Of a stretch of 64,000 bases of DNA, positions 1-64,000 are shown in pieces; position 1 is the stretch's first letter; the number at the start of each line of letters is the position of its first letter. Both the position numbers and the translations under genes were made by a program. The stretch comes from an uncultured Candidatus Competibacteraceae bacterium (GTDB taxonomy: Bacteria > Bacteroidota > Bacteroidia > CAIKAF01). The stretch covers positions 222,110 through 286,109 of the forward strand of contig CAZOEO010000001.1 of assembly GCA_964578885.1 (NCBI GenBank), in the 5' to 3' direction. The notes under the pieces are model-generated. The model ran no database searches. It saw only the letters and a list, made by a program, of their open reading frames with translations, and was not told the origin of the DNA.

Positions 1-30
1 ATAGAAAAGTGGCTTGATGAGAGTCCTGTA

Positions 31-291
31 ATGATAAATTGGGGTAAAGAATTTAAGCAGTCTATTTATGTAAAGCGGGCAATTATGTATGGCGATCAAC
101 GGTGCGAACATTGTCTTAAAATTATTAAAGAAGGAAAACCAGTTTTTTGTCCCGCTATCGATTCTTTTCAATTTTTATATAATAAATCAGGTTGGGGTAA
201 ATTGAATTCCATAAACGGTTGGAAAAACAAGCCCACGTTCTGTTCAAACAATCACGCCAAAATATTTGTAAAAAACAACAACGGCCTATGA
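31..291 (+). CDS. small Cys/His-rich hypothetical protein (possible zinc ribbon), 86 aa
   Basis: M-to-stop ORF in the AT-rich left-edge region. Carries CEHC...C...CSNNH residues. Its stop overlaps the probable start of the next ORF. Confidence 0.3.
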   Translation: MINWGKEFKQSIYVKRAIMYGDQRCEHCLKIIKEGKPVFCPAIDSFQFLYNKSGWGKLNSINGWKNKPTFCSNNHAKIFVKNNNGL

Positions 292-1238
292 ATCCCATAC
301 ACTCCCTGCCCTCCATCATTCAAACGCCATTGCGAAGAGATTATACAGATCTCTTAACCCATGGTAAGATGCTTGAGGCAGAAAAATTAAGCAGGGAGCT
401 TAGTGCGCTGCTTGATGTGCCTTTTTACTTCAGTCATTTTGGAAATCCGCATTATCCGGTGCAAAATATAGAGGCCAAAACGGTGTTTGTGCACCTCAAT
501 CCTGGAGCAGGTTTGGGCCAATTTAATACCGAATCTGAATTTTTTGCACAGCGATGGGACAAAGATGCTTTTTATAAGCAGCATGGCTTGGCACAACAAG
601 TTGGTATAGATGAGGTGTTGAATGGTTATATACAAGGCTGGAAGAACTATGCACATCAACGCTTTGTAATAAAAGGCGAAATGGATAATTTTGATTTTAA
701 GCAGGCCTGTTTTTTGATGCACTGGCCCGAAAGCGGCATAAATCTCATCAATGGTGATTTATCTCATCGAACGGTGCAGCAGCAAAATATGGTGAATGTG
801 ATTGAGCAAAAGTTGCAGTTAGAGTTGCTCCCCTATGGGTCAAACACAATTAACACGTCCCAATTACTTAAAGCATTTGAACTAAAACCTGATTTACTGA
901 GCCCTTATATCGAAAACCTGCTCGCACTTATTACTCTACATCCACGAAAGTATGTGTTGTTTGGCAGCCGGGTGTTTCAGCAGTTATTCCGCGCCTATCA
1001 TATTCGTGTGAAACCCATTATACTTCAAGAAAACCCGGAGATAAAAATTCAACATATTACCAAAAACAGTTTATCATTTTCTTGTATGCGCCTGCAATGG
1101 GAAAATCAAACGGTTGATGCCGGCATTGCTCACTCATTTGCTCGACGCGATTTACCCAATGCCTATCAAAAGATGGCTGCTTACGGTCTGGCATGTTATC
1201 GGTACTATCAGCAAAACAATCAATTATTAGCTAGCTAA
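288..1238 (+). CDS. hypothetical protein (about 317 aa from the ATG at 288; the ORF opens at 219)
   Basis: Long ORF with no recognisable motif. The internal Met at 288 (MNPIHSLPS...) sits right at the upstream ORF's stop, suggesting translational coupling. AT-rich composition differs from the core genome. Confidence 0.4.
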   Translation: MNPIHSLPSIIQTPLRRDYTDLLTHGKMLEAEKLSRELSALLDVPFYFSHFGNPHYPVQNIEAKTVFVHLNPGAGLGQFNTESEFFAQRWDKDAFYKQHGLAQQVGIDEVLNGYIQGWKNYAHQRFVIKGEMDNFDFKQACFLMHWPESGINLINGDLSHRTVQQQNMVNVIEQKLQLELLPYGSNTINTSQLLKAFELKPDLLSPYIENLLALITLHPRKYVLFGSRVFQQLFRAYHIRVKPIILQENPEIKIQHITKNSLSFSCMRLQWENQTVDAGIAHSFARRDLPNAYQKMAAYGLACYRYYQQNNQLLAS

Positions 1239-1345
1239 ATAACCGTTTTGTACCATGTCAAAAAAGTTCGCTTCGGTGTGTTTTTGGTGGAAAACCTATA
1301 ATAATATTCCAGAAAAGGAACCGGAAACCAATTATTTATATTCTT

Positions 1346-1807
1346 ATGCAACTCGAAACCATCTTATCGGTCTTTTCTATCCTCGTTAACATCGTTGGTT
1401 TTTATTTTGTTATTCGTCAAATTACCCAACAGGCCTTGGCTACGCGCGGGGAAACTTATACCAGCCTTTGTGGTTTGTCCTATGAAATTTTAAAAATGAT
1501 TAGTGATCATCCCTACTTGTACGACTATTTTTACAAGAATAAAAAATTAGCCCCGGATTCTGACCACAAAGTTCAAGTGTGGATGTGTTGTGAAATGATT
1601 GCTAATTACTGTGATAATGTCACCTTGCAGCGCGAAAATATACCGGAAGCCGTCTGGGTGAGATGGAAAAATTTTATTAAAGGGCAGCTTGAAATAAGCA
1701 CTGAATTAAAAAGTTTTATGCTGGAATACAAGAACTGGTATTCTGCAGAAATGATTCAAATTTTGGAGGAGGTTCAAAATGCCCAAGTTCAAATTATTTC
1801 TAAATGA
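1346..1807 (+). CDS. hypothetical membrane-anchored protein, 153 aa
   Basis: N-terminal hydrophobic helix (LETILSVFSILVNIVGFYFVI); no recognised domain. Confidence 0.35.
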   Translation: MQLETILSVFSILVNIVGFYFVIRQITQQALATRGETYTSLCGLSYEILKMISDHPYLYDYFYKNKKLAPDSDHKVQVWMCCEMIANYCDNVTLQRENIPEAVWVRWKNFIKGQLEISTELKSFMLEYKNWYSAEMIQILEEVQNAQVQIISK

Positions 1808-1952
1808 ATAATCTATGCCATTTTTCTACCGCTTTGGGTGCGAAACCGATGGTAAGATGTAAAGGGAAAATTCATTGGTAAAATCATTACTTTGCTCAAC
1901 TTAAGTTAAACAAATTACGAAAGTCTAAAACTAAACCAAATCACAGAAAATC

Positions 1953-2510
1953 ATGGCACGCAAAAGTCGCTTTTGGGGAAACTTTTGGGGAGAGACCGGT
2001 CGCAATACCGGCAAATGGGCAAGCAACAAAATCTTTGGCCCTACAGGTTGGGCCACACCTAAAAGGCACATTATGCACCATGAAGAAGGCGGCAGAATCT
2101 CCGGTAGAAGCCATAGAACATCCTCCTTCTCTTCCAGTGGAGAGGATGATAGCACAAGTGATTTGTTTTTCAAAGAACAATCAAAAAATCGCCAAGACCT
2201 TCAAAATAAGGTCGATGCTATTCGTTTTGACTCCAATGATGTACACGTCATTTGTGCCAACATAGATGAACTGCTTACGGGCGCCCGCTTGGCACAGCAA
2301 AACAATATGTCCGAAGGTGTTTTTATTCCCAAAATTCGTGCAGGCATCATGCGCCTTCAACGCCTCAGCGAACATGAATTGGCAGCATTTTACAGAAGTG
2401 AATTAAACCAAGTCCTGCGAGTCAAATGGTTGGGGAAATTAAAGCATTTTTTAATCATGGTTGCGGTTTTTGGCGGGTTAATATTTTTCGCTTTTTTCTA
2501 TAAAGGTTAA
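1953..2510 (+). CDS. hypothetical tail-anchored membrane protein, 185 aa
   Basis: Basic, Ser/Gly-rich, disordered-looking N-terminus. Single C-terminal TM segment (FLIMVAVFGGLIFFAFF). Followed by a GC hairpin. Confidence 0.35.
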   Translation: MARKSRFWGNFWGETGRNTGKWASNKIFGPTGWATPKRHIMHHEEGGRISGRSHRTSSFSSSGEDDSTSDLFFKEQSKNRQDLQNKVDAIRFDSNDVHVICANIDELLTGARLAQQNNMSEGVFIPKIRAGIMRLQRLSEHELAAFYRSELNQVLRVKWLGKLKHFLIMVAVFGGLIFFAFFYKG

Positions 2511-2512
2511 AG

Positions 2513-2533
2513 CCCCGGGTTGAAACCCGGGGG
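2513..2533 (+). terminator. GC-rich hairpin after the stop codon (CCCCGGGTT-GA-AACCCGGGG)
   Basis: Near-perfect inverted repeat immediately 3' of the 1953..2510 ORF. No U-tract, which is common in Bacteroidota. Confidence 0.4.
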
Positions 2534-2614
2534 GTAAATAAACATCAAAAAAATAGAGCAGGGGAGCGGTTTATTTTCTTTCTTTGCATTACGAGGAAAC
2601 AAGCCTACGTTGCC

Positions 2615-3685
2615 ATGAAAATTCACAATTTTAGCGCAGGGCCCGCCATTTTGCCCGAAGAAGTTCTTCGAAAAAGTGCGCAAGCTGTTATCAATTTTAA
2701 TGATTCAGGGCTCTCTCTCCTGGAAATGTCCCACCGGTCCAAAGATTTCGAGGACGTGATGGACAAAGCCCGCCAGTTGGTCAAAGACTTATTGCAACTG
2801 GAAGACCGCTACGAAGTGTTGTTTTTGCAAGGAGGTGCTTCTACGCAGTTTTACATGACTGCCCTCAACTTGCTGACACCAAATGGATTTGGTGCCTATG
2901 TAAATACCGGCACCTGGGCCAGTCTGGCCATTGGTGAAGCCAAAAGAATTGGAAAAGTAGAAGTACTGGCTTCTTCTGAAGCAGATCAGTTTCGCCACAT
3001 TCCCAAAGGATACGACATTCCCGCCAATGCAGATTATTTGCATTTGACCTCTAATAATACCATTTACGGAACCCAAATGCATGCTTTTCCCAAATCGCCC
3101 GTTCCGGTGGTTTGCGACATGTCTTCGGATATTTTTTCACGCCCTTTTCAAGCCAATGATTTCGGTTTGATCTATGCAGGTGCACAAAAAAATATGGGTC
3201 CCGCTGGTGTGACCATGGTGATTGTAGATAAAAACCTACTCGGTAAAACGGGGCGTTCCCTTCCTACCATGCTGGATTATCAGGTGCATGCTTCCAAAGA
3301 GTCGATGTTCAATACACCACCTGTATTCCCGATTTATGTAACCATGCTCACCATGCAATGGTTGAAAGACAATGGTGGCCTTCCGTGGATTGGAAAAGTA
3401 AATGAAATTAAAGCCTCTACTTTTTATCAGGCATTGGATGCCAATCCATGTTTCAAAGGAACAGTAGCTACGGAGGATCGCTCTTGGATGAATGCCACTT
3501 TCCTTCTTACCCAGCCTGAGCTGGAAAAAGAATTTGAATCCATGCTCAAAGAAGCAGGTATCAGTGGCCTTAAAGGACACCGTTCCGTTGGCGGATACAG
3601 GGCTTCCATGTATAATGCATTGCCACTTGAATCCGTGAAAGTACTGGTGAATGTAATGGATGATTTTGCTCAAAAATTTGCATAA
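2615..3685 (+). CDS. serC: phosphoserine aminotransferase
   Basis: Full-length similarity to class V aminotransferase SerC (MKIHNFSAGPA...; the KNxGPAG PLP-lysine region is present). Its stop overlaps the serA start (ATGA at 3685). Confidence 0.9.
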   Translation: MKIHNFSAGPAILPEEVLRKSAQAVINFNDSGLSLLEMSHRSKDFEDVMDKARQLVKDLLQLEDRYEVLFLQGGASTQFYMTALNLLTPNGFGAYVNTGTWASLAIGEAKRIGKVEVLASSEADQFRHIPKGYDIPANADYLHLTSNNTIYGTQMHAFPKSPVPVVCDMSSDIFSRPFQANDFGLIYAGAQKNMGPAGVTMVIVDKNLLGKTGRSLPTMLDYQVHASKESMFNTPPVFPIYVTMLTMQWLKDNGGLPWIGKVNEIKASTFYQALDANPCFKGTVATEDRSWMNATFLLTQPELEKEFESMLKEAGISGLKGHRSVGGYRASMYNALPLESVKVLVNVMDDFAQKFA

Positions 3686-4653
3686 TGAGACAAGTTCGCA
3701 TTCTAGCCAATGATGGATTAGAGGCTTCGGCTATTTCACATCTTGAAGCCCATGGATTTGAAGTGCGTACCCAGCATGTGCCACAAGACCAATTGGCTGA
3801 TTATATCAATCAGGAAAATATTGAGGCGCTGCTGGTGCGTTCTGCTACCAAGGTGCGTCAACCCATCATCGACGCTTGTCCGGGACTTCGTTTTATAGGT
3901 CGCGGCGGTGTTGGAATGGACAATATCGACGTGACTTACGCCCGCGAAAAGGGACTGATGGTGGCCAATACACCTGCTGCCTCAACCGATTCTGTGGCAG
4001 AAATGGTATTTGCACATGTTTTTTCTCTCGCCAGATATTTACACCATGCCAACCGGATGATGCCATCTGAAGGCACAACCCGATTTGGTGCGCTTAAAAA
4101 ATCTTACGCCAATGCCTTTGAATTGCGTGGGAAAACCATGGGTATCATTGGCTTTGGCCGCATCGGTCAGGCCGTTGCCAAAATGGCGTTGAGCCTTGGT
4201 ATGAGGGTGTTACCTTACGCCACAACCGAGCGGGAAACGGAATTAGATATCGACTTTTTGCAAACTGGTGACACGTTTACCATTGCCATGAAAACCGTTT
4301 CTCTTCAGGAGATTTTTGCGCAAAGCGATATCATTACTTTTCATGTGCCCATGCCGGCCAACGGACAGCCTTTGGTGTCTAAAGCGGAAATGGCTCAGAT
4401 GAAAAAGGGCGTGTTGCTCATCAACACTGCCCGCGGAGGAGTTATTCATGAAGCAGATTTACTGGAGGCACTGAACCAGGGATGGATCGGTGGCGCTGGT
4501 TTAGATGTATTTGAAAATGAACCAACTCCCATGGAAGCGTTGCTAAATCATCCTTCGATTTCTGTAAGTCCTCACGTGGGAGGTTCTACGGTAGAAGCCC
4601 AGGAACGCATCGGTATGGAGATGGCAAGCTATGTGATGGCCCATTTTTCCTGA
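3685..4653 (+). CDS. serA: D-3-phosphoglycerate dehydrogenase (short form without ACT domain; D-isomer-specific 2-hydroxyacid dehydrogenase family)
   Basis: GxGxxG NAD-binding motif (GIIGFGRIGQAVA) and catalytic R/E/H region. Operonic with serC. Confidence 0.8.
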   Translation: MRQVRILANDGLEASAISHLEAHGFEVRTQHVPQDQLADYINQENIEALLVRSATKVRQPIIDACPGLRFIGRGGVGMDNIDVTYAREKGLMVANTPAASTDSVAEMVFAHVFSLARYLHHANRMMPSEGTTRFGALKKSYANAFELRGKTMGIIGFGRIGQAVAKMALSLGMRVLPYATTERETELDIDFLQTGDTFTIAMKTVSLQEIFAQSDIITFHVPMPANGQPLVSKAEMAQMKKGVLLINTARGGVIHEADLLEALNQGWIGGAGLDVFENEPTPMEALLNHPSISVSPHVGGSTVEAQERIGMEMASYVMAHFS

Positions 4654-4656
4654 CTT

Positions 4657-5862
4657 ATGACCTCTTTTTTGGCGCCTTTTTCAGGTTGGATTCCAGCCGT
4701 TTCGAACCCGGAACAGGTGGTGACCATGTCTTTTGAACAATACGCAAAAAAGGAGGTTCAGGAAATTTGTTCCACTCAACCGCATAGTTATCTGCATGTA
4801 GTGCTTCCTCCGGAAGTTCGTGCCAATGGTACGCTCGGTTTTCATGACAGAAACCTGGCTTCCGGACGTCAACTCAGAACCTTTATGCAGGAAGGTGTTT
4901 TTACCAAAACAGCACCGGCTTATTATCTGTATCAGCAGGTTAAAGGGAACAAACAATATACAGGACTGGTGGCCGCCGTGCATGTGCAGGCGCTCACTTC
5001 TCGTTTGGTTTTACCACATGAAGAAACCATTGCAGCCCGAGAAGAAAAGCTCACCGATTATCTGGATGTGGTGGGCATCAATGCGGAGCCCGTATGTTTA
5101 ACTTTCCGGGATCAACTTGGGATTGCACAGCTTTGGGCGCCGCTATTGGCACAAACGCCGGATTTAGACTTTTCTCTGGGTGCATTGGGCCGTCATCGAT
5201 TATGGGTCATTTCAGATTTGGTGATGGTTCAGCAACTTTCAGATAAACTGAATGCAGTAAATCAGTGGTTTATTGCAGATGGACACCATCGTACCGCTTC
5301 GTCACTCCGTTTGGCGCAACAAAGACAAGCACATAGTTCTGGCGGAGATCAATACTTTATGGCTAGCCTTTTCCCCGAAGATATGGTGGATATTTTACCA
5401 TTTCATCGCATGGTGAAAGGGCTTTCCGACCTTGTTTTATCTAATTTTCTTTCGCAGCTACAAGAGACTTTCGACATTCTTCCCATATCGGGCCAACCTT
5501 CCTCTCTGGCTGTGTATTTTCAGGGAAACTGGTATCATCTTTCTCCAAAACAGCCACTTGCTGCGCAAGAAATTTGGGCTGAGATAGTGTCTGAACGTAT
5601 CCTTGCGCCCATGTTTGGTATTGAAGATTTACGACGAGACGAAAGGGTTGGTTTTTTAGGAGGTGTAACTCAGCCTGAAGCCTTGGTGAATGCCATGGAA
5701 AAGGGCCATTTCCAAATTGGTTTTTATCTTCCGGCTTTATCACGGGAAGATTTTTTCACCTATGCCCAAACGGGAAAATACATGCCTCCGAAAAGTACGT
5801 GGTTCGAGCCGAAATTACCAAATGGACTGACCATGTTAGATTTACAAACTTCATTGGGATAA
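4657..5862 (+). CDS. DUF1015 family protein
   Basis: 401-aa protein of a length and layout typical of DUF1015, which often neighbours serA/serC. Starts 4 nt after serA. Confidence 0.65.
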   Translation: MTSFLAPFSGWIPAVSNPEQVVTMSFEQYAKKEVQEICSTQPHSYLHVVLPPEVRANGTLGFHDRNLASGRQLRTFMQEGVFTKTAPAYYLYQQVKGNKQYTGLVAAVHVQALTSRLVLPHEETIAAREEKLTDYLDVVGINAEPVCLTFRDQLGIAQLWAPLLAQTPDLDFSLGALGRHRLWVISDLVMVQQLSDKLNAVNQWFIADGHHRTASSLRLAQQRQAHSSGGDQYFMASLFPEDMVDILPFHRMVKGLSDLVLSNFLSQLQETFDILPISGQPSSLAVYFQGNWYHLSPKQPLAAQEIWAEIVSERILAPMFGIEDLRRDERVGFLGGVTQPEALVNAMEKGHFQIGFYLPALSREDFFTYAQTGKYMPPKSTWFEPKLPNGLTMLDLQTSLG

Positions 5863-5865
5863 ATC

Positions 5866-6423
5866 ATGATGGACCATGCGCAGGAGAATCCCTGGACTTT
5901 TTTGTCTACGGAATTGAAGTATGACAATCCGTGGATACGGGTAGAAGAACATCAGGTGCTGAATCCGGCCGGAAACCATGGGATTTATGGCGTGGTTTCG
6001 TTTAAAAATATTGCGGTAGGCATTGTTCCCATTGACGAAGAAGGCTATACATGGTTGGTTGGGCAATACCGTTATCCGCTGGATGCGTATAGTTGGGAAA
6101 TTATTGAAGGCGGCGGTGGATTGGATGCAGATACTTTGCCTGCGGCAATGCGCGAATTAAAAGAGGAAACGGGTCTGGAAGCCAGCGAGTGGGAAGAATT
6201 ATTACACTTAAATACATCCAATAGCGTCACCGACGAGCGGGCGGTGGTGTATGTGGCGCGAGGCCTCTCGCATGGCGAATGGAGTCCGGAGGAAACAGAA
6301 TTGCTAAGTTTGAAACGTTTGCCTTTGGCTGAAGCGGTTCAAATGGCCATTCAAGGCGAAATTAAAGACAGCATTAGCCTGGCGGCACTTCTAAAGCTGG
6401 GACTCTTGGGCATTACCCGTTAG
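5866..6423 (+). CDS. NUDIX hydrolase
   Basis: Nudix box GGGLDADTLPAAMRELKEETGLEA (Gx5Ex7REUxEExGU). Starts 4 nt after the DUF1015 gene. Confidence 0.8.
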   Translation: MMDHAQENPWTFLSTELKYDNPWIRVEEHQVLNPAGNHGIYGVVSFKNIAVGIVPIDEEGYTWLVGQYRYPLDAYSWEIIEGGGGLDADTLPAAMRELKEETGLEASEWEELLHLNTSNSVTDERAVVYVARGLSHGEWSPEETELLSLKRLPLAEAVQMAIQGEIKDSISLAALLKLGLLGITR

Positions 6424-8852
6424 TTTCCAAATCCATTGAATGTAAGTGCCATTTTAAAGAAAAGGTCGTTTGTAAAATCTCCCGTGGCATAGGCACCATG
6501 TCGGTGAAATACTCCCACTCCAAACCCGCTGCCATTCAGTACAAGCAAATTGTTTAAGCTAAGTCCGGCTTCGAATAATCCTTTTTCCATGGCTTGTACG
6601 AGTTGGCCGGCATGTCGTCCCGGATCTGTTATGCTTCCCCAACCTGCGTTATAATGCAGAGTAAGACTGGGTTTGGTCAGTTTTCGCCAGGAGAAAAAGG
6701 CGGGAAACTGGTGTCGTGCGAAAATGGAGACGAAGCGGTCTTGCATAAATTCGTTGGCCTTTGCGGTTTCAAACGCATTTCCGGAAACCACAGAAACATC
6801 GGTGTAGCTTCCTCTGCCATTGAACAATCTTGCGTAAGGCGCGTCACCCAATACCAATCCACCAAGCACGGTCAAGTTGGATTTTCCCATTTTTTTCCAG
6901 CGGTAAGTTTCTTCAATTCTGCCAATGACCCGCGTGAATTGCTGCGTTCCGTTGAGCATGGGTAAAGCTTGCTGAATGCTGAGAAAGAAAACTGGTTTTT
7001 GAGAAGGGAGACGCATCCGTGTATATCCGAATGCAATGTATTTTTCGCCGATGCCCCAACGGGCGGAGGCTTCAAGTTCCGCCCAACGGAAGGTTTGATT
7101 GAAGTTGGTATCGGAAAATGCGTAAGGGAACGTGGGATTTAGCACGACTTGGGAGCCTGTTAGCCAAAGGTTGAGGTTGGCCACCGGCCGCACGGTCATT
7201 CTGAAACCAGCCTGTTCTGTGGAGTCGAAACGTGCTATGGCCAGGGTTCGGTAAGCCGCATCCATGGAAAAAGGAACATCCATGTCTATTTCTGTGGAAC
7301 CGGATTCAAACACATCTCGTCTGTAAAATCCCCGAAGGCGTAAATCGAGTTTTCGTGCGATTAAAAACTCTCCGAAGCCACCATATTTAAATGCGCCATC
7401 TTTGAATCCATAGCCTATAAATCCACCAAACTTGAACCATTTAATCAGGTTTTCATTGGTTTCAGCGCCAAAGCCAAGTCGAAAGCCCTCGTACTGGTTG
7501 GCCGCCACAAGGCGGTTGATATCCATGTCGATGATGCCTACGCGAATTTTTCCCGTAAGCAAAGCGTCTAACCCTTTGAGCCTTCTGTCTATTTTTAATT
7601 CTTTTCCCACGCTGTCCATAAAATGGTACGTGAGAGAGTCTTTGTTGTCGATGGGGCTTTGCCGGTAAGTCACGAGGCGCTCTTCTGCCTTTTTCACCGC
7701 ATCCGGAGCCACTTCCACTGCCAGGGCGCCGAACTCCCGATTGCGCAAGGGTGGATGAATCACGACATCGCGGATGTAAGTACGCGCTTCCAGCTTCATG
7801 GGAATACCATTGATGCTGGCCTGGCTAAACACCAGATCTACATGCCATTGATTTGGAAACCAATACAAACTATCTATGGCAGAATATTGCTGAAGGATAG
7901 ATAATCTGTTTTCCTTTTCAATAACTGGTCTGGCCAGCGCCGTTTCTAATGCGATGGACGAAATATTTACCCGAAACTGTCCTTTGAGGGCTTCATTTTC
8001 TTCTCCCTGGTAAGGTCGGAATGAGATGACCAGAATGGAATCGGTTCCCACGAGGACGGTATCTTCAATGGCGTAAAAATATTTTTTCCAACCAGAAGGG
8101 GCTAACGGATTTACATATTTAATCCCTAAAACATTGAAGGTTTCCTCGAAAAAACTCAGGCTTTGGAGTTGCGTGGTGAGTGCGGAAAAAATGGGATTAG
8201 AGGTTCCGGAGGTTTTGGAGGCAATGACTTCTTCGTAAGATCTTGGTTTTTTGTACTTTTTCCGGATGACAGATTCGTTTAAAAAGACGTGCTGCCGTTC
8301 CAGAAAGGCTTTGGTTTTGATCATTGACGAATCTACTTTTCCCGTGATATCCGTAGATGTAGTGGCCACGATGGAGTCCATGGCGGCGGTAAAGAGCAGG
8401 CGCTGGTAGGCGTCATAGGTATAGCTGTCCCTTTGGTTGGGATCCAGCGTGTCTTTTTTGGCCCAAATGCGTCGAATCCAGCGTTCTGCGGGAGAAAGTC
8501 CCGGAGAAAATTCAATGGTTGCCAGTTGGACGGGAGTGGGGGTTAGCGCAATGCGTAGCGGGGATTCAGACGCTTCGGAGAGGTCCCAAAGATGGGTGTA
8601 ATAACCTAAGTATCTTAATTCCAGTGTAGCTGGTAAGCGAGGTACTTGAATTTGAAACCGACCATCGATGTCTGTGGTGACTCCTTTGCCGGTTTCTTTG
8701 ACCAAAACGGTAGCGAAAGGCAATGGCTTTTTGGTGCTCGCATCTGTGACAACGCCTTCAAACCGGTATTGCGCATATAATGCGCTGAAACCGGAAAAAA
8801 GAAAAAACAGGAATAAAAGCGGGTGAACTTGGTTAAACCGCCGGTGCATCAT
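6420..8852 (-). CDS. carboxypeptidase-regulatory-like domain plus DUF5686-type outer membrane beta-barrel protein, 810 aa
   Basis: Signal peptide, N-terminal CarbopepD_reg-like segment ([23 protein letters not shown]...TDIDGRFQI), and a long aromatic-rich C-terminal region ending in a terminal F/N. Confidence 0.65.
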
Positions 8853-9834
8853 TTCCGGGTTTAAGACCGGCGCCAGGCTTGGATATAGACTCTCTCATGC
8901 TGGTGTCGGCCTGAATATTTTGCATTTTGTAGTAGTCTAAAACACCCAAATTTCCTTTTCTAAAAGCATCGGCAAGGGCGAGTGGCACTTCTGCTTCCGC
9001 CTCAATTACTTTTGCGCGCATTTCTTGGGCTTTGGCTTTCATTTCCTGCTCTTGGGCAATGGCCATGGCACGGCGTTCTTCTGCACGAGCCTGTGCAATG
9101 TTTTTATCGGCCTGTGCCTGATCCATCTGAAGTTGTGCTCCGATATTTTTCCCAACATCTACGTCTGCAATGTCGATCGACAGGATTTCGAAGGCGGTAC
9201 CAGCGTCCAATCCTTTGGCCAGTACGGTTTTAGAAATTCGGTCTGGATTTTCAAGTACTTCTTTGTGATTTACCGCAGATCCGATAGAGCTGACGACGCC
9301 TTCCCCAATCCGGGCAATAATGGTATCTTCTCCGGCACCACCCACCAATCGGCGAATGTTCGCACGTACGGTAACTCTTGCTTTGGCAATCAATTGGATA
9401 CCATCTTTGGCTACTGCCGCAACGGGAGGTGTATTGATGACTTTGGGATTTACGCTAAGTTGCACGGCTTCAAATACGTCCCGACCTGCGAGGTCAATGG
9501 CTGTAGCGGTTTTAAAGTCGAGGTCGATGTTGGCTTTATCGGCAGAGATGAGGGCATTGATCACCGGTAAAACCCGGCCGCCAGCCAGGTAGTGGGCTTC
9601 CAAATCATCTCTTTTTACCGCAATTCCGGCTTTGGTAGCAGTAATCATGGCTTTCACAATGATTCCTGGTGGAACCTTCCTGATTCTCATAAAAGCCAGT
9701 TGTAACAGGTTCACCTTTACTCCTGCAAAAATGGCAGAAAGCCAAAGGCCGATTGGAAGGAAGTAAAAGAAAATAAGAAAGATAAATATAATGGCGCCAA
9801 AAATAAGGCCGATTAATGCGAGTGGTTCGTTCAT
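8833..9834 (-). CDS. floA: flotillin-like SPFH/band-7 protein FloA
   Basis: N-terminal TM helix, SPFH core, and a C-terminal Ala/Glu/Arg/Lys coiled coil ([29 protein letters not shown]). Overlaps the nfeD stop by 4 nt. Confidence 0.8.
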
Positions 9835-10301
9835 GATACAGTTGTTTCGGTTATAATAATTGTATTGTTTTTAATTTCTGCAATTTCAACTTTAAGACCG
9901 GCATCTAACCAGCCATTTTGGGCATATACTTCTTCCTCCGTTTGGCCGAATCGGGCAATACCCACGGGGTTACAGGGGGTAATGGTGGTGCCACTGGAAC
10001 CTACATGAAGGTCGCTGGCCACTTTGGGCGCTTTTCCCGTTACCACTCCTTTGACTTCAAATTTTTGCCAAGTCTTGGATCGAAAGGCCAAATAAATCAA
10101 TGTGCCGGCAATGCCAAAGGTACCTAAATTTATACTCACCGCCCAACCCATGGGCAACACCATGAAACTTCCCAACATTCCTAATGCGCACATAGCTCCT
10201 CCGATAAATCCCACGATGGTGGTTCCCGGAATCAGGACAATTTCCGCTACAATGAGCAAAAGTCCAAACAAAATGAGCAGGGTGATGGTAAGTAGGGTCA
10301 T
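9831..10301 (-). CDS. NfeD family membrane protein (FloA partner)
   Basis: N-terminal multi-TM segment plus C-terminal OB-fold-like beta domain. Conserved operon partner of SPFH proteins. Confidence 0.75.
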
Positions 10302-10305
10302 GGGT

Positions 10306-10602
10306 CTATTCTAAAGTAGCGGTGAGTCCACGCTGAACAAGCGCCATGTACTTTTTCTGGAGCATGTCTTCCGGTCCGTGGCTCACTTGACATTTTCCGT
10401 TAAAATGAATGATATACGTGCATTGTTCGGCTTGTTCCGGATGATGTCCGCAAACCTGAATAAGGGAAGCAATAACCCAGTCGAACGTGTTGTGGTCATC
10501 GTTATGCACAATGAGCACTTTTTCCTGGTCAAGAGCCTCAAGAAGCCCAATTTCTTCTTCTTCGGTATGTGAATGGCGAAAGTGAGTGTAAGGGCGCTGC
10601 AT
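10306..10602 (-). CDS. clpS: ATP-dependent Clp protease adaptor ClpS
   Basis: ClpS core (VLIVHNDDHNTFDWVIASLIQVCGHHPEQAEQCTYIIHFNGKCQV). Probable start is the internal Met at 10602 (the ORF opens at 10632). Confidence 0.8.
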   Translation of the reverse strand: MQRPYTHFRHSHTEEEEIGLLEALDQEKVLIVHNDDHNTFDWVIASLIQVCGHHPEQAEQCTYIIHFNGKCQVSHGPEDMLQKKYMALVQRGLTATLE

Positions 10603-10688
10603 GTGTGAAACCCATTTGGTACAAAAATGCAAAAAAAGCTTGAATATTCCATGTCCATTTTTCAGGAAGGTCTGCGTAAATTTGCAAC

Positions 10689-11882
10689 ATGAAAGTAGGT
10701 ATTGTCCGGGAGCGAAAGTCTCCTCCAGATTTCAGGGTTCCCTTTTCTCCGGAACAGGTGGCAGAATTAAAGCATGCTTTTCCTGCTTTGTCTTTTGTGG
10801 TGGAAACTTCCCCTGACCGATGCTTTTCGGATGCCGAGTATGAGCGTGCCGGGGTTTCCGTGGTGGATGATCTGCATGATGCGGATGTATTGTTGGGCGT
10901 TAAAGAAATTCCAATCGCGCATTTGATTCCGGGAAAAACATATTTGTTTTTTTCTCACACCATCAAAAAACAGCCCTACAATAAACCATTGTTGGAAGCG
11001 GTGGTCAATAAAAACATCACCTTGCTCGATTATGAGTGTTTTCGGGACGCCACCGGGGAAAGGCTCGTTGGATTCGGAGGTTACGCGGGGATCGTGGGCG
11101 TGTATAACGGCTTAAAAGCGTACGGTGAAAAGACCGGTTTGTTTATGATTCCACCTGCTTATCAACTTTCGGGAGGAAGAGCGGAAGCCAATGCAATTTT
11201 GCAAGCATTACCAGACTTTTCCATGCGCGTATTACTGACCGGCAGAGGTCGTGTGGCTCATGGTGCCATGGAAATGCTTGAAGTGGCCGGTTTTACCCGT
11301 GTGGATCAATCGGAATTGGCTCAATCGCAAGGGAAAGTGTACGCGGTCGCAGAATATTTTACCTATAATCAGCGGAAAGATGGTGGGCCTTTTTCCCACA
11401 ATGATTTTGTGCAACATCCCGAAGATTATCATTCCATTTTACCTACTCTTTTGAAAGGTGTAGATATGTATGTTGCCGGACATTTTTGGGCGAAAGGCTC
11501 ACCGGTGCTCCTGACTCGTGAAGATTTGTCGCTTCTTCTTCCTGATTTAAAGGTGATTGCAGATATTTCCTGCGACGTAGGCGGACCTATTGCTTCCACT
11601 GTGCGCGCTTCTACCATGGAGCAGCCCGTGTATGGCTTTGACCCCAAGACCGGAAAGGAAGTGGATCTGACTTCTTCCGGCGCACTTTGGGTGATGGCCG
11701 TAGATAATTTGCCCTGCGAATTGCCCAAAGATGCCTCCATTTCTTTTGGAGAGGAGCTCAGAACGGTGATGCGGCTCTTGTTTGGTGCACCACAACATCC
11801 GACCATTGAAAAGGCGACGTTGGTAAAAAATGGCGTGATACAGCCCGCTTATGATTACTTAGCCGATTGGCTTTCAGAGTAA
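10689..11882 (+). CDS. AlaDH/PNT-family oxidoreductase, saccharopine dehydrogenase (L-lysine-forming)-like
   Basis: N-terminal AlaDH/PNT domain, Rossmann motif GGYAGIVGV, 397 aa. Exact substrate is uncertain. Confidence 0.55.
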   Translation: MKVGIVRERKSPPDFRVPFSPEQVAELKHAFPALSFVVETSPDRCFSDAEYERAGVSVVDDLHDADVLLGVKEIPIAHLIPGKTYLFFSHTIKKQPYNKPLLEAVVNKNITLLDYECFRDATGERLVGFGGYAGIVGVYNGLKAYGEKTGLFMIPPAYQLSGGRAEANAILQALPDFSMRVLLTGRGRVAHGAMEMLEVAGFTRVDQSELAQSQGKVYAVAEYFTYNQRKDGGPFSHNDFVQHPEDYHSILPTLLKGVDMYVAGHFWAKGSPVLLTREDLSLLLPDLKVIADISCDVGGPIASTVRASTMEQPVYGFDPKTGKEVDLTSSGALWVMAVDNLPCELPKDASISFGEELRTVMRLLFGAPQHPTIEKATLVKNGVIQPAYDYLADWLSE

Positions 11883-11883
11883 T

Positions 11884-13110
11884 TTATTGAATGCGAATGG
11901 CTTGAATTGGGTGAAGCCGACTGACCAACCATGAGGGGAAGATGAGTACCACCATGGCCAGTGCGATGGTAATGACGTTTAGCATGAGAAAACTAAGCGG
12001 CAACCAAAGGACCGGCACCACGTCCAGGTAGTAGGAATCCCGGTCGAGGCCGAGTGGTTGGAAAAAATATTGAATGACCAAAAGTCCAAGTCCCACTGCG
12101 TTTCCCCAAAAGACGCCTCGAATAACGATGTGAAAGGCCTGGGCCAAAAATATTTTCCGGATTTCCCACTGGTTCATGCCTAAGGTTTTCAATACACCGA
12201 TGGTATGGGTGCGTTCCAAAATGAGAATGAGTAGGGTCGTACTCATGGCGAGCAGACTCACGACCAGCATTAGCCCAATGATAATCATTGCATTCTGATC
12301 CAGAGACGGAAGCCAGAAAAAAATGTCCGGATATTCATCCCGAATAGTAAGCACCAGGAGCTGAAAAGGCACCTTGTCTTCGATGACCGGCAACATGGGA
12401 TCCAGGTCTGCAAATTGATGAAGGGTGATTTCCAATCCGGATACCTGAAGCGAGTCCCAGCCATACATCAGCTGCACCATGGGCAGGGAAGTGAGACAAA
12501 GTCCCTGATCTATTTCGGGCATGCCAGTATTGAAGATACCAGAAACTTTCAGCGATAACGTCCGTGGCCGGGTGGTGAGGCTGTCTCTTTTGAGATAATA
12601 GAGCTGTACCGAGTCTGCTACATTCAAAGCCAATCTGCGAGCAATCACAGACGAGATGAGCACTTCCCTGGATTTGGGTTCAGGTAAAAGGCCTTGCTCT
12701 AAATGTTCCTCAAAAAAATGCCAGGAAAACTCTTCCCCAACCCCTTTAATCAACGCGCCTTGAATATCCTTTTCAGTTTTTAAAATGCCCAGTTTCGTGG
12801 CGTATCTTTGGATATATTTTACTTTTGAAAGTGTTTCAATATCCTGTTTCCATGGTTGTTCGGATGAAAATGGAAGGGATTCGTAGGAAATGGTGGTTTG
12901 TGCGGCGGTAATTCTGTAATGGGCCGCGATACCTGTGATTTTGGCGGTGATACCCGCTTTAAAGCCCTGAACAATAGAAACAGAAAGTAGCATCACTGCC
13001 AGACTCAGGGCAATGGTCACAATAGAAATGCGCACAATGGGTCCCGAAAATTTCTTTTGGGCCGCATTTTTTTGCATGATGCGCCTGGCGATGAAGAGAG
13101 GTAATTTCAA
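11884..13110 (-). CDS. ABC transporter permease, FtsX/MacB family (LolC/E-like)
   Basis: N-terminal TM helix, large periplasmic MacB_PCD-like domain, and three C-terminal TMs of the FtsX-like type. Confidence 0.75.
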   Translation of the reverse strand: MKLPLFIARRIMQKNAAQKKFSGPIVRISIVTIALSLAVMLLSVSIVQGFKAGITAKITGIAAHYRITAAQTTISYESLPFSSEQPWKQDIETLSKVKYIQRYATKLGILKTEKDIQGALIKGVGEEFSWHFFEEHLEQGLLPEPKSREVLISSVIARRLALNVADSVQLYYLKRDSLTTRPRTLSLKVSGIFNTGMPEIDQGLCLTSLPMVQLMYGWDSLQVSGLEITLHQFADLDPMLPVIEDKVPFQLLVLTIRDEYPDIFFWLPSLDQNAMIIIGLMLVVSLLAMSTTLLILILERTHTIGVLKTLGMNQWEIRKIFLAQAFHIVIRGVFWGNAVGLGLLVIQYFFQPLGLDRDSYYLDVVPVLWLPLSFLMLNVITIALAMVVLIFPSWLVSRLHPIQAIRIQ

Positions 13111-13142
13111 GGACCTTGTGGGAAATGTTTATCTTTGACCTG

Positions 13143-14357
13143 ATGACAAAGGTAGTGTTCCTATTGATTTTTGGACTTGGTATCCAGCAGATTTCTTGGT
13201 CTCAGCTGAGGCCGGTACCGGGAAAATTGCAAGAAGTAACGGATGCGGAAGTCCAAACGGGTGCCGAACGCAAATCACTTTGGTTGCCCTTGCTGAAAGG
13301 AAAGCGGGTTGGTCTTATTGCCAATCCGACGTCCATGGTTGGCCAGCAACATTTGGCCGATGTGATGGTACAAGAAGGAATTCATTTGATTCGGGTTTTC
13401 GGCCCTGAGCATGGATTTAGGGGAAAAGCTGGTGCCGGAGAGCAAGTCCGGGACGACAAAGACCCCAAAACCGGCGTGCAGGTGGTTTCCTTATATGGCA
13501 AACATAAAAAACCACAGCCCGAACATTTGAAGGATTTGGATGTGGTGGTCTTCGATATTCAGGATGTGGGTGCGCGGTTTTACACCTATATTTCTACGAT
13601 GAGTTTGGCCATGGAAGCTTGCGCGGAACAAGGCGTCGCCTTTGTGGTGCTGGATCGTCCTAACCCCAATGGCCATTATGTAGATGGACCTGTGTTAGAA
13701 AAAGAATATGCTTCTTTCGTTGGGATGCATCCTGTGCCTGTGGTACATGGAATGACGGTAGGTGAATATGCCAAAATGGTGAATGAAGAAGGCTGGTTGC
13801 CGGATCAGAAAAAGGTGAATCTCACCATTATTCCTTGTGAAGGTTATCATCATAATTTGCTGTATCAGTTGCCGGTAGCCCCGTCACCCAATTTGCCGAA
13901 CATGGCTGCCGTTTACTTATATCCTTCTTTGTGCTTTTTTGAAGGAACGCCGGTTTCTGTGGGTCGCGGAACGGATAAGCCTTTTCAGATTTTAGGTTTT
14001 CCGGGGTTGCAGGCGCCATATTCTTTTACACCAAATGATATTCCGGGTGTTGCTACCAATCCGCCATTCAAAGGTCAGTTGTGCAAAGGATATGATTTAT
14101 CCGGTTTTGCCCTTTCCTACATTAAAGATTACAGGCGTCTTTACTTTTTATGGATGCTCGATTTACATCATAGATTTCCCAAAGACAAAGGTCCTTTTTT
14201 CAATGCTTTTTTCTCGAAACTGGCCGGGAATGGTTGGTTGGTAAAAATGTTGCAGGATCCGGAAGTGCAAGAGGAAGATTTGCGCAAGCGGTGGCAACCG
14301 GATGTAGACGCATTTATGCTGAAACGCAAGAAATATTTGTTGTATCCGGATTTTTAA
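13143..14357 (+). CDS. DUF1343 family protein (NamZ-like exo-beta-N-acetylmuramidase family)
   Basis: Signal peptide and conserved DUF1343 core (GPEHGFRG...VVFDIQDVGARFYTYIST...VVLDRPNP). The start is taken at the internal Met at 13143. Confidence 0.65.
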   Translation: MTKVVFLLIFGLGIQQISWSQLRPVPGKLQEVTDAEVQTGAERKSLWLPLLKGKRVGLIANPTSMVGQQHLADVMVQEGIHLIRVFGPEHGFRGKAGAGEQVRDDKDPKTGVQVVSLYGKHKKPQPEHLKDLDVVVFDIQDVGARFYTYISTMSLAMEACAEQGVAFVVLDRPNPNGHYVDGPVLEKEYASFVGMHPVPVVHGMTVGEYAKMVNEEGWLPDQKKVNLTIIPCEGYHHNLLYQLPVAPSPNLPNMAAVYLYPSLCFFEGTPVSVGRGTDKPFQILGFPGLQAPYSFTPNDIPGVATNPPFKGQLCKGYDLSGFALSYIKDYRRLYFLWMLDLHHRFPKDKGPFFNAFFSKLAGNGWLVKMLQDPEVQEEDLRKRWQPDVDAFMLKRKKYLLYPDF

Positions 14358-14379
14358 AGAAAGATAATTCAGGGGTTGT

Positions 14380-14838
14380 ATGCGTGTGGTGGTTCAGCGG
14401 GTTAAATCCGCAAGCGTAGAAGTTTCCGGAAAACTGGTCGGTACGATTCAGCAGGGTTTGTTGCTGTTTGTGGGCGTTGAGGATGCGGATGGGGTAGAGG
14501 ATGTGCAGCATTTATGTTATAAAATTCCCCGATTACGCATTTTTTCCGATGCGTCTGGCCGGATGAACAAAAGTTTGCTGGATTTGCCGGATGGCCAGTG
14601 CCTGGTGGTGTCTCAGTTTACCTTATTTGCTGACGTACGAAAAGGCCAGCGTCCTTCTTTTGTTCGCGCAGGCAAACCGGAATTCGCCAAATTAATGATG
14701 GAAATGTTTGTTCGCTCGATGTCGCAGGAGCTTCAAGGGCCGGTGGAAACTGGCATTTTCGGTGCTGACATGCAGGTTCATCTGGTGAATGATGGTCCGG
14801 TAACCTTGTTATTAGATTCCAAACAAAGAGATTTATGA
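14380..14838 (+). CDS. dtd: D-aminoacyl-tRNA deacylase
   Basis: MRVVVQRV...SGPVTL motif set of Dtd. Overlaps the next gene by 4 nt. Confidence 0.9.
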
Positions 14839-15155
14839 CCATAGCCTTGTTGCAAAAAACGGTGGATGATTACATTCAGAACCATGGCGTTCGGTATTTT
14901 AATCATTTGACCAACATGGCCATTTTGACCGAAGAGGTAGGCGAGTTGGCGCGTTTAATGGCACGTACGTACGGAGAGCAAAGTTTTAAGCCGGGTGAAA
15001 CCGGAGATTTGGGCGACGAAATGGCGGATGTGCTTTGGGTACTCGTTTGTTTGGCCAATCAGTCCGGGGTCGATTTAACGGCGGCTTTGGAGAAAAACCT
15101 GGAGAAAAAGGTACAAAGAGACAAGGACCGGCATCGGACCAATCCCAAGTTATAG
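14835..15155 (+). CDS. MazG-like nucleotide pyrophosphohydrolase (small all-alpha NTP-PPase)
   Basis: EExGEL...DEMADVLWV motif pattern of MazG/YpjD-like proteins. Operonic with dtd. Confidence 0.7.
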
Positions 15156-15213
15156 AACTTTAGGAGAATCCGTTAGGCGGTGTAAAAAACTGTATCTTTC
15201 CTGCGAATTCCAT

Positions 15214-16128
15214 GTGGATATGAAAATTGCCATTTTATCTCGCAACGCCAATTTATACTCAACCCGCAGGTTGGTCGAGGAGGGGCTGAGTCGCGGTCAC
15301 CGCGTTGAGGTGGTCGATCATTTGCGTTGCAACATTGTGATTGAGAAAAAAAGTCCGAGGATTTTTTATCGGGATCATTATTTGGATGATATCGATGCGG
15401 TAATTCCCCGGGTAGGCGCCTCGGTTACTTTCTATGGTTCGGCAGTGGTTCGGCAGTTTGAGATGATGAAGGTTTTTACGGCTGTCGAGAGCCAGGCATT
15501 GATTCGTTCGCGGGACAAACTCCGTAGTCTTCAGATTTTGGCGCGAGCTGGCATTGGATTACCTAAAACCGTGTTTACCAATTTTGCACGGAACATCGAC
15601 GAGATTTTAGAAGAGATTGGCAGTTTGCCTGTGATTATAAAATTATTGGAAGGGACGCAGGGATTAGGAGTGGTATTGGCAGAAAATAAGAATGCGGCCA
15701 ACTCTGTGATAGAGGCATTTCACAGTTTGAAAGTGCGCATTATTGTTCAGGAATTTATAAAGGAGGCGGGAGGCGCAGATATCCGGGCGTTTATTGTAGA
15801 TGGGAAAGTGGTTGGTGCCATGAAGCGTCAGGGAAAAGAAGGAGAGTTCAGGAGTAATTTGCACCGGGGTGGTCATGCCACGGTGATTAAGTTGACTCCT
15901 GAGGAACGTGAAACTGCTGTGGCAGCGGCGAAAGCCATGGGCTTAGGTGTGGCAGGTGTGGATATGCTACAAAGTCGGCGCGGGCCATTGGTGATGGAAG
16001 TGAATTCGTCGCCCGGTTTGGAAGGGATAGAAGGAGCTACGGGTAAAAATATAGCCGGAGAAATCATTCGATATTTAGAGAAAAATGGCGGCCAGAAAAA
16101 AATCCAGCGGGACAAAGTCAACGCGTGA
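15214..16128 (+). CDS. rimK: RimK-family ATP-grasp alpha-L-glutamate ligase
   Basis: ATP-grasp architecture with RimK hallmarks (GS.V...[25 protein letters not shown]). Confidence 0.85.
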
Positions 16129-17068
16129 AACCTTTGTGATTCATCATACACCGATTTTACCCGGTGAAACGCATACGTTGTTTGTTCCCATAGCACGGTT
16201 GGCATCAGGTACGGCGATTGATATTCCGGTGGTGGTGAGCCGTGCTGTGGAACCTGGTCCGGTGGTGTTATTGATGGGAGGTTTACATGGGGATGAATTG
16301 AATGGTGTGGAAATCATGCGCAGGGTGTTGCGAAGTGGTTATCATATTCCATTGCGGGGTGCCACCATTTCCATTCCACTTGTGAATGTGTTTGGATTTA
16401 TCAATTTTAGTCGCGAGCCGGTATTTAGTAAAGATGTAAATCGCAGTTTTCCAGGTACCTCCAAGGGGTCTTTGGCGTCCCGATTAGCATTTTATATTCA
16501 TCAGCATATTTTACCTTTGGTCGATGTGGGCGTGGATTTGCATACCGGCGGTGAGAGCCGGTACAATTTTCCTCAGGTGCGTGCGGTTTTGAAAGATCCG
16601 GTAAACAAGGCTTTGGCCGAGGCATTTTCTGCACCGTTTACCATAGATGCGCCATTGCGAGCGGGCAGTTTGCGCCATGCAGCGGCGAAGATGGGAAAGC
16701 ATATTATTGTTTATGAGGGAGGTGAAACTTTACGTTTCGATCAACATGCCATTGCAGAAGGGGTAGAAGGTGTTCAGCGGTTTTTGCAGCATTTTGGCAT
16801 GTTGCGTGAAGAGGCCACGCCGCAGCGAAAAACGCGTCATGATATTTCAAAAATGAGCTGGGTACGTGCAAAGAATGCCGGATTGTTTCAGCCATTTATA
16901 GAGCCGGGTGAATGGGTAAGGAAGGGGCAGCAGCTTGGCATTATAAGTGATACTTTAGGAAAGGAGCGCGAGATGATGTTGTCGCCGAAAGAGGGTTATG
17001 TGATTGGAGTGAATTACAGGCCCGTGGTAAATTTGGGAGATGCGTTGGTGCATTTAGGGTCTGATTAG
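16085..17068 (+). CDS. succinylglutamate desuccinylase/aspartoacylase-family zinc hydrolase (RimK-associated)
   Basis: Typical metal-ligand region (HGDELNG...H.TGGE). Overlaps rimK by 44 nt in a conserved gene pair. Confidence 0.7.
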
Positions 17069-17092
17069 TGGTGTATTGTGGGTAAACTAAAA

Positions 17093-17120
17093 GGCAGGGT
17101 ATGTCCGTACCCTGTCTGTC
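17093..17120 (+). terminator. rho-independent-like hairpin (GGCAGGGTA-tgtccg-TACCCTGTC) after the rimK operon
   Basis: 9-bp stem with one G-U pair, 24 nt after the stop, followed by a T-rich stretch. Confidence 0.5.
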
Positions 17121-17345
17121 TTCCAATGTATAATATTTCAATATAATAAAAATTATTTTTTGTTTATAACAATGTATTGTTGATATCTAGTTATTTGTTA
17201 TTCAATACTTTAATTGTTTCATACAATGGTTTTGAGTAAATAATGAGGTAAAATATTTCATTTTTGTTGTTTGGGGTGAAACAATTTATATCTTCGTTAT
17301 GGTTAAAACTAATAACCATTAAGAACCCCATTTAGAACCCATCGT
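17121..17345 (+). promoter_or_regulatory. extremely AT-rich upstream region of the beta-helix/giant-repeat locus (putative strong promoter/UP region)
   Basis: Roughly 80% A+T over about 225 bp, with several TAnnTTTG-like Bacteroidota -7 elements (for example TATTTTTTG, TTTTTGTTG) immediately upstream of the first locus gene. Confidence 0.4.
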
Positions 17346-18434
17346 ATGAAGAACATATTTACCTCGCTAGGCTTGGTCTTGGGGTTAATGTTATCACCTA
17401 CATTGGCGCTCAATGCAACGATATGGAGGGTTAATAATACTCCGGGAATTAATGCGTCTTTTTCAGATTTGACCACAGCGATTTCCGGTGCATCGGTAGA
17501 TGATACGCTCTATGTGGAAGGAAGTCTTACCTCTTATGGTGCTATTTTACTTAATAAGCGCTTAACTATCATTGGTCCGGGATATCTTTTAGGAGTAAAC
17601 GATACCACCATGGCGTTTCAACAGGCGGCCACTTTATCTTCTTTACGTGTAACCGCTGCCGGATCAACCGTTATGGGGTTGTATATCAACAATACCGCTA
17701 CTACGCCTGTATTTGCGCTTTCCATTGAGGCCAGTAATGTGACCATGCTTAGGAATTATATCCGCAAAGGCTCCAACAGTGCATCAGGCGATGTGATTCA
17801 GATTTCTTCCGGTCTCACTGGAGTTTCTATCGCCCAAAATTTGGTTGAGAATGTTGGGACGTCCCTGTCTTTTACTTTCCGTGGCATCAATTTTCTTGGC
17901 GCTGGTATCAATTGCATTATTTCCAACAACATTATTTTAACAGGCGCTTCAGACTTGAATGGAGGTTCCATGAGTGGGGATGCCCTGGTCTTGTCAGCTG
18001 GGGGAGCTTATCGGGTCAATTATAACACGATACGCGGAAATTGCTCTTTTTTCAACGCCCAGGTTTCTGGAAATATTTTGATTAGGGGACTTATTACAAC
18101 CAGTCCTGCCAGTCCAAATATTATTCAAAATAATTTGTCTAATCAATCACAGTTTGGCACAGCTCAGGGGAATATCGCCTTAGTGGATATGACCACGGGT
18201 GTTTTTGCCATGACGGGTTTGGCAAATGAGGATCGATATTATCGACTTGTCCCGGGTTCGGTAGCCATTTCCGCAGGTCCGAACGGTTCGAACGCAGGCG
18301 CCTATGGTGGTTTTACACCGTATGTAAGGTCCGGAATGCCTCCCATTCCTTCCATTTTTGCGGCTTCTATCCCAGGGGCAGCCAATACGGCAACGGGAGT
18401 GCCTGTAAACCAGAGTTCCATTTCACGCAACTAA
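17346..18434 (+). CDS. secreted parallel beta-helix (PbH1) repeat protein with a C-terminal YFWD-module-like tail; paralog 1 of 4
   Basis: Signal peptide, conserved WRVNN...DTLYVEGS..SYG...GPGY.L..ND(S/T)T N-cap, and repeated I.xN.I PbH1 strands (VSIAQNLVEN, IISNNIILTG). The C-terminus (YYRL.P...G...YGGF.PYVRSGMPPIPSIF...) resembles one module of the giant protein. Confidence 0.55.
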   Translation: MKNIFTSLGLVLGLMLSPTLALNATIWRVNNTPGINASFSDLTTAISGASVDDTLYVEGSLTSYGAILLNKRLTIIGPGYLLGVNDTTMAFQQAATLSSLRVTAAGSTVMGLYINNTATTPVFALSIEASNVTMLRNYIRKGSNSASGDVIQISSGLTGVSIAQNLVENVGTSLSFTFRGINFLGAGINCIISNNIILTGASDLNGGSMSGDALVLSAGGAYRVNYNTIRGNCSFFNAQVSGNILIRGLITTSPASPNIIQNNLSNQSQFGTAQGNIALVDMTTGVFAMTGLANEDRYYRLVPGSVAISAGPNGSNAGAYGGFTPYVRSGMPPIPSIFAASIPGAANTATGVPVNQSSISRN

Positions 18435-18457
18435 ATACAACACAAAAACAAAAAGGT

Positions 18458-19570
18458 ATGAAACACCTCATCCGCTTTTCATTTATGGTGCTTATGCTGA
18501 GCCCATTGGCTGTATTCGCCGGCAAGTGGCGGGTCAATAACCAAACAGGTACCACTGCTAATTTTACGTCTGTAGCTACGGCTGTTGCAAGTGCATCCGT
18601 GTTAAATGGTGATACACTTTATATTGAAGGATCACCTACCTCTTATGGCTCTCTTTCTCTCACATCCAAGAGATTGACCTTTATTGGTCCTGGTTACCTT
18701 CTAACAGACAATGACTCTACTCAGGCTATTATTTATCCTGCCCGTTTCGATCAATTGAGCGTTTCCGGAGCTTCTGCAGATAATTCTGTGTTTTTAGGAT
18801 TGGTTTTCCAAAACACTACAGGTGGTACTACTTTGGTAACATTGGGCTCCAATGGTCTTACTTTTTCCCGTAATTATCTTTTTACCGGAACAAATGGAGG
18901 TAACTCATTTGGATCCGTTGGTATTTCGGTGACATCTGGTTTTAACAACATTACCATCAGCCAGAATTTCATCAATTTACAACTGACTGTAGCTTCTTTT
19001 AGCAATACTGGAATCAGCATTACAGGCACCAATACCAACCTTCTCATATCTAATAATCTAATTTTGGTTGGTCAGATGGATTTAACGTCAACTAATCCAA
19101 GTACCGCCAACGCCATCACCATGTCTAGCACCAGCGGTTCTGCTGTAGTTGCGAATAATGTGTTCAAAGGCAATTTGACCTTATATAATGCTCAGTTGTT
19201 CAGTAACATATGGATTGCTGGTACCTTTACAGTGAATGCTTCTTTCCCCAACGTATTGCAGAATAATATTTCTAACTCCACCCAGTTTGGTTCTACCAAC
19301 GGAAACCAGCAGAACATAACCATGACCAACGTATTTGCTCAAACTGGTTCGGTGGCGTCTTTGGATAAATTCTACACTTTAATTCCATCCACTTCTCCTG
19401 CGATTGGAACAGGAGTCGGCGGTAATGATTGCGGTATTTTTGGTGGAACGCTTCGCTATAAATTGAGTGGTTTACCTCCTTTTCCTGCGATTTGGTCTGC
19501 CACAGTTCCTCCAACAGGTTCAAGTGGGTCTAACCTGAACGTGAATGTGCGTGCACGTGCGCACAATTAA
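18458..19570 (+). CDS. secreted parallel beta-helix (PbH1) repeat protein; paralog 2 of 4
   Basis: Same architecture as 17346..18434. C-terminal tail FGGTLRYKLSGLPPFPAIWSATVPPTGSSGSNLNVNVRARAHN. Confidence 0.55.
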   Translation: MKHLIRFSFMVLMLSPLAVFAGKWRVNNQTGTTANFTSVATAVASASVLNGDTLYIEGSPTSYGSLSLTSKRLTFIGPGYLLTDNDSTQAIIYPARFDQLSVSGASADNSVFLGLVFQNTTGGTTLVTLGSNGLTFSRNYLFTGTNGGNSFGSVGISVTSGFNNITISQNFINLQLTVASFSNTGISITGTNTNLLISNNLILVGQMDLTSTNPSTANAITMSSTSGSAVVANNVFKGNLTLYNAQLFSNIWIAGTFTVNASFPNVLQNNISNSTQFGSTNGNQQNITMTNVFAQTGSVASLDKFYTLIPSTSPAIGTGVGGNDCGIFGGTLRYKLSGLPPFPAIWSATVPPTGSSGSNLNVNVRARAHN

Positions 19571-19623
19571 GCTGAGATTGTTTCATCCTTTTTAGTTCAA
19601 GAACCCGAATTTAAGCTATCGGT

Positions 19624-22600
19624 ATGCCCAAAAATACGCGACATTACCTGTGTGCGGCCGTGCTCATTGTGCTCATGAGTCTTATACCCATGGGTGCAGT
19701 ATTTGCGCAGGTCTCCAACGTGCAGGCTGGCGAATATTTTTGGGATACCGATCCGGGTTTTGGTGCGGGTACGGCTATTTCTGGCATTACTCCGGGCGTT
19801 AGTTTGTCACAAACATTCGCTCCTCCTTTGTCTTCTTTGACACCGGGCATGCACACTCTCTTTGTCCGTTTTAGAAATGCAAATGGGCATTGGAGTACAA
19901 CCCACCGTTGGCCAGTTTATATATTAAGTTTACCATCCACCGTTCCTAACATCTCTCAAGGCGAATATTTTTGGGATATAGACCCCGGATATGGTTCAGG
20001 AACGCCTATTAGTTCATTTTCTGGCGCGTCTTCTGTTTCTTCTTCCATTGCAGTTCCGCTCTCCGGTCTTACTCCCGGGCTCCATGTGTTGTATCTTCGT
20101 TCGCGTGCCAATCCGGGGAATTGGGGCCAAACACATGGTTTTCCTGTATTGGTGCTCCCCACACCATCGCTCCCTAATGTATCTCGTTTAGAATATTTCT
20201 GGGACAACGACCCCGGATTTGGCAATGGGACATTGGTTCCAGGTTTTACAGCTGGAACCGCACCACAAACCATTTCGGCGTTGGTGCTCTCTTCTCTTTC
20301 TCCGGGTATTCATACCCTAATGGTACGGGGAAAAGACAGTAATGGGAAGTGGAGCCAAACCTATGTTTATCCGGTGGTGATTTCCAATATTCCTTCCACA
20401 GCCCTGCATGTCAATCAATTAGAATATTTTTGGAATACAGATCCCGGCGTGGGAAATGGAACTGCTGTAACGTCCTTTACCAGTGCGGTTTCTGTTACTC
20501 CTTCTGTTGCTGTTCCCCTATCTGGTTTATCTGCGGGTATGAATACCTTATTTTTCCGCGGAAGAAACGCCAATGGGCAATGGGGGATTACGCATCGTTT
20601 CCCCGTTTTTGTGGCTACCGCAGCCAGTTCAACCACCGTAAATGCGTATGAGTATTTTTGGGATACCGATCCTGGATTCGGAGCCGGCACCTCTGTGACT
20701 TCTTTTTCTGCATCGGGTTCAGTGAATCAAAGTTTTGCCATTTCATTGAATGGTCTTTCCCCAGGTTTGCATACCCTTTATTTGCGTGCGAAAGGCCCTG
20801 GAGCCCTTTACGGTCAGACCCATGCTTATCCGGTATTGGTACAACCGGATGCGACGCTACCTACCGTTACCCGGATAGAATATTTTTGGGATACCGATCC
20901 CGGATTTGGATTAGGAACATTAATTCCTGGATTTTCCGCTGGTTTAACACCTTCGGTAGCTGCTTCTGCTTTAAATCTTACGTCCCTTACCTCAGGTATT
21001 CACACACTGAATGTAAGAAGCCGAGATGCGAATGGCCGTTGGAGTCAGACTTACACTTATCCTGTGGTGGTTACAAACTTTAATGTTTCGCCATCTCAAA
21101 TTACTGCCATTGAATCTTTTTGGGATGTAGATCCCGGCATGGGAAATGGAACTGCGGTGACTGGTTTTACGCCTGGAACCACGGTATCTGCCATTTCTTC
21201 GTTGCCGCTTAATGGCCTGACTTCTGGCATGCATACTTTGTTTTTCCGCGGAAGGAATGCAGATGGGCACTGGGGGATTACCCAGCGTTTTCCTGTTTTT
21301 GTAACAAGTATACCTGCCACAAGTCCCGTAGCTTCGTTTGAGTATTTTTGGAATACGGATCCCGGTTTTGGTGCGGCGACTCAGGTGTCTGGTTTTTCTC
21401 CAGCCAATGCGGTGAATCATACTTTTGCCATTCCATTAACGGGACTTTCTGCCGGCATCCAAACTTTACATATTCGTTCGCGCAATAGTGCTGGAACTCC
21501 CGGACAGACCTATGCATTTCCGGTGTATGTAACGCCTGTGTTAACCCTTCCACAACTCACCAAGCTTGAGTATTGGTGGGATACGGATCCCGGATATGGA
21601 TCTGCGACGCCAGTTCCCGGATTTGCGGCTGGGGTTACACCATCTGTTACCGCTGCGTTGCCTTTGGGAAATCTTTCCCCCGGTATTCACACTTTAGGGG
21701 TAAGGGGTCAGGATCAACAAGGACGTTGGAGTGTGGTGCACACTTACAATGTGGTGATTTCCAATGTAAGTTCTCCAGCATCTAACATTACACAGGTTGA
21801 ATATTTTTGGGATGTGGATCCTGGATTTGGCGCAGGTACACCCATGACAGGTTTTTCTGCCGGAACCAGTGTGCAGGCGGTATCAGCCATTCCATTAGGG
21901 ACTTTGGTTCCGGGGACGCATGTGTTGTTTACACGGGCAAAAAGTGCAGATGGAGATTGGAGTATCACCCATCGTTTTTCTGTGTTTGTGTCTTCTCCAC
22001 CTCCTCCGCCAACTCCCGGACTTGCACAAATTGAATATTTCTGGGATACAGATCCTGGATACGGTAATGGTGTTTCTGTTCCTGTGGCGCCGAATGCGTC
22101 GGTGAACACCAACCTTGTTGTTTCTTTAAGTGGTTTAACTCCAGGCGTGCATGTACTTGGGATGCGGGCTCAGGATACCAATGGTGTTTGGGGGATAACA
22201 CATCCTCATGCGGTCTATGTGCTTCCCGATTTGGCAGTGACCAATGTATCCCGTTTAGAATATTTTTGGGATACAGATCCTGGATTTGGTGCTGGAACCG
22301 CTTTACCTGGTTTGGTTGCTGCGCCTACCGCTTCTGTGGTACATGGTATATCGTTATCTGCTTTAACTCAGGGCATTCATTCTCTCACAATAAGGGGGCA
22401 AAGTTCCAGCGGAAAGTGGAGTGTTTCTCACACTTATGGTGTTGTGGTTCTTCCTCCTTCATCTGTTGCGTCAAATATTGTTGCGGCAGAATATTTTTGG
22501 GATATAGATCCCGGATTTGGTGCCGGTACGCCTGTCTCTGGAATTACAGCAGGTCCGTCCATTGCTCCAGTTTTGAGTTTGCCTTTAGGTTCGCTCACTC

Positions 22601-25600
22601 CCGGCATGCATACTTTATTTGTACGTGGCAGAGATGCCAATGGCGGTTGGAGTACAACCCATCGTTTCCCAGTATTTGTACAGCAATTAAGTACCTTAAG
22701 TCCTGTTACGCAGTTTGAATATTTTTGGGATACCGATCCCGGGTATGGTCTGGGAACGGTTATTTCTGGCTTCCCTCCCGCCAACAATGTGGGACAAAAC
22801 TTAGTGGTACCTGTATCTGGCTTACAGCCTGGCGTGCATGTGTTGCATTTTAGAGCGACGAATCAGGACGCGTTAACAGGGCAGACTTATGCTTTCCCGG
22901 TTTGGATAACGCCTGCATTCACCCTACCCGATGTAACACGGTTGGAATATTTCTGGGATGCAGATCCCGGGATTGGGCAGGGAACTTCCGTAACGATTTC
23001 TTCTTCGAATGATATAACCGCAGTGGCAGCGCTTCCACTTTCCGGCTTGAATACAGGAATTCACACCCTGGCTGTTCGTGCTCAGGACAATCGTGGGGCA
23101 TGGAGTGTATCCCATACGTACTCAGTGGTTATTTTAGACCTTTCTGGGCTTTCGAATATTACCGCGGTAGAATATTTTTGGGATACAGATCCAGGATATG
23201 GTTCCGGGACAGCGATTACAGGATTTTCTTCCGGGACAACGGTGCAGGCTGTCGCTTCTGTTGCTTTAGGAAGTTTGGTTCCAGGGCCCCATGTATTTTT
23301 TGTTCGTGCCCGTGATGCCAAAGGAGGATGGAGTACCACGCATCGTTTTTCCGTTTTTGTTTCCAATCCACCGCCACCGCCCGTGCCTGGTTTAGCTCAA
23401 TTGGAGTATTTCTGGGATACCGATCCGGGTTATGGAAATGGCACAGGTGTGGCTTTAGCGCCCAATTCACAATCCAACACGAACATAGCGGTTTCTACTT
23501 CGGGACTCGCGCCTGGTATTCATGTACTTGGTATGCGCGCTCAGGATACCAATGGTGTTTGGGGGATAACCCATCCGCATCCGGTGTACATGTTGCCTGC
23601 CTTTCAATTGTCCGATGTAACGCGCGTAGAATATTTCTGGAATGCGGATCCCGGTTATGGAAACGCCACTGCGCTTTCTGGAATTACCCCATCTGCCTCG
23701 GTTTCTGTTTCTCAGGCGATTTCCATGAGTGGATTGAGTCAGGGATTAAATTATTTGACGGTTCGCTCTCGTGACACACAGGGTAAATGGTCTGTGGCAC
23801 ATACTTATGGAGTGCTTTTAACTAATTTTCCAATAACTCTTCCGGACATTACGTCTGTGGAATATTTTTGGAATACCGATCCCGGGTTTGGTCAGGGAAC
23901 ACCGGTTAGTGGATTTGTGCAGGGGACGCAGATTACACATGCTTTTAATATACCATTGAACAGTTTAAGCAATGGTATTAATACTTTGTTTGTAAGAGGT
24001 CGGAATGCGCTGGGAGAATGGAGTACGACGCATCGTTTCCCTGTTTTGGTAGCAGCTCCTCAGATTTCTGCGCCTGTAAGTCAGTTTGAATATTTCTGGG
24101 ACACCGATCCTGGTTTTGGAAATGGTAGCATTATTAGTGGTTTTACGCCAGGATTATTGGCCAATCAAAATATTGCGGTGTCATTGGGTGCACTGTCACC
24201 TGGAGTACACGTTTTAGGTGTAAGGTCCGCTGACACGTTGAACCAGTGGGGAATAACCCATACTTTTCCAGTGTATGTGACACCTCCGCTCACGTTAGAT
24301 CAGGTTATTCGTGTTGAATATTACTGGGATACGGATCCCGGGTTTGGTGCAGGAAATGCCTTGTCGGGATTCAGTCCGAACACCGAAGTTTCGGCGACGC
24401 AAGCCATTTCTCTTTCCGGTTTAACGCAGGGAATTCACAGTTTGGTGGTTCGTTCCAAGTCTTTAGGGGGACAGTGGAGCGTGTCTCATCAGTTTAGTGT
24501 ATTGGTTACCAATCTTCCGTCTTCACCATATGCCGTAGATGCACTGGAATATTTCTGGAATACGGATCCGGGAATAGGGAATGCTACAGCGGTTGCGGGC
24601 TTCACGGCGGGTACGCAGGTTTCGCATGTCTTTAATATACCAACCAGTGCGTTGAATACGGGTATGAATACCTTGTTTGTGCGGGGGCGGAACAGCAATG
24701 GAGATTGGGGTATTGTGCATCGTTATCCTGTGTTTATTACCAGTATTCAGTCTGCTGCGCCCATTGCATCTTTGGAATATTTCTGGGATAATGATCCGGG
24801 AATAGGCAATGCGACCACGGTGTCTGGATTTAGTTTAGCGGGTAGTGTGAATCAGAACGTAGTGGTGCCTATGGCTTCACTTAGTCCAGGTGTGCATGTT
24901 TTGGGAATTCGTGCGGCAGACTCTACCCAGCTTTGGGGTATGACTCATACATTCCCGGTATATGTCACTCCTGACCTTACGTTGGACAATGTTGCGGCGA
25001 TTGAGTATTTCTGGGATACTGATCCCGGTTATGGAAATGCGACTAGTCTGAGTGGCATTGCCCCGGGCACTACGGTATCTAGTAGCCAGGCGCTGTCTCT
25101 TTCCGCTTTAAATCCGGGAATCCATTCTTTAATGGTTCGCTCTAAATCAGCGACTGGCAAATGGAGTGTGGCACATCAGTGGTCTGTTTTAATTATCAAT
25201 ACGCCTCCCTTACCTTATCAAGTCACTGCCATTGAATATTTCTGGAATACGGATCCTGGTTATGGAAATGGTGTAACGGTGTCCGGTCTCACTCCATCTA
25301 CCAGCGTGAGCCAGGTGTTGCCTATACCCATGACAGGATTAGCGAATGGTATGAATTCTTTGTTCATACGTGCTCAGAACGCCAATGGGGAATGGAGTAC
25401 TACGCATCGATTCCCCGTGTATGTGGTTTCCATTTCACAACCTACTCCTGTTGCCGCTTTTGAGTATTTCTGGGATACGGATCCCGGTTATGGAAACGGG
25501 ACCAATGTTTCAAGTTTTTCTCCCGCTGGAAGCGTCAATCAGAACATTGCCGTTTCGCTTCTTGGCGTAAATCCAGGATTAAAAACGTTATATATACGTA

Positions 25601-28600
25601 GCAAAGATTCCTTGAATGTTTGGGGTCAGACCTATGCGTTCCCGGTTTATATTACACCAGCTTTAACGTTACCACAGGTTAGTCAGATTGAGTATTTCTG
25701 GGATGTGGATCCCGGTTATGGAAATGCGACATCTTTAAGTGGTTTTACCGTAGGTACGGAAGTAACAGTTCCTTCTGCCATTTCAATTAGTCAATTACAA
25801 CCAGGTTTAAGGACGTTGACTGTACGTGCGAAGTCAAGTGATGGTACATGGTCTGTCGCACATAGTTTTCAGGCGTTAATTTCCAACGTAGCACCCACCT
25901 TATCTCCCATTACGGCCATTGAATATTTTTGGGATACGGATCCCGGTATTGGTAATGCATCGCCCATTACAGCATTTGTTTCTTCTGACACGGTCAATAC
26001 GCAGGTGGCTGTTCCGGTAGGCTCCTTGCCGGTAGGCTCTCATGTGTTATTTATTCGAGCCAAAAATGCGCAAGGGCATTGGGGACTTACGCATCGTTGG
26101 TCTATATCTATTACGGCGCCACCCATTCCTCTTCCTGCAGCTATTTCCAGTTTTGAATATTTCTGGAATACTGATCCGGGATTGGGTAATGCAACAACGG
26201 TTTCCAGTTTTACACAAGGCATAGATGTGAATCATAGTTTTGCTGTGCCTTTATCCGGATTAAATGCGGGCCTAAATACCCTTGTTTTACGGGCGATTGA
26301 TACGACAGGAAAGGTGGGACATAGCTATCCAATGCCAATTTTTATCGTTCCGTCGCAAACTGTGAGCAATTTAACCCAGGTTGAGTATTTCTGGGATACG
26401 GATCCTGGATTTGGAAATGGAACTGCTTTAACTGGTTTTCTGCCGGCCGCGGAAATCAGCGTAAACCATGGTATTTCCCTCGCCTCTGTAACGCCTGGTA
26501 TTCATACGTTAACGGTTCGCGGAAAAGATCAGTTGGGTCGTTGGAGCGTTTCACATACTTACAGCGTTATTATTACCAATAATTTGAATCCGGCGCCAGA
26601 TGTAACGGCCATCGAATATTTCTGGAATACAGATCCAGGTATTGGCAATGGAACGAATGTGCCGGTAACGTCTCCAGGCATTCAGGTGACGCAGGTGTTC
26701 AATATTCCTTTAAATGCGTTGAATGCAGGTACGAATACTTTATTTATTCGTTCAAAAAACCAGCAAGGGGCCTGGAGTATTACTCATCGCTTCCCTGTTT
26801 TCATTACAGCGCCCGTCGCCTTGGCACCCGTACAAAGACTTGAATATTTCTGGGATACAGATCCAGGGTATGGGAATGGCGTTGCTGTAACCGGATTTTC
26901 TGCGGGTCAGTCTATCAATCAGAACGTGGCCATTTCATTGGCCTCGGTAAATCCAGGTTTACGCGTCTTACACTTCCGCGCTCAGGATACTACTGGAAAG
27001 TGGGGTCACACCTATCCTTATCCGGTGTACATTACACCAAATCTGGCGCTTTCTAATGTGAACCGGGTAGAATACTTCTGGGATGTAGATCCTGGTTATG
27101 GAAACGGAACAGCGATTTCCGGCATTTCTCCGAATACCGAAATTTCCACCAGTCAGGCTCTTCCTCTTTCTGGTTTGACTCCAGGAATTCATACACTTAC
27201 TGTTCGGGCCAGGTCTAACGAAGGTCGCTGGAGCGTGGCACATACATATGCGGTGATTGTTTCCAACATGCCAGCTCAGTTAGAAAACATCACAGCCATC
27301 GAGTATTTCTGGAATACCGATCCAGGTATGGGGAATGCCACTTCGTTCACTGGATTTTCTCCGGCTACTCAAATTAGTCAAAACATGGTGATTCCTGTTT
27401 CTGGATTAAATCAGGGCATGAACACTCTTTTCATTCGGTCGAAATCATTGTCTGGGCAGTGGAGTATTACCCATCGTTATCCGGTTTATGTAGGTGGTCT
27501 TTCAACGGCAGCTCCCATTACCGCATTTGAATATTTTTGGAATACCGACCCTGGATATGGCAATGGTGCGCCCGTTACCGGTTTCACATTGGCCAATGAT
27601 GTAAATCATAGCTTTTTGGTTCCGCTTTCTGGAGTGAATACCGGATTAAATACTTTGCATATTAGGGCGATTGACAGTACTACCCGTTATGGACAAACCT
27701 ATGCCTTCCCCGTGTATATGGTTCCTAACCCGACGTTACCGAATTTAACCCGATTGGAATATTATTGGGATACGGATCCGGGCTTTGGTAATGGTACCGC
27801 TATTACTGGTTACACTCCGGGTAACGAGGTAACGGCTGCAGCAGCTTTGACCCTGTCTTCTTTGAATCCGGGAATTCACACGTTGGCTGTAAGGGGTCGC
27901 GATGCTCAAGGACGTTGGAGTGTGACCCATACATTCGGAGTTGTCGTTTCCAACTTTAATCTTCCAGCTCCTAATATCACTGCCATTGAGTATTTCTGGG
28001 ATACGGATCCAGGTATTGGCAATGGTACAGCTGTTACCAGCTTTACTCCTTCGGATACGGTGAGTACGCAGGTAGCCATTCCTTTGACCATTGCTGCAGG
28101 TCCTCACGTGCTGTTCATTCGCGCTAAAAACGCTCTTGGACATTGGAGCATTACCCATCGTTTCGCCGTCAACGTAACGCTTCCGCCTGTTCCACCTCCT
28201 GCACCAATCGCCAGGTTTGAATACTTCTGGGATACGGATCCCGGACTGGGCAATGCCACGTCGGTTACTGGATTTGCAAATGCAGAACAGGTGAATTATT
28301 CCTTTGCGGTGCCAATGACCGGACTAAATGCGGGATTGCATACGTTAGTCCTTCGGGCCATCGACTCTACAAATAAGGTGGGCCATAGTTATCCCATGCC
28401 CGTGTTTATTGTTCCACCAACTAATTTGGTGAATATCGACCGTTTGGAGTATTTCTGGGATAATGATCCTGGATATGGAAATGGATCAGCCGTTGTCGGA
28501 TTTGTTCCAGGTGATACCGTAACAGCCATTCAAGCCATTCCGATGCAAAACCTGACCCCGGGCTTCCATACCCTAACGGTGAGGTCCAGGACTTCGGATG

Positions 28601-31600
28601 GTCGTTGGAGTGTGGCGCATTCATACACTATTTTTGTAACGACAGATCCGAATCCGTCCAACATTACACGCATTGAATATTTCTGGAATACGGATCCCGG
28701 TATGGGTAATGGGGTGAATGTTCCTGGCGTAGTGGCCGGATCATTGGTGAATCAGGTCTTCTCTGTGAATTTGTCTGGGTTGTCTCAAGGCGTGAATACC
28801 TTGTTTGTGAGGAGCATGAATGCCAAGGGCAATTATAGTATAACCCACAGGTATCCTGTATTTGTTGGTCAGTCTGGCAATGCGCCCATTAGCAGGTTTG
28901 AATATTTTTGGGATACCGACCCCGGATTTGGCGCAGGCACCCAAGTGACCAGTTTCTTACCAGCGACGAACGTAAATCAGAATATTGCCATTCCATTAAC
29001 CAACCTGAATCCGGGTGTGCGTACCTTATTTGTGCGCAGTGCGGATACCTTGGGGCGTTGGGGCGGCACGTATGCTTATCCGGTGTATTTAGTTCCGGCT
29101 TCCGCCTTGCCACAGGTGAGTCGTTTGGAATATTTTTGGAACACAGATCCCGGATTTGGAAATGCTACCGCCATTGGTGGGCTTGCTGCCTCAGCTCAAG
29201 TGATCGGTACTACAGCTATTTCTTTGTCAGGCCTACCTGTGGGAGTAAATTATTTGAACATTAGAGCGAAGGATGCCGATGGTCGGTGGTCTGCTACCCA
29301 TAATTTCAACGTGGTGGTCGTGCCCATTGGAAATGGAGGAGATGTAACAGCCCTTGAATATTTCTGGGATACTGACCCTGGAAAAGGTAATGCCAATGCC
29401 GTGACCAACTTTACCGCTTCCGCTTCCGTAACACATTCGTTCCCTGTAAGCATGAGTGGTCTGTCTCAGGGATTGCATCTGCTGTATGTGAGAGGTAAAA
29501 ACCAATCCGGAGATTGGGGTATCACGCATCGTTTCCCTGTCTTTGTGGCCGATCCAAACCAAGGTGGCGGTGCGCCCATAACCAGATATGAATATTTCTG
29601 GGATACAGATCCTGGTATGGGGTCGGCTACCCAGGTAACTGGTTTTGCAACAGGTACTTCTACCAATCATTCTTTTAATATTGCATTATCGGGTCTTACC
29701 CCTGGTTTAAGAACCTTGCATGTTCGCCCTGCCGATTCACTTGGACGCTGGGGTATTACCCATGCCTATCCGGTGTATGTGATGCCAGATCCTACTTTGC
29801 CGAACATTACGCGCATGGAATATTTCTGGGATGCAGATCCTGGCATTGGAAACGCTACTGCCATTTCTATTACGCCAGGGCAAACCGCTTCCGGCACGTT
29901 AGCTATTCCATTGAGCAGTTTGGCTACTGGATTGCATACCCTTTCGGTTCGTTCACGCGATGCGCAGGGGCGCTGGTCCGTTACGCACACTTGGTCAGTC
30001 ATTATTACTAACCTTGACGCCTCGCCGCAGCCCATTACAGCAGTTGAATATTTCTGGAATACCGATCCAGGTATGGGCAATGCTACGGCACTTACCTCAT
30101 TTGCCCCGGCTACATCTGTAAGTCCATCTTTCGCTATTCCGGTGGGTAACCTTCCTTCCGGCCTTCAGACCTTATTTATTCGTGCGAAAAACCAATCTGG
30201 CGCATGGAGTATAACCCATCGTTTCCCTGTATTGGTGCAATCTGCGAATGCATTGGCTTCAGCACCTATCCAACGATTCGAATACTTTATCGATACCGAT
30301 CCCGGATATGGAGCAGCTACTCAGGTGTCCACTTTCTCTCCTGCCTCACAGGTGAATCAGAACATTTTGATTCCGCTTTCCGGATTGGCAGAAGGAATCA
30401 GGAACATTGGCATCAGGGCCATGGATACGCTTGGTCGTTGGGGACAAACATACCAGTATCCGGTCTATTTACTCAATACGGCCACCAGCCAGGTAGCTGC
30501 GCTCGAGTATTACTGGGATACCGATCCAGGTTTTGGTTCAGCAACGGCCATTCCTGTTTCTCCATCTACAGAAGTCTCTACCACGCAAGCTTTACCATTG
30601 TCCAACCTCAATACAGGAATGCATAACCTTACAGTAAGGGCGAAAAGCAATACGGGTCGTTGGAGTGTTTCTCACCATTACCCTGTATTTGTTATCGACC
30701 AATCTCTTTTACCGGATACCGTTACCCAGGTTGAATATTTCTTTGACGTAGATCCCGGTATGGGGCAGGCATCCAGCATTTCCGGAATCACGCCGGGCAT
30801 CAACGTAGACGGTGTATTCCCCATTCCTTTAAACAATCTGGCTCAGGGATTACATCAGATATTTATCCGTGCGAAAAACCGCAGCGGGCATTGGGGTATC
30901 ACACACCGCTTCCCGGTGTATATTCTCAATCAGCAGGTTACACCTGAGGTGGTGGCTGCGGAATACTTTATTGATACGGATCCGGGATTTGGTGCAGCTA
31001 CTCCAGTACCTGCGTTTGCCAGTGCTACGGATGTAAATCTGAACCTAGCCGTTTCTCTTTCCAACCTGAGTCAGGGCATTCACCGGCTCTATGTCCGTAC
31101 CCAAGATAACAGTGGTGTTTGGGGTCATACCTTCAATGAGATTTTCACTTTGATGAATATTCCAGCTACGCCTGTACCGCTTGCCAAGGGAGAATATTTC
31201 TGGGATGTAGACCCAGGCTTTAACAATGGTACCAACATTCCTGGCGTTACATCGGCCGTACTCAACAGCTTATCTTTTACCATTCCAGCGCCACCCGCGG
31301 CTCCGGGTGTACATACGCTTTACACACGTTATCAGGACACTTTAGGTCGTTGGGGACATACCCATGCAGAAATGATGATTGTGTATCCGGGTCCAGATAC
31401 TGTGCGTAACCTTGTGGGTCTTGAGTACTTTATTGATACAGATCCCGGTTTAGGTCAGGCCACCTTTGTTCCGTTTACCACGCCCTCTCCGCAGGTAACC
31501 GAAGTCGTGAATCTCCCGATCTGTGGATTGGCTTCCGGTAACTACACTTTATATGTTCGGGTAAAAGATGAAGATGGACGCTATGGCCAGACCTATGCCC

Positions 31601-33279
31601 ATGCGATGTCGGTGACCAATAATGGTGGCAGTCTGCCTATTTCTTTAAGTCAGAATGGCCCCATCTGTACTGGCGACACGCTTTCTCTCCTTGTTACACA
31701 CGCCACATTCTCCAGTCCGGCCATTACCTACACTTGGACTGGTCCTAATGGATTTAACCAGACGGTATCTAATCCTTCACTGTTCAATGCCCAAGCCTCG
31801 GCATCCGGTATGTACACAGTGACTGTTACGAATCCGCTGATTAACTGTTCTGGTGTAGATTCCATCATGGTCTTAGTGAGTTCAGGTGCACCTGCACCGG
31901 TGGTACTTTCTCCGGATACCATTTGTAATGGCGCCAATGTATTGCTTACTGCCTTTAACACAAACACTTCACAGTTCTACTGGTGGGATGCAGCTTCCGG
32001 AGGAAATATTATTGACTCCGGCTCTACTTTCGTGTCGCAGGCTTTTGTAAACAACACGATGGCATATGAGCAGAAATTATTCTATGTTTCTGCCAACGAC
32101 ACTGTTGGTTGCAGCGGAAGCAGAACCACCGCCACAGTGCTTGTACGACCTTTGCCTGGTTCCGCCCTGAATCAGAATGTGGTTTATCAGGCCCAGGGAA
32201 CTACCCTGCCCGTGAATGCCAATAATTGTATTATTGTAAGTCCTGACCAATGGGTGCAATTTGTGGATGGAAATAACGCATTGATTGCTTCGGTAAAAGA
32301 GCCTTCCGGAAGTTCAAACCTTGGTGCCACGCAAGCTACAGCCACTTTAGTAGAAACCAATGTGGCCGTATTAAACGGAAAACCTTTCCTTCCTAAAGTA
32401 TTTACCATTACGCCGGCTAGTCAGCCTGGTCCCAATGATACGGTTTCCGTTCGCTTGTATTTTACCCAGGAAGATTTCGACTCTTTGAATTTTATGGCCG
32501 GAGGTGGTTTCACCATGAACGAGCTTCAGGTGCGTAAGTATTCTGCTAATCTTACTGGGTCGCAAGTGCTGAACCCTGCGGCTTCCGGCTTTGCACCTGT
32601 GATGATAGATACAAGCAAGATTACGGTTCTCGATTCAATGGTCACCGGATTGTCCAATGTATTTGCCTTGCAGTTCCCTCTAACCAGCTTCTCTACTTTC
32701 TTTATCGAATTCAACGACAATCCAACGCCATTGCCGGTTACATTAACCGAGTGGGAGGCCAATTGCGATCCAAAAGGTATTCGTTTGGACTGGACTACCC
32801 AATCTGAATTAAATAACCAAGCCTTTTTTGTGGATCGGAGTTTAGATGGAGAAGAGTGGTCTCGTATTGCCACTATTCCAGGCGCTGGAAACTCTAATGT
32901 GGTGAAACACTATTCTCATGTAGATGGATTCTCTTATCCAGGTTGGGTTTACTATCGCTTGACCCAACAGGATTTCGACGGAACCACTGAAGTATTCTAT
33001 CCGGTGTCTGCTTTCTGTGACGGTGCAGAAACAGGTGTATGGGCCAATGCATCTCCCAACCCAACTTTTGGCAAATCCACCATTTCTCATGGGTTTGGAA
33101 AGGCTGGTGTAAGGTGGGAATTAATGGACGTAAGTGGGCGGATTCTACAACGTGGGGTAGATCATAACGAAGGATTTAACATCGACTTGAACGCTGCCGC
33201 TCCCGGTACTTATGTACTCCGCCTTGAGGGTGTTTTGGTACAGGAAACCATTTCATTACGAATCATAAAAGCGCAATAA
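19624..33279 (+). CDS. giant (4551 aa) tandem-repeat cell-surface protein with a T9SS C-terminal sorting domain
   Basis: Single uninterrupted ORF. Signal peptide, then about 42 copies of a roughly 95-aa module (EYFWDTDPGxGxGT...PLSGLxxGxHTLxVRxR...GxWSxTHRFPVxV). After that come about 500 aa of Ig-like domains (ICxG...YxWxGPNG...GxYTVTVT...C motifs). It ends in a typical roughly 80-aa T9SS sorting domain (...RWELMDVSGRILQRG...GTYVLRLEG...). Confidence 0.85.
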   Translation: MPKNTRHYLCAAVLIVLMSLIPMGAVFAQVSNVQAGEYFWDTDPGFGAGTAISGITPGVSLSQTFAPPLSSLTPGMHTLFVRFRNANGHWSTTHRWPVYILSLPSTVPNISQGEYFWDIDPGYGSGTPISSFSGASSVSSSIAVPLSGLTPGLHVLYLRSRANPGNWGQTHGFPVLVLPTPSLPNVSRLEYFWDNDPGFGNGTLVPGFTAGTAPQTISALVLSSLSPGIHTLMVRGKDSNGKWSQTYVYPVVISNIPSTALHVNQLEYFWNTDPGVGNGTAVTSFTSAVSVTPSVAVPLSGLSAGMNTLFFRGRNANGQWGITHRFPVFVATAASSTTVNAYEYFWDTDPGFGAGTSVTSFSASGSVNQSFAISLNGLSPGLHTLYLRAKGPGALYGQTHAYPVLVQPDATLPTVTRIEYFWDTDPGFGLGTLIPGFSAGLTPSVAASALNLTSLTSGIHTLNVRSRDANGRWSQTYTYPVVVTNFNVSPSQITAIESFWDVDPGMGNGTAVTGFTPGTTVSAISSLPLNGLTSGMHTLFFRGRNADGHWGITQRFPVFVTSIPATSPVASFEYFWNTDPGFGAATQVSGFSPANAVNHTFAIPLTGLSAGIQTLHIRSRNSAGTPGQTYAFPVYVTPVLTLPQLTKLEYWWDTDPGYGSATPVPGFAAGVTPSVTAALPLGNLSPGIHTLGVRGQDQQGRWSVVHTYNVVISNVSSPASNITQVEYFWDVDPGFGAGTPMTGFSAGTSVQAVSAIPLGTLVPGTHVLFTRAKSADGDWSITHRFSVFVSSPPPPPTPGLAQIEYFWDTDPGYGNGVSVPVAPNASVNTNLVVSLSGLTPGVHVLGMRAQDTNGVWGITHPHAVYVLPDLAVTNVSRLEYFWDTDPGFGAGTALPGLVAAPTASVVHGISLSALTQGIHSLTIRGQSSSGKWSVSHTYGVVVLPPSSVASNIVAAEYFWDIDPGFGAGTPVSGITAGPSIAPVLSLPLGSLTPGMHTLFVRGRDANGGWSTTHRFPVFVQQLSTLSPVTQFEYFWDTDPGYGLGTVISGFPPANNVGQNLVVPVSGLQPGVHVLHFRATNQDALTGQTYAFPVWITPAFTLPDVTRLEYFWDADPGIGQGTSVTISSSNDITAVAALPLSGLNTGIHTLAVRAQDNRGAWSVSHTYSVVILDLSGLSNITAVEYFWDTDPGYGSGTAITGFSSGTTVQAVASVALGSLVPGPHVFFVRARDAKGGWSTTHRFSVFVSNPPPPPVPGLAQLEYFWDTDPGYGNGTGVALAPNSQSNTNIAVSTSGLAPGIHVLGMRAQDTNGVWGITHPHPVYMLPAFQLSDVTRVEYFWNADPGYGNATALSGITPSASVSVSQAISMSGLSQGLNYLTVRSRDTQGKWSVAHTYGVLLTNFPITLPDITSVEYFWNTDPGFGQGTPVSGFVQGTQITHAFNIPLNSLSNGINTLFVRGRNALGEWSTTHRFPVLVAAPQISAPVSQFEYFWDTDPGFGNGSIISGFTPGLLANQNIAVSLGALSPGVHVLGVRSADTLNQWGITHTFPVYVTPPLTLDQVIRVEYYWDTDPGFGAGNALSGFSPNTEVSATQAISLSGLTQGIHSLVVRSKSLGGQWSVSHQFSVLVTNLPSSPYAVDALEYFWNTDPGIGNATAVAGFTAGTQVSHVFNIPTSALNTGMNTLFVRGRNSNGDWGIVHRYPVFITSIQSAAPIASLEYFWDNDPGIGNATTVSGFSLAGSVNQNVVVPMASLSPGVHVLGIRAADSTQLWGMTHTFPVYVTPDLTLDNVAAIEYFWDTDPGYGNATSLSGIAPGTTVSSSQALSLSALNPGIHSLMVRSKSATGKWSVAHQWSVLIINTPPLPYQVTAIEYFWNTDPGYGNGVTVSGLTPSTSVSQVLPIPMTGLANGMNSLFIRAQNANGEWSTTHRFPVYVVSISQPTPVAAFEYFWDTDPGYGNGTNVSSFSPAGSVNQNIAVSLLGVNPGLKTLYIRSKDSLNVWGQTYAFPVYITPALTLPQVSQIEYFWDVDPGYGNATSLSGFTVGTEVTVPSAISISQLQPGLRTLTVRAKSSDGTWSVAHSFQALISNVAPTLSPITAIEYFWDTDPGIGNASPITAFVSSDTVNTQVAVPVGSLPVGSHVLFIRAKNAQGHWGLTHRWSISITAPPIPLPAAISSFEYFWNTDPGLGNATTVSSFTQGIDVNHSFAVPLSGLNAGLNTLVLRAIDTTGKVGHSYPMPIFIVPSQTVSNLTQVEYFWDTDPGFGNGTALTGFLPAAEISVNHGISLASVTPGIHTLTVRGKDQLGRWSVSHTYSVIITNNLNPAPDVTAIEYFWNTDPGIGNGTNVPVTSPGIQVTQVFNIPLNALNAGTNTLFIRSKNQQGAWSITHRFPVFITAPVALAPVQRLEYFWDTDPGYGNGVAVTGFSAGQSINQNVAISLASVNPGLRVLHFRAQDTTGKWGHTYPYPVYITPNLALSNVNRVEYFWDVDPGYGNGTAISGISPNTEISTSQALPLSGLTPGIHTLTVRARSNEGRWSVAHTYAVIVSNMPAQLENITAIEYFWNTDPGMGNATSFTGFSPATQISQNMVIPVSGLNQGMNTLFIRSKSLSGQWSITHRYPVYVGGLSTAAPITAFEYFWNTDPGYGNGAPVTGFTLANDVNHSFLVPLSGVNTGLNTLHIRAIDSTTRYGQTYAFPVYMVPNPTLPNLTRLEYYWDTDPGFGNGTAITGYTPGNEVTAAAALTLSSLNPGIHTLAVRGRDAQGRWSVTHTFGVVVSNFNLPAPNITAIEYFWDTDPGIGNGTAVTSFTPSDTVSTQVAIPLTIAAGPHVLFIRAKNALGHWSITHRFAVNVTLPPVPPPAPIARFEYFWDTDPGLGNATSVTGFANAEQVNYSFAVPMTGLNAGLHTLVLRAIDSTNKVGHSYPMPVFIVPPTNLVNIDRLEYFWDNDPGYGNGSAVVGFVPGDTVTAIQAIPMQNLTPGFHTLTVRSRTSDGRWSVAHSYTIFVTTDPNPSNITRIEYFWNTDPGMGNGVNVPGVVAGSLVNQVFSVNLSGLSQGVNTLFVRSMNAKGNYSITHRYPVFVGQSGNAPISRFEYFWDTDPGFGAGTQVTSFLPATNVNQNIAIPLTNLNPGVRTLFVRSADTLGRWGGTYAYPVYLVPASALPQVSRLEYFWNTDPGFGNATAIGGLAASAQVIGTTAISLSGLPVGVNYLNIRAKDADGRWSATHNFNVVVVPIGNGGDVTALEYFWDTDPGKGNANAVTNFTASASVTHSFPVSMSGLSQGLHLLYVRGKNQSGDWGITHRFPVFVADPNQGGGAPITRYEYFWDTDPGMGSATQVTGFATGTSTNHSFNIALSGLTPGLRTLHVRPADSLGRWGITHAYPVYVMPDPTLPNITRMEYFWDADPGIGNATAISITPGQTASGTLAIPLSSLATGLHTLSVRSRDAQGRWSVTHTWSVIITNLDASPQPITAVEYFWNTDPGMGNATALTSFAPATSVSPSFAIPVGNLPSGLQTLFIRAKNQSGAWSITHRFPVLVQSANALASAPIQRFEYFIDTDPGYGAATQVSTFSPASQVNQNILIPLSGLAEGIRNIGIRAMDTLGRWGQTYQYPVYLLNTATSQVAALEYYWDTDPGFGSATAIPVSPSTEVSTTQALPLSNLNTGMHNLTVRAKSNTGRWSVSHHYPVFVIDQSLLPDTVTQVEYFFDVDPGMGQASSISGITPGINVDGVFPIPLNNLAQGLHQIFIRAKNRSGHWGITHRFPVYILNQQVTPEVVAAEYFIDTDPGFGAATPVPAFASATDVNLNLAVSLSNLSQGIHRLYVRTQDNSGVWGHTFNEIFTLMNIPATPVPLAKGEYFWDVDPGFNNGTNIPGVTSAVLNSLSFTIPAPPAAPGVHTLYTRYQDTLGRWGHTHAEMMIVYPGPDTVRNLVGLEYFIDTDPGLGQATFVPFTTPSPQVTEVVNLPICGLASGNYTLYVRVKDEDGRYGQTYAHAMSVTNNGGSLPISLSQNGPICTGDTLSLLVTHATFSSPAITYTWTGPNGFNQTVSNPSLFNAQASASGMYTVTVTNPLINCSGVDSIMVLVSSGAPAPVVLSPDTICNGANVLLTAFNTNTSQFYWWDAASGGNIIDSGSTFVSQAFVNNTMAYEQKLFYVSANDTVGCSGSRTTATVLVRPLPGSALNQNVVYQAQGTTLPVNANNCIIVSPDQWVQFVDGNNALIASVKEPSGSSNLGATQATATLVETNVAVLNGKPFLPKVFTITPASQPGPNDTVSVRLYFTQEDFDSLNFMAGGGFTMNELQVRKYSANLTGSQVLNPAASGFAPVMIDTSKITVLDSMVTGLSNVFALQFPLTSFSTFFIEFNDNPTPLPVTLTEWEANCDPKGIRLDWTTQSELNNQAFFVDRSLDGEEWSRIATIPGAGNSNVVKHYSHVDGFSYPGWVYYRLTQQDFDGTTEVFYPVSAFCDGAETGVWANASPNPTFGKSTISHGFGKAGVRWELMDVSGRILQRGVDHNEGFNIDLNAAAPGTYVLRLEGVLVQETISLRIIKAQ
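19720..31620 (+). repeat. intragenic tandem repeat array with a roughly 285-bp period (about 42 copies; about 14 super-repeats of about 855 bp, each made of three diverged subtypes)
   Basis: A roughly 25-nt core (gaatatttctgggatacngatccngg) recurs about every 285 bp. The encoded modules cycle HWSTTHRFPVFV to WGQTYAFPVYVTP to RWSVxHTYxVVISN. Confidence 0.85.
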
Positions 33280-33371
33280 CCATGGAAGTGAATCACTTTT
33301 CCGCTAAAAATATCGGATCTTCTGAGAAGAGCCGCTTTTTCAAACTTCAATTATCACGTCAAACAACAGTT

Positions 33372-34484
33372 ATGAAACACGTTTTCCTTTTGCTGTGCGT
33401 AGCAGGCTCATTGGCTACCGCACACGGCGCCATCCGGCGCGTGAACAACAGGCCGGGCACCGGTGCTGCTCATGCAGACATTACCTCTGCCATCACCGCG
33501 GCCGTTGCGGTGGTAGATACCATCATCGTGGAAGGCTCGCCCACGGCATATGCGGCTTTTAACCTGAACAAGCAACTGGTTATCCTGGGACCTGGTTATT
33601 TCCTGACCGACAACGACTCCACTCAGGCTTATACCCAGCCCGCCACCATCAACTCGGCTTCCACCATTTCCACGGCAGGTTGTACTGTAAGTGGTTTGGT
33701 TTTTAGCTACAACACTGGAGGTAGCACTACACCCATGTTGCAAATCAGTGCGAACAATGTGACCATCGCCAGAAATTACTTTTATGATACTTGGACTTCC
33801 ACCGGAAACTCCAACTGTATTCAGGTGGCTTCCGGTATCACAGGTGTCACCATCGCTCAGAACTTTATCCGTTGCGAGCAAACCAACCAATCTGGCTGGG
33901 GACTCATTTATATCCCTGGTACCGGTAACACCAACCTGGTTATTACTAACAATATTCTGGTTGCTGGTTCCGCCAACACCACGGAGGCCACTCACCGTAA
34001 TGCCATTTGGGTGACCAATACCGCCAACCAGGGAGGTATCCTTTTTGCCAATAACCTCATCTTAGGTAACGTTCAGTCTTACAATTGCACTTTCGTGAAT
34101 AACATCTGGGGGCGTGGCACATTCATTAACACGCCTGTAGGTAATGTAGGTCGCAACAACGTTTTATCCGGAACGCAGTTCACCGGTCAGATTGTTTATA
34201 CAGATCCTACGGCTGTAAACTTGAACAACCAGGCCATGGCCGGAACCATGTTCGCTCAAACAGGTGGTAACGGTGCCATTGACAAGTTTTGGAAACTGGC
34301 AGGTGCCTCTTCTGCCCTCACCGCAGGTATCAATTCCAGCGAAGCCGGCCCATTTGGTGGTCCAGCCAGCTACATATTATCCGGCCTGCCTGCTATTCCC
34401 GTTGTATGGTTCGGTTCTGTACCTACTTCTGGAAACACAAGCTCTACATTGAGCGTCACTTTCCGCGCACGTACCATCAATTAA
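33372..34484 (+). CDS. secreted parallel beta-helix (PbH1) repeat protein; paralog 3 of 4
   Basis: Start chosen at the signal-peptide Met (MKHVFLLLCVAGSLATAHG); the ORF opens at 33282, 2 nt after the giant gene's stop. PbH1 strands VTIARNYFYD, VTIAQNFIRC and VITNNILVAG. Tail FGGPASYILSGLPAIPVVWFGSVPTSGNTSSTLSVTFRARTIN. Confidence 0.55.
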   Translation: MKHVFLLLCVAGSLATAHGAIRRVNNRPGTGAAHADITSAITAAVAVVDTIIVEGSPTAYAAFNLNKQLVILGPGYFLTDNDSTQAYTQPATINSASTISTAGCTVSGLVFSYNTGGSTTPMLQISANNVTIARNYFYDTWTSTGNSNCIQVASGITGVTIAQNFIRCEQTNQSGWGLIYIPGTGNTNLVITNNILVAGSANTTEATHRNAIWVTNTANQGGILFANNLILGNVQSYNCTFVNNIWGRGTFINTPVGNVGRNNVLSGTQFTGQIVYTDPTAVNLNNQAMAGTMFAQTGGNGAIDKFWKLAGASSALTAGINSSEAGPFGGPASYILSGLPAIPVVWFGSVPTSGNTSSTLSVTFRARTIN

Positions 34485-34522
34485 TCTGAAACTTAGACGA
34501 ACGTCTCATAATATTACAGATC

Positions 34523-35719
34523 ATGAAAAATATGTCAAATCCTTCGTTCCGGTTAGGTCGCCTAGTATTCGGCCTCTCCATTAGCTTGCTCGTGTTGGCA
34601 GCTAATCACCTGCAAGCGGCCAGATGGCGCGTAAATAATCAGCTCACAGCACAAACAGCTGGTGCTGGTTCAGTACAAACCTTCACCACCTTGGCGGCCG
34701 CACAAACCGCAGCTACCAATGGTGATACTATCTATGTGGAAGGCTCTCCTATCGCCTATTCCGGCGTTACGTGTACAAAACTTCTCACTTGGATTGGACC
34801 CGGTTATTTTTTAACCTTGAACGACTCCACCCAGGCCATGCCCAATGATGCGTGGATTAACACTGCCATCGCCTTCAATGCGGGTTCGGCTGGGTCTACT
34901 TTCATGGGATTCCGTATCGAATACAACTCCACATCTGCAGCGCAGGTAGCCGTTTCGGTGAACAACATCGTGATTGCACGGAACTACTTCCGGAATATTA
35001 CGAGTACAGCGCCCACCAATGGACATTGTATCAACATTGTTTCTGGGGTTACGGGTACCACCATCATTCAGAATTTCTTTGAGCTCCCAACGAGTACCAC
35101 TATTGTCAGAAGAGCCATCAACATGGCGGGAACTTCGCCCAACACCTTGATTGCCTCTAACATTATTCTTTGCGGAGCTTTCTCTGATATGACCACCGCT
35201 GGTGCTACCACCACCACTGTAACGGCAAATACTGGGGAAGCCATAAGAATGGTGTCCACCTCTAGCGCGACCATTCAAAATAATTTTATCAATGGTCACT
35301 GCTTTATTGCCAACACTGACTTTAATCACAACGTGATGCCAAGAGGTCTTGTCGTGAGTGCCGGTGGTACCAACACCACTACCTACAATACGCACCAATT
35401 GGCTGCCGGTACAGGTGGTATGATCATCACTACGGCTGCCGGCGACAACAACCTGCATTCACAGTCTTTTGCATCCAACGCCATCATTACCCCACCAGCA
35501 GGTGCCACCGTGTATCAGGATCGTTATTACAAATATACCAATCCTCTTCCTGCTTCGCTCACCGGAAACAACACCCGTCGCGGTCACTTTGGTGGCCCTA
35601 TGCCTTACCGCTTATCCGGTCTGCCACCTGTCCCCGCCGTTTGGTCTGCCATCGTTCCTGTGTCCGGTCTCACCAACCAAAACTTGAACGTAACCGTACG
35701 CGTGCGGTCGATCAACTGA
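34523..35719 (+). CDS. secreted parallel beta-helix (PbH1) repeat protein; paralog 4 of 4
   Basis: Signal peptide. PbH1 strands IVIARNYFRN, TIIQNFFEL, LIASNIILCG and TIQNNFINGH. Tail FGGPMPYRLSGLPPVPAVWSAIVPVSGLTNQNLNVTVRVRSIN. Confidence 0.55.
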   Translation: MKNMSNPSFRLGRLVFGLSISLLVLAANHLQAARWRVNNQLTAQTAGAGSVQTFTTLAAAQTAATNGDTIYVEGSPIAYSGVTCTKLLTWIGPGYFLTLNDSTQAMPNDAWINTAIAFNAGSAGSTFMGFRIEYNSTSAAQVAVSVNNIVIARNYFRNITSTAPTNGHCINIVSGVTGTTIIQNFFELPTSTTIVRRAINMAGTSPNTLIASNIILCGAFSDMTTAGATTTTVTANTGEAIRMVSTSSATIQNNFINGHCFIANTDFNHNVMPRGLVVSAGGTNTTTYNTHQLAAGTGGMIITTAAGDNNLHSQSFASNAIITPPAGATVYQDRYYKYTNPLPASLTGNNTRRGHFGGPMPYRLSGLPPVPAVWSAIVPVSGLTNQNLNVTVRVRSIN

Positions 35720-35738
35720 TTTTTTTAAATCTCCGCAG

Positions 35739-35775
35739 AAACCGGCTTCCCGACGTGAGGAGCCGGTTTTTTTTT
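35739..35775 (+). terminator. rho-independent terminator (CCGGCTTCC...GGAGCCGG followed by T9)
   Basis: Hairpin plus a run of nine T, 20 nt after the stop of the last locus gene. Confidence 0.7.
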
Positions 35776-35955
35776 GCGCCTGCCTGTCCCATCTGCCGAT
35801 ACATCTTACTTCAGTTTTTCTTTAAGTCGCAGTGAGGTACAAGGGCCAGGCACCGCGTGTTCCGCTAAAAGTCCTCGCCCCATTTATTTCTTTTTTCCTT
35901 TTGCCAAACATCCCAATGGGGCTCCGGGCTACCGCTGCACCCGCTGGCGCGGAAC

Positions 35956-36355
35956 TCCCGACCGAAATGATCTTTCGCCCGAAACTTCAGGAATTCTGAT
36001 GGAATTAAATTTTCCTGCTGTCGTTCGAACCGATTTTAATCGTTTATATCCGTTTAATCTCCGGATAATTTAAGGTTCTGGGCGTAACTTGTCCTCGGGG
36101 AGGGGAGGGTGCAACCCTGGGTTCCGACCGAAATGATCTTTCGCCCGAAACTTCAGGAATTCTGATGGAATCAACTTTTCCTGCTGTCGTTCGAACCGAT
36201 TTTAATCGTTTATATCCGTTTAATCTCCGGATAATTTAAGGTTCTGGGCGTAACTTGTCCTCGGGGAGGGGAGGGTGCAACCCTGGGTTCCGACCGAAAT
36301 GATCTTTCGCCCGAAACTTCGGGAATTCTGATGGAATTAATTTTTCCTGCTTTTC
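35956..36355. repeat. non-coding direct tandem repeat, 166-bp unit, about 2.4 near-identical copies
   Basis: The unit beginning CCGACCGAAATGATCTTTCGCCCGAAACTTCAGGAATTCTGATGG... recurs at 35958, 36124 and 36290 with only 3-4 substitutions. Each unit has an internal GGGTGCAACCC palindrome and a GGGGAGGGGAGGG tract. Confidence 0.85.
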
Positions 36356-36469
36356 AATTGTGAATACTGCGTTTTTCAGCCAATGCATTGGGAAAAGAAA
36401 ACGGGTTTCTTTGGCCCGTTCTTTATTTTTGAAAATGCATGTACTCCGTTTCCTTCCCTGATAGGGTGG

Positions 36470-37066
36470 TTATTCCAGTTTGCCGCGCAAACCAAGCCAC
36501 GCCAATAAACCGACGCCAAAAGTGATGGAGACATCGGCCAGATTGAAAATGGGCGGAAAAATATAGCTGCCACCCAAACCGAACGGCATGCTTTCCGGCC
36601 ATTGTACGTTGAAATGAAACATATCTACCACTTTTCCCTGAAACCAAGGTGCATAACCGCCGGAATCGGGGAGAAACTGTGCCGTTTCATAAGTAAATGG
36701 ATAAGACGGTCCAAACATCTGGCCGTAAAATACAGAATCCAAGATATTACCTAAGGCGCCTGCCATCACGAGAGCCATGGCCCAAAGCAAGGGCTGCGAA
36801 CGTTTTTCAAGCATCATTCGTCTCAGGAAAAATCCAATCCCGATTACGGCAATGATGCGAAAAACGGTCAAAAGGATTTTGGCAGTGGGTCCTTCGCCCA
36901 GGACCATACCAAAGGCCATCCCATTGTTTTCAATGAAATGAATCTGGAGAAAAGACCCGATAAAATCATGGGTCTCTCCCAAATACATGGACAATTTAAT
37001 CCAAATTTTGAGTACCTGATCGGCCAGTATGATAGCCAAAATAGTCCCCGCAAGCCGCCAACCCAT
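36470..37066 (-). CDS. lspA: lipoprotein signal peptidase II
   Basis: Four-TM layout with conserved LspA blocks (NxGxAFG, FNxAD). Confidence 0.85.
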   Translation of the reverse strand: MGWRLAGTILAIILADQVLKIWIKLSMYLGETHDFIGSFLQIHFIENNGMAFGMVLGEGPTAKILLTVFRIIAVIGIGFFLRRMMLEKRSQPLLWAMALVMAGALGNILDSVFYGQMFGPSYPFTYETAQFLPDSGGYAPWFQGKVVDMFHFNVQWPESMPFGLGGSYIFPPIFNLADVSITFGVGLLAWLGLRGKLE

Positions 37067-37075
37067 ACACGTAAA

Positions 37076-37462
37076 TCAGCGCTTAGATTGGGAAAGCTTC
37101 GCTTCCATAGAAAGCGTGGCATGAGGTACCGCGCGCAGCCTCTCCTTGGGAATCAATTGGCCGGTTACCCGGCAAATTCCGTAGGTTTTATTTTGAATTC
37201 GCAACAAGGCATTTTCTAAATTCAGAATAAACTTCTTCTGACGGGCAGCCAATTGACCAATTTCTTCTTTTGAAGAAACCTCTGCGCCATCTTCCATAAG
37301 CTTAAATGTAGGAGATGTATCTTCTGTGTTGTTGCCGTCTTTATGCGAAAAAGCTTCCACAAGCAAATCATGCTCCTTGCGGGCTTTGTCTAATTTTTGC
37401 ATAATCAGATCACGGAATTCTTCGAGTTCTTCGTCGGAATAACGTATGGTAATATCAGACAT
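37076..37462 (-). CDS. TraR/DksA-family zinc-finger transcriptional regulator
   Basis: 128 aa with a coiled-coil N-terminal part and a C-terminal DksA/TraR-like segment (CRVTGQLIPKERLRAVPHATLSMEAK). Lies directly downstream of ileS, as is common in Bacteroidota. Confidence 0.55.
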   Translation of the reverse strand: MSDITIRYSDEELEEFRDLIMQKLDKARKEHDLLVEAFSHKDGNNTEDTSPTFKLMEDGAEVSSKEEIGQLAARQKKFILNLENALLRIQNKTYGICRVTGQLIPKERLRAVPHATLSMEAKLSQSKR

Positions 37463-37473
37463 ACCTAACGGTT

Positions 37474-40400
37474 TTAAGAATTAAATTTTTGAAGTTGAAC
37501 CCGGGCCGAAAGGCCGTCCTCTAACTCCAGGAGATAAATGGTTGAAAATGCCTCATCCAGCGTTAGTTCCAGATTTACAGCGAGCACTTCGCTGCAAATA
37601 TACGCTAAATTCGATGCAATGGCATCCTGCACCTGTTCAGGCCCTTCTATACGAATAGAAATCCGATCGGTTACATCTAAACCGAAATCTTTTCTCAGGT
37701 TTTGAATGCGGTTGATTAAATCCCGTGCCAGTCCTTCCTGCACCAACGCCTCATCCAGTTGTAAATCCAGCGCCACGGTAAGGTCTCCCTGAGAAGCAAC
37801 ACTCCAGCCTGGAATGTCCTCCGAAAGCCATTCTACGTCGCTTCGCAACAGATTTACCTCTCCTTCCGGAAGGGCAAGCATCATGGATCCGACCTGGTCC
37901 AGGGCCTGAATTTCTTCTTTAGTTAATACCGCAATGGCAGAGGCCACGGCCTTCATTGATTTTCCGAATCGTGGACCCAAAACTTTAAAATCGGGTTTCA
38001 CTTTTTTTACCAAAAAACCATCCTGGCCATCGGTGAGCTTTACTTCTTTTACATTGATTTCAGAGGCCAGTAAGTCGCTCACTTGGGCCAAAAGCTGTTT
38101 GGTTTCCGGCTGGAAAACTGGAATTAACAGGGTTTTAAGTGGCTGCCTGACTCGGATTTTTTCTTTTTTTCGAATCGATAAGGCCAAACTTGTCACCTCA
38201 CGGGCGAGTTCCATCGCTTTTTCCAAAGACGAATCTTTTGGTAAATGGTCAAGCTCCGGCCAATCAGCCAGATGAACCGATGTTTGATGCTCCGGGTGAA
38301 GCTTCCGGAACAGCCAGTCGGCAAAAAACGGAGCCAGGGGCGCCATTAATTTGCTGATGGTATCTAAACACAAATACAAAGTGCCATAGGCAGACTTTTT
38401 ATCGTCCTGCATTTCGCCTTTCCAGAACCGGCGGCGCGACAATCGTACATACCAATTCGACAGCTCTTCCGTCACAAAATCCTGAATGAGCCGGCCGGCT
38501 TTGGTCAATTCATAACCCTCATACGCTTCTTCTACTTCCAGGGAAAGGGTCGCCAGTCGCGAACGAATCCACCGGTCGAATTCCGGACGCGCCGATTCTT
38601 CCAAGTCGTAAGCTCCCGGTGTAGCACCATCTACATTCGCATACAAAGCAAAAAACGCATAGGTATTGTACAATGTCCCGAAAAATTTTCGTTTCACTTC
38701 CTGAATACCTTCTATATCAAATTTCAGATTGTCCCACGGTGCTGCATTGGTCATCATATACCATCTCAAGGCATCTGCTCCGTGCGCCTCCATGGTTTCA
38801 AACGGATCTACTGCATTACCCAATCTTTTGGACATTTTTTGCCCAAACTTATCCAGTACAAGGCCATTGGAAATCACAGATTTATAGGCAACCTGATCAA
38901 AAACACCGGCAGCAATCACATGCAACGTGAAAAACCATCCACGGGTCTGGTCAACGCCTTCAGCAATAAAATCGGCAGGAAAAGCCTTTCCCTGTTCAAT
39001 TTTCTCTTTGTTTTCAAATGGGTAATGCCACTGGGCATAAGGCATGGCGCCGGAATCGAACCAGACGTCGATGAGATCGGTCTCACGATACATTGGCTGT
39101 CCGGAAGCACTTACCAGAACCAACGGATCTACCTGTGGGCGGTGAAGATCTATTTTCGATAAGTCGGGTTGTCCGTCTGCATGGGTGGGCAAAGGATTTT
39201 TTTCCATGAATCCGGCCTTAACGGCTGCGTCCACCGCATCAAAAAGTTCCTGAACACTTCCAATGCACGTCTCTTCACGACCGTCTTTGGTCCGCCAGAT
39301 GGGCAAGGGCACGCCCCAGAACCGGGAACGACTTAAATTCCAATCCACCAAGTTCTCTAACCAGTTTCCAAAACGGCCGGTTCCTGTACTTTCCGGTTTC
39401 CAGCGAATGGTTTGGTTCAAGGCGATGAGACGCTCACGTAGCGCAGTGGTGCGGATAAACCAGCTGTCCAGGGGATAATATAAAATGGGTTTGTCTGTTC
39501 GCCAGCAATGGGGATAGTTGTGGGCGTATTTTTCGATGCGAAAAGCCCTGTTTCTCTGTTTTAAATGAATGGCAATGCGCACATCCACAGATTCATATCC
39601 TTCTGGTTTCTCCTCGGGCGAAAGGTAGGCTTCCTTCACAAATTCTCCGGCGAAATCAGTCACTTCCGGGGTGAATTTACCTTGTCGATCTACCAATGTG
39701 AGGGCACCGATACCATTTTTCTGGGCCACACGAAAGTCGTCTGCGCCAAAACTCGGTGCAATGTGTACCATGCCGGTTCCGTCTTCCGTGGACACGAAAT
39801 CGCCGGCAATGATCCTGAAGGCATCTCCTTCGGAGGGCTGCGCGTAGGGGAGGAGTTGCTCGTATCGCAATCCGACCAATTCATTTCCTTTTACCCGATC
39901 CAGGATCTGAAAAGGAATTTTTTTGGCTCCCTGTGTATATTCCTCCATGGGCGCGTTTTCCATGGTGGTGTCGAAAAATTTAGGGAGCAGCGCTTCGGCT
40001 AAAACCACTGTAATGGGCAAGCCGGTGTATGGATTAAAGGTGGCTACTTTTATGTAGGTAATGTCAGAACCCACGGCCACAGCGGTATTGCTGGGCAACG
40101 TCCAGGGCGTCGTGGTCCAGGCCAGTGCAAAAGTTTGCTCATCTGTGATGCCCGCTCCTATTGTTTGGTTTTCCAACAAACGAAACTGAGCCACTACCGA
40201 AGTGTCTTTCACCTCTTTGTAAGTGCCGGGCTGATTTAATTCGTGGGTAGACAAGCCGGTTCCTGCCGCTGGACTAAAGGGCTGAATGGAATAACCTTTA
40301 TACAATAACCCTTTTTTATAAAACTGCTGCAAAAGCCACCACACCGACTCCATATAGGGCGTTTCGTAGGTTACATATGGTTTTTCCATATCGACCCAAT

Positions 40401-40824
40401 AGCCCATTTGGGTGGTGAGTTTGTTCCATTCGTGTGTGAAACGCATCACGGATTTCCGACACGCCTCGTTGTAGTCCTCCATGGAAATTTTGTGGCCGAT
40501 ATCTTCTTTGGTGATGCCCAATTCTTTTTCTACCTGCAATTCCACAGGTAATCCATGGGTATCCCAACCAGCTTTTCTGGACACTTGAAATCCTTGCATG
40601 GTTTTGAACCGACAAATGGCATCTTTAATGGTCCTGGCCATTACATGGTGAATGCCGGGAATGCCGTTGGCGGAAGGCGGCCCTTCGAAAAAGGTAAATG
40701 GCTTGTCTGCTGACTTACTGGAAATACTTTTTTCAAAGGTCTGTTCGGTCGTCCAAGTCTGCAGTATTTCCTGGTGTATGCCTACCAGATCCAATTTGTC
40801 CGGGGTGGAATATTTTGCGCACAT
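37474..40824 (-). CDS. ileS: isoleucine--tRNA ligase (type 2, long form)
   Basis: HIGH-type (PSANGIPGIHH) and KMSKS (KMSKRLGN) motifs, 1116 aa. Start placed at the internal Met at 40824. Confidence 0.9.
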   Translation of the reverse strand: MCAKYSTPDKLDLVGIHQEILQTWTTEQTFEKSISSKSADKPFTFFEGPPSANGIPGIHHVMARTIKDAICRFKTMQGFQVSRKAGWDTHGLPVELQVEKELGITKEDIGHKISMEDYNEACRKSVMRFTHEWNKLTTQMGYWVDMEKPYVTYETPYMESVWWLLQQFYKKGLLYKGYSIQPFSPAAGTGLSTHELNQPGTYKEVKDTSVVAQFRLLENQTIGAGITDEQTFALAWTTTPWTLPSNTAVAVGSDITYIKVATFNPYTGLPITVVLAEALLPKFFDTTMENAPMEEYTQGAKKIPFQILDRVKGNELVGLRYEQLLPYAQPSEGDAFRIIAGDFVSTEDGTGMVHIAPSFGADDFRVAQKNGIGALTLVDRQGKFTPEVTDFAGEFVKEAYLSPEEKPEGYESVDVRIAIHLKQRNRAFRIEKYAHNYPHCWRTDKPILYYPLDSWFIRTTALRERLIALNQTIRWKPESTGTGRFGNWLENLVDWNLSRSRFWGVPLPIWRTKDGREETCIGSVQELFDAVDAAVKAGFMEKNPLPTHADGQPDLSKIDLHRPQVDPLVLVSASGQPMYRETDLIDVWFDSGAMPYAQWHYPFENKEKIEQGKAFPADFIAEGVDQTRGWFFTLHVIAAGVFDQVAYKSVISNGLVLDKFGQKMSKRLGNAVDPFETMEAHGADALRWYMMTNAAPWDNLKFDIEGIQEVKRKFFGTLYNTYAFFALYANVDGATPGAYDLEESARPEFDRWIRSRLATLSLEVEEAYEGYELTKAGRLIQDFVTEELSNWYVRLSRRRFWKGEMQDDKKSAYGTLYLCLDTISKLMAPLAPFFADWLFRKLHPEHQTSVHLADWPELDHLPKDSSLEKAMELAREVTSLALSIRKKEKIRVRQPLKTLLIPVFQPETKQLLAQVSDLLASEINVKEVKLTDGQDGFLVKKVKPDFKVLGPRFGKSMKAVASAIAVLTKEEIQALDQVGSMMLALPEGEVNLLRSDVEWLSEDIPGWSVASQGDLTVALDLQLDEALVQEGLARDLINRIQNLRKDFGLDVTDRISIRIEGPEQVQDAIASNLAYICSEVLAVNLELTLDEAFSTIYLLELEDGLSARVQLQKFNS

Positions 40825-40902
40825 AGGTGCAAAGATACACCCAGAATGCAAATGCGAACCCTATTGGTGGATTTCTTGACGGAGGTTCTTATAAATAGCG
40901 AC

Positions 40903-42078
40903 TTAGACGCCTTTGTTCGGTTTGGCAAACGTGGCTACATCGTCTGCGGTAATCACCATGTCGCAAAGAATCACCAAACGTTCCACCACATTTCTAAGCT
41001 CCCGAATGTTCCCGGTCCAGTTGATTTGCTTGAGTTCTTCCAGGGCTTCCGGCGAAAATGTTTTGTTCGGTATGCCTTGTTCTTCCAGGATTTCCTGTAA
41101 AAAATGTTCGGCTAAGAGAGGCACATCGTCCCGGCGGTGATTCAGGTCCGGCACGTGAATCAAAATGACGCTAAGGCGATGATACAAATCTTCCCGGAAA
41201 AGTCCTTTTTGAATTTCGGCCTGTAAATCTTTGTTGGTGGCAGCAATAATCCGCACATCTACTTTGATTTCTTTATCTCCACCCACCCTGGCAATTTTAT
41301 TTTCTTGCAGGGCGCGCAACACTTTGGCCTGGGCAGAAAGACTCATGTCTCCGATTTCATCAAGGAAAAGCGTGCCTCCATGGGCCAACTCAAATTTTCC
41401 TTGTCTTTGTTTGATGGCAGAGGTGAAAGCGCCTTTTTCATGTCCGAACAATTCGGATTCAATTAGTTCGGATGGGATAGCAGCGCAATTGACCTCTACC
41501 ATGGGTCCGGTAGCTCTTGGACTCAATTCATGAATCCAACGGGCCACCAACTCTTTTCCCGTACCATTGCTGCCCGTAACCAATACACGTGCATCGGTGG
41601 GGGCTACTTTTTCAATCAGTTCTTTTATTTTAAGAATCGGTTCGGAGGCGCCAATCATTTCCCGCACTTTGCTTTTGCTGACCTTCCGCTTGAGTTGGCG
41701 GGTTTCCGTTACCAAACTTTTTCTTTCCATGGCATTGCGCAGGGTCACCAGAAGTCTGGGTAAATCGATGGGCTTGGCGATATAATCGTATGCTCCTTTT
41801 TTTAGTGCTTCTACCGCCGTTTCAATGTTTCCGTGACCGGAAATCATGATGACGGGGACATCGCTGTTGACTTCGGATACCTGTTCCAGAAATTCAATGC
41901 CATCCATTTTGGGCATTTTGATGTCACAAAGAATTACATCATAAGCATGGGTTTTTACCAATTCCAAGCCTTTGAGTCCGTCTTCGGCTTCATCTACCTG
42001 AAAATTTTCATATTCCAGGATTTCACGAAGGGTTTTCCGGATGCTTTGTTGATCATCTATTACTAAAATGGTAGCCAT
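40903..42078 (-). CDS. sigma-54-dependent response regulator (receiver plus AAA+ activator) with no C-terminal HTH
   Basis: Receiver domain (ILVIDDQQSIRK...D at ILCDIKMP), AAA+ Walker A (GSNGTGKE), and GAFTSA sigma-54 contact motif. The protein ends about 20 residues after the AAA+ lid, leaving no room for a Fis-type HTH. Start taken at MATILVIDD. Confidence 0.75.
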   Translation of the reverse strand: MATILVIDDQQSIRKTLREILEYENFQVDEAEDGLKGLELVKTHAYDVILCDIKMPKMDGIEFLEQVSEVNSDVPVIMISGHGNIETAVEALKKGAYDYIAKPIDLPRLLVTLRNAMERKSLVTETRQLKRKVSKSKVREMIGASEPILKIKELIEKVAPTDARVLVTGSNGTGKELVARWIHELSPRATGPMVEVNCAAIPSELIESELFGHEKGAFTSAIKQRQGKFELAHGGTLFLDEIGDMSLSAQAKVLRALQENKIARVGGDKEIKVDVRIIAATNKDLQAEIQKGLFREDLYHRLSVILIHVPDLNHRRDDVPLLAEHFLQEILEEQGIPNKTFSPEALEELKQINWTGNIRELRNVVERLVILCDMVITADDVATFAKPNKGV

Positions 42079-42207
42079 TGTCTGTAAATTTCTACATGGT
42101 TCGGCACCAAACGAATCAAAAATCAGGCCATGAATTGCCAGTTCTCTATGAAATACACTCCCGGAATCCATCAAAATGCCTAACTTAGGCACGATTATTC
42201 AGGCCCC

Positions 42208-43518
42208 ATGATTTTAGTGTATTGCGAACATCCCGGTCCGCGCGTCGCCTATACTTTCGACGTGTTACTGAAACGTATTTTACGCATTCAGGATCGTATG
42301 GAATTGACCCAGGATCCGCAATTACTGGCTCAATTCGACGGCGTCCGCATCAATTATTCCAACCAGTTTATTCCAGATTGTCTGCACATTCCGCATTCAG
42401 GATTTTTAAGTCGCTCCGATCTGGATCCGGTTACACCTGGCATGATCAATGGCATGTCCGGGCCGTGTTTGTTTCCTATGCAAGGAAGCCAGGATTTCGC
42501 CTACGATTTACCCGCCGCCATTTTTTGGATGATTTCCCGGTACGAAGAATATCATTCTCCCCATACAGACGAACATGGACGCTTTAAAAGTGAAGCCAGT
42601 CTGGCTTTTAAAGAGGGATTTCTGCGAATGCCTATTGTAGAAAAATGGGCCGTGGAGTTTCGGGGTAAACTTCTGGGCTTTTTTCCCGGAGTAGAAATGA
42701 AACCCCGTGAGTTCCGATTTGCCTCCACCATCGATGTGGACAATGGATACCGGTTTCGGGGAAAAGGTTTTTGGCGCACACTGGCCGGATTCGGTAAGGA
42801 CCTCTGGGAAGGCCGGCCGGAAGAAGTATTGTTTCGCTTCAACGTACTTATGGGCAACTTGAACGATCCTTTCGACCGATATGCTTGGATTTCTAAACAA
42901 TGTGCTTTACGCCAACTGAAGCCGCGGTTTTTTATTTTGGCCTCGCCTCGTACGGCTTTTGACCATGCCTTATCGCCCAAAAGCAACCGATGGAAAGAAC
43001 TGGTCGAAAAAATTCAACAAGCTGGTCGGGTGGGCATTCACCCCTCTTATTACACCTCTTCGGGAGAAGTGTCCCTGGAAAAAGAAATGGAAGCCGTATC
43101 TCAGATTACCGGCACTCCTTTAACTCATTCCCGGCAGCATTTTCTCCGTTTTCAATTGCCGGATACGTTTCGTAAACTGGTGCAAGCTGGCATTGCGCAT
43201 GATCATAGCATGGGATACGCCGATCAGGTCGGATTTCGAGCCGGAATCAGTATTTCGTATCCTTTTTTCGATTTAACCCAAGACGAAGTCCTTCCTTTGA
43301 CCATTCATCCTTTTGCTGTCATGGAAAGTGTGTATCGTTTCAAATGGCGGGTTCCGCCGGCAGAAGCGCTAAACGACATGCGTAAAATCAGAGATGCCGT
43401 AAAATCGACCGGAGGAAAATTTGTTTCCGTCTGGCATGATAAATCTTTGTCGCGCCACGGAGAAGGACGTCGCTGGGCCAAAGCATATGCCACTCATCTG
43501 GAATGGGCCAAAGCGTAA
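42208..43518 (+). CDS. hypothetical protein, 436 aa (possible NodB-like deacetylase fold; uncertain)
   Basis: No clear motif. Weak resemblance to the polysaccharide-deacetylase His/Asp pattern (TIDVDNG...IHPSYY). Overlaps the downstream gene by 16 nt. Confidence 0.35.
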   Translation: MILVYCEHPGPRVAYTFDVLLKRILRIQDRMELTQDPQLLAQFDGVRINYSNQFIPDCLHIPHSGFLSRSDLDPVTPGMINGMSGPCLFPMQGSQDFAYDLPAAIFWMISRYEEYHSPHTDEHGRFKSEASLAFKEGFLRMPIVEKWAVEFRGKLLGFFPGVEMKPREFRFASTIDVDNGYRFRGKGFWRTLAGFGKDLWEGRPEEVLFRFNVLMGNLNDPFDRYAWISKQCALRQLKPRFFILASPRTAFDHALSPKSNRWKELVEKIQQAGRVGIHPSYYTSSGEVSLEKEMEAVSQITGTPLTHSRQHFLRFQLPDTFRKLVQAGIAHDHSMGYADQVGFRAGISISYPFFDLTQDEVLPLTIHPFAVMESVYRFKWRVPPAEALNDMRKIRDAVKSTGGKFVSVWHDKSLSRHGEGRRWAKAYATHLEWAKA

Positions 43519-44375
43519 TTCTTACCCTTTCTCAAGCAGAGTGGGACAGGGCCTTATCCCATTTTTCCAACCCTCATCCTTTTGCTTTTTCTTGGGTCTT
43601 AAACGCCCTTTGTCCCGGCAGCTGGATTCCTATGATGGATTCAGATTCAGGCGCGTTGCTCGCGTTGCCGGTGCGAAAACTGGGTCATTTTCCGGTAATC
43701 AGTCGCCAGCCTTTTTTCCTGCGCACCTGTGGAATTCATGCCGAACAACCTGTGAATGAAGCGCAAGTGATGCGGTTTTGGAAAGCCTTGCCCCCCGGTT
43801 TGTGGAAACTACATGTATATTGGAACCAGCCGGTTCCGGGAAAAACAACCCGGACAAGAATCCATCAGGCCCTGGATTTGAACTCGGATTTTTCCTACAA
43901 GGGAAACGTGCGCCGAAATCTGAAAAAAGCCCAAAGCCAGGATTTGAAATCGTTCACTCCTTCGGCTCGGGAAACTGATGAGGCTTTTTTTGCGCATCGT
44001 GGGAAAGACATGGCCCAACTTCATGGAGCGCCGCGACAACGCATGCGACAACTGATGCTGGAAGCAGAAAATCGCAACGCTGCGGTGTATTGGGGTTTTA
44101 AAGACCACCACGAGCAGCTTCATGCTGCTGGCTTTTTTATTCGTACCGGCCGAACTTTATTGTTTGTGCATGGAGGTGCCACCGAAGCGGGAAAAAAATC
44201 CGGTGCCATGTATCTGGTAATGGATCAGGCGGTTCAATATGGCCGGGAACAAGGACTGGCCGTGCTGGATTTTGGCGGTTCAAATGTGCAGGGTGTAGCC
44301 GATTTTTACCGTGGATTTGGGGCAGAAGACCAAACCTATTACGAAATTCAGGCGCGTTGGCCTTTGTTTATTTGA
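43503..44375 (+). CDS. GNAT-fold acyltransferase of FemAB-like/BioF2-like type (putative)
   Basis: Size and pattern consistent with FemAB-like family proteins (DLNSDFSYKGNVRRNLKKA...LHAAGFFIRTG). Translationally coupled to the upstream gene. Confidence 0.4.
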   Translation: MGQSVILTLSQAEWDRALSHFSNPHPFAFSWVLNALCPGSWIPMMDSDSGALLALPVRKLGHFPVISRQPFFLRTCGIHAEQPVNEAQVMRFWKALPPGLWKLHVYWNQPVPGKTTRTRIHQALDLNSDFSYKGNVRRNLKKAQSQDLKSFTPSARETDEAFFAHRGKDMAQLHGAPRQRMRQLMLEAENRNAAVYWGFKDHHEQLHAAGFFIRTGRTLLFVHGGATEAGKKSGAMYLVMDQAVQYGREQGLAVLDFGGSNVQGVADFYRGFGAEDQTYYEIQARWPLFI

Positions 44376-44380
44376 AAGTT

Positions 44381-45310
44381 TTAGGCGCTGAGCCATTCCC
44401 GCTGAACCGGGATGGTGCCTTGTTTGGCAATCACAGTTTCTGCTGCTTTGTTAGACCAGGTCATGGCTTCTATTACAGAAAGTCCACTGGCCAGACAAGC
44501 GGCCATGGTGGCCATTACGGTATCACCGGCGCCGGAAACATCGTACACTTCTTTTGCCGTAGACGGCGCATGAAAATATCCTTCCGGCGTATATGCAGAC
44601 ATGCCTCGTGAAGAGCGCGTGACCAAAATATTGGGGATCGTCCATGTCCATTGTGCGAAGGCCTTTTCTATCGCTTCATCCTCATTTTGAATTTCCAGAC
44701 CACAGATTCGCTTGAATTCTTCGAAATTAGGCGTGAGCCAATCGGCTCCCGGATAAGCCTCTACATCTTCTTTTTTAGGATCGACCCAAATGGATTGCTT
44801 CGCGGATTTATTGGCCGATAATTTCTTCATAAAGTCTTTGGTAATCATTCCTTTATGGTAATCGGAAACGAGAATTGACCGGGCTGTGCCCATGATTTCC
44901 TGTAGTTTTTCCCAAAAATGGTCTGGAAGGGTCTCGGAAAAAAAGACTTCACGATCTAACCGCATCATTTGCTGACCTTTGGCCACCATGCGAGTTTTTT
45001 CCGTGGTCAGGGCAAGTATGGGGTAAAAGATGGATTCAATACCGTTTTTAGTGAGCAGATCTAGCAGGATTTCTGCGGAACGATCTGCTCCAACCAATCC
45101 CATTAAAGTGACTTTTGCACCAAGACCGGCTAAGTTCATGGCGACATTGGCGGCACCACCCGGACGAAATTCCCGTCGGGTTTCCGCCATCACCGGAACG
45201 GGTGCTTCGGGAGAAATACGATGGACTTCACCGAACAGGTAAGTGTCCAACATCACATCGCCAATCACAAGAAAATGAAGGCCGGAAAAATCTGGAAGTG
45301 TAGCTGACAT
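44381..45310 (-). CDS. D-glycero-beta-D-manno-heptose-7-phosphate kinase (RfaE/HldE domain I only; PfkB family)
   Basis: PfkB ribokinase-like signatures (GGAANVA...; C-terminal DVSGAGDT). 309 aa, so no adenylyltransferase domain II. Confidence 0.7.
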   Translation of the reverse strand: MSATLPDFSGLHFLVIGDVMLDTYLFGEVHRISPEAPVPVMAETRREFRPGGAANVAMNLAGLGAKVTLMGLVGADRSAEILLDLLTKNGIESIFYPILALTTEKTRMVAKGQQMMRLDREVFFSETLPDHFWEKLQEIMGTARSILVSDYHKGMITKDFMKKLSANKSAKQSIWVDPKKEDVEAYPGADWLTPNFEEFKRICGLEIQNEDEAIEKAFAQWTWTIPNILVTRSSRGMSAYTPEGYFHAPSTAKEVYDVSGAGDTVMATMAACLASGLSVIEAMTWSNKAAETVIAKQGTIPVQREWLSA

Positions 45311-45421
45311 CTTTATTAATCAGGGTAAAACTAAGGATTTCCATGTATTGAAGCGGCATGTTGGTCAGGATAAAATGGCAGGAAGGCATAACCTTTTTGC
45401 TGCATCTTTGTTTTTCTCCTG

Positions 45422-46756
45422 ATGCAAACTCCGCTACATATTTGTTGGTTGCGCCGCGATTTACGTCTGCATGATCAGGCGGCGCTTTTCGAAGCCCTGA
45501 AATCCGGCCCCACCGTTGCCTTGTTTATTTTTGACCGGGAAATTTTAGATCGGTTGGAAGACCGAGACGATGCCAGGGTGCAGTTTATTCACCAAACGCT
45601 GAATCAATTGGCCTTGGATATTGCCGCTGCCGGAGGTACATTGATTACGAGATACGGTCATCCGCTCACGGTGTGGAAAACCTTGCTGGAAGAATTTCCC
45701 ATTGCAGCCGTTTACGCCAATCACGATTATGAGCCATACGCCATTCAACGGGATAAAGACATCAAAACTTTGTTGAACCAAAGAGGCATTGGATTTCATA
45801 CGTTCAAAGATCAGGTGATTTTTGAAAAAGATGAAGTGCTTTCGGCCACGGGAAAGCCATATACGGTGTACACTCCTTACAGCAAAACTTGGTTAAAAAA
45901 GCTGGAAAACACGTATTATCTGAAAAGCTATCCCACGGAAAAATATTTTCATCACTGGCATCGCATGCCCTTGTATCATGGCGTGGTGCCTTTGGAAGTC
46001 ATGGAATTTAAATCGGTACCTACCCGTTTTCCATCGGTGGTTCCGCCCGTAGAACGCATCAAAAAGTATGAAGAGACGCGCAATTATCCGGCCCTGGATG
46101 CCACCAGTCATTTGGGCATTCATCTTCGGTTTGGGACGCTGAGCGTAAGACAATTGGCCGCTCAAACGGCAGCGCTGAGTCATACTTATCTGAAAGAATT
46201 GATATGGCGTGAATTTTTCGCGCAGATTCTTTGGCATTACCCCAAAGTGGTGCAGCATGCTTTTAAGCCGGCCTACGATAAAATTGCTTACCGGAATGCG
46301 CCGGAGGATTTCGCGGCCTGGTGCGAAGGGAAAACAGGTTATCCGCTGGTGGACGCAGGGATGCGCGAACTGGCCGCCACCGGATTTATGCATAACCGGG
46401 TTCGGATGGTTACCGGAAGTTTCCTCACCAAACATTTACTCATCGACTGGCGACTTGGAGAAGCCTGGTTCGCACGAAAATTATTGGATTTCGATTTGGC
46501 CTCCAACAATGGAAACTGGCAGTGGGTAGCCGGTACCGGTTGTGATGCTGCGCCTTATTTCCGCATTTTTAATCCAGATAGCCAAGCCCAAACCTTCGAT
46601 GGGAAAGCCGCTTACATCGCCAAATGGGTTCCGGAATATCAATCGCTCACTTACCAGAGCCAAAGAATTGTGTCTCACGCTTTTGCCAGACAACGTGCCC
46701 TGGATACGTATAAAATGGCACTCAAAGGTGAACCGGGCCCAGGTGACCAGCCATAA
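45422..46756 (+). CDS. phrB: deoxyribodipyrimidine photolyase / cryptochrome-family flavoprotein
   Basis: N-terminal photolyase alpha/beta domain (LHICWLRRDLRLHDQAAL) and FAD-binding C-terminal domain (GFMHNRVRM...WQWVAG). Confidence 0.85.
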   Translation: MQTPLHICWLRRDLRLHDQAALFEALKSGPTVALFIFDREILDRLEDRDDARVQFIHQTLNQLALDIAAAGGTLITRYGHPLTVWKTLLEEFPIAAVYANHDYEPYAIQRDKDIKTLLNQRGIGFHTFKDQVIFEKDEVLSATGKPYTVYTPYSKTWLKKLENTYYLKSYPTEKYFHHWHRMPLYHGVVPLEVMEFKSVPTRFPSVVPPVERIKKYEETRNYPALDATSHLGIHLRFGTLSVRQLAAQTAALSHTYLKELIWREFFAQILWHYPKVVQHAFKPAYDKIAYRNAPEDFAAWCEGKTGYPLVDAGMRELAATGFMHNRVRMVTGSFLTKHLLIDWRLGEAWFARKLLDFDLASNNGNWQWVAGTGCDAAPYFRIFNPDSQAQTFDGKAAYIAKWVPEYQSLTYQSQRIVSHAFARQRALDTYKMALKGEPGPGDQP

Positions 46757-47792
46757 ACGTTCTCCAACGCTCCAGAATTTGGGAAAATCCATCTGGAACT
46801 GGTGTTTCAAAATAAAGATTTTCTCCCGTGAAGGGATGCACAAAACCGAGAGATTTGGCGTGCAAGGCTTGTCCTGGAATCAAAGCCATCAAATGTTGTA
46901 CAAATAGTCGGTACTTCGCACTATCGATGCCTTTGAGCACTTGTTGACCGCCATATCTGGGATCATTGAAAAGCGTATGCCCTAAATATTTGAGGTGAAC
47001 CCGAATTTGATGGGTACGGCCTGTTTCCAGACGACATTCCACGAGCGTCACAAAACCAAAACGTTCCAATACAGTATAGTGGGTGATGGCAGGTTTTCCC
47101 TGACTGCCATCCTGAAAAACTTTAAAAGCCTGCCGGTCTCGTGGATCTCGACCAATGGCGCCTTCGATGGTTCCCTGGTCTTCGGTTACATTTCCCCAAA
47201 CCAATGCCACATAACGGCGATGAATGGTGCGTTCAAAAAACTGGCGGGCCAGCAAGGTCATGGCTTCCTCCGTTTTGGCAATTACCATGGTGCCGGAAGT
47301 ATCTTTATCTAAGCGGTGAATAAGTCCGGGGCGCTGGACTTCACCATGCGCACCATGTGGATTTTTCGCCACGGGCAATTGAGCGAAATGATACAATAAG
47401 CCATTCACCAACGTTCCGGTATGATTACCAACGCCTGGATGTACCACCAACCCTGCCGGTTTATCGATCACCAGCAAATGGTCATCCTCAAAGCAAATGG
47501 ACAAATCCATGGCTTCCGGTTCCAGGGTTTGGGAACGTGGCGGATTGGGAAATACCACGGTAACCACATCACCCGGTTTTACCCGATAGTTACTTTTTAC
47601 CGGAACATCGTTTACCCGAATGCATCCCATGTCCGCAGACCGTTGAATCCGGTTGCGGGAGGTGTGCTCCATTTTGATAAACAAAAACTTATCGATGCGT
47701 AGCAGCCCTTGGCCTTTATCTACCACCAGGCGGTGATGTTCGAACCAACCTTCTTCTTCAGGTTCTTCCTGTACTTGTAAAAATTCGCTCAC
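46722..47792 (-). CDS. rluD: RluA-family 23S rRNA pseudouridine synthase (RluD-like)
   Basis: S4 domain followed by a catalytic core with HRLDKDTSG. Its 3' end overlaps the photolyase 3' end convergently. Confidence 0.8.
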   Translation of the reverse strand: MSEFLQVQEEPEEEGWFEHHRLVVDKGQGLLRIDKFLFIKMEHTSRNRIQRSADMGCIRVNDVPVKSNYRVKPGDVVTVVFPNPPRSQTLEPEAMDLSICFEDDHLLVIDKPAGLVVHPGVGNHTGTLVNGLLYHFAQLPVAKNPHGAHGEVQRPGLIHRLDKDTSGTMVIAKTEEAMTLLARQFFERTIHRRYVALVWGNVTEDQGTIEGAIGRDPRDRQAFKVFQDGSQGKPAITHYTVLERFGFVTLVECRLETGRTHQIRVHLKYLGHTLFNDPRYGGQQVLKGIDSAKYRLFVQHLMALIPGQALHAKSLGFVHPFTGENLYFETPVPDGFSQILERWRTFMAGHLGPVHL

Positions 47793-47793
47793 G

Positions 47794-50043
47794 TTAAGGT
47801 TTTACCCATAATTTTTGAAACACCTGTCCTGCATGGTCTTGTAAAGTGATGGAAACCACGTACAATCCTGCCGGAATACCTTCGGTTGAAAGCACATTCG
47901 GCTGTGCATAGGTGCGTACCACACGTCCTGCCAAATCCATTAGACTTACTTCTGCTACCGCTACCGGACTTTGAATCCACACTTTGTCCGAAGCCGGATT
48001 CGGGTACAGCAATACGTTGACGGGAGCCGCCGGATTTTCTACCGGCAAATCCTGAATGGTAAACCGGTTGGCCACCATCGGTCGAATCATCGCCGCACCA
48101 TACTCTTCCATGGCGAACCAGTTGGGACCTGTCCGGAAAAAAGTATAATCGGTAGCATTGCTGTTGATGTCGAAGCCCACATTGGCTTTAAAGGTTTGCG
48201 TTTGCCGCCATCCGACATAAAAATCGCCGGCTGGCAGGGGAACAGGCTCCTCTAAAATAAAGGTGGTAAATCCATTGTTTTCTTCTACCCGAAACGCGCT
48301 GGTATCTCCTGTGATAGGAGAAATCCGCACCTGCTGCTCATATAATAAATTCTCCGACGGATCCAGACTTTGGTACACTTGCAGGAAAATATTCCGGGTT
48401 TCGTTGTTTTCGCGAACTGGTGAAAAGTACATCGAGACGCCAAAAAGGGTATCAGGAACTTCGTTGGTGAATTTCATGGCAAAACGTCCCGGTGCGCCCA
48501 GCCAAACGGCTTTTTCAGCGGTTCCATCGTCGTAGGCCCAGAAATTATGAAAGGTCTGTTTAAACGATAGCGTATCGTTGGGTCGGTAGGCATCCGACTG
48601 AAAATGCTCCAATTCATGTGTAATGGTGAAAGTCGCACTGTCCGTAAATGGCAAAAGTCCGGATGTCTGAAAATTATAATTGAAATCCGGAAAACGGAAG
48701 CGCGCATAATTGGCGTAACCATTCGTGTAAAACGGCAACACGTCGCTGGTATCCGTGGATAGGGGCGTGTAATCCTGAGGATAGCGATTGATCACCACAC
48801 CATTTTCATCTTTCATGGTAAACCGATAGGCCATGCGCATGGAAAGCGTATCCCGATTGGTAATCAGAGATTCCCATTTGTTTTCCACCATGGTTTGGCG
48901 AAACTGTGTGTAAGGCACTTGCTGATATCGACGAAGCATGGTGGGCCTTACGTACACAAATCCTGCATCCTGAATGGTGGTATCGTGGCGGAAGCGCTGC
49001 CGGTCTAACCTCACATAATCGATGGACCAATGATCTACATTGCCATTGAGGTTGGCATAATTGGAAAATCGAAAACGAAATCCTTTTTTCAAATACCGTG
49101 CTTCAGTAATGGGTAGGGTCACGGGTTTAAAGCGATGAACGCTGGTTCCGGGCGCCGACCAAACGGATTTCCACGTCATGGTTTCTACATCGTAGAATTC
49201 TACACGTAAGGAATCTTGTGTATCCGGGGCATAGCCAAGCCCTTCCGGCTGGTACCAAAAACTCAGGTAAATGGAATCGGATGCCGGAAAATTCAAGTCG
49301 ATGGGCTTGGATGTGAGTTCATCGGCCCAGCCGTTTGCTCCGATGATGGTGCTGTATGGCCGGCCAAAAGCATCGGTTCCGTCCAGTGTGGCAACGCCAA
49401 CGGTTGGAGGAGCTTGTGCCATGGTGCGGTTCATGTAGACTTTCCTGTCTGTCCACACACTTCCGTCGCCGTTCGGAAAATACACCCGAATGGTTTGTAA
49501 TGTGTCGTCGGATAATGTCCCACTGGCCAGCAAGGACGTGGTGTCCACCAAATTGGTTTGCGTATTGAAAAACACACGAAAAGGCTGAAAAAGCCAAACC
49601 GTTTGTGTATCGAACGGAACAAAGGGATTGTCGGGATGCGTAAAGTACACTACTTGAAACGAAGGTGCTTCAAGAGAATCTACCGTATTTCCATTCACTT
49701 GGTAGGTGTAAGCGGTGTCTGTACGAAAGGAAAAAGGCCACTCGGGCGGTGCCGGAATTACCCGGTAACGTACCCGCACGCTGTCGGTTTGCTGGGGATA
49801 ATTCCAGGTTTGAAATTTCATTCTCCGATCAGAGGAAAAGTCATCGATTACCGGAAGCGTTAAGGTGTCCAAAAGATAAAAGGAGGTTCCACCGGAAGGG
49901 AAAATAAGTTCTTGTCCGGAAGAAAGAGACATATCTTTAGGCCGCTGGTGCCAAAGGGTTGGGTTCATTTCCAGAGGCCCTGTGATTACCTGGGCTTGCA
50001 GGGTGTGAACCATGAAAAAAATAAAAACGTACCAATTCCTCAT
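47794..50043 (-). CDS. T9SS C-terminal-domain cargo protein of unknown function, about 750 aa
   Basis: Signal peptide (MRNWYVFIFFMVHTLQAQ). C-terminal sorting domain (LYPNPASDKVWIQ...LMDLAGRVV...GLYVVSITL...KLWVKP). No other recognised domain. Confidence 0.6.
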   Translation of the reverse strand: MRNWYVFIFFMVHTLQAQVITGPLEMNPTLWHQRPKDMSLSSGQELIFPSGGTSFYLLDTLTLPVIDDFSSDRRMKFQTWNYPQQTDSVRVRYRVIPAPPEWPFSFRTDTAYTYQVNGNTVDSLEAPSFQVVYFTHPDNPFVPFDTQTVWLFQPFRVFFNTQTNLVDTTSLLASGTLSDDTLQTIRVYFPNGDGSVWTDRKVYMNRTMAQAPPTVGVATLDGTDAFGRPYSTIIGANGWADELTSKPIDLNFPASDSIYLSFWYQPEGLGYAPDTQDSLRVEFYDVETMTWKSVWSAPGTSVHRFKPVTLPITEARYLKKGFRFRFSNYANLNGNVDHWSIDYVRLDRQRFRHDTTIQDAGFVYVRPTMLRRYQQVPYTQFRQTMVENKWESLITNRDTLSMRMAYRFTMKDENGVVINRYPQDYTPLSTDTSDVLPFYTNGYANYARFRFPDFNYNFQTSGLLPFTDSATFTITHELEHFQSDAYRPNDTLSFKQTFHNFWAYDDGTAEKAVWLGAPGRFAMKFTNEVPDTLFGVSMYFSPVRENNETRNIFLQVYQSLDPSENLLYEQQVRISPITGDTSAFRVEENNGFTTFILEEPVPLPAGDFYVGWRQTQTFKANVGFDINSNATDYTFFRTGPNWFAMEEYGAAMIRPMVANRFTIQDLPVENPAAPVNVLLYPNPASDKVWIQSPVAVAEVSLMDLAGRVVRTYAQPNVLSTEGIPAGLYVVSITLQDHAGQVFQKLWVKP

Positions 50044-50078
50044 ACAATAAAATATAACGGGCATGGATGAAACTTATT

Positions 50079-50702
50079 TCATTCTCCAAAAGGAAAAGGT
50101 GAAGTGTCTTCAGACAAAGTATCTGCATCGTCGTCCCATAGGGGATCTACGGTCAAATCTAAGGATTCGCCTTTGGGCAATTTGGTTCCGGATTTTACCG
50201 GTTTGCCTTGATAAAGAACTTCTACCACAGGAGGATTTCTGTCGGTTTTGGGCGGTGAACCATCTGTGGTGCGTACCCTTCGGATACGAAAACCAATGGC
50301 TTCCAATTCTGCCCTTGCAATGTTCAGCGACGTGTTTCCCAGCTCAGGAATGATGACCAAAGGTGGTCCCATAGCCCTGACGGAGACATAAATTTTTCTT
50401 CCGTCTTTTACCTCTCGTCCTCCTTTGGGTTGTTGGTCTGCAATATGTCCTGGATTTACAAAATTCAGAGAATCCGGCAACTCAAAAATCGTATCGGTCA
50501 CTACTAGGAGTAGTCCGGCATCGTCCAAAAGTTGTTGTGCTTCTTCTGTGCTTCGTCCCACCAGCATGGGTACAGGCTGTGTGTCGCCATGGCGGGTATA
50601 CCAGGAGAACAACTGAAAAGTGAGAAAACTCAACAGGCCCATCGAAAGAAGCGCTCCTGCTACATTTAGCCAAAAATTGCGCCCGAATAAATTACCTTTC
50701 AT
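50079..50702 (-). CDS. PASTA-domain membrane protein
   Basis: N-terminal TM helix followed by two PASTA-like repeats (PMLVGRSTEEAQQLLDDAGL...; IPELGNTSLNIARAELEAIGF...). Confidence 0.65.
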   Translation of the reverse strand: MKGNLFGRNFWLNVAGALLSMGLLSFLTFQLFSWYTRHGDTQPVPMLVGRSTEEAQQLLDDAGLLLVVTDTIFELPDSLNFVNPGHIADQQPKGGREVKDGRKIYVSVRAMGPPLVIIPELGNTSLNIARAELEAIGFRIRRVRTTDGSPPKTDRNPPVVEVLYQGKPVKSGTKLPKGESLDLTVDPLWDDDADTLSEDTSPFPFGE

Positions 50703-50729
50703 ATGCTATAGGCCAAAGGTACAACCTTT

Positions 50730-51425
50730 TTACTGGTTTATCTCGATAAAACGCTGAATGTCCTTGGTGGTTCCAAACACCAGAATGGTGTCTGTTTCCA
50801 AAATTATGGTGTCCGAAGTGGGCACGCCAATGATATGTTCTTCCCGAACAATTTGTCCGCGGCGTTCTTCGGTGGTTTCTCTTTTCAAGGTAATGAGATT
50901 GAGGCGATACCGGTTTCTCAGGTTGATGTCGCCCAAGGTGCGGTTGGCAATGCCCGGCGGGGTTTTTATTTCCACAATTTCATGATCATCTGGCAAGGGG
51001 ATGTATGAAATAATGTTGGGGTTCACCAGTTTTTCTGCCACCAGCCGTCCGATTTCATCTTCCGGAGACAAGATTTCCTTCACACCAATTTTTTCCAGAA
51101 TCATGCGCTGGTGGCGTCCTTCTGCACGTGCGATAATTCGTTTTACGCCCATTTCCATGAGCAAAACCACGGTGAGCAATAAAGCATCGAAATCTTCTCC
51201 AATGGCCACAATCACCGCGTCCATATCGTCGATGTTTTGGGCTTTCAAGGCGCGCTGGTCGGTGGCATCCATGGTAACACCATAAGCCACATCGGCCGAA
51301 ACGGCTTCGATATGTCCTTCATTGTTGTCGATGGCCAGCACTTCCGCACCTCTGCGACTTAACTCCCGTGCAATGGAAGTTCCGAATTGTCCTAAGCCAA
51401 TTACGGCAAACCTAGATTGGGTCAT
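50730..51425 (-). CDS. trkA: TrkA/KtrA-family K+ transport NAD-binding regulatory subunit
   Basis: RCK_N Rossmann motif (FAVIGLGQFGTSIARELSRRGAEVLAID) plus a C-terminal TrkA_C domain. Confidence 0.8.
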   Translation of the reverse strand: MTQSRFAVIGLGQFGTSIARELSRRGAEVLAIDNNEGHIEAVSADVAYGVTMDATDQRALKAQNIDDMDAVIVAIGEDFDALLLTVVLLMEMGVKRIIARAEGRHQRMILEKIGVKEILSPEDEIGRLVAEKLVNPNIISYIPLPDDHEIVEIKTPPGIANRTLGDINLRNRYRLNLITLKRETTEERRGQIVREEHIIGVPTSDTIILETDTILVFGTTKDIQRFIEINQ

Positions 51426-51577
51426 GGATTTTCTTTCTAACGCTTTTGCGAAGATACAAGACCTGTTGGTTTACCTTTCATAGAAACTCAAAATTCAAAT
51501 CTGATGTGGCGAAAGATGGGGTTTTCCTTTTGATAAATTTCCAACCATGGCTTTCCGTTTTTTTGTTCCTTTGTGCC

Positions 51578-52849
51578 ATGGCAAAAACCTCCAGAAACAG
51601 CATGTTCGGTCGCATCGACTGGGTCATGGTATTGCTGTATCTGGTGCTTACGACCATTGGCTGGCTTCACATTTGGTCGGCTTCCTTTTTGGAAGACGCT
51701 CCCTCTCCTTTTAGCATGGCCAACGAAGCCGGTCGCCAATTTGTCTGGATGGGCATTTCTTTTGTGGGCGCTTCACTTATTATGCTCACCGACGCTAAAC
51801 TTTTTCCCGCGATTCGATGGATTTTATGGGGATTGTCTATGGTGTTGCTGGCTTCGGTTCTGGTGATCGGCCAGGATGTGGCTGGGAACAAAAGTTGGAT
51901 CGTGATTTCGGGAAACATCAAAATTCAACCTTCTGAATTTGCCAAATACACCACTGCGCTGATTTTATCCGGATATATCGGGCGGCAGGAATTCAATGGG
52001 AAACGTTGGCAGGATTGGGGGTGGAGTTTTCTCATCATCCTTTTTCCAGCTGTTTTTATCCTGTTGCAGGACGATTTAGGCAGTACCCTGGTGTTTTTCT
52101 CTTTTTTTCTGGCCCTTTTTAGATTCGGCCTCACCTGGTTTTGGCTGATTTTGGCCGTTATTCTTGCGGCTACTTTTATTTTGTCGCTGGTGATTGAACC
52201 TCTGTACATTGCGATTACGGTAATGGGTCTGGCGGTGATTTCAAGACTATTTTCTCTTCGAAGTCCCTGGATTTTATGGGTTTTTACCTTGTTGATCGGG
52301 GCTTTTATTTCTGCCTTTGCTTTCACGGGGCAAATGTTGTTTTCCAAATTAAAGCCCACGCACCAGAATCGTTTGTTGGTGTTGCTGGATCCAACACGCG
52401 ACCCCCGAGGTCAAGGTTGGAATGTGACCAATTCTAAAATGGCCCTGTCCGGTGGAGGCGTGGCCGGAAAAGGTTTCATGAAAGGAACATTGACGCAGTT
52501 GAAGTTTGTTCCCAAACAACATACTGACTTTATTTTCAGTGCCATTGGAGAGCAGTGGGGCTTTATGGGAACCACCGTTTTGGTGAGTCTTTTTCTCACG
52601 CTCATGGTCAAAGTGATTCTGGCTGCAGAACGGCAGAAAACGAATTTTGCCAGGGTATATGGATATTGCGTGGCCAGTGTGCTGTTTTTTCACTTTTTCA
52701 TGAACATTGGCACCGCCATCGGATTGGTGCCCACGGTGGGCGTTCCTTTGCCTTTTATTTCCTACGGAGGCTCTTCATTACTTGGCTTCACCGTTTTGCT
52801 GTTCACTTTCATCCGAATGGATGCACATAACAGCATTAGTTTGCGCTAA
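51578..52849 (+). CDS. rodA: SEDS-family peptidoglycan glycosyltransferase (RodA/FtsW)
   Basis: Multi-TM SEDS signature (SEFAK...; TDFIFS; C-terminal PLPFISYGGSS). Start taken at MAKTSRNSMFGRIDW (the ORF opens at 51446). Confidence 0.8.
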   Translation: MAKTSRNSMFGRIDWVMVLLYLVLTTIGWLHIWSASFLEDAPSPFSMANEAGRQFVWMGISFVGASLIMLTDAKLFPAIRWILWGLSMVLLASVLVIGQDVAGNKSWIVISGNIKIQPSEFAKYTTALILSGYIGRQEFNGKRWQDWGWSFLIILFPAVFILLQDDLGSTLVFFSFFLALFRFGLTWFWLILAVILAATFILSLVIEPLYIAITVMGLAVISRLFSLRSPWILWVFTLLIGAFISAFAFTGQMLFSKLKPTHQNRLLVLLDPTRDPRGQGWNVTNSKMALSGGGVAGKGFMKGTLTQLKFVPKQHTDFIFSAIGEQWGFMGTTVLVSLFLTLMVKVILAAERQKTNFARVYGYCVASVLFFHFFMNIGTAIGLVPTVGVPLPFISYGGSSLLGFTVLLFTFIRMDAHNSISLR

Positions 52850-52909
52850 AGGCCGTTAAAAAAACCTTTATAAGGTACATTTCAGGTCAATTATCCGCAT
52901 ATTTATGGC

Positions 52910-55714
52910 ATGAAACAAATCGTCTTAGGGGGGCTTGCTTCCCTGTTCACTTTGGGTTTAACTGCACAAGCGGTCATGCTTGAACAAGTGCAAAGAACTT
53001 CTCCACAAGAATTAGTGATTCCTTACCAGAAATGGCAACTGCCCAATGGTCTTATTCTCTTAATTCATGAGGATCATTCCGACCCGGTGGTGCACGTAGA
53101 TGTCACGTATCACGTTGGGTCTGCGCGTGAGGTGGCCGGTCGTTCGGGATTTGCACACTTTTTTGAGCATATGATGTTTCAAGGCTCCGATAATGTGGCC
53201 GATGAAGAGCATTTTAAAATTGTTACCGAATCCGGTGGAACGTTGAATGGAACCACCAACCTGGATCGGACCAATTATTTTGAAACCATGCCATCCAATC
53301 AATTGGAGACGGCCCTTTGGCTTGAAGCCGACCGAATGGGCTTTTTCCTCGATGCGGTAAATCAAAGGAAATTTGAAGTCCAGCGCGCCACGGTGAAAAA
53401 TGAAAGAGGGCAGAATTACGACAACCGCCCTTATGGTTTGGCATATGAAAAAACGGTGGAAGCCTTGTATCCTGCCGGACATCCATATTCCTGGACCACC
53501 ATCGGTTATCTCGCAGATTTAGACGCTGCTACACTGGACGATTTAAAACAATTTTTCCTGAGATGGTATGGACCAAACAATGCCGTTCTTACCGTGGCCG
53601 GAGATGTAAAACCTGCGGAAGTTGTTGCGCTGGTAGAAAAGTATTTTGGCTCCATTCCACGCGGTCCGGAAGTACGCAACATGCCTCCGCAACCCGCAAA
53701 ACTAAAAGCGACTCGCTTTATTTCTTACGAAGACAATATTCGCCTTCCCATGCTCAATATCACCTGGCCTACCGTAGAAGCGCGACATGCCGATGAAGCC
53801 GCTTTGGATGTACTCGCCAGTATTTTGGGCGGTGGAAAATCGTCGATTTTATACCAGCAATTCATTAAAACCCGCAAAGCCAGAACCGTACGCGCTTATC
53901 ATCCGACAGCAGAATTGGCCGGTTATTTTCAAATTTCATTGTTGGCTTTACCCGGACAATCCCTAGCTGCTCTGTATGAAGAGCTCATGGCTGCCATCGC
54001 CTCTGTGGAAAGTCGCGGTGTAACTCTGGAAGACCTGCAACGCCATAAAATTTCTGTGGAAACAGGCGAGTTAACAGAGTTGACAACTGTACGCGGGAAG
54101 GCTACAAAACTAGCCTATTATCAAACGTTTACTGGAAACGCCAACTATATTCAAAAGGATTTAAAGCGGGTGCAGGAAGTTACTGCCGCCGATGTGTTTC
54201 GTGTGTTCCAGCAGTACATCAAAGGACGTCCACATGTTGCTTTGTCGGTCGTGCCAAAGGATGGAGCCGCGCTCAAAGCAGCTCCTGACAATTATGTACA
54301 TGAGATTCCGAAATTGAATGCAGATTTATCTGAATATCAAAATCTTACTTACAATAAAGGCAAGGATAATTTTGATCGGAGTCAACGCCCCAGTCCCGGA
54401 CCCGTACCAGCCGTTCAAGTCCCAAAATTCTGGACAGATACCTGGAAAAATGGCATGTCTTTCATTGGTACCTTGTATCAGGAAGCACCTGTCACGTCTA
54501 TTCAAATCACTTTTCCCGGTGGACATTATGCCGATTCGCCTGAAAAGGCTGGTCGAGCACGCCTGATGGCCAGTTTGCTCAACGAAGATACCCAAAAGCG
54601 TTCCGCGGAAGATTTCGCTGATACGTTGGACATGTTGGGCTCAAGCATTCGCATTTATGCAGGTACAGAAGAAGTTACCATTGAAGTCTTTTCTTTGACC
54701 CGCAATTTGGAACCTACACTTCGTCTTTTGCAAGAAAGGTTGATGATGCCTGCTTTTAATGCCGATGATTTTACCCGAATCCAGCAACAGCAACTGGAAG
54801 ATATTCGCACCCAAACCAACAATGCAGGTGCAGTGGCGTCTAATTTGTTGCGGCAGTACATGTACCTGAGTGGCATTCATTCTTTGCCCGATTTGGGAAC
54901 CGAAAACACGGTAAAAAGTCTGACGTTGGAAGACGTAAAAGCGTATTACCAAACTTGGCTGGTTCCAGGGAAAGCCCGGATTACCGTAGTTAGTTCTGCT
55001 GAACAAAAAACGGTGCAACAAGGTCTTCATTGGATGCGTAATTGGAAAGGAACACCTCCTTCCTTGCCGGGCTTTCGCACACCTGTAAGCCAGGAGCAAA
55101 CACGCATTATTTTCTTTGATAAACCCGGAGCCGCTCAATCCGAAATTCGTGTGGCTTTGCCAGGACTCATGTATGATGCTACCGGCGAGTTTTTTCAGCT
55201 GAACCTGATGAACTATCCACTGGGCGGAGCGTTCAACAGTCGTTTGAACCTCAATCTTCGTGAAAACAAAGGATATACCTATGGTGTGCGTTCTGGATTT
55301 TCCGGCAGCATGAGAACCGGTATGTTTGTGATTTCCGGCGGATTTTTGCGGGATGCCACGGATTCTACCCTGATGGAAATTTTTAAAGAGTTGGAAACTT
55401 TCGTGAACAACGGACCTAGCCCGGAAGAAATGGTCTTCACCGTGAATGCCATCGGTCAACGGGACGCCTTGAATTATGAATCACCTTCTCAAAAAGGACG
55501 TTTTCTCGACCGCATGTTGGAATATGACCTGAAACCCGACCATGTGGCACGACAAATGGAGTTACTTAAAAAAATGACCCAGAGTCAGTACCAGAGTTTG
55601 GCCAGAAAGTGGTTGAAAACCAGGGAGCTTTTGATTATCGTGGTGGGCGATCAGGAGAAAGTGATGCCCGGTCTGGAAAAGCTCAACCTTCCCATTGAAG
55701 TGGTCAAGCCTTAA
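52910..55714 (+). CDS. M16-family (pitrilysin/insulinase-like) zinc peptidase, fused double-domain form, 934 aa
   Basis: Signal peptide, inverted zinc motif HFFEHMMFQGS (HxxEH) and downstream E. Both active and inactive M16 halves are present. Confidence 0.85.
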   Translation: MKQIVLGGLASLFTLGLTAQAVMLEQVQRTSPQELVIPYQKWQLPNGLILLIHEDHSDPVVHVDVTYHVGSAREVAGRSGFAHFFEHMMFQGSDNVADEEHFKIVTESGGTLNGTTNLDRTNYFETMPSNQLETALWLEADRMGFFLDAVNQRKFEVQRATVKNERGQNYDNRPYGLAYEKTVEALYPAGHPYSWTTIGYLADLDAATLDDLKQFFLRWYGPNNAVLTVAGDVKPAEVVALVEKYFGSIPRGPEVRNMPPQPAKLKATRFISYEDNIRLPMLNITWPTVEARHADEAALDVLASILGGGKSSILYQQFIKTRKARTVRAYHPTAELAGYFQISLLALPGQSLAALYEELMAAIASVESRGVTLEDLQRHKISVETGELTELTTVRGKATKLAYYQTFTGNANYIQKDLKRVQEVTAADVFRVFQQYIKGRPHVALSVVPKDGAALKAAPDNYVHEIPKLNADLSEYQNLTYNKGKDNFDRSQRPSPGPVPAVQVPKFWTDTWKNGMSFIGTLYQEAPVTSIQITFPGGHYADSPEKAGRARLMASLLNEDTQKRSAEDFADTLDMLGSSIRIYAGTEEVTIEVFSLTRNLEPTLRLLQERLMMPAFNADDFTRIQQQQLEDIRTQTNNAGAVASNLLRQYMYLSGIHSLPDLGTENTVKSLTLEDVKAYYQTWLVPGKARITVVSSAEQKTVQQGLHWMRNWKGTPPSLPGFRTPVSQEQTRIIFFDKPGAAQSEIRVALPGLMYDATGEFFQLNLMNYPLGGAFNSRLNLNLRENKGYTYGVRSGFSGSMRTGMFVISGGFLRDATDSTLMEIFKELETFVNNGPSPEEMVFTVNAIGQRDALNYESPSQKGRFLDRMLEYDLKPDHVARQMELLKKMTQSQYQSLARKWLKTRELLIIVVGDQEKVMPGLEKLNLPIEVVKP

Positions 55715-55804
55715 AAGCAGTCAAAAGTCATGTTTTTTCGGTTAAAACTGCTAATTTTGCAAAACGAATCGTTTCTCCTTGTGAATTGAATAACACATTG
55801 ACAT

Positions 55805-56215
55805 ATGTATCCTCAAGACATCGTAATACCCTGCCGTTCTGAGTTAACGGATGCAGGATTTGAATCTTTAGAGACTCCGGAATCGGTAGAGCAAGTAATT
55901 CAGCGTAAAGGCACTACCTTGATGGTGGTGAATTCAGTATGTGGCTGTGCGGCTCGCGGTGCCCGTCCGGGGGTGATTAAATCGTTGGATTCCGGTAAAA
56001 AGCCGGATTATTTAACCACGGTATTTGCTGGAGTAGATGGTCCTGCTGTAACGCAGGCACGTCATCATTTTGCACCCTATCCGCCTTCTTCACCAAGTAT
56101 TGCTTTGTTCAAAGATGGCCAATTGGTTCATTTTGTTGAACGGTACCAAATTGAAGGCGCCACGGATGAAATGCTTGCAGACCATTTACGTGCCGTCTAT
56201 CAAGAGCTGTGTTAA
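55805..56215 (+). CDS. bacilliredoxin-family (BrxA/BrxB, DUF1094) thiol-disulfide oxidoreductase
   Basis: Characteristic TPELV...MVVNSVCGCAARGARP CGC motif and overall approximately 136-aa length. Confidence 0.75.
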   Translation: MYPQDIVIPCRSELTDAGFESLETPESVEQVIQRKGTTLMVVNSVCGCAARGARPGVIKSLDSGKKPDYLTTVFAGVDGPAVTQARHHFAPYPPSSPSIALFKDGQLVHFVERYQIEGATDEMLADHLRAVYQELC

Positions 56216-56237
56216 GTGTGTTTGTTTTGATTTGAAA

Positions 56238-56267
56238 AGGGCAGTCCTTTTGGGCTGTCCTTTTTTT
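56238..56267 (+). terminator. hairpin plus T7 run after the brx-like gene
   Basis: AGGGCAG/CTGTCCT stem with one G-U pair, followed by TTTTTTT. Confidence 0.45.
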
Positions 56268-56313
56268 GTGCACCTAAAGCAAAAGGGGTATAATTTTTGA
56301 CAACCCGGCCCTT

Positions 56314-58209
56314 ATGTTCCCTACACTTTTCCGTTTCTTTTTCCTTTTGTTTCTTCCCTTTAGTTTTGGGTTGAGTGCGGTGAACATGCTGGCACAAAGC
56401 GTTACTTACATACCTGCTCCATGGATTAGCTCCATGCCGGGGAATCATATTTCTGCATTGGCGCGGGGTTCCGGTGGTGAACTTTTGGTAGGGACCACCC
56501 AAGGCGGACTGTATCGGCTGGCTGGTTCTCAATGGGACATTATTCCTTTGGAGTTCGCCAATTTTACCAGCCAGATTCAATGTTTACATGTAGACCAAGA
56601 TGGCGTAATTTGGGTCGGAACCTCAGAGGGATTGGCCGCCATTGCTCCCCATCTTCCCATGAATAATGTGCATCAAAGCACTTTTTCCAACATACGGGAG
56701 CCTATTTTTTCTATTGAAAAAGGCCCGTTTCAGTCGCTTTGGATCGAAGGAAAAGAAAATCATTTTCTATGGGTGAATAAACAGCTTTTTCCGATATCAG
56801 ACTCCTTACTTCCTAAGGTTGTCGATGAGGTTACCCGTTTCGTGCAATCACTAAATCCATTGCATTTTACCACACGATCTTTGCCGCTTGACTCTTTGGT
56901 GCAATGGTGGAAAAGTAAAACGAATATCAGAAATAACGCAGGTTTTAAGAGATGGTTAGGTGTGCCACTGGAGCATGGTTGGTACGCGGAGGCAGCACCA
57001 CAAGGCGTGTGGATTGGCGAGGCGGCTCAGTGCGTTCCTTTTCGTTCTGGTTTTATGGTGAAATCGCCGCCGATGGTGGTTCCGACCCAAACAGAAAGGA
57101 GGAGAGAACTGGACGCGGGTGCACCGTTTTATTCGTCGATGTTGAATCGTCTGATTCAGCCTGGCGCCTTAACGCTGTTGGAGATAGAAGGAGCTCATCA
57201 TTATTATTTTAACCGAAATCAATCCATTATCCATTGTGCGCCGGGTACCACAGCACTCAAAATGAAGTTTGGCGCCATCTATCCCATGCCGGAAGGATAT
57301 CATTTTCTAAACCATCGGTTAGAAGACGATGCGGCTTTTGAAACGCATTTTTTAGATGAACCCCTTCACATAAAGGAACTTCGTCCCGGAATCCAAGCGT
57401 TGCAGGTATATTTTTTGGATTTGGATGGCAGGCGGTCGCCCTCGTATTGGTATACCCTTCAGGTTTATCCGGAATGGTATGAGACGCCCGGTTTGCAAGT
57501 TGCAGTAAGTGTTCTTTTTTTTAGCATATTGCTTTGGTTTGCAGTGGAATGGCGTATTCGGCGAGGACGAGCTCACCGGCAGGCGAAACAGCTTAGAGAC
57601 CATGTTCAGGCTTTATCCGTGGACCATATTCGTCATGTACTTCCCGCTCATTTGGTTGGCAATGCCGTACAACATTTACAGGGATTGTTGATTCAAAAAA
57701 ACCACACACTCGCTTCCGCTTACATGGAGCATGTACAGGATTTGTTTCATTTTGCGTTGAATAACACCATGAGAACCATTTCACTTGCCGAAGAATTGGA
57801 TTTCATCCGTTTTTATTTTGAGGTGGAAAATCAAAGGTTAGGGTTAAAAAACAAATTGCATATTGTTGTTGAAAGCGATTTAGATACATCACGTTATCAG
57901 ATTCCGGCCATGCTGACCCAACCCATTATGGAAAATGCCTTTAAATATGCCTTTTCAACGTCGCATCCGGGTCAGGTTTTTTGGGAAGTGAAAAAGCAAG
58001 GGCCACAAATCCTGCTCATTTGTACTTGTGTTTCCACACGGGTTTTGCCGGAAACAAGACTTGCCAGAGGGAAAGGTTTGTTGTTAGTAAAAGAGCAATT
58101 GGTTTGTTTTTTTCCTCCGCCCGCCAAGGTATCGGTGCATGCGCATCAGGAGGGGGATCATTCTTTTAAAACTGAGATCCTTTTTCCCTGCGTGGAGGAT
58201 TCATTTTAA
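56314..58209 (+). CDS. sensor histidine kinase (periplasmic beta-propeller-type sensor, TM segment, LytS/YehU-like HisKA_3 kinase)
   Basis: Signal/TM, N-terminal Y_Y_Y/propeller-like region, TM helix (VAVSVLFFSILLWFAVEW), H-box region, and a C-terminal HATPase-like region. Paired with the downstream LytTR regulator. Confidence 0.7.
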   Translation: MFPTLFRFFFLLFLPFSFGLSAVNMLAQSVTYIPAPWISSMPGNHISALARGSGGELLVGTTQGGLYRLAGSQWDIIPLEFANFTSQIQCLHVDQDGVIWVGTSEGLAAIAPHLPMNNVHQSTFSNIREPIFSIEKGPFQSLWIEGKENHFLWVNKQLFPISDSLLPKVVDEVTRFVQSLNPLHFTTRSLPLDSLVQWWKSKTNIRNNAGFKRWLGVPLEHGWYAEAAPQGVWIGEAAQCVPFRSGFMVKSPPMVVPTQTERRRELDAGAPFYSSMLNRLIQPGALTLLEIEGAHHYYFNRNQSIIHCAPGTTALKMKFGAIYPMPEGYHFLNHRLEDDAAFETHFLDEPLHIKELRPGIQALQVYFLDLDGRRSPSYWYTLQVYPEWYETPGLQVAVSVLFFSILLWFAVEWRIRRGRAHRQAKQLRDHVQALSVDHIRHVLPAHLVGNAVQHLQGLLIQKNHTLASAYMEHVQDLFHFALNNTMRTISLAEELDFIRFYFEVENQRLGLKNKLHIVVESDLDTSRYQIPAMLTQPIMENAFKYAFSTSHPGQVFWEVKKQGPQILLICTCVSTRVLPETRLARGKGLLLVKEQLVCFFPPPAKVSVHAHQEGDHSFKTEILFPCVEDSF

Positions 58210-58303
58210 ATGTGATTTCAATACGCTTACGTCCTAAAAGGCTGCGTTAATCAATTCTTGCACACCTCATACATTGAACTTTTAACTTCGTTGCAAATCC
58301 ACC

Positions 58304-59056
58304 ATGAAATATAAAGCCATCCTCATTGAAGATGATCCAAGCACTCGATTGGTCATTGAAAAAGGTCTGAAGGACATTCAGGCGCCCATCGAGCTTGTCG
58401 GCACCTATGGTGGCTTAGAAGAAGCCATGGTTCCGCTAGCTAGTCAGGGAGTCGATTTGGTTTTTCTGGACATAGAATTGGGACATGGCATTTCCGGTTT
58501 TGATTTATTTAAGGCCTTTCCCCGGCCGTATTTTGAAATTATTTTTGTGACCGGGCACCAGCAACATGCGTTGAAGGCCATTCAGTATGCTTGTTTGGAT
58601 TTTTTGGTAAAGCCCATTACCACCAATACTTTATCGCAGGCCTTACGGAGACTTTACGAGCGAAAGCAGCCCTTTATTTATCAGGAAAGGATTGCCTTGC
58701 TGTTACAGAACATTGCGGCTGATCCCAATCAATTGCATAAGATGGCTTTACCAAGCAAAGATGGGTATTTTATGCAGCCTTTGGCGACCATTTCCTATTT
58801 TAAAGCAGATGGAAATTATGCCAATATGTACACGTTGCAGCAACGAAATCCTGTATTTGTGGGCTATGGTCTTGGGCAATTGGAACAACTCTTGCCTTCC
58901 ACTTTTTTCAGGGCACATCGTTCGTATTTGGTGCATTTGAATCATGTGCAGGAAATACGAAAATCCACTTACCAGTTGATTATGGATGATGGCACGGTAC
59001 TGGATGTAAGCCAGCGGAGTTTGCCCATATTGCTGGAAAAAGTGCGATCATTTTAG
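58304..59056 (+). CDS. LytTR-family response regulator (LytR/AlgR type)
   Basis: Receiver domain (KAILIEDDP...D at FLDIEL) plus a C-terminal LytTR DNA-binding domain (FFRAHRSYLVHLNHV). Confidence 0.85.
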   Translation: MKYKAILIEDDPSTRLVIEKGLKDIQAPIELVGTYGGLEEAMVPLASQGVDLVFLDIELGHGISGFDLFKAFPRPYFEIIFVTGHQQHALKAIQYACLDFLVKPITTNTLSQALRRLYERKQPFIYQERIALLLQNIAADPNQLHKMALPSKDGYFMQPLATISYFKADGNYANMYTLQQRNPVFVGYGLGQLEQLLPSTFFRAHRSYLVHLNHVQEIRKSTYQLIMDDGTVLDVSQRSLPILLEKVRSF

Positions 59057-59101
59057 GTGTTTTTATTCATTTTTCTCTTAGTTTCCTCATCCATCCATGT
59101 G

Positions 59102-59130
59102 GCCCATCTCCGGATGGGCTTTTTGCTTTT
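59102..59130 (+). terminator. rho-independent terminator (GCCCATC-tccg-GATGGGC followed by TTTTTGCTTTT)
   Basis: Perfect 7-bp stem, 4-nt loop, and a U-tract 45 nt after the regulator's stop. Confidence 0.75.
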
Positions 59131-59212
59131 CCCGCACTTAAAGGGCGGAAAACTTAGCTTTAAATGCGAAAAACCTCACTCATCCAATTTATTCTGAAGC
59201 AGCCCTTTCATT

Positions 59213-61471
59213 ATGGATTTTTGCCTTATGAGAACATCCATCCTTTCCATTTTGGGGCTGTCCATTGGTATGCTTTGGGCACAAACCCCTTTTTATGAGG
59301 CATTAAAGCCTAGCCTTTCTTCGTCTGCGGGTCAAACCCGAACGATGACGCCCATGACCCTTCCGTCGGTGCCACCGCCCTATAGCAGAACAGGAAAATG
59401 GTTACATTCTCCAGAAGCGGGGAGTTCAAAGGGCAGTTCAAGAAAATGGCCACAACATTTGGCCACAAAACCAGCGTTTGATGGCACGGTGGTTCCGCAG
59501 GGCAAAAAAATCTATCAGCCTCACCAGTGGTATGCCTTAACAGAAGAAAATCAAGAAGGGTATTGGAAGCATGTGGATACCACGCGCATCATGCTGCAAT
59601 TGCGTGCAGAGTCAGACATTGAACAGCCGGCGTTGCGGCAATTGTTCGCTGCTTATGGTATAACGACCCAGCTGGGTAAGTCGATGTTCCCGGAACAAAT
59701 GGTGTTTTTCGAATATGCGTTTCCTTTAGGCACAGCGGCAGCCATGAAAGCATTTATTCGGGAATGTAAAAAACTAACTTTTGTTTTGGTGGCCGAACCT
59801 TCATCCAACTTTCAGTCAGAAGCTTGCGTACCCAATGACCCCATTTGGCAAGTGGTGAACGAATATTGGGGCGCATGGGTGGTGGGTGCAGATAGCGCCT
59901 ATTGTTATTTAAACCAACCCACCAAGCAAAGAATTGCCATACTCGATGATGCGGTAGAATGGTATCACCAAGATTTGGCAGAAACGGTTTGGTATGGCTA
60001 TGACTTTGCCAACAATGATAATGACCCTACCCCCGACATTCTTTCAGCGACCCACGGTACCCATGTAACCGGTATTTCCTCTGCCGAAATCAACAATGGC
60101 ATGGGACTTTCCGGCATTTCTCCGGATACGGTATACTTTGCTAAAGTGGGTTTGGCTAATGGCAGTCTTTCTAATACAGCCATAACAAATGCGATTCTTA
60201 CCATTGTAAATAGGCCACTTATTCGGGCTTACAATATGAGTTTTGGCGCATTTGCACCAAACAGTTCAATAGAGTCTGCCATTCAGCAAGCATGGAATGC
60301 AGGAAAACTTTCCATTGCGGCGGCAGGAAATGAAGACACCCAATCGCCTACCTATCCAGCGAATTACCAAAATGTTTTGGCCGTAAGTGCGGTGGGGGTC
60401 AATTCCAACGGATTTTTAAGTCCTGCATCTTATTCCAATTATGGAACTTGGATTGATATTTCAGCACCCGGAGGTGAGTTATCCACCAACTTTGGCATTT
60501 GGTCCAGCATCCCCGGGAATACGTACGCACCCAAACAAGGCACCTCTATGGCGGCGCCTTATGTTACCGGAGTGGCAGGACTTATTTTTGCGATTAATCC
60601 CTTTTTAACGGCCCAACAAGCACGAGACATCCTCATTCAGCAGTCGGTAGATTACGGCAGTACAGGATTTGATATTTATTATGGCCATGGTATTGTAAAT
60701 GCGTATGAATCTATTTTTGCCGCCTGCTCATTGCTCACACCCACTGCCAGTGCCGCTTCGCCTCAAATATGTGCAGGAGGTTCTGTTAACTTAACCACAG
60801 CGGCAAATCCCAATGCGCTCTACCAGTGGTATTTAAATGGTCAAATGATTCCGGGTGCACAACAACCTTCCGTGGCGGCTACGCAACAAGGAACGTATCA
60901 GGTGTATGTGCAATCCTTGGGAGGCTGTTATGGCTATTCCAATCCGGTTTCATTGAGTATCCAGCCCCTTGCTCAAGCCGAGTTTACATATAGCATTACC
61001 GGAAATACGGTTTCATTTTTCCAAAATTCCACCCATACCACAGGATATGCCTGGAATTTTGGTGATGGGAACACGAGTAACCAAGCCAATCCCGTACACA
61101 CATATGCTCAACCCGGCATTTATCAGGTTAGTTTAACGGCAAGCAATGTGTGCGGACCGCATACGGCTACAAAATCTTTTCCACTGGGAAATCTTGCCGC
61201 AGAGGAACATGATTTCCAACCGGGCTTTTCGGTTTATCCCAATCCGTCCTCCGGACCCCTACACATCACATGTGATTTGCCCAGACCCACTCCTTTAACC
61301 ATCCGCATCACCAACGTATTGGGCGCTATCGTTTATGAAGAAAACAAACCTTCCATGTCCGGTTCGTTTGTATTCGACATTCCTGATTTGTCGCTCTCCA
61401 CCGGAACGTATTTTCTTACGATGAAAACAGTTGATGGACAGTGGGTTGAAAAAATTCAGTTAAACAGATAA
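59213..61471 (+). CDS. S8-family subtilisin-like serine peptidase with PKD-like domain and T9SS C-terminal sorting domain
   Basis: Catalytic triad motifs (D region ILDDAVEW; HGTHVTGI; GTSMAAPYVTGVAGL). PKD-like segment (YAWNFGDGNTSNQANPVHTY). T9SS sorting domain (SVYPNPSSGPLHI...GTYFLTMKT...KIQLNR). Confidence 0.85.
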   Translation: MDFCLMRTSILSILGLSIGMLWAQTPFYEALKPSLSSSAGQTRTMTPMTLPSVPPPYSRTGKWLHSPEAGSSKGSSRKWPQHLATKPAFDGTVVPQGKKIYQPHQWYALTEENQEGYWKHVDTTRIMLQLRAESDIEQPALRQLFAAYGITTQLGKSMFPEQMVFFEYAFPLGTAAAMKAFIRECKKLTFVLVAEPSSNFQSEACVPNDPIWQVVNEYWGAWVVGADSAYCYLNQPTKQRIAILDDAVEWYHQDLAETVWYGYDFANNDNDPTPDILSATHGTHVTGISSAEINNGMGLSGISPDTVYFAKVGLANGSLSNTAITNAILTIVNRPLIRAYNMSFGAFAPNSSIESAIQQAWNAGKLSIAAAGNEDTQSPTYPANYQNVLAVSAVGVNSNGFLSPASYSNYGTWIDISAPGGELSTNFGIWSSIPGNTYAPKQGTSMAAPYVTGVAGLIFAINPFLTAQQARDILIQQSVDYGSTGFDIYYGHGIVNAYESIFAACSLLTPTASAASPQICAGGSVNLTTAANPNALYQWYLNGQMIPGAQQPSVAATQQGTYQVYVQSLGGCYGYSNPVSLSIQPLAQAEFTYSITGNTVSFFQNSTHTTGYAWNFGDGNTSNQANPVHTYAQPGIYQVSLTASNVCGPHTATKSFPLGNLAAEEHDFQPGFSVYPNPSSGPLHITCDLPRPTPLTIRITNVLGAIVYEENKPSMSGSFVFDIPDLSLSTGTYFLTMKTVDGQWVEKIQLNR

Positions 61472-62341
61472 AAGGGATTCATGGAAATCCCAATCTCGTC
61501 CCGGAGCCAAGGCCAGAAATCCCGGCATTTCTTCTTGTTCCCAACGATAGGTTAAAGGTCCGCCGTCGGTTAAACGCATCATTTGACCGCCGGCGGCCAG
61601 AACCAATGCATGTCCGGCAGCAATGTCCCAATGATGAAGTTGGCTGCTTCTTGGATAGGCATCGGCCAGTCCCCGGGCAATGCGAAGGAATTTTAAACTG
61701 GAGCCTACCCGTGCTTCTTCCCAGTTTTCACCGCGAAGCCTCAGTTTTTCTGTGAAACCACCTGCTCCTTGACGCATATCTCTGCGACTTCCCAGCAAAA
61801 TCCAATCTGATTTTTTGGGGAAAACGGAATTGAAGCGTTCCCACTGTTGGTTTTTCTTTTCAAACAAACCATCTCCAACCACACCCAACCATAATCCCTG
61901 GTCCTTTGGCAGTGCGGCGGGAGCGCACATGGCACCCAAAACGGGTTGGCTCTGATGAATCAATGCAATGTTGATGGTGAATTCACCGGTTCGCTCAATG
62001 AATTCCGTGGTTCCGTCAATCGGATCGACCAGCCAGAAGGTATCCGGCGAGCCATGCTGTAAGTCACGAATGCCTTCTTCGCTGCAAATGGGAAAAGGCG
62101 TTTCGGATAAAAGTTGATGAATGCGGGCATGCGCCGCCAAATCTGCTGTGGTCACTTGGGTCGCATCCGGTTTGTCAAAAATATCGACCCCGGAATGATA
62201 AAGCCGCAAAACTTCTGCTGAGGCTTCTTCAGCGGCCTGAGCAAGCAGCGGAATCCAAGCTGAAAAGTCGCTTTTCATCAATATAAATCTTCGATGCGCT
62301 GGCGTAAAAATCTCCCAACTGCCCAGCGCGTGCTCACCCAT
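61460..62341 (-). CDS. cysQ: inositol monophosphatase-family 3'(2'),5'-bisphosphate nucleotidase (CysQ-like)
   Basis: IMPase motifs (WLVDPIDGTTEF; WDIAAG). Confidence 0.75.
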   Translation of the reverse strand: MGEHALGSWEIFTPAHRRFILMKSDFSAWIPLLAQAAEEASAEVLRLYHSGVDIFDKPDATQVTTADLAAHARIHQLLSETPFPICSEEGIRDLQHGSPDTFWLVDPIDGTTEFIERTGEFTINIALIHQSQPVLGAMCAPAALPKDQGLWLGVVGDGLFEKKNQQWERFNSVFPKKSDWILLGSRRDMRQGAGGFTEKLRLRGENWEEARVGSSLKFLRIARGLADAYPRSSQLHHWDIAAGHALVLAAGGQMMRLTDGGPLTYRWEQEEMPGFLALAPGRDWDFHESLLSV

Positions 62342-63195
62342 GACACCAACATGGCCACCAAAGGCAAAACCAAACTGAGGCCAAACACCATCAGGAGTTG
62401 GTTTTGTGGTAAAACTTCAGGAAATTCCTGGTGGAAAAACCATAAAAGGACACAGAGGAAAGCGGCAGAAATGACGCCTCCTAAAAAGCCGTGCCAAAGG
62501 CCGGTACGTAGAAACGGACGGCGAATGAAACCTGGAGTGGCACCCACCAGTTGCATGGTTTTAATGATGAAACGGCGGCTATATAAACTTAAGCGAATCA
62601 AATGATTGATCAGGGCAACCATGATAAAACCCAATACGCCCAATAAGGCCAACAGCACGTAGGTAAGGGTTTGTACATTGGCATTCATCCCACGTACACC
62701 TTGCACATCGCCTTCTACTGCTATAAATTGCATTGGCCATCCTTGTAAAAGTCGTTCGGTGATTTGCGCGATGGAATCGGCATGCATATGACTGGGCGGT
62801 ACGCGCAATTCGATTAGCGCCGGCAATGGATTTTCGTCCAAGACTTCTAAAAAGTCATCGCCGTAAGCTGCCATGTATTCTTGTGTGGCTTGGTCCTGAG
62901 AAATGTAGGTTGCGGAGGAAACCCAGGGCTGGTCTTGCAATCCATTGACCAGATGAACTGCATCGGAAGGCGTAACCATGTCGGCCAAAACAATTTGCAT
63001 AGAAAACTGAGATTGGGCCAGACGTACCAGTTGCCCGGCGCCAAGCCAACTTAGCCCAAGAAGTCCGAGCACGGTCATCACCAATGAAATGGATACCACT
63101 GAGGTGAAATAGACCACACGTAAACCGGCCGTGGTTTTTGCTGGACGGATTTTTCCCATGTTGCAAAGTTCTCGATTAATCCTGAACAGCCGCAT
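62278..63195 (-). CDS. ftsX: cell division protein FtsX (permease-like)
   Basis: N-terminal cytoplasmic segment, a TM helix, a periplasmic domain and three C-terminal TMs. Overlaps cysQ by 64 nt; the true start may be the internal Met at 63159. Confidence 0.7.
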   Translation of the reverse strand: MRLFRINRELCNMGKIRPAKTTAGLRVVYFTSVVSISLVMTVLGLLGLSWLGAGQLVRLAQSQFSMQIVLADMVTPSDAVHLVNGLQDQPWVSSATYISQDQATQEYMAAYGDDFLEVLDENPLPALIELRVPPSHMHADSIAQITERLLQGWPMQFIAVEGDVQGVRGMNANVQTLTYVLLALLGVLGFIMVALINHLIRLSLYSRRFIIKTMQLVGATPGFIRRPFLRTGLWHGFLGGVISAAFLCVLLWFFHQEFPEVLPQNQLLMVFGLSLVLPLVAMLVSWVSTRWAVGRFLRQRIEDLY

Positions 63196-63333
63196 CAGCT
63201 GTCAAAGAACGTATTCACAATGGTTTGTTAATCCACATGGCACATCCAGTTCTTCAAAAAAAGTTAAGGCACGTCATAAATTCAATGGGATTTTCCCATA
63301 TTCATGGTATCATTGAGCAAAATTTACTTTTTC

Positions 63334-64000
63334 ATGAAAATTCGATTTTTAGCCCTAACCCTTTGGTTTGCCGCCGTTTCCTTGAGTGCGCAAACCCCAT
63401 CCACCCCAAGGAACTGGTTTCATTTACATCCAGAAACCGACGGATTTCAAGGGGTTTCCACTGAAAAGGGATATGAATTTGTTAAATCCAAAGGACGCAC
63501 TTCACGCACCGTGGTGGTCGCCGTGATCGACTCAGGAATCGATATCGATCATGAAGATTTAAAAGACAATATTTGGGTGAATCCCAAAGAGATTCCTGGC
63601 AATGGAAAAGATGATGACAACAATGGTTACATCGATGACATCCATGGCTGGAACTTCATTGGTGGCCGCAATGGCAGCCATACCGATAAAGATCCCCTTG
63701 AAGCCACGAGGATTGTAGCGGCCTGGAGTCATCGTTTCGATGGTAAATCGGCCAAAGATTTCAAAGGCATGGAGCGGGTTCAGTTCGAAACATACCAGCG
63801 CGCCAAAGCTTTGGTGGAAAAGGAAGCCGGAGAAGCCAACCAAAGTCTGAAATCTTACAGCCGCATTCATGCAGGTTTGGTAAGCCTGAATGCTGTGGCC
63901 AAGAAAAAAGGAACACATCCGGTAACGGCCTCCAACCTGGCCAGTGTGGATATCAGCGAAAATCCTGAATTGTCTCAGGCCAAAGGTGTTGCCGCTTCTG
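63334..64000 (+). CDS. S8-family subtilisin-like serine peptidase (5' partial; runs off the window end)
   Basis: Open frame from the ATG at 63334 with a signal peptide (MKIRFLALTLWFAAVSLSAQ), the subtilase Asp motif VAVIDSGIDIDHEDL, and a calcium-loop-like NGKDDDNNGYIDDIHGWNF. No stop before position 64000. Confidence 0.7.
   Translation, partial: MKIRFLALTLWFAAVSLSAQTPSTPRNWFHLHPETDGFQGVSTEKGYEFVKSKGRTSRTVVVAVIDSGIDIDHEDLKDNIWVNPKEIPGNGKDDDNNGYIDDIHGWNFIGGRNGSHTDKDPLEATRIVAAWSHRFDGKSAKDFKGMERVQFETYQRAKALVEKEAGEANQSLKSYSRIHAGLVSLNAVAKKKGTHPVTASNLASVDISENPELSQAKGVAAS

Follow-up and report, generated by a model that had tools for sequence, protein, structure and literature searches.

What does a locus do in which four related secreted β-helix proteins surround a single giant repeat protein? 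The open reading frames (ORFs) of the window (the whole stretch of 64,000 nucleotides analysed here) give five same-strand (+) genes in the order P1, P2, giant gene (M), P3 and P4, in agreement with the initial annotation, which had placed two P genes on each side of the giant gene. The locus is confirmed as real: four paralogous secreted β-helix proteins flank a type IX secretion (T9SS) cargo of 4551 aa. Its main features are the following.

17120-17345, + strand: AT-rich region 5' of P1, likely promoter region
17346-18434, + strand: P1, secreted β-helix protein of 362 aa, no Pfam/NCBIfam match
18458-19570, + strand: P2, secreted β-helix protein of 370 aa, the paralog used for the AlphaFold2 model
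19624-33279, + strand: giant T9SS cargo (M), 4551 aa
33372-34484, + strand: P3, 370 aa from the signal-peptide Met (the ORF opens at 33282)
34523-35719, + strand: P4, secreted β-helix protein of 398 aa
35734-35778, + strand: intrinsic-terminator-like hairpin with a nine-U run, closing the locus just 3' of P4

The sizes given earlier for the P proteins (362, 370, 371 and 398 aa) hold for P1, P2 and P4, while P3 is one residue shorter. Successive genes are separated by 23, 53, 92 and 38 nt, the layout is operon-like and the five genes are probably co-transcribed. The upstream region already described as AT-rich has a GC content of 23.5%, compared to 46.7% across the window; sigma-70 sites upstream of P1 are no commoner than in shuffles, in a scan that does not cover Bacteroidota promoters. 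The strong terminator noted at the other end corresponds to a terminator-like hairpin with an MFE of -22.1 kcal/mol (z = -2.74, equalled by one of 200 shuffles) just after P4.

In the giant protein a signal peptide precedes the 52 Ig-like modules, which are followed by an Ig_7 domain, further C-terminal domains and a type A C-terminal sorting domain (CTD), placed as follows.

19732-31632, + strand: module array, 52 × 75-78 aa (EYFWDTDPG.G.GT…LSGL.PG.HTL.VR.RD..G.WS.TH.FPV.V)
31894-32151, + strand: Ig_7 ('Ig-like domain CHU_C associated'), residues 4091-4176 (PF19081, E 9e-14)
33052-33270, + strand: T9SS type A CTD, giant-protein residues 4477-4549

The CTD scores 33.8 bits against TIGR04183 (cut-off 23) and 30.6 bits against PF18962 (cut-off 27), and the N-terminus carries a hydrophobic signal that ends …AVFA and is followed by Q. 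With both CTD and Sec signal peptide present, the giant protein is, judging from its sequence, a T9SS type A cargo. Its modules, of about 76 aa each, number 52 and not the 42 counted originally; their mean identity is 42%, reaching 50% at lags 3, 6 and 9, which corresponds to a three-module super-period. Three modules modelled in AlphaFold2 form β-sandwich domains (pLDDT 88). Foldseek matches the array to tandem Ig/FN3-like stalks, namely SGBP-B, an adhesin extender region, SiiE and GhpA (fragment 6), with SGBP-B, a Bacteroides surface glycan-binding protein, on top. Against Pfam the modules give weak matches only, to Y_Y_Y, Ig_J and GbpA_D3. Y_Y_Y (PF07495) sums to 146 bits over the giant protein, with three stretches passing alone and the best of them covering model positions 35-55 of 65, which indicates an Ig-like fold and not a clear Y_Y_Y membership. 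M partners elsewhere match GbpA_D3 or no Pfam family.

Apart from the modules, only Ig_7 and the CTD exceed the Pfam gathering cut-off in the giant protein, and no head domain is recognisable N-terminal to the modules: the mature protein has only 6-8 residues ahead of the first EYFWD, the same as the inter-module linker. Across the family, M carries from 2 to 52 N-terminal modules and its C-terminus is usually a T9SS CTD, although several M partners lack the CTD and end in dockerin-like repeats. The smallest, of 413-418 aa, comprise a signal peptide, four modules and a T9SS CTD and nothing more, so that M seems reduced there to stalk and anchor.

The four P proteins are paralogs, as had been proposed, with 34-40% identity end to end, and have in common the signal peptide, the N-cap (WRVNN / DT[LI]Y[VI]EGS / GPGY..ND.TQA) and Asn-ladder repeats. 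AlphaFold2 predicts P2 as a right-handed β-helix of repeated short strands (pLDDT 86.7) and Foldseek assigns it the pectate-lyase fold, which bears out the parallel β-helix seen originally in the sequence; P2 thus has the fold of the pectin-lyase-like right-handed β-helix superfamily. The N-cap and the 'L..GSPAIGAG…G' motif of the C-cap are typical of pectate-lyase-fold proteins. Searches of Pfam and NCBIfam at E <= 1 gave no match for P1-P4 and thus no T9SS sorting domain; at 38 aa, the tail that ends P could not accommodate an Ig-like CTD, which takes about 75 aa. One P-related fusion matches PF13229 weakly, at 23.3 bits and so below the cut-off of 25.9. We found 479 homologs of P2, and at E <= 1e-30 the family comprises 2118 clusters (50% identity), of which the best 150 are nearly all 316-404 aa long and match the profile to its end. 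As far as can be told from these searches, neither the P family nor the module family is covered by a dedicated Pfam or NCBIfam model.

Are the two kinds of protein linked beyond this locus? In 108 related loci from genomes and metagenomes there are 110 runs of P genes. A module gene lies directly next, on the same strand, in 86 of them; six end in a P-module fusion, 13 reach a contig edge and five are exceptions, some with frameshifted or truncated P genes. A module-array protein is therefore directly next or fused in 92 of the 97 informative runs (95%). This speaks decisively against the refuting condition set in the initial annotation, by which β-helix paralogs found elsewhere would lack any link to YFWD-repeat proteins. 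For some 80 of these 86 module genes the first module lies 27-104 residues into the stop-to-stop ORF, so that the array begins right after the signal peptide. The reverse test, on loci found by module similarity, places P genes directly upstream of the module gene in 4/4 loci and for 6/6 module genes. Finally, P and M are joined in at least four fusion architectures (P0121; P0138-140 and the 725-aa protein of locus L020; the 571-575-aa proteins of L022, L023 and L025; P0247), always in the order helix-tail-linker-module-anchor. Adjacency, the reverse test, these fusions and the co-variation of the tail described below sustain the functional link between P proteins and repeat protein suggested initially, and it is strongly supported that they form one functional unit, probably one assembly. 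The pairing is, on the loci compared, conserved and widespread in Bacteroidota and so far unnamed; our literature search found no description of it.

The 2+1+2 gene order itself is peculiar to this organism and close strains; in general the module gene comes after one to four P genes. P0108, a protein near-identical to P4, is encoded on an ENA metagenome scaffold that repeats the gene order of the window. The placement of P3 and P4 downstream of the module gene is atypical.

The most conserved block in the whole P family is the C-terminal tail, with the motif Y.LSG.P.IPAI. In the window the tails are as follows.

18318-18431, + strand: P1 tail, 38 aa, equivalent of the P2 tail
19454-19567, + strand: P2 tail, 38 aa (Y.LSGLPP.PAIW…LNVNVRARAHN)
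34368-34481, + strand: P3 tail, 38 aa, equivalent of the P2 tail
35603-35716, + strand: P4 tail, 38 aa, equivalent of the P2 tail

Among the four paralogs the terminal strand is most divergent in P1 (…GVPVNQSSISRN). In the otherwise confident AlphaFold2 monomer model of P2 the tail has a pLDDT of only 49-65, measured over residues 341-370. All 115 carriers of the tail motif are P-family ORFs and none of the related loci has it on another kind of head protein, which is not how a portable tag would behave. Its identity matrix correlates with that of the modules (r 0.42, Mantel p <= 0.0005) compared to r 0.13 with its own helix body, a bootstrap difference of 0.28 (interval 0.10-0.44). The correlation is equal for modules 1, 2, 3 and 4 and so does not define a docking site, and among paralogs of one locus there is no extra conservation specific to the tail. 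The co-variation could also arise if tail, N-cap and modules follow the species tree while the helix bodies represent old paralog types.

What would be the role of the tail then, and of the pair as a whole? We propose that the locus would be an expanded copy of a conserved two-component (P + M) system of Bacteroidota. M would be a secreted protein with Ig-like modules of ~76 aa at the mature N-terminus and a C-terminal localisation signal, and P a secreted right-handed β-helix of ~350 aa with a conserved 38-aa tail and no sorting domain; the giant gene would be the M of this locus and P1-P4 four alternative or additional P subunits. Sec would take all five proteins into the periplasm, and T9SS would then export M via its CTD, the 52 modules forming a long stalk with the N-terminus away from the cell. 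P would join the module array by its tail, perhaps also by the conserved ND.TQA loop, and, lacking an export signal itself, would need either to move together with M or to be caught by it. The P proteins would be the head or heads of the fibre, with a binding surface a likelier role for them than an enzyme. To this two-part surface assembly, with M as stalk and anchor and P as separately encoded heads that would dock onto it, we give about an even chance; what we infer within it is the physical contact between P and M, the identity of the module or modules bound, co-export, and that P binds and does not catalyse. The more specific version, in which the tail is the docking element that loads heads without sorting domains onto the modules of a T9SS cargo and the heads hitch-hike to the surface, is in our opinion possible but clearly less probable than the assembly as such. 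Co-export by T9SS cannot hold as a general rule, because several M partners end in dockerin-like repeats without a CTD.

Of the rival explanations, the one that survives best, though we consider it rather unlikely, makes P an enzyme that works on glycans (a lyase, hydrolase or esterase) and M a CBM-like glycan-binding partner or scaffold, both directed at one polysaccharide but with no stable contact between them; the fusions would then be ordinary modular carbohydrate-active enzymes consisting of a catalytic domain, binding modules and a dockerin. The best structural matches of P2 in Foldseek are indeed polysaccharide lyases, pectin methylesterases and tailspike depolymerases (E 1e-5 to 1e-3, with 1e-5 for Pel9A; probability 1.00 for Pel9A, RG lyase and CE8), the top match of the module array binds glycans, and the fusions bear Dockerin_1, as do cellulosomal enzymes. 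However, with TM-scores of just about 0.4 and an identity of 9-14%, P2 matches the enzymes at the level of the fold only. The only invariant or near-invariant columns of the helix body (residues 100-290) are G114, N199, N200, N234, N250, I251, N270 and N283. Across 59-114 family members the helix body shows no conserved residue that is acidic or basic, and the groove no conserved catalytic one; the conserved charged residues R25, D52, K71 and D303 are located in the caps. The enzyme explanation also leaves unaccounted for that the most conserved element of P is a C-terminal tail co-varying with the modules.

Less probable still is that P serves the array as a periplasmic accessory, such as a chaperone, a capping or an export-assembly factor, absent from the final surface structure. 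Dedicated partners of the PorP/SprF type are encoded beside some giant T9SS cargos and would resemble P in role, not in fold; in one related locus a PorP_SprF protein is found beside the module protein. An accessory role would agree with a Sec signal in P and no T9SS sorting domain, and with the strict adjacency of P to a gene whose N-terminal modules reach the periplasm first. [quoted passage not shown]

Equally improbable in our estimate is the origin of the tail suggested in the initial annotation, which had aligned the last ~70 residues of P to the module: each P would end in a truncated or degenerate module and dock or co-assemble with the array by β-strand complementation. A weak gap-free resemblance does recur in a single register, which sets the final 24-45 residues of the tail against module positions about 5-51. 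For profiles built from the window only (4 tails against 52 modules) the hhalign score is 17.4 over 24 columns, reached by one of 150 shuffles (p about 0.007), with tail VP.SG....L.V.VRAR on module PLSGL.PG.HTL.VR.R, and several BLASTP pairs share one common offset (E 0.005-0.03, the best 0.005). The register recurs with family-wide profiles, and MAFFT twice pulled the terminal strand of the tail onto HTL.VR.R, once with the tail columns and once with a downstream module. Such a tail would miss the last strand of a module, and its AlphaFold2 confidence when alone is low; in the fusions the tail occupies the place that the end of a preceding module would have, before a linker like those between modules. 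But signal from true homology usually grows with deeper profiles, and here it does not: with family-wide profiles 21% of column shuffles equal the hhalign score (p 0.21), in a profile-profile comparison of 114 tails with 309 modules 9% of shuffles reach it (p 0.09), and hhalign probabilities are only 0.5-5%, so that the profile-profile check finds at most a marginal, window-only similarity. In the VRAR/HTL.VR.R register the LSGL-to-LSGL and aromatic-pair matches proposed earlier are ~20 residues out of place. The aromatic pair and Gly-rich loop, previously read as module-like, belong in P2 to the confidently folded β-helix C-cap (residues 296-340, pLDDT 85-93 in AlphaFold2). The natural fusions contain a complete tail, then a linker, then a complete module, and the mature N-terminus of M, with its few residues before the first EYFWD, has no spare strand to donate. 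The P tail as a degenerate module is thus not supported by the sequences.

How does the two-part assembly that we prefer compare with known systems? The fibrillar adhesin class is defined in PMC8286594, where Por_Secre_tail is counted as an anchor; with 52 tandem modules and a Por_Secre_tail the giant protein has the stalk and anchor of that definition, while the adhesive domain expected in the same protein is not found there with Pfam. SprB and RemA of Flavobacterium johnsoniae and the 'grappling hook' GhpA of Aureispira, as fibrillar adhesins or giant T9SS cargos, are like it in the long tandem Ig-like stalk followed by Por_Secre_tail. The giant protein differs from them in having no head in cis, the candidate head being a separate β-helix gene, in one to four copies, with a dedicated conserved tail; a head might instead come in trans, from P. 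With pectate-lyase-fold proteins (PL9 Pel9A, PL6, CE8, phage tailspikes) P shares the β-helix, but the enzymes among them have conserved catalytic residues in the groove, which P lacks, and the C-terminal tail of P is family-specific.

In donor-strand pili (chaperone-usher and Bacteroidota type V pili) a parallel exists in that the C-terminal strand of P, unstructured alone, might complete or extend an Ig-like neighbour. Unlike donor-strand pilins, however, the modules are predicted as complete and with confidence (pLDDT 88) and M is not extended at its N-terminus; the locus also shows no usher, lipoprotein or protease context. Another parallel is hitch-hiker export, as in Tat hitch-hiking and peroxisomal piggy-back import, where a signal-less subunit is carried by a signal-bearing partner through a machine for folded proteins (PMC9251779). 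T9SS carries folded proteins (PMC9251779), and P could be co-exported in a similar way. Our literature search found no precedent for hitch-hiking in T9SS. If true, the idea would give type IX secretion its first hitch-hiker or 'split adhesin' mechanism.

The cohesin-dockerin scaffolds of cellulosomes are alike in combining a repeated β-sandwich scaffold with several enzyme-fold proteins that share a short C-terminal segment. The parts themselves are different: the P tail has 38 aa and two short predicted strands without the Ca-binding repeats of a dockerin, and the modules are of 76 aa, compared to about 150 aa for a cohesin. Pfam finds neither Dockerin_1 nor EF-hand in the P tails and no cohesin in the modules, and where a true Dockerin_1 occurs in P-M loci, the M part ends in it and P does not carry it. 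If the docking role of the tail is true, P and M would represent a cohesin/dockerin-like plug-in system in thousands of Bacteroidota lineages, of which the 52-module fibre with four heads would be the most extreme example.

Across the Bacteroidota the genes P and M occur as a nearly obligatory pair. P is the family of secreted beta-helix proteins to which the four paralogs around the giant repeat gene (P1–P4) belong, and M is a secreted partner consisting of an N-terminal array of ~76-aa Ig-like modules and a C-terminal anchor, the giant being the M of the window. We sampled 108 loci around P homologs (28 from genomes, scanned with a 15-sequence alignment, and 80 from metagenomes; numbered L001 and so on below) and searched them with HMMs of the P family and of the modules in the window. 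P genes stand there in 110 runs, each with one to four genes in tandem: 86 runs have a same-strand module gene immediately downstream, 6 terminate in a P-module fusion, 13 are cut by a contig edge and 5 are exceptions, some of them frameshifted or truncated P genes; 92 of the 97 informative runs are thus linked or fused to modules. The first module lies right behind the partner's signal peptide in ~80 of the 86 adjacent cases. In the reverse test, all four loci of proteins found only by module similarity carry P genes directly upstream (six of six module genes); the linkage of beta-helix paralogs to a repeat protein, which the initial annotation had seen in one locus, holds elsewhere.

The pair was seen in Hymenobacter, Chitinophagaceae, Flavobacteriales and Bacteroidales contigs and in many metagenomes. 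Cassette contigs L001, L012 and L023 are labelled as Competibacteraceae, Janthinobacterium lividum and Comamonadaceae MAGs, and these labels probably reflect errors of binning and not a real presence in Proteobacteria. No third gene is universal in the loci. AraC-type regulators with a membrane N-terminal half lie beside the cassettes in 16 loci (L004 17625-18839 and 15 others), LuxR-type response regulators in 12 (L019 9099-9872 and 11 others), and L114 has a sensor kinase with Y_Y_Y; neither regulator type is adjacent to the locus in the window, where ORF calling gave five genes at 17346-35719:

P1: 17346-18434, + strand, ORF of 362 aa
P2: 18458-19570, + strand, ORF of 370 aa
Giant (M): 19624-33279, + strand, ORF of 4551 aa
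P3: Met at 33372 in an ORF that opens at 33282, + strand, 370 aa, the Met beginning a signal peptide aligned with those of the other paralogs
P4: 34523-35719, + strand, ORF of 398 aa
Hairpin followed by nine U: 35734-35778, just past P4, + strand, -22.1 kcal/mol

These ORFs agree with the earlier description of five same-strand genes with two beta-helix paralogs on each side of the giant. This order is peculiar to this organism and close strains, and elsewhere the P genes precede M. The intergenic gaps are 23, 53, 92 and 38 nt. The AT-rich upstream region and the terminator noted previously are also there, with 23.5% GC in the 226 nt ahead of P1 against 46.7% window-wide, and a putative single transcription unit is plausible. 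Promoter and terminator scans of the window, made with a tool that has no Bacteroidota promoters, returned sites no commoner than in shuffles. The P3 ORF starts 2 nt past the giant's stop codon, 30 codons (33282-33371) before the signal-peptide Met, and metagenome gene callers choose the long form of 400 aa. The flanks are unrelated housekeeping genes, RimK and an AstE/AspA-type deacylase upstream and, convergently, LspA, a DksA/TraR-type protein and IleRS downstream. A 166-bp tandem repeat (35958-36351, 2.4 copies, 97% identity) with no Rfam match lies in the 750 bp of non-coding DNA that separate the locus terminator from lspA; the Rfam search of the window found no RNA families. Judged by T9SS content and homolog taxonomy, the host is Bacteroidota-like.

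P1–P4 are 34-40% identical in pairs over their whole length, and the signal peptide, N-cap and Asn-ladder repeats said to be common to them are seen in the paralog alignment. Charged residues make up only 6-8% of these proteins and Ser/Thr/Asn/Gly 40-46%. Pfam and NCBIfam gave no match to them at E <= 1. AlphaFold2 (59-sequence alignment) predicts P2 as a right-handed parallel beta-helix (mean pLDDT 86.7, pTM 0.84), whose pLDDT is 85-93 up to residue 340 but drops to 49-65 at residues 341-370. Foldseek matched this model to Pel9A (E 1e-5), then to RG lyase, CE8 esterases and tailspikes, at fold level only (TM-scores ~0.4, identity 9-14%). A sequence search of solved structures with P returned one short match of ~90 residues (E 2.5e-4) to 9rx2_A, a 'parallel beta-helix repeat protein'. 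The family is large: a word-indexed search found 479 P2 homologs, nearly all 'hypothetical protein' and taxonomically Bacteroidota, and a full HMM scan found 7750 representative clusters at E <= 1e-3, of which 2118 pass E <= 1e-30 (clusters at 50% identity). Nearly all of the best 150 listed HMM matches are 316-404 aa long and align through the profile's end. The closest homolog of P2 in the genome collection (L001 8385-9473, 47% identity) is interrupted by a frameshift or stop, is among the few P genes that no module gene follows, and is probably a decaying copy.

In the giant, a signal peptide (…AVFA|QVSN) is followed by modules, of which we counted 52 (19732-31632, 75-78 aa each) and not the 42 of the initial annotation. 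Their mean pairwise identity is 42%; modules 3, 6, 9 or 12 positions apart share 50% and those at other lags 39%, which indicates a three-module super-period. Even the most alike pair shares only 71%, and the array is therefore old and diverged, with no recent amplification. Pfam gave only weak partial matches to the modules (Y_Y_Y, Ig_J, WxLIP_HBD), together with a clear Ig_7 domain and Por_Secre_tail elsewhere in the giant, and NCBIfam confirmed the T9SS type A sorting domain. Modules 1-3 are modelled as small beta-sandwich domains (pLDDT 88, AlphaFold2 with 17 aligned three-module units). With this model Foldseek returned tandem Ig/FN3-like stalks, namely Bacteroides SGBP-B, an adhesin extender region, SiiE and the Aureispira grappling-hook protein; a sequence search for relatives of the modules with solved structures found none. 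With its tandem Ig-like stalk and its sorting domain the giant is thus a T9SS-exported stalk-type fibre, and its distal N-terminal end lacks a recognisable head.

M partners are highly varied beyond the modules, from 3100-aa Hymenobacter proteins (loci L003, L006 and L011) and partners with cadherin-like, Laminin_G or PKD domains to the smallest, of 413-418 aa, in which nothing but four modules stands between signal peptide and sorting domain. A T9SS sorting domain closes most partners, either of type A or a CHU_C accompanied by a PorP/SprF neighbour, and dockerin-like repeats close some. At L115 (4001-7572) a module protein ending in CHU_C (type B sorting domain) has behind it a PorP_SprF gene and then a second P-M cassette, and so the system occurs with both T9SS sorting-domain types. 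Bacteroidales-type partners (L004, L010, L013, L040, L042) and the fusion protein P0247 have after the modules a ~230-aa domain with the motif …VDW[IV]L[LV]E[TL]R…HRNHLG…, no Pfam match and dockerin-like repeats behind it. At least four P-M fusion architectures exist (L numbers, loci; P0 numbers, individual proteins):

P0121: P, tail, one module, Dockerin_1
P0138-140 and the 725-aa protein of L020: P, tail, four modules, Dockerin_1
L022, L023 and L025: 571-575 aa, tail and module set apart by an extra segment
P0247: P, tail, module, another domain, dockerin-like repeats

All fusions keep the order helix-tail-linker-module-anchor, which is also the gene order, and the linker after the tail resembles inter-module linkers.

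What is the tail, the C-terminal 38 aa of P, then? The initial annotation proposed that it is a degenerate module, which is unproven: hhalign at three profile depths with column-shuffle nulls, BLASTP and blastn did not establish it. The four window tails against the 52 modules reached a probability of 5% over 23-24 columns, and only this window-only comparison was nominally unusual (1/150 shuffles reach its score). With 124 family tails the probability was 0.5%. The family-level score was ordinary, being reached by 21% of column-shuffled module alignments, and when 114 tails were set against 309 modules drawn from many loci, 9% of shuffles scored as high. The best BLASTP E-value was 0.005, and a blastn check for gene conversion found no similarity beyond 14-nt words between tail and module DNA. 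All alignments share a sole register, tail VP.SG....L.V.VRAR..N on module PLSGL.PG.HTL.VR.R..N, from which the LSGL-to-LSGL and aromatic-pair matches proposed earlier are ~20 residues off. In the P2 model the confidently folded helix C-cap is what contains the 'aromatic pair' and the 'Gly-rich loop' (D..Y.L..GSPAIGAG..G.DCG.FGG in the family consensus), and this region is like the motif in which beta-helix proteins commonly end. In natural fusions a whole tail is followed by a linker and then a complete module. Tail-module homology is therefore not demonstrated, and the likeness left over is a 24-column resemblance of two amphipathic, basic beta-strands.

The tail looks like an interface element, being conserved, modelled with low confidence alone and co-varying with modules. 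Its Y.LSG.P.IPAI is the best-conserved block of the family (mean column conservation 0.82, 114 members), followed by the C-cap motifs and the terminal …KAKSHN (0.68); the helix body is at 0.2-0.5, with only Gly114 and the Asn-ladder positions kept. Over 53 P-M pairs the identity matrices of tails and partner modules correlate with r 0.42 (Mantel p <= 0.0005), against only 0.13 for the tail and its own helix body (bootstrap difference 0.28, 95% interval 0.10-0.44), and the N-cap follows the tail in this (r 0.37 with partner modules). This co-variation might be phylogenetic, if both ends and modules follow the species tree and the body follows old paralog types; paralogs of the same locus show no extra tail conservation beyond the general rise in identity. 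Modules 1 to 4 give the tail equal correlations and thus point to no one docking module; a hint of module 1 as preferred site in a first crude analysis was gone with HMM-based alignments. A role of the tail as a portable tag was rejected, as none was found outside the P family in the 108 loci and the rest of the window. Some homologs (P0080, P0248) have a ~110-130 aa Cys/Trp/Tyr-rich insertion between C-cap and tail, which shows the tail to be separable from the helix. The L..ND.TQA loop behind the first rungs (P2 residues 81-90, window 18698-18727, with equivalents in P1, P3 and P4) is strongly conserved and modelled with reduced confidence (block mean pLDDT 66), and the N-cap co-varies with modules as given above; the loop may be a further contact site or bind a ligand.

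The best-supported reading, to which we give an even chance, is that P and M are a two-part extracellular assembly. M would provide the export or anchoring signal and the Ig-like stalk, with its N-terminus away from the cell, and P one or more beta-helix heads attached by the tail; the window's system would be an expansion to 52 modules and four diverged heads. For P we predict that binding is more likely than catalysis, since no catalytic-type residues are conserved in the helix groove. The fold-level matches to lyases and esterases would suit instead a split carbohydrate-active enzyme, with P as the enzyme and M carrying binding modules without contact between them, which the same groove makes rather unlikely. 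Having no sorting domain, P at the surface would need co-export with M or capture by it, and a literature search for such hitch-hiking in T9SS found nothing relevant; that P is a periplasmic accessory factor we consider improbable given the helix-tail-linker-module-anchor fusions. The strand-complementation model with the tail as a half-module, to which the shared strand register lends itself, is just as improbable with complete modules behind whole tails.

If the two-part assembly is true, it would explain the functional tip of stalk-only T9SS fibres, provide a surface route for proteins without a sorting domain and offer a compact tail/module pair for surface display. Even a conservative reading gives a testable annotation to thousands of 'hypothetical proteins' and corrects the claim of tail-module homology. 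Neither family has its own Pfam or NCBIfam model or, apart from the short P match, a sequence relative with a solved structure, and a literature search found no description of the pairing. The system belongs with the fibrillar-adhesin-like T9SS cargos (PMC8286594), and new here is a separately encoded, dedicated beta-helix partner family.

Follow-up and report, generated by a model that had tools for sequence, protein, structure and literature searches.

The stretch of DNA analysed here (the window; 64,000 nucleotides) carries on its + strand a giant gene (19624..33279), a single 13.7-kb ORF without stops that encodes 4551 aa, exactly as the initial annotation had it. The mature protein has a computed mass of ~481 kDa and a pI of ~5.6. 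Its N-terminus, judged by eye from the sequence, has the typical n-h-c layout of a predicted Sec signal peptide (aa 1–28, 19624..19707, + strand), MPKNTRHYLCAAVLIVLMSLIPMGAVFA followed by Q, with cleavage predicted between VFA and Q. This site agrees with the Q-rule of Bacteroidetes, which places Gln at +1. Module 1 of a long tandem array lies directly after the signal peptide, and no adhesive or tip domain is recognisable in the giant protein. The array, all on the + strand, consists of 16 strict A-B-C super-repeats of 227–231 aa each (modules 1–48, 19717..30717), an extra module that is A-type by clustering (module 49, 30718..30945), and three divergent terminal modules outside the A/B/C clusters (modules 50–52, 30946..31638).

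On the same strand, the array is followed by a pair of Ig-like domains (31657..32157) that contain Cys and belong to the Ig_7 / CHU_C-associated type; they were detected with Pfam (Ig_7, aa 4091–4176, E 9e-14) and phmmer. Both show homology to stem repeats of the grappling hook protein GhpA (phmmer against PDB chain 9flp_A, E 8e-94, a summed value because query residues 13–179 align repeatedly). A region without Pfam match follows (32158..33051, + strand, aa ~4179–4476); by eye, a segment in it, PVTLTEWEANC..., resembles the stretch that precedes the sorting domain in three Chitinophagaceae proteins discussed below (L018, L021, L036). The protein ends with a type A C-terminal sorting domain of the type IX secretion system (T9SS; 33052..33270, + strand, aa 4477–4549), which scores above the curated cut-offs of both TIGR04183 (33.8 bits, cut-off 23) and PF18962 (30.6 bits, cut-off 27). 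Consistent with the initial annotation, the gene product thus has a predicted signal peptide, by eye, as well as the C-terminal Ig-like and sorting domains of a T9SS cargo.

Using a profile HMM, we counted 52 contiguous, spacer-free domains between aa 32 and 4004, each 75–78 aa long and scoring 81–111 bits. Tandem modules without spacers had been described before, but as ~42 copies of ~95 aa, which is too few and too long. The EYFWDTDPG block that had been noted at the start of each module is indeed conserved: E, D, P and G are invariant, and conservation is at least 90% at Y, F, W and the G that follows. The strict three-subtype periodicity also held when examined in two ways. Module identity is 0.49–0.50 at lags 3, 6 and 9 and 0.38–0.40 at other lags, an in-phase excess of 0.080 against a permutation standard deviation of 0.0036; and unsupervised clustering returns the order 132132... 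through modules 1–49 with zero exceptions. Modules are 46–48% identical within a subtype and 38–40% between subtypes, below the 50–60% first given. The super-repeat is ~229 aa long (681–693 nt) and occurs 16 times before the extra A module and the three divergent modules, and not ~14 times at 285 aa; its units are 40–63% identical to each other (mean 49%). Both the lag-3 periodicity and the clustering support the earlier proposal that a three-module unit was amplified. The array would then have arisen by this amplification, with each module individually conserved since. It is also free of cysteine; the mature protein has its first Cys in module 52.

How old and how stable is the array? At the DNA level, its repeats are 49–55% identical, the longest exact repeats in the giant gene are 30–39 nt with none of 40 nt or more, and Tandem Repeats Finder, run on positions 19000–34000, reported only a trivial 15-nt repeat and left the module array undetected. 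A conserved 25-nt core every 285 bp had been proposed; we found instead a 27-nt block at 225–234 nt spacing, with a mean pairwise identity of 81% and all 52 copies different. Orthologues in three other assemblies share 84% amino acid identity, with colinear modules and three single-residue gaps. Independent assemblies yielded P0008 and P0160, both with 52 modules that correspond one-to-one to those of the window protein, while the N-terminally truncated P0159 contains 48, with 3 further modules in a separate upstream ORF of its contig, L001. The orthologue comparison gave a dN of 0.108 and a pS of 0.74, with synonymous sites saturated, and positions that vary among paralogous modules are conserved among orthologues. 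Thus, since orthologues at 84% identity keep 52 modules and synonymous sites are saturated, the array is old, selected and stable in copy number. This agrees with the earlier view of an old, maintained array; the copy-number instability predicted alongside it is contradicted, since diverged orthologues have equal module counts and the gene contains no long exact DNA repeats. Long repeats are prone to mis-assembly, and in L001 the ORF is split near its 5' end into 3 + 49 modules, so that array length or frame might reflect an assembly artefact or a decaying pseudogene. We consider this exceedingly unlikely: assembly collapse is improbable with exact repeats shorter than 40 nt and DNA repeats only 49–55% identical, the independent assemblies recover the same colinear modules, and dN is far below the saturated dS.

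The initial annotation had called the module unrecognised. Consistent with this, no single module attains any gathering score in Pfam-A 2025 or NCBIfam 20.0, the module profile finds nothing below E 0.29 among PDB sequences, and a literature search for the module motif matched only dTDP-glucose papers. However, the module also occurs far beyond this protein. In an exhaustive search, the module profile (A1, 76 positions) matched 10,680 representative protein clusters at E≤1e-3; as the profile was built from these 52 modules themselves, the informative result is the matches elsewhere and not the 52 domains of its own source. The family motif reads EYFxDxDPGxGxG ... GxHxLxVRxxDxxGxWS. The window lineage ranks first at 5080 bits, more than double the 2265 bits of the second-ranked protein, and its array is the longest among the top-scoring matches listed. 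The modules therefore form a very large extracellular family of Bacteroidota/FCB that is uncurated in the libraries searched (Pfam-A and NCBIfam). A word-indexed protein search with a 77-aa profile returned merely 7 fragments, and the family is visible only by exhaustive search.

The protein as a whole does reach 146 bits, above the sequence threshold, with Pfam Y_Y_Y (PF07495), which is Ig-like and known from the hybrid two-component sensors of Bacteroides. This score sums ~50 weak matches to profile positions 35–55. Of the 52 single modules, only 11 match at all, with E 7.6e-4 at best, and the other 41 give none; the same partial pattern recurs in 10 other members of the module family. Both domains are Ig-like, and the motif G-x-[HY]-x-L-x-V-[RK]-x-x-D-x-x-G-x-W-S is common to them, but the first two thirds of the module, EYFWDTDPGxGxG included, stay unaligned. 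We thus rejected the identification of the module as Y_Y_Y, since only positions 35–55 of its 65 profile positions align and single modules stay below the gathering score. Weak matches of single modules to CBM-like and GbpA_D3 models were also seen.

Predicted structures support a small Ig/FN3-like beta-sandwich, in agreement with the fold first suggested: the predicted module superposes on solved Ig, FN3 and E-set domains. For the three-module model, the best Foldseek match was SiiE (E 2.7e-4), with a TM-score of 0.52–0.56 between SiiE and a single module; the Y_Y_Y-containing sensor structure 4a2m ranked 26th (E 0.69). Modelling of the three-module unit, as had been suggested, gave an Ig-like fold but an uncertain inter-domain geometry (pTM 0.52), so that rigidity and length can be estimated by analogy alone.

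The most informative context of the giant gene, overlooked in the initial reading, is four flanking paralogues of an uncurated family that we term par. Upstream, on the same + strand, lie par1 (17346..18434; 362 aa with a signal-peptide-like N-terminus) and, 23 nt after it, par2 (18458..19570; 370 aa), separated from the giant gene by 53 nt. Downstream, also on the + strand, lie par3 (33282..34484), a 400-aa ORF whose true start is likely the ATG at 33372, giving a protein of 370 aa that begins with a signal peptide, and par4 (34523..35719; 398 aa). The gaps between par1, par2, the giant gene, par3 and par4 are 23, 53, 2 (or 92) and 38 nt, and par4 is followed on the + strand by a terminator-like hairpin with a nine-T run (35739..35775; RNA fold and sequence), whose folding energy (−21.7 kcal/mol, z −3.6) was equalled by none of 200 shuffles. 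Because of these short gaps and of the hairpin and T-run after par4, the layout is operon-like, and the five genes are probably co-transcribed as a unit. Scans for sigma-70-type promoters and for terminators performed no better than on shuffled sequences and found nothing upstream of par1, and no intergenic gap of the five-gene unit contains the TAnnTTTG motif of Bacteroidetes. Beyond par4, on the other strand, are lspA, a dksA-type gene and ileS. The nearest relatives of the window's IleS are from Bacteroidota, the best named ones being 59–64% identical, and by this protein the taxon could be placed no more closely than 'uncultured Bacteroidota'. The window also encodes two more Por_Secre_tail proteins; it contains no T9SS machinery genes within its 64 kb, and an Rfam scan of its whole length found nothing.

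Members of the par family combine a predicted signal peptide with beta-helix-like sequence repeats and lack a T9SS sorting domain, and this lack counts somewhat against the accessory role at the surface proposed below. par1 shares 36–40% identity with par2, par3 and par4. It is present in the orthologous loci L001 and L002, par2 and par3 are each 90% identical to their own L002 orthologue, and par4 is found in L001. No match to par was obtained in Pfam (E up to 10), NCBIfam or PDB sequences, nor in a second Pfam search with five homologues; a precomputed PF22842 flag on a few par homologues was not reproduced on the Pfam rescan. One source names a par homologue 'right-handed parallel beta-helix repeat-containing protein'.

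Is the association between par and the modules specific to this locus? Among 44 genome loci found with par alone, 42 have a module-bearing ORF on the + strand starting within ~320 nt downstream, with 1–7 modules, usually 3–5. Conversely, starting from module proteins, par was found upstream in 4 of 5 loci (L047, with 5 copies, L048, L049 and L051), and was not detectable upstream of the module protein in L050. Thus, par is a near-obligate neighbour of module genes and, like them, is without a curated model. These short cassettes, from Bacteroidales, Chitinophagaceae and others, share with the window both gene families, their order and their strand; in the window, par2 stops 53 nt short of the giant gene. 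Cultivable bacteria with a cassette include Siphonobacter, Segetibacter and Niastella isolates. The cassette module proteins have, like the giant protein, a predicted signal peptide and EYFxDxDPG modules, and the two that were scanned (L003 and L018) have a Por_Secre_tail. A cassette has 1 par and usually 3–7 modules, whereas the window has 4 par, 52 modules and a three-subtype super-repeat.

What might such a protein do? With a probability of about 0.6, we propose that it is a T9SS-anchored fibre or adhesin, ~0.2 µm long, that acts with accessory partners. The giant protein would leave the cytoplasm via Sec and then cross the outer membrane through the type IX secretion system, using its type A C-terminal domain; it would presumably stay attached to the surface by its C-terminus, with the N-terminal modules outermost. 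Its body would be a cysteine-free shaft of 52 tandem 76-aa Ig/FN3-like modules, in which the alternation of subtypes (neighbours being ~39–40% identical) may help such a long array to avoid inter-domain misfolding. A shaft length of roughly 0.2 µm would be expected by analogy with SiiE, which has 53 domains, and GhpA, which has 52 repeats in 240 nm. The par proteins may be accessory partners of the fibre, in assembly, decoration or ligand binding.

Known giant surface proteins provide points of comparison. SiiE of Salmonella enterica (PDB 2yn3, 2yn5) likewise has ~50 tandem small Ig-like domains, in a long surface fibre of the kind proposed here. However, SiiE, with its 53 BIg domains and Ca2+ sites at their junctions, is a proteobacterial protein exported by type I secretion and bears no sequence relationship to the giant protein (12–21% identity in structural alignments). 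SprB of Flavobacterium johnsoniae is a very large repetitive T9SS surface protein encoded with accessory genes in the sprCDBF operon, and the giant protein resembles it in these respects. GhpA, the grappling hook of Aureispira sp. CCB-QB1, is a 5898-aa T9SS substrate whose 52 Ig-like stem repeats form a 240-nm appendage; the stem has inter-domain disulfides, and the ghp cluster has PorP/PorE homologues (bioRxiv 10.1101/2024.01.29.577165). Like GhpA (PDB 9flp), the giant protein is a giant, predicted Bacteroidota T9SS substrate with a putative signal peptide, a C-terminal sorting domain, a 52-repeat shaft and homologous Ig_7-type domains. A place among GhpA-type grappling hooks was considered and rejected: only two Ig_7-type domains are present, at the C-terminal end, the hook is lacking, and no PorP/PorE homologue lies downstream.

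Could these resemblances point to other functions? Copies of the giant protein might, as in GhpA, bundle into a multi-stranded, rigid hollow stalk for catching cells. Size class, secretion route, the 52 repeats and the two C-proximal Ig domains all agree with the GhpA stem, yet we consider this quite unlikely: the module profile misses GhpA at E≤10, and so the shaft modules belong to a different family, Cys-free where the GhpA stem has disulfides; the N-terminal hook region is missing, the sorting domain fits the type A model, and the genes downstream are par paralogues without Pfam match and not PorP/PorE homologues. It is very unlikely that the giant protein is a mobile adhesin of the SprB kind, driving gliding motility. 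Such a reading is consistent with a giant, repetitive T9SS cargo that a Bacteroidota genome encodes in an operon with accessory genes, but neither SprB repeats (PF13573) nor a type B (CHU_C) sorting domain was found in the whole protein at E≤1 (Pfam, NCBIfam), the sorting domain being type A, and a PorP/SprF-like neighbour is absent.

Alternatively, the locus may encode a surface complex for glycan capture or processing, with the modules as CBM-like binders and the par proteins as beta-helix enzymes of the lyase or hydrolase type. The beta-helix-like repeats of par, the name given to its homologue and the weak CBM-like and GbpA_D3 matches of single modules are consistent with such a complex; moreover, some module-family members end in a dockerin-like sequence or adjoin a Dockerin_1 protein, and AraC or hybrid two-component regulators lie upstream of short cassettes in some lineages. 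Nevertheless, this is unlikely, because Pfam, NCBIfam and PDB sequences link par to no enzyme family, no SusC/D or glycoside hydrolase was found among the neighbours scanned around the locus, and we know of no CBM array of 52 tandem binding modules. A more speculative extension of the fibre, which we regard as doubtful, is that par and module proteins constitute an unrecognised two-component surface appendage of Bacteroidota/FCB, a hetero-oligomeric fibre regularly decorated by par. A beta-helix par would dock on particular module subtypes, the periodic A-B-C shaft and four (window) or five (L047) par paralogues would together form the hetero-oligomer, and par, though without a sorting domain, would ride the T9SS cargo to the surface.

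Giant T9SS surface proteins influence attachment, gliding and predation in Bacteroidota, and very few have been characterised. Here, a domain present in more than 10,000 protein clusters has no Pfam-A or NCBIfam model, and the proteins that carry it get labelled 'hypothetical' or receive spurious summed Y_Y_Y matches; a par gene and a module gene make a concrete two-gene unit for experiments. A 36-module protein from another lineage, P0010, also shows three-module periodicity, but an ancestral triplet common to P0010 and the window array is unsupported, all subtype cross-identities being 0.32–0.38. Since subtype order is preserved module by module across relatives and the three-module subtypes of the other lineage do not map onto it, the array is a clean natural case for the avoidance of misfolding or recombination in long tandem-domain proteins. 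The motif D[ST][AILVMT] occurs 23 times, compared with 13.9 ± 3.6, and mostly in one loop of the B modules, a mild enrichment that is only suggestive of O-glycosylation.

The giant gene (19624–33279, + strand) is a single ORF encoding 4551 aa with no internal stop. By eye, its N-terminus (MPKNTRHYLCAAVLIVLMSLIPMGAVFA|QVSNV...) has the layout of a Sec signal peptide, and the mature protein has a computed mass of ~481 kDa and pI of 5.6. A motif search of this protein returned 52 matches to E-[YSW]-[FWY]-[WFI]-[DN]-x-D-P-G, spaced 75–78 aa apart, and an HMM made from the modules found the same 52 domains (81–111 bits apiece), which form an unbroken series over aa 32–4004, 87% of the protein. Thus, the count of ~42 modules of ~95 aa in the initial annotation was wrong. 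E6, D12, P13, G14, G44 and R51 are invariant in all 52 modules, and conservation reaches at least 90% at Y7, F8, W9, G16 and L48.

Mean identity between modules is 0.49–0.50 at lags 3, 6 and 9 vs 0.38–0.40 at other lags, an in-phase excess of 0.080 compared with 0.000 ± 0.0036 (maximum 0.018) when module order was permuted 2000 times. Average-linkage clustering without positional information arranged modules 1–49 as 132132... with zero exceptions and set modules 50–52 apart from the rest. Thus, the array consists of 16 super-repeats of the three subtypes A-B-C (227–231 aa, 681–693 nt each), one A module and three divergent modules. Super-repeats are 40–63% identical to one another (mean 49%). 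The closest module pairs are 10-11 with 16-17 (71–73%) and 28-29 with 37-38 (65–68%), which shows that part of the array grew by duplication of larger blocks. Lag identities, permutation and unsupervised clustering of modules 1–49 therefore agree with the three-subtype periodicity first noticed by reading the sequence. Overall, the initial annotation is confirmed in part of its observation (the periodicity, not the count) and supported in part of its interpretation (the age of the array and the lack of a named family, not an unstable copy number).

Tandem Repeats Finder did not detect the array. The 27-nt stretch coding for EYFWDTDPG recurs every 225–234 nt with a mean pairwise identity of 81%, all 52 copies being distinct, and codon-aligned module DNA is 55% identical in phase vs 49% out of phase. 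Exact repeats within the gene reach 30–39 nt at most. Slipped or homologous recombination has very little to work with. An exhaustive protein search found close relatives in other assemblies: P0008 (NCBI/JGI), P0159 (ENA; N-terminally truncated) and P0160 (Logan). P0160 (4554 aa) aligns end to end with the window protein at 84% identity with three single-residue gaps, and the window protein, P0008 and P0160 carry 52 modules each. Between the window gene and the orthologous locus L002, dN is 0.108 and synonymous differences are saturated (proportion 0.74). Module positions that vary freely among paralogues are 60–99% conserved between orthologous modules, so the modules are each kept individually. 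Taken module by module, orthologue identity is ~0.82 over the first ten and climbs to ~0.88 over the last twelve, and comparing orthologues with paralogues gave no sign of homogenisation among modules. These values uphold the proposal that the array is old and maintained. The proposal that it is prone to copy-number change is contradicted by the 52 modules of diverged orthologues and by per-module conservation without homogenisation. The orthologue data also argue strongly against an assembly artefact. In L001, an orthologous metagenome contig, two ORFs (~9195–10010 and 9806–22675) with 3 and 49 modules take the place of the single giant ORF, the break falling near its 5′ end. The cause is a sequencing error or else a genuine frameshift of that strain; the upstream gene par2 is fragmented there as well.

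What is the module? Against Pfam-A, the whole giant protein matches Y_Y_Y (PF07495; E 2e-43, 146 bits), the best stretch spanning profile positions 35–55 of 65 only. When modules were scanned singly, 0 of 52 reached any Pfam-A gathering score; PKD matched 5 of them and Y_Y_Y matched 11, the latter with a best E of 7.6e-4. Ten other members of the module family gave summed partial matches to Y_Y_Y, GbpA_D3 or Big_13 with zero qualifying stretches. NCBIfam 20.0 recognised the sorting domain of the giant protein and nothing else, the module profile matched no PDB sequence below E 0.29, and the module motif strings were not found in searchable literature. Taken together, these results mark the module as an Ig/FN3-like domain for which Pfam-A and NCBIfam 20.0 have no curated model. 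What it has in common with Y_Y_Y-like families is confined to a short motif of its C-terminal part, GxHxLxVRxxDxxGxWS. Genuine Y_Y_Y domains usually occur in the sensor class that combines Reg_prop and His_kinase domains. The window also encodes a protein of this class, 631 aa long, in which a His_kinase domain accompanies Reg_prop (two-component regulator propeller) repeats (56314–58209, +).

A module-profile search of 1.84 billion representatives, run without a word index, matched 10,680 proteins at E≤1e-3; at E≤1e-30 the number is 2,827. Total score rises with module number: the window lineage reaches 5080 bits and the next proteins at most 2265. Among the listed proteins the window lineage has the largest array of the family, its 52 modules being followed by 41, 38, 36 and 31, with 6–10 in most. 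Typically, the signal peptide leads directly into the first module; many members end in Por_Secre_tail with Ig_7, PKD, FN3 or cadherin-like domains between, and some have dockerin-like C-terminal segments. All ten members looked up are unnamed or annotated "hypothetical protein". In another lineage, P0010/P0161 (36 modules; locus L047, 6001–15207) has a sharper period of three than the window array (identity 0.66–0.71 in phase vs 0.39 out of phase), and P0009 has a local period of two; thus, multi-module super-repeats recur within the family. No correspondence was found between the three subtypes of P0010 and A, B and C of the window, which suggests that its triplet was amplified independently. 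Super-repeats of different lineages appear to have arisen independently, and a shared origin diverged beyond detection stays a conceivable alternative.

The giant gene is flanked by four paralogues, par1 (17346–18434) and par2 (18458–19570) upstream, par3 (33282/33372–34484) and par4 (34523–35719) downstream. Their products (362–400 aa, mutual identity 36–40%) each have a signal peptide, asparagine-rich repeats of the parallel beta-helix kind and a conserved C-terminal block, GGxxxYxLSGLPPxPxxW...R.R..N. Searches of Pfam (E up to 10), NCBIfam and PDB sequences gave no match for any of them. Homologues form at least 388 clusters, nearly all "hypothetical", one source naming a right-handed parallel beta-helix repeat protein. 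The five genes are separated by 23, 53, 2 (or 92) and 38 nt, par4 is followed by a stable hairpin and a run of nine T (−21.7 kcal/mol, z −3.6), and orthologous contigs carry the same five genes. Upstream of par1 lies an AT-rich intergenic region of 277 nt (17069–17345), where no match to a sigma-70 or TAnnTTTG promoter stands out; a terminator-like hairpin listed on the − strand (17095–17114) comes just after an AstE-like gene. This AstE/AspA-type deacylase gene and a RimK-type ATP-grasp ligase gene overlap by 44 nt (15214–17068, +) and are 96–97% identical in the orthologous contig vs 84–90% for the fibre locus.

Does par accompany the module elsewhere? A scan with the par alignment alone, one genome per species, gave 44 loci from MAGs and isolates of Bacteroidales, Chitinophagaceae, Prolixibacteraceae, Muribaculaceae and Flavobacteriaceae, one locus being from a MAG labelled Chloroherpeton. 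In 42 of these, a + strand ORF with 1–7 EYFxDxDPG modules (usually 3–5) starts within ~320 nt downstream of par, and of the two loci without such an ORF, one stops at a contig edge. Besides a signal peptide, short cassette proteins contain 3–4 modules, and both of those scanned (L003, L018) carry Por_Secre_tail. When all neighbouring ORFs were clustered, only par and the module protein were common across loci; AraC-type, LuxR-type and hybrid kinase regulators recurred within lineages only. Subsets of the short cassettes are preceded by a regulator gene, for a hybrid histidine kinase carrying an AraC-type HTH, for a TPR + AraC protein or for a LuxR-type response regulator (L003, 7348–9528; L011, 2489–4513; L021, 4760–5506), and no regulator gene of these classes adjoins the window locus. 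In the reverse test, starting from module proteins chosen by score, five par genes lie directly upstream in L047 (36 modules), a par fragment lies at the contig edge in L048 (41 modules), L049 and L051 have one each, and par was not detectable in L050. At the P0020 locus, a 338-aa gene without Pfam matches lies 19 nt upstream. Several par copies stand beside the long arrays examined (4 in the window, 5 in L047) and mostly one beside short arrays. Thus, par and module genes travel together: a widespread domain is linked to a second gene family, and the curated libraries searched contain a model for neither.

The C-terminal end links the giant protein to a known system. Two Cys-containing Ig-like domains follow module 52 (Ig_7 at aa 4091–4176 in Pfam; a weaker Ig match at aa 4006–4074) and match the repeated stem domains of GhpA (PDB 9flp; summed E 8e-94). 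The final 73 residues score above the cut-offs of the type A sorting-domain models, and Pfam-A and NCBIfam detected neither an SprB repeat nor a type B sorting domain. GhpA, the Aureispira grappling-hook protein, is a T9SS substrate of 5898 aa whose stem of 52 Ig-like repeats forms a heptameric 240-nm appendage that catches prey flagella, and PorP and PorE homologues follow its gene (bioRxiv 10.1101/2024.01.29.577165). Several features differ, however: (i) the 52 modules have no match to GhpA; (ii) they are cysteine-free; (iii) the hook region is absent; and (iv) the neighbouring genes are unlike those of GhpA. The likeness is therefore one of kind, not of membership, and the giant gene is an extreme example of a type already known, the giant T9SS Ig-repeat surface proteins.

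How might such a protein work? The analysis shows how the gene is built, the number and order of its modules, their fold class, the sorting domain, purifying selection, the size of the module family and its linkage to par. The protein would cross the inner membrane via Sec, fold in the periplasm without disulfides, and be exported through the T9SS and held at its C-terminal end. Such C-terminal attachment of type A cargo is established in Porphyromonas and Flavobacterium. A shaft of 52 Ig-like domains would project outward with module 1 outermost; GhpA (240 nm) and SiiE (53 domains), taken as analogues, suggest a length of ~0.2 µm. Neighbouring modules are 39–40% identical vs ~50% for modules three apart, which fits what is known of tandem domains, whose adjacent copies tend to stay dissimilar and so avoid misfolding; this would also explain why amplification in at least two lineages involved multi-module units, not single modules. 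For par, we favour an accessory structural or assembly partner of the fibre, the main alternative being a beta-helix enzyme that acts with it.

D-[ST]-[AILVMT], the Bacteroidota O-glycosylation motif, occurs 23 times in the giant protein vs 13.9 ± 3.6 in shuffles; 11 of the 23 fall at one loop (module position ~53, before the G-x-W motif), mainly in subtype B. The motif is also matched by D-[ST]-T within the N-D-[ST]-T block that all par proteins contain. The host belongs to the uncultured Bacteroidota: the best named relatives of the window IleS (only 59–64% identical) are all Bacteroidota MAGs, and the orthologous contigs come from environmental metagenomes. In Logan/ENA assemblies, this IleS is matched at 100% identity. 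Two further Por_Secre_tail proteins, both T9SS cargo, are encoded within the window, a 756-aa protein with no other match (47794–50064, −) and an S8 subtilase with a PKD domain (59213–61471, +), and an 810-aa protein has CarboxypepD_reg-like and DUF5686 domains (6420–8852, −).
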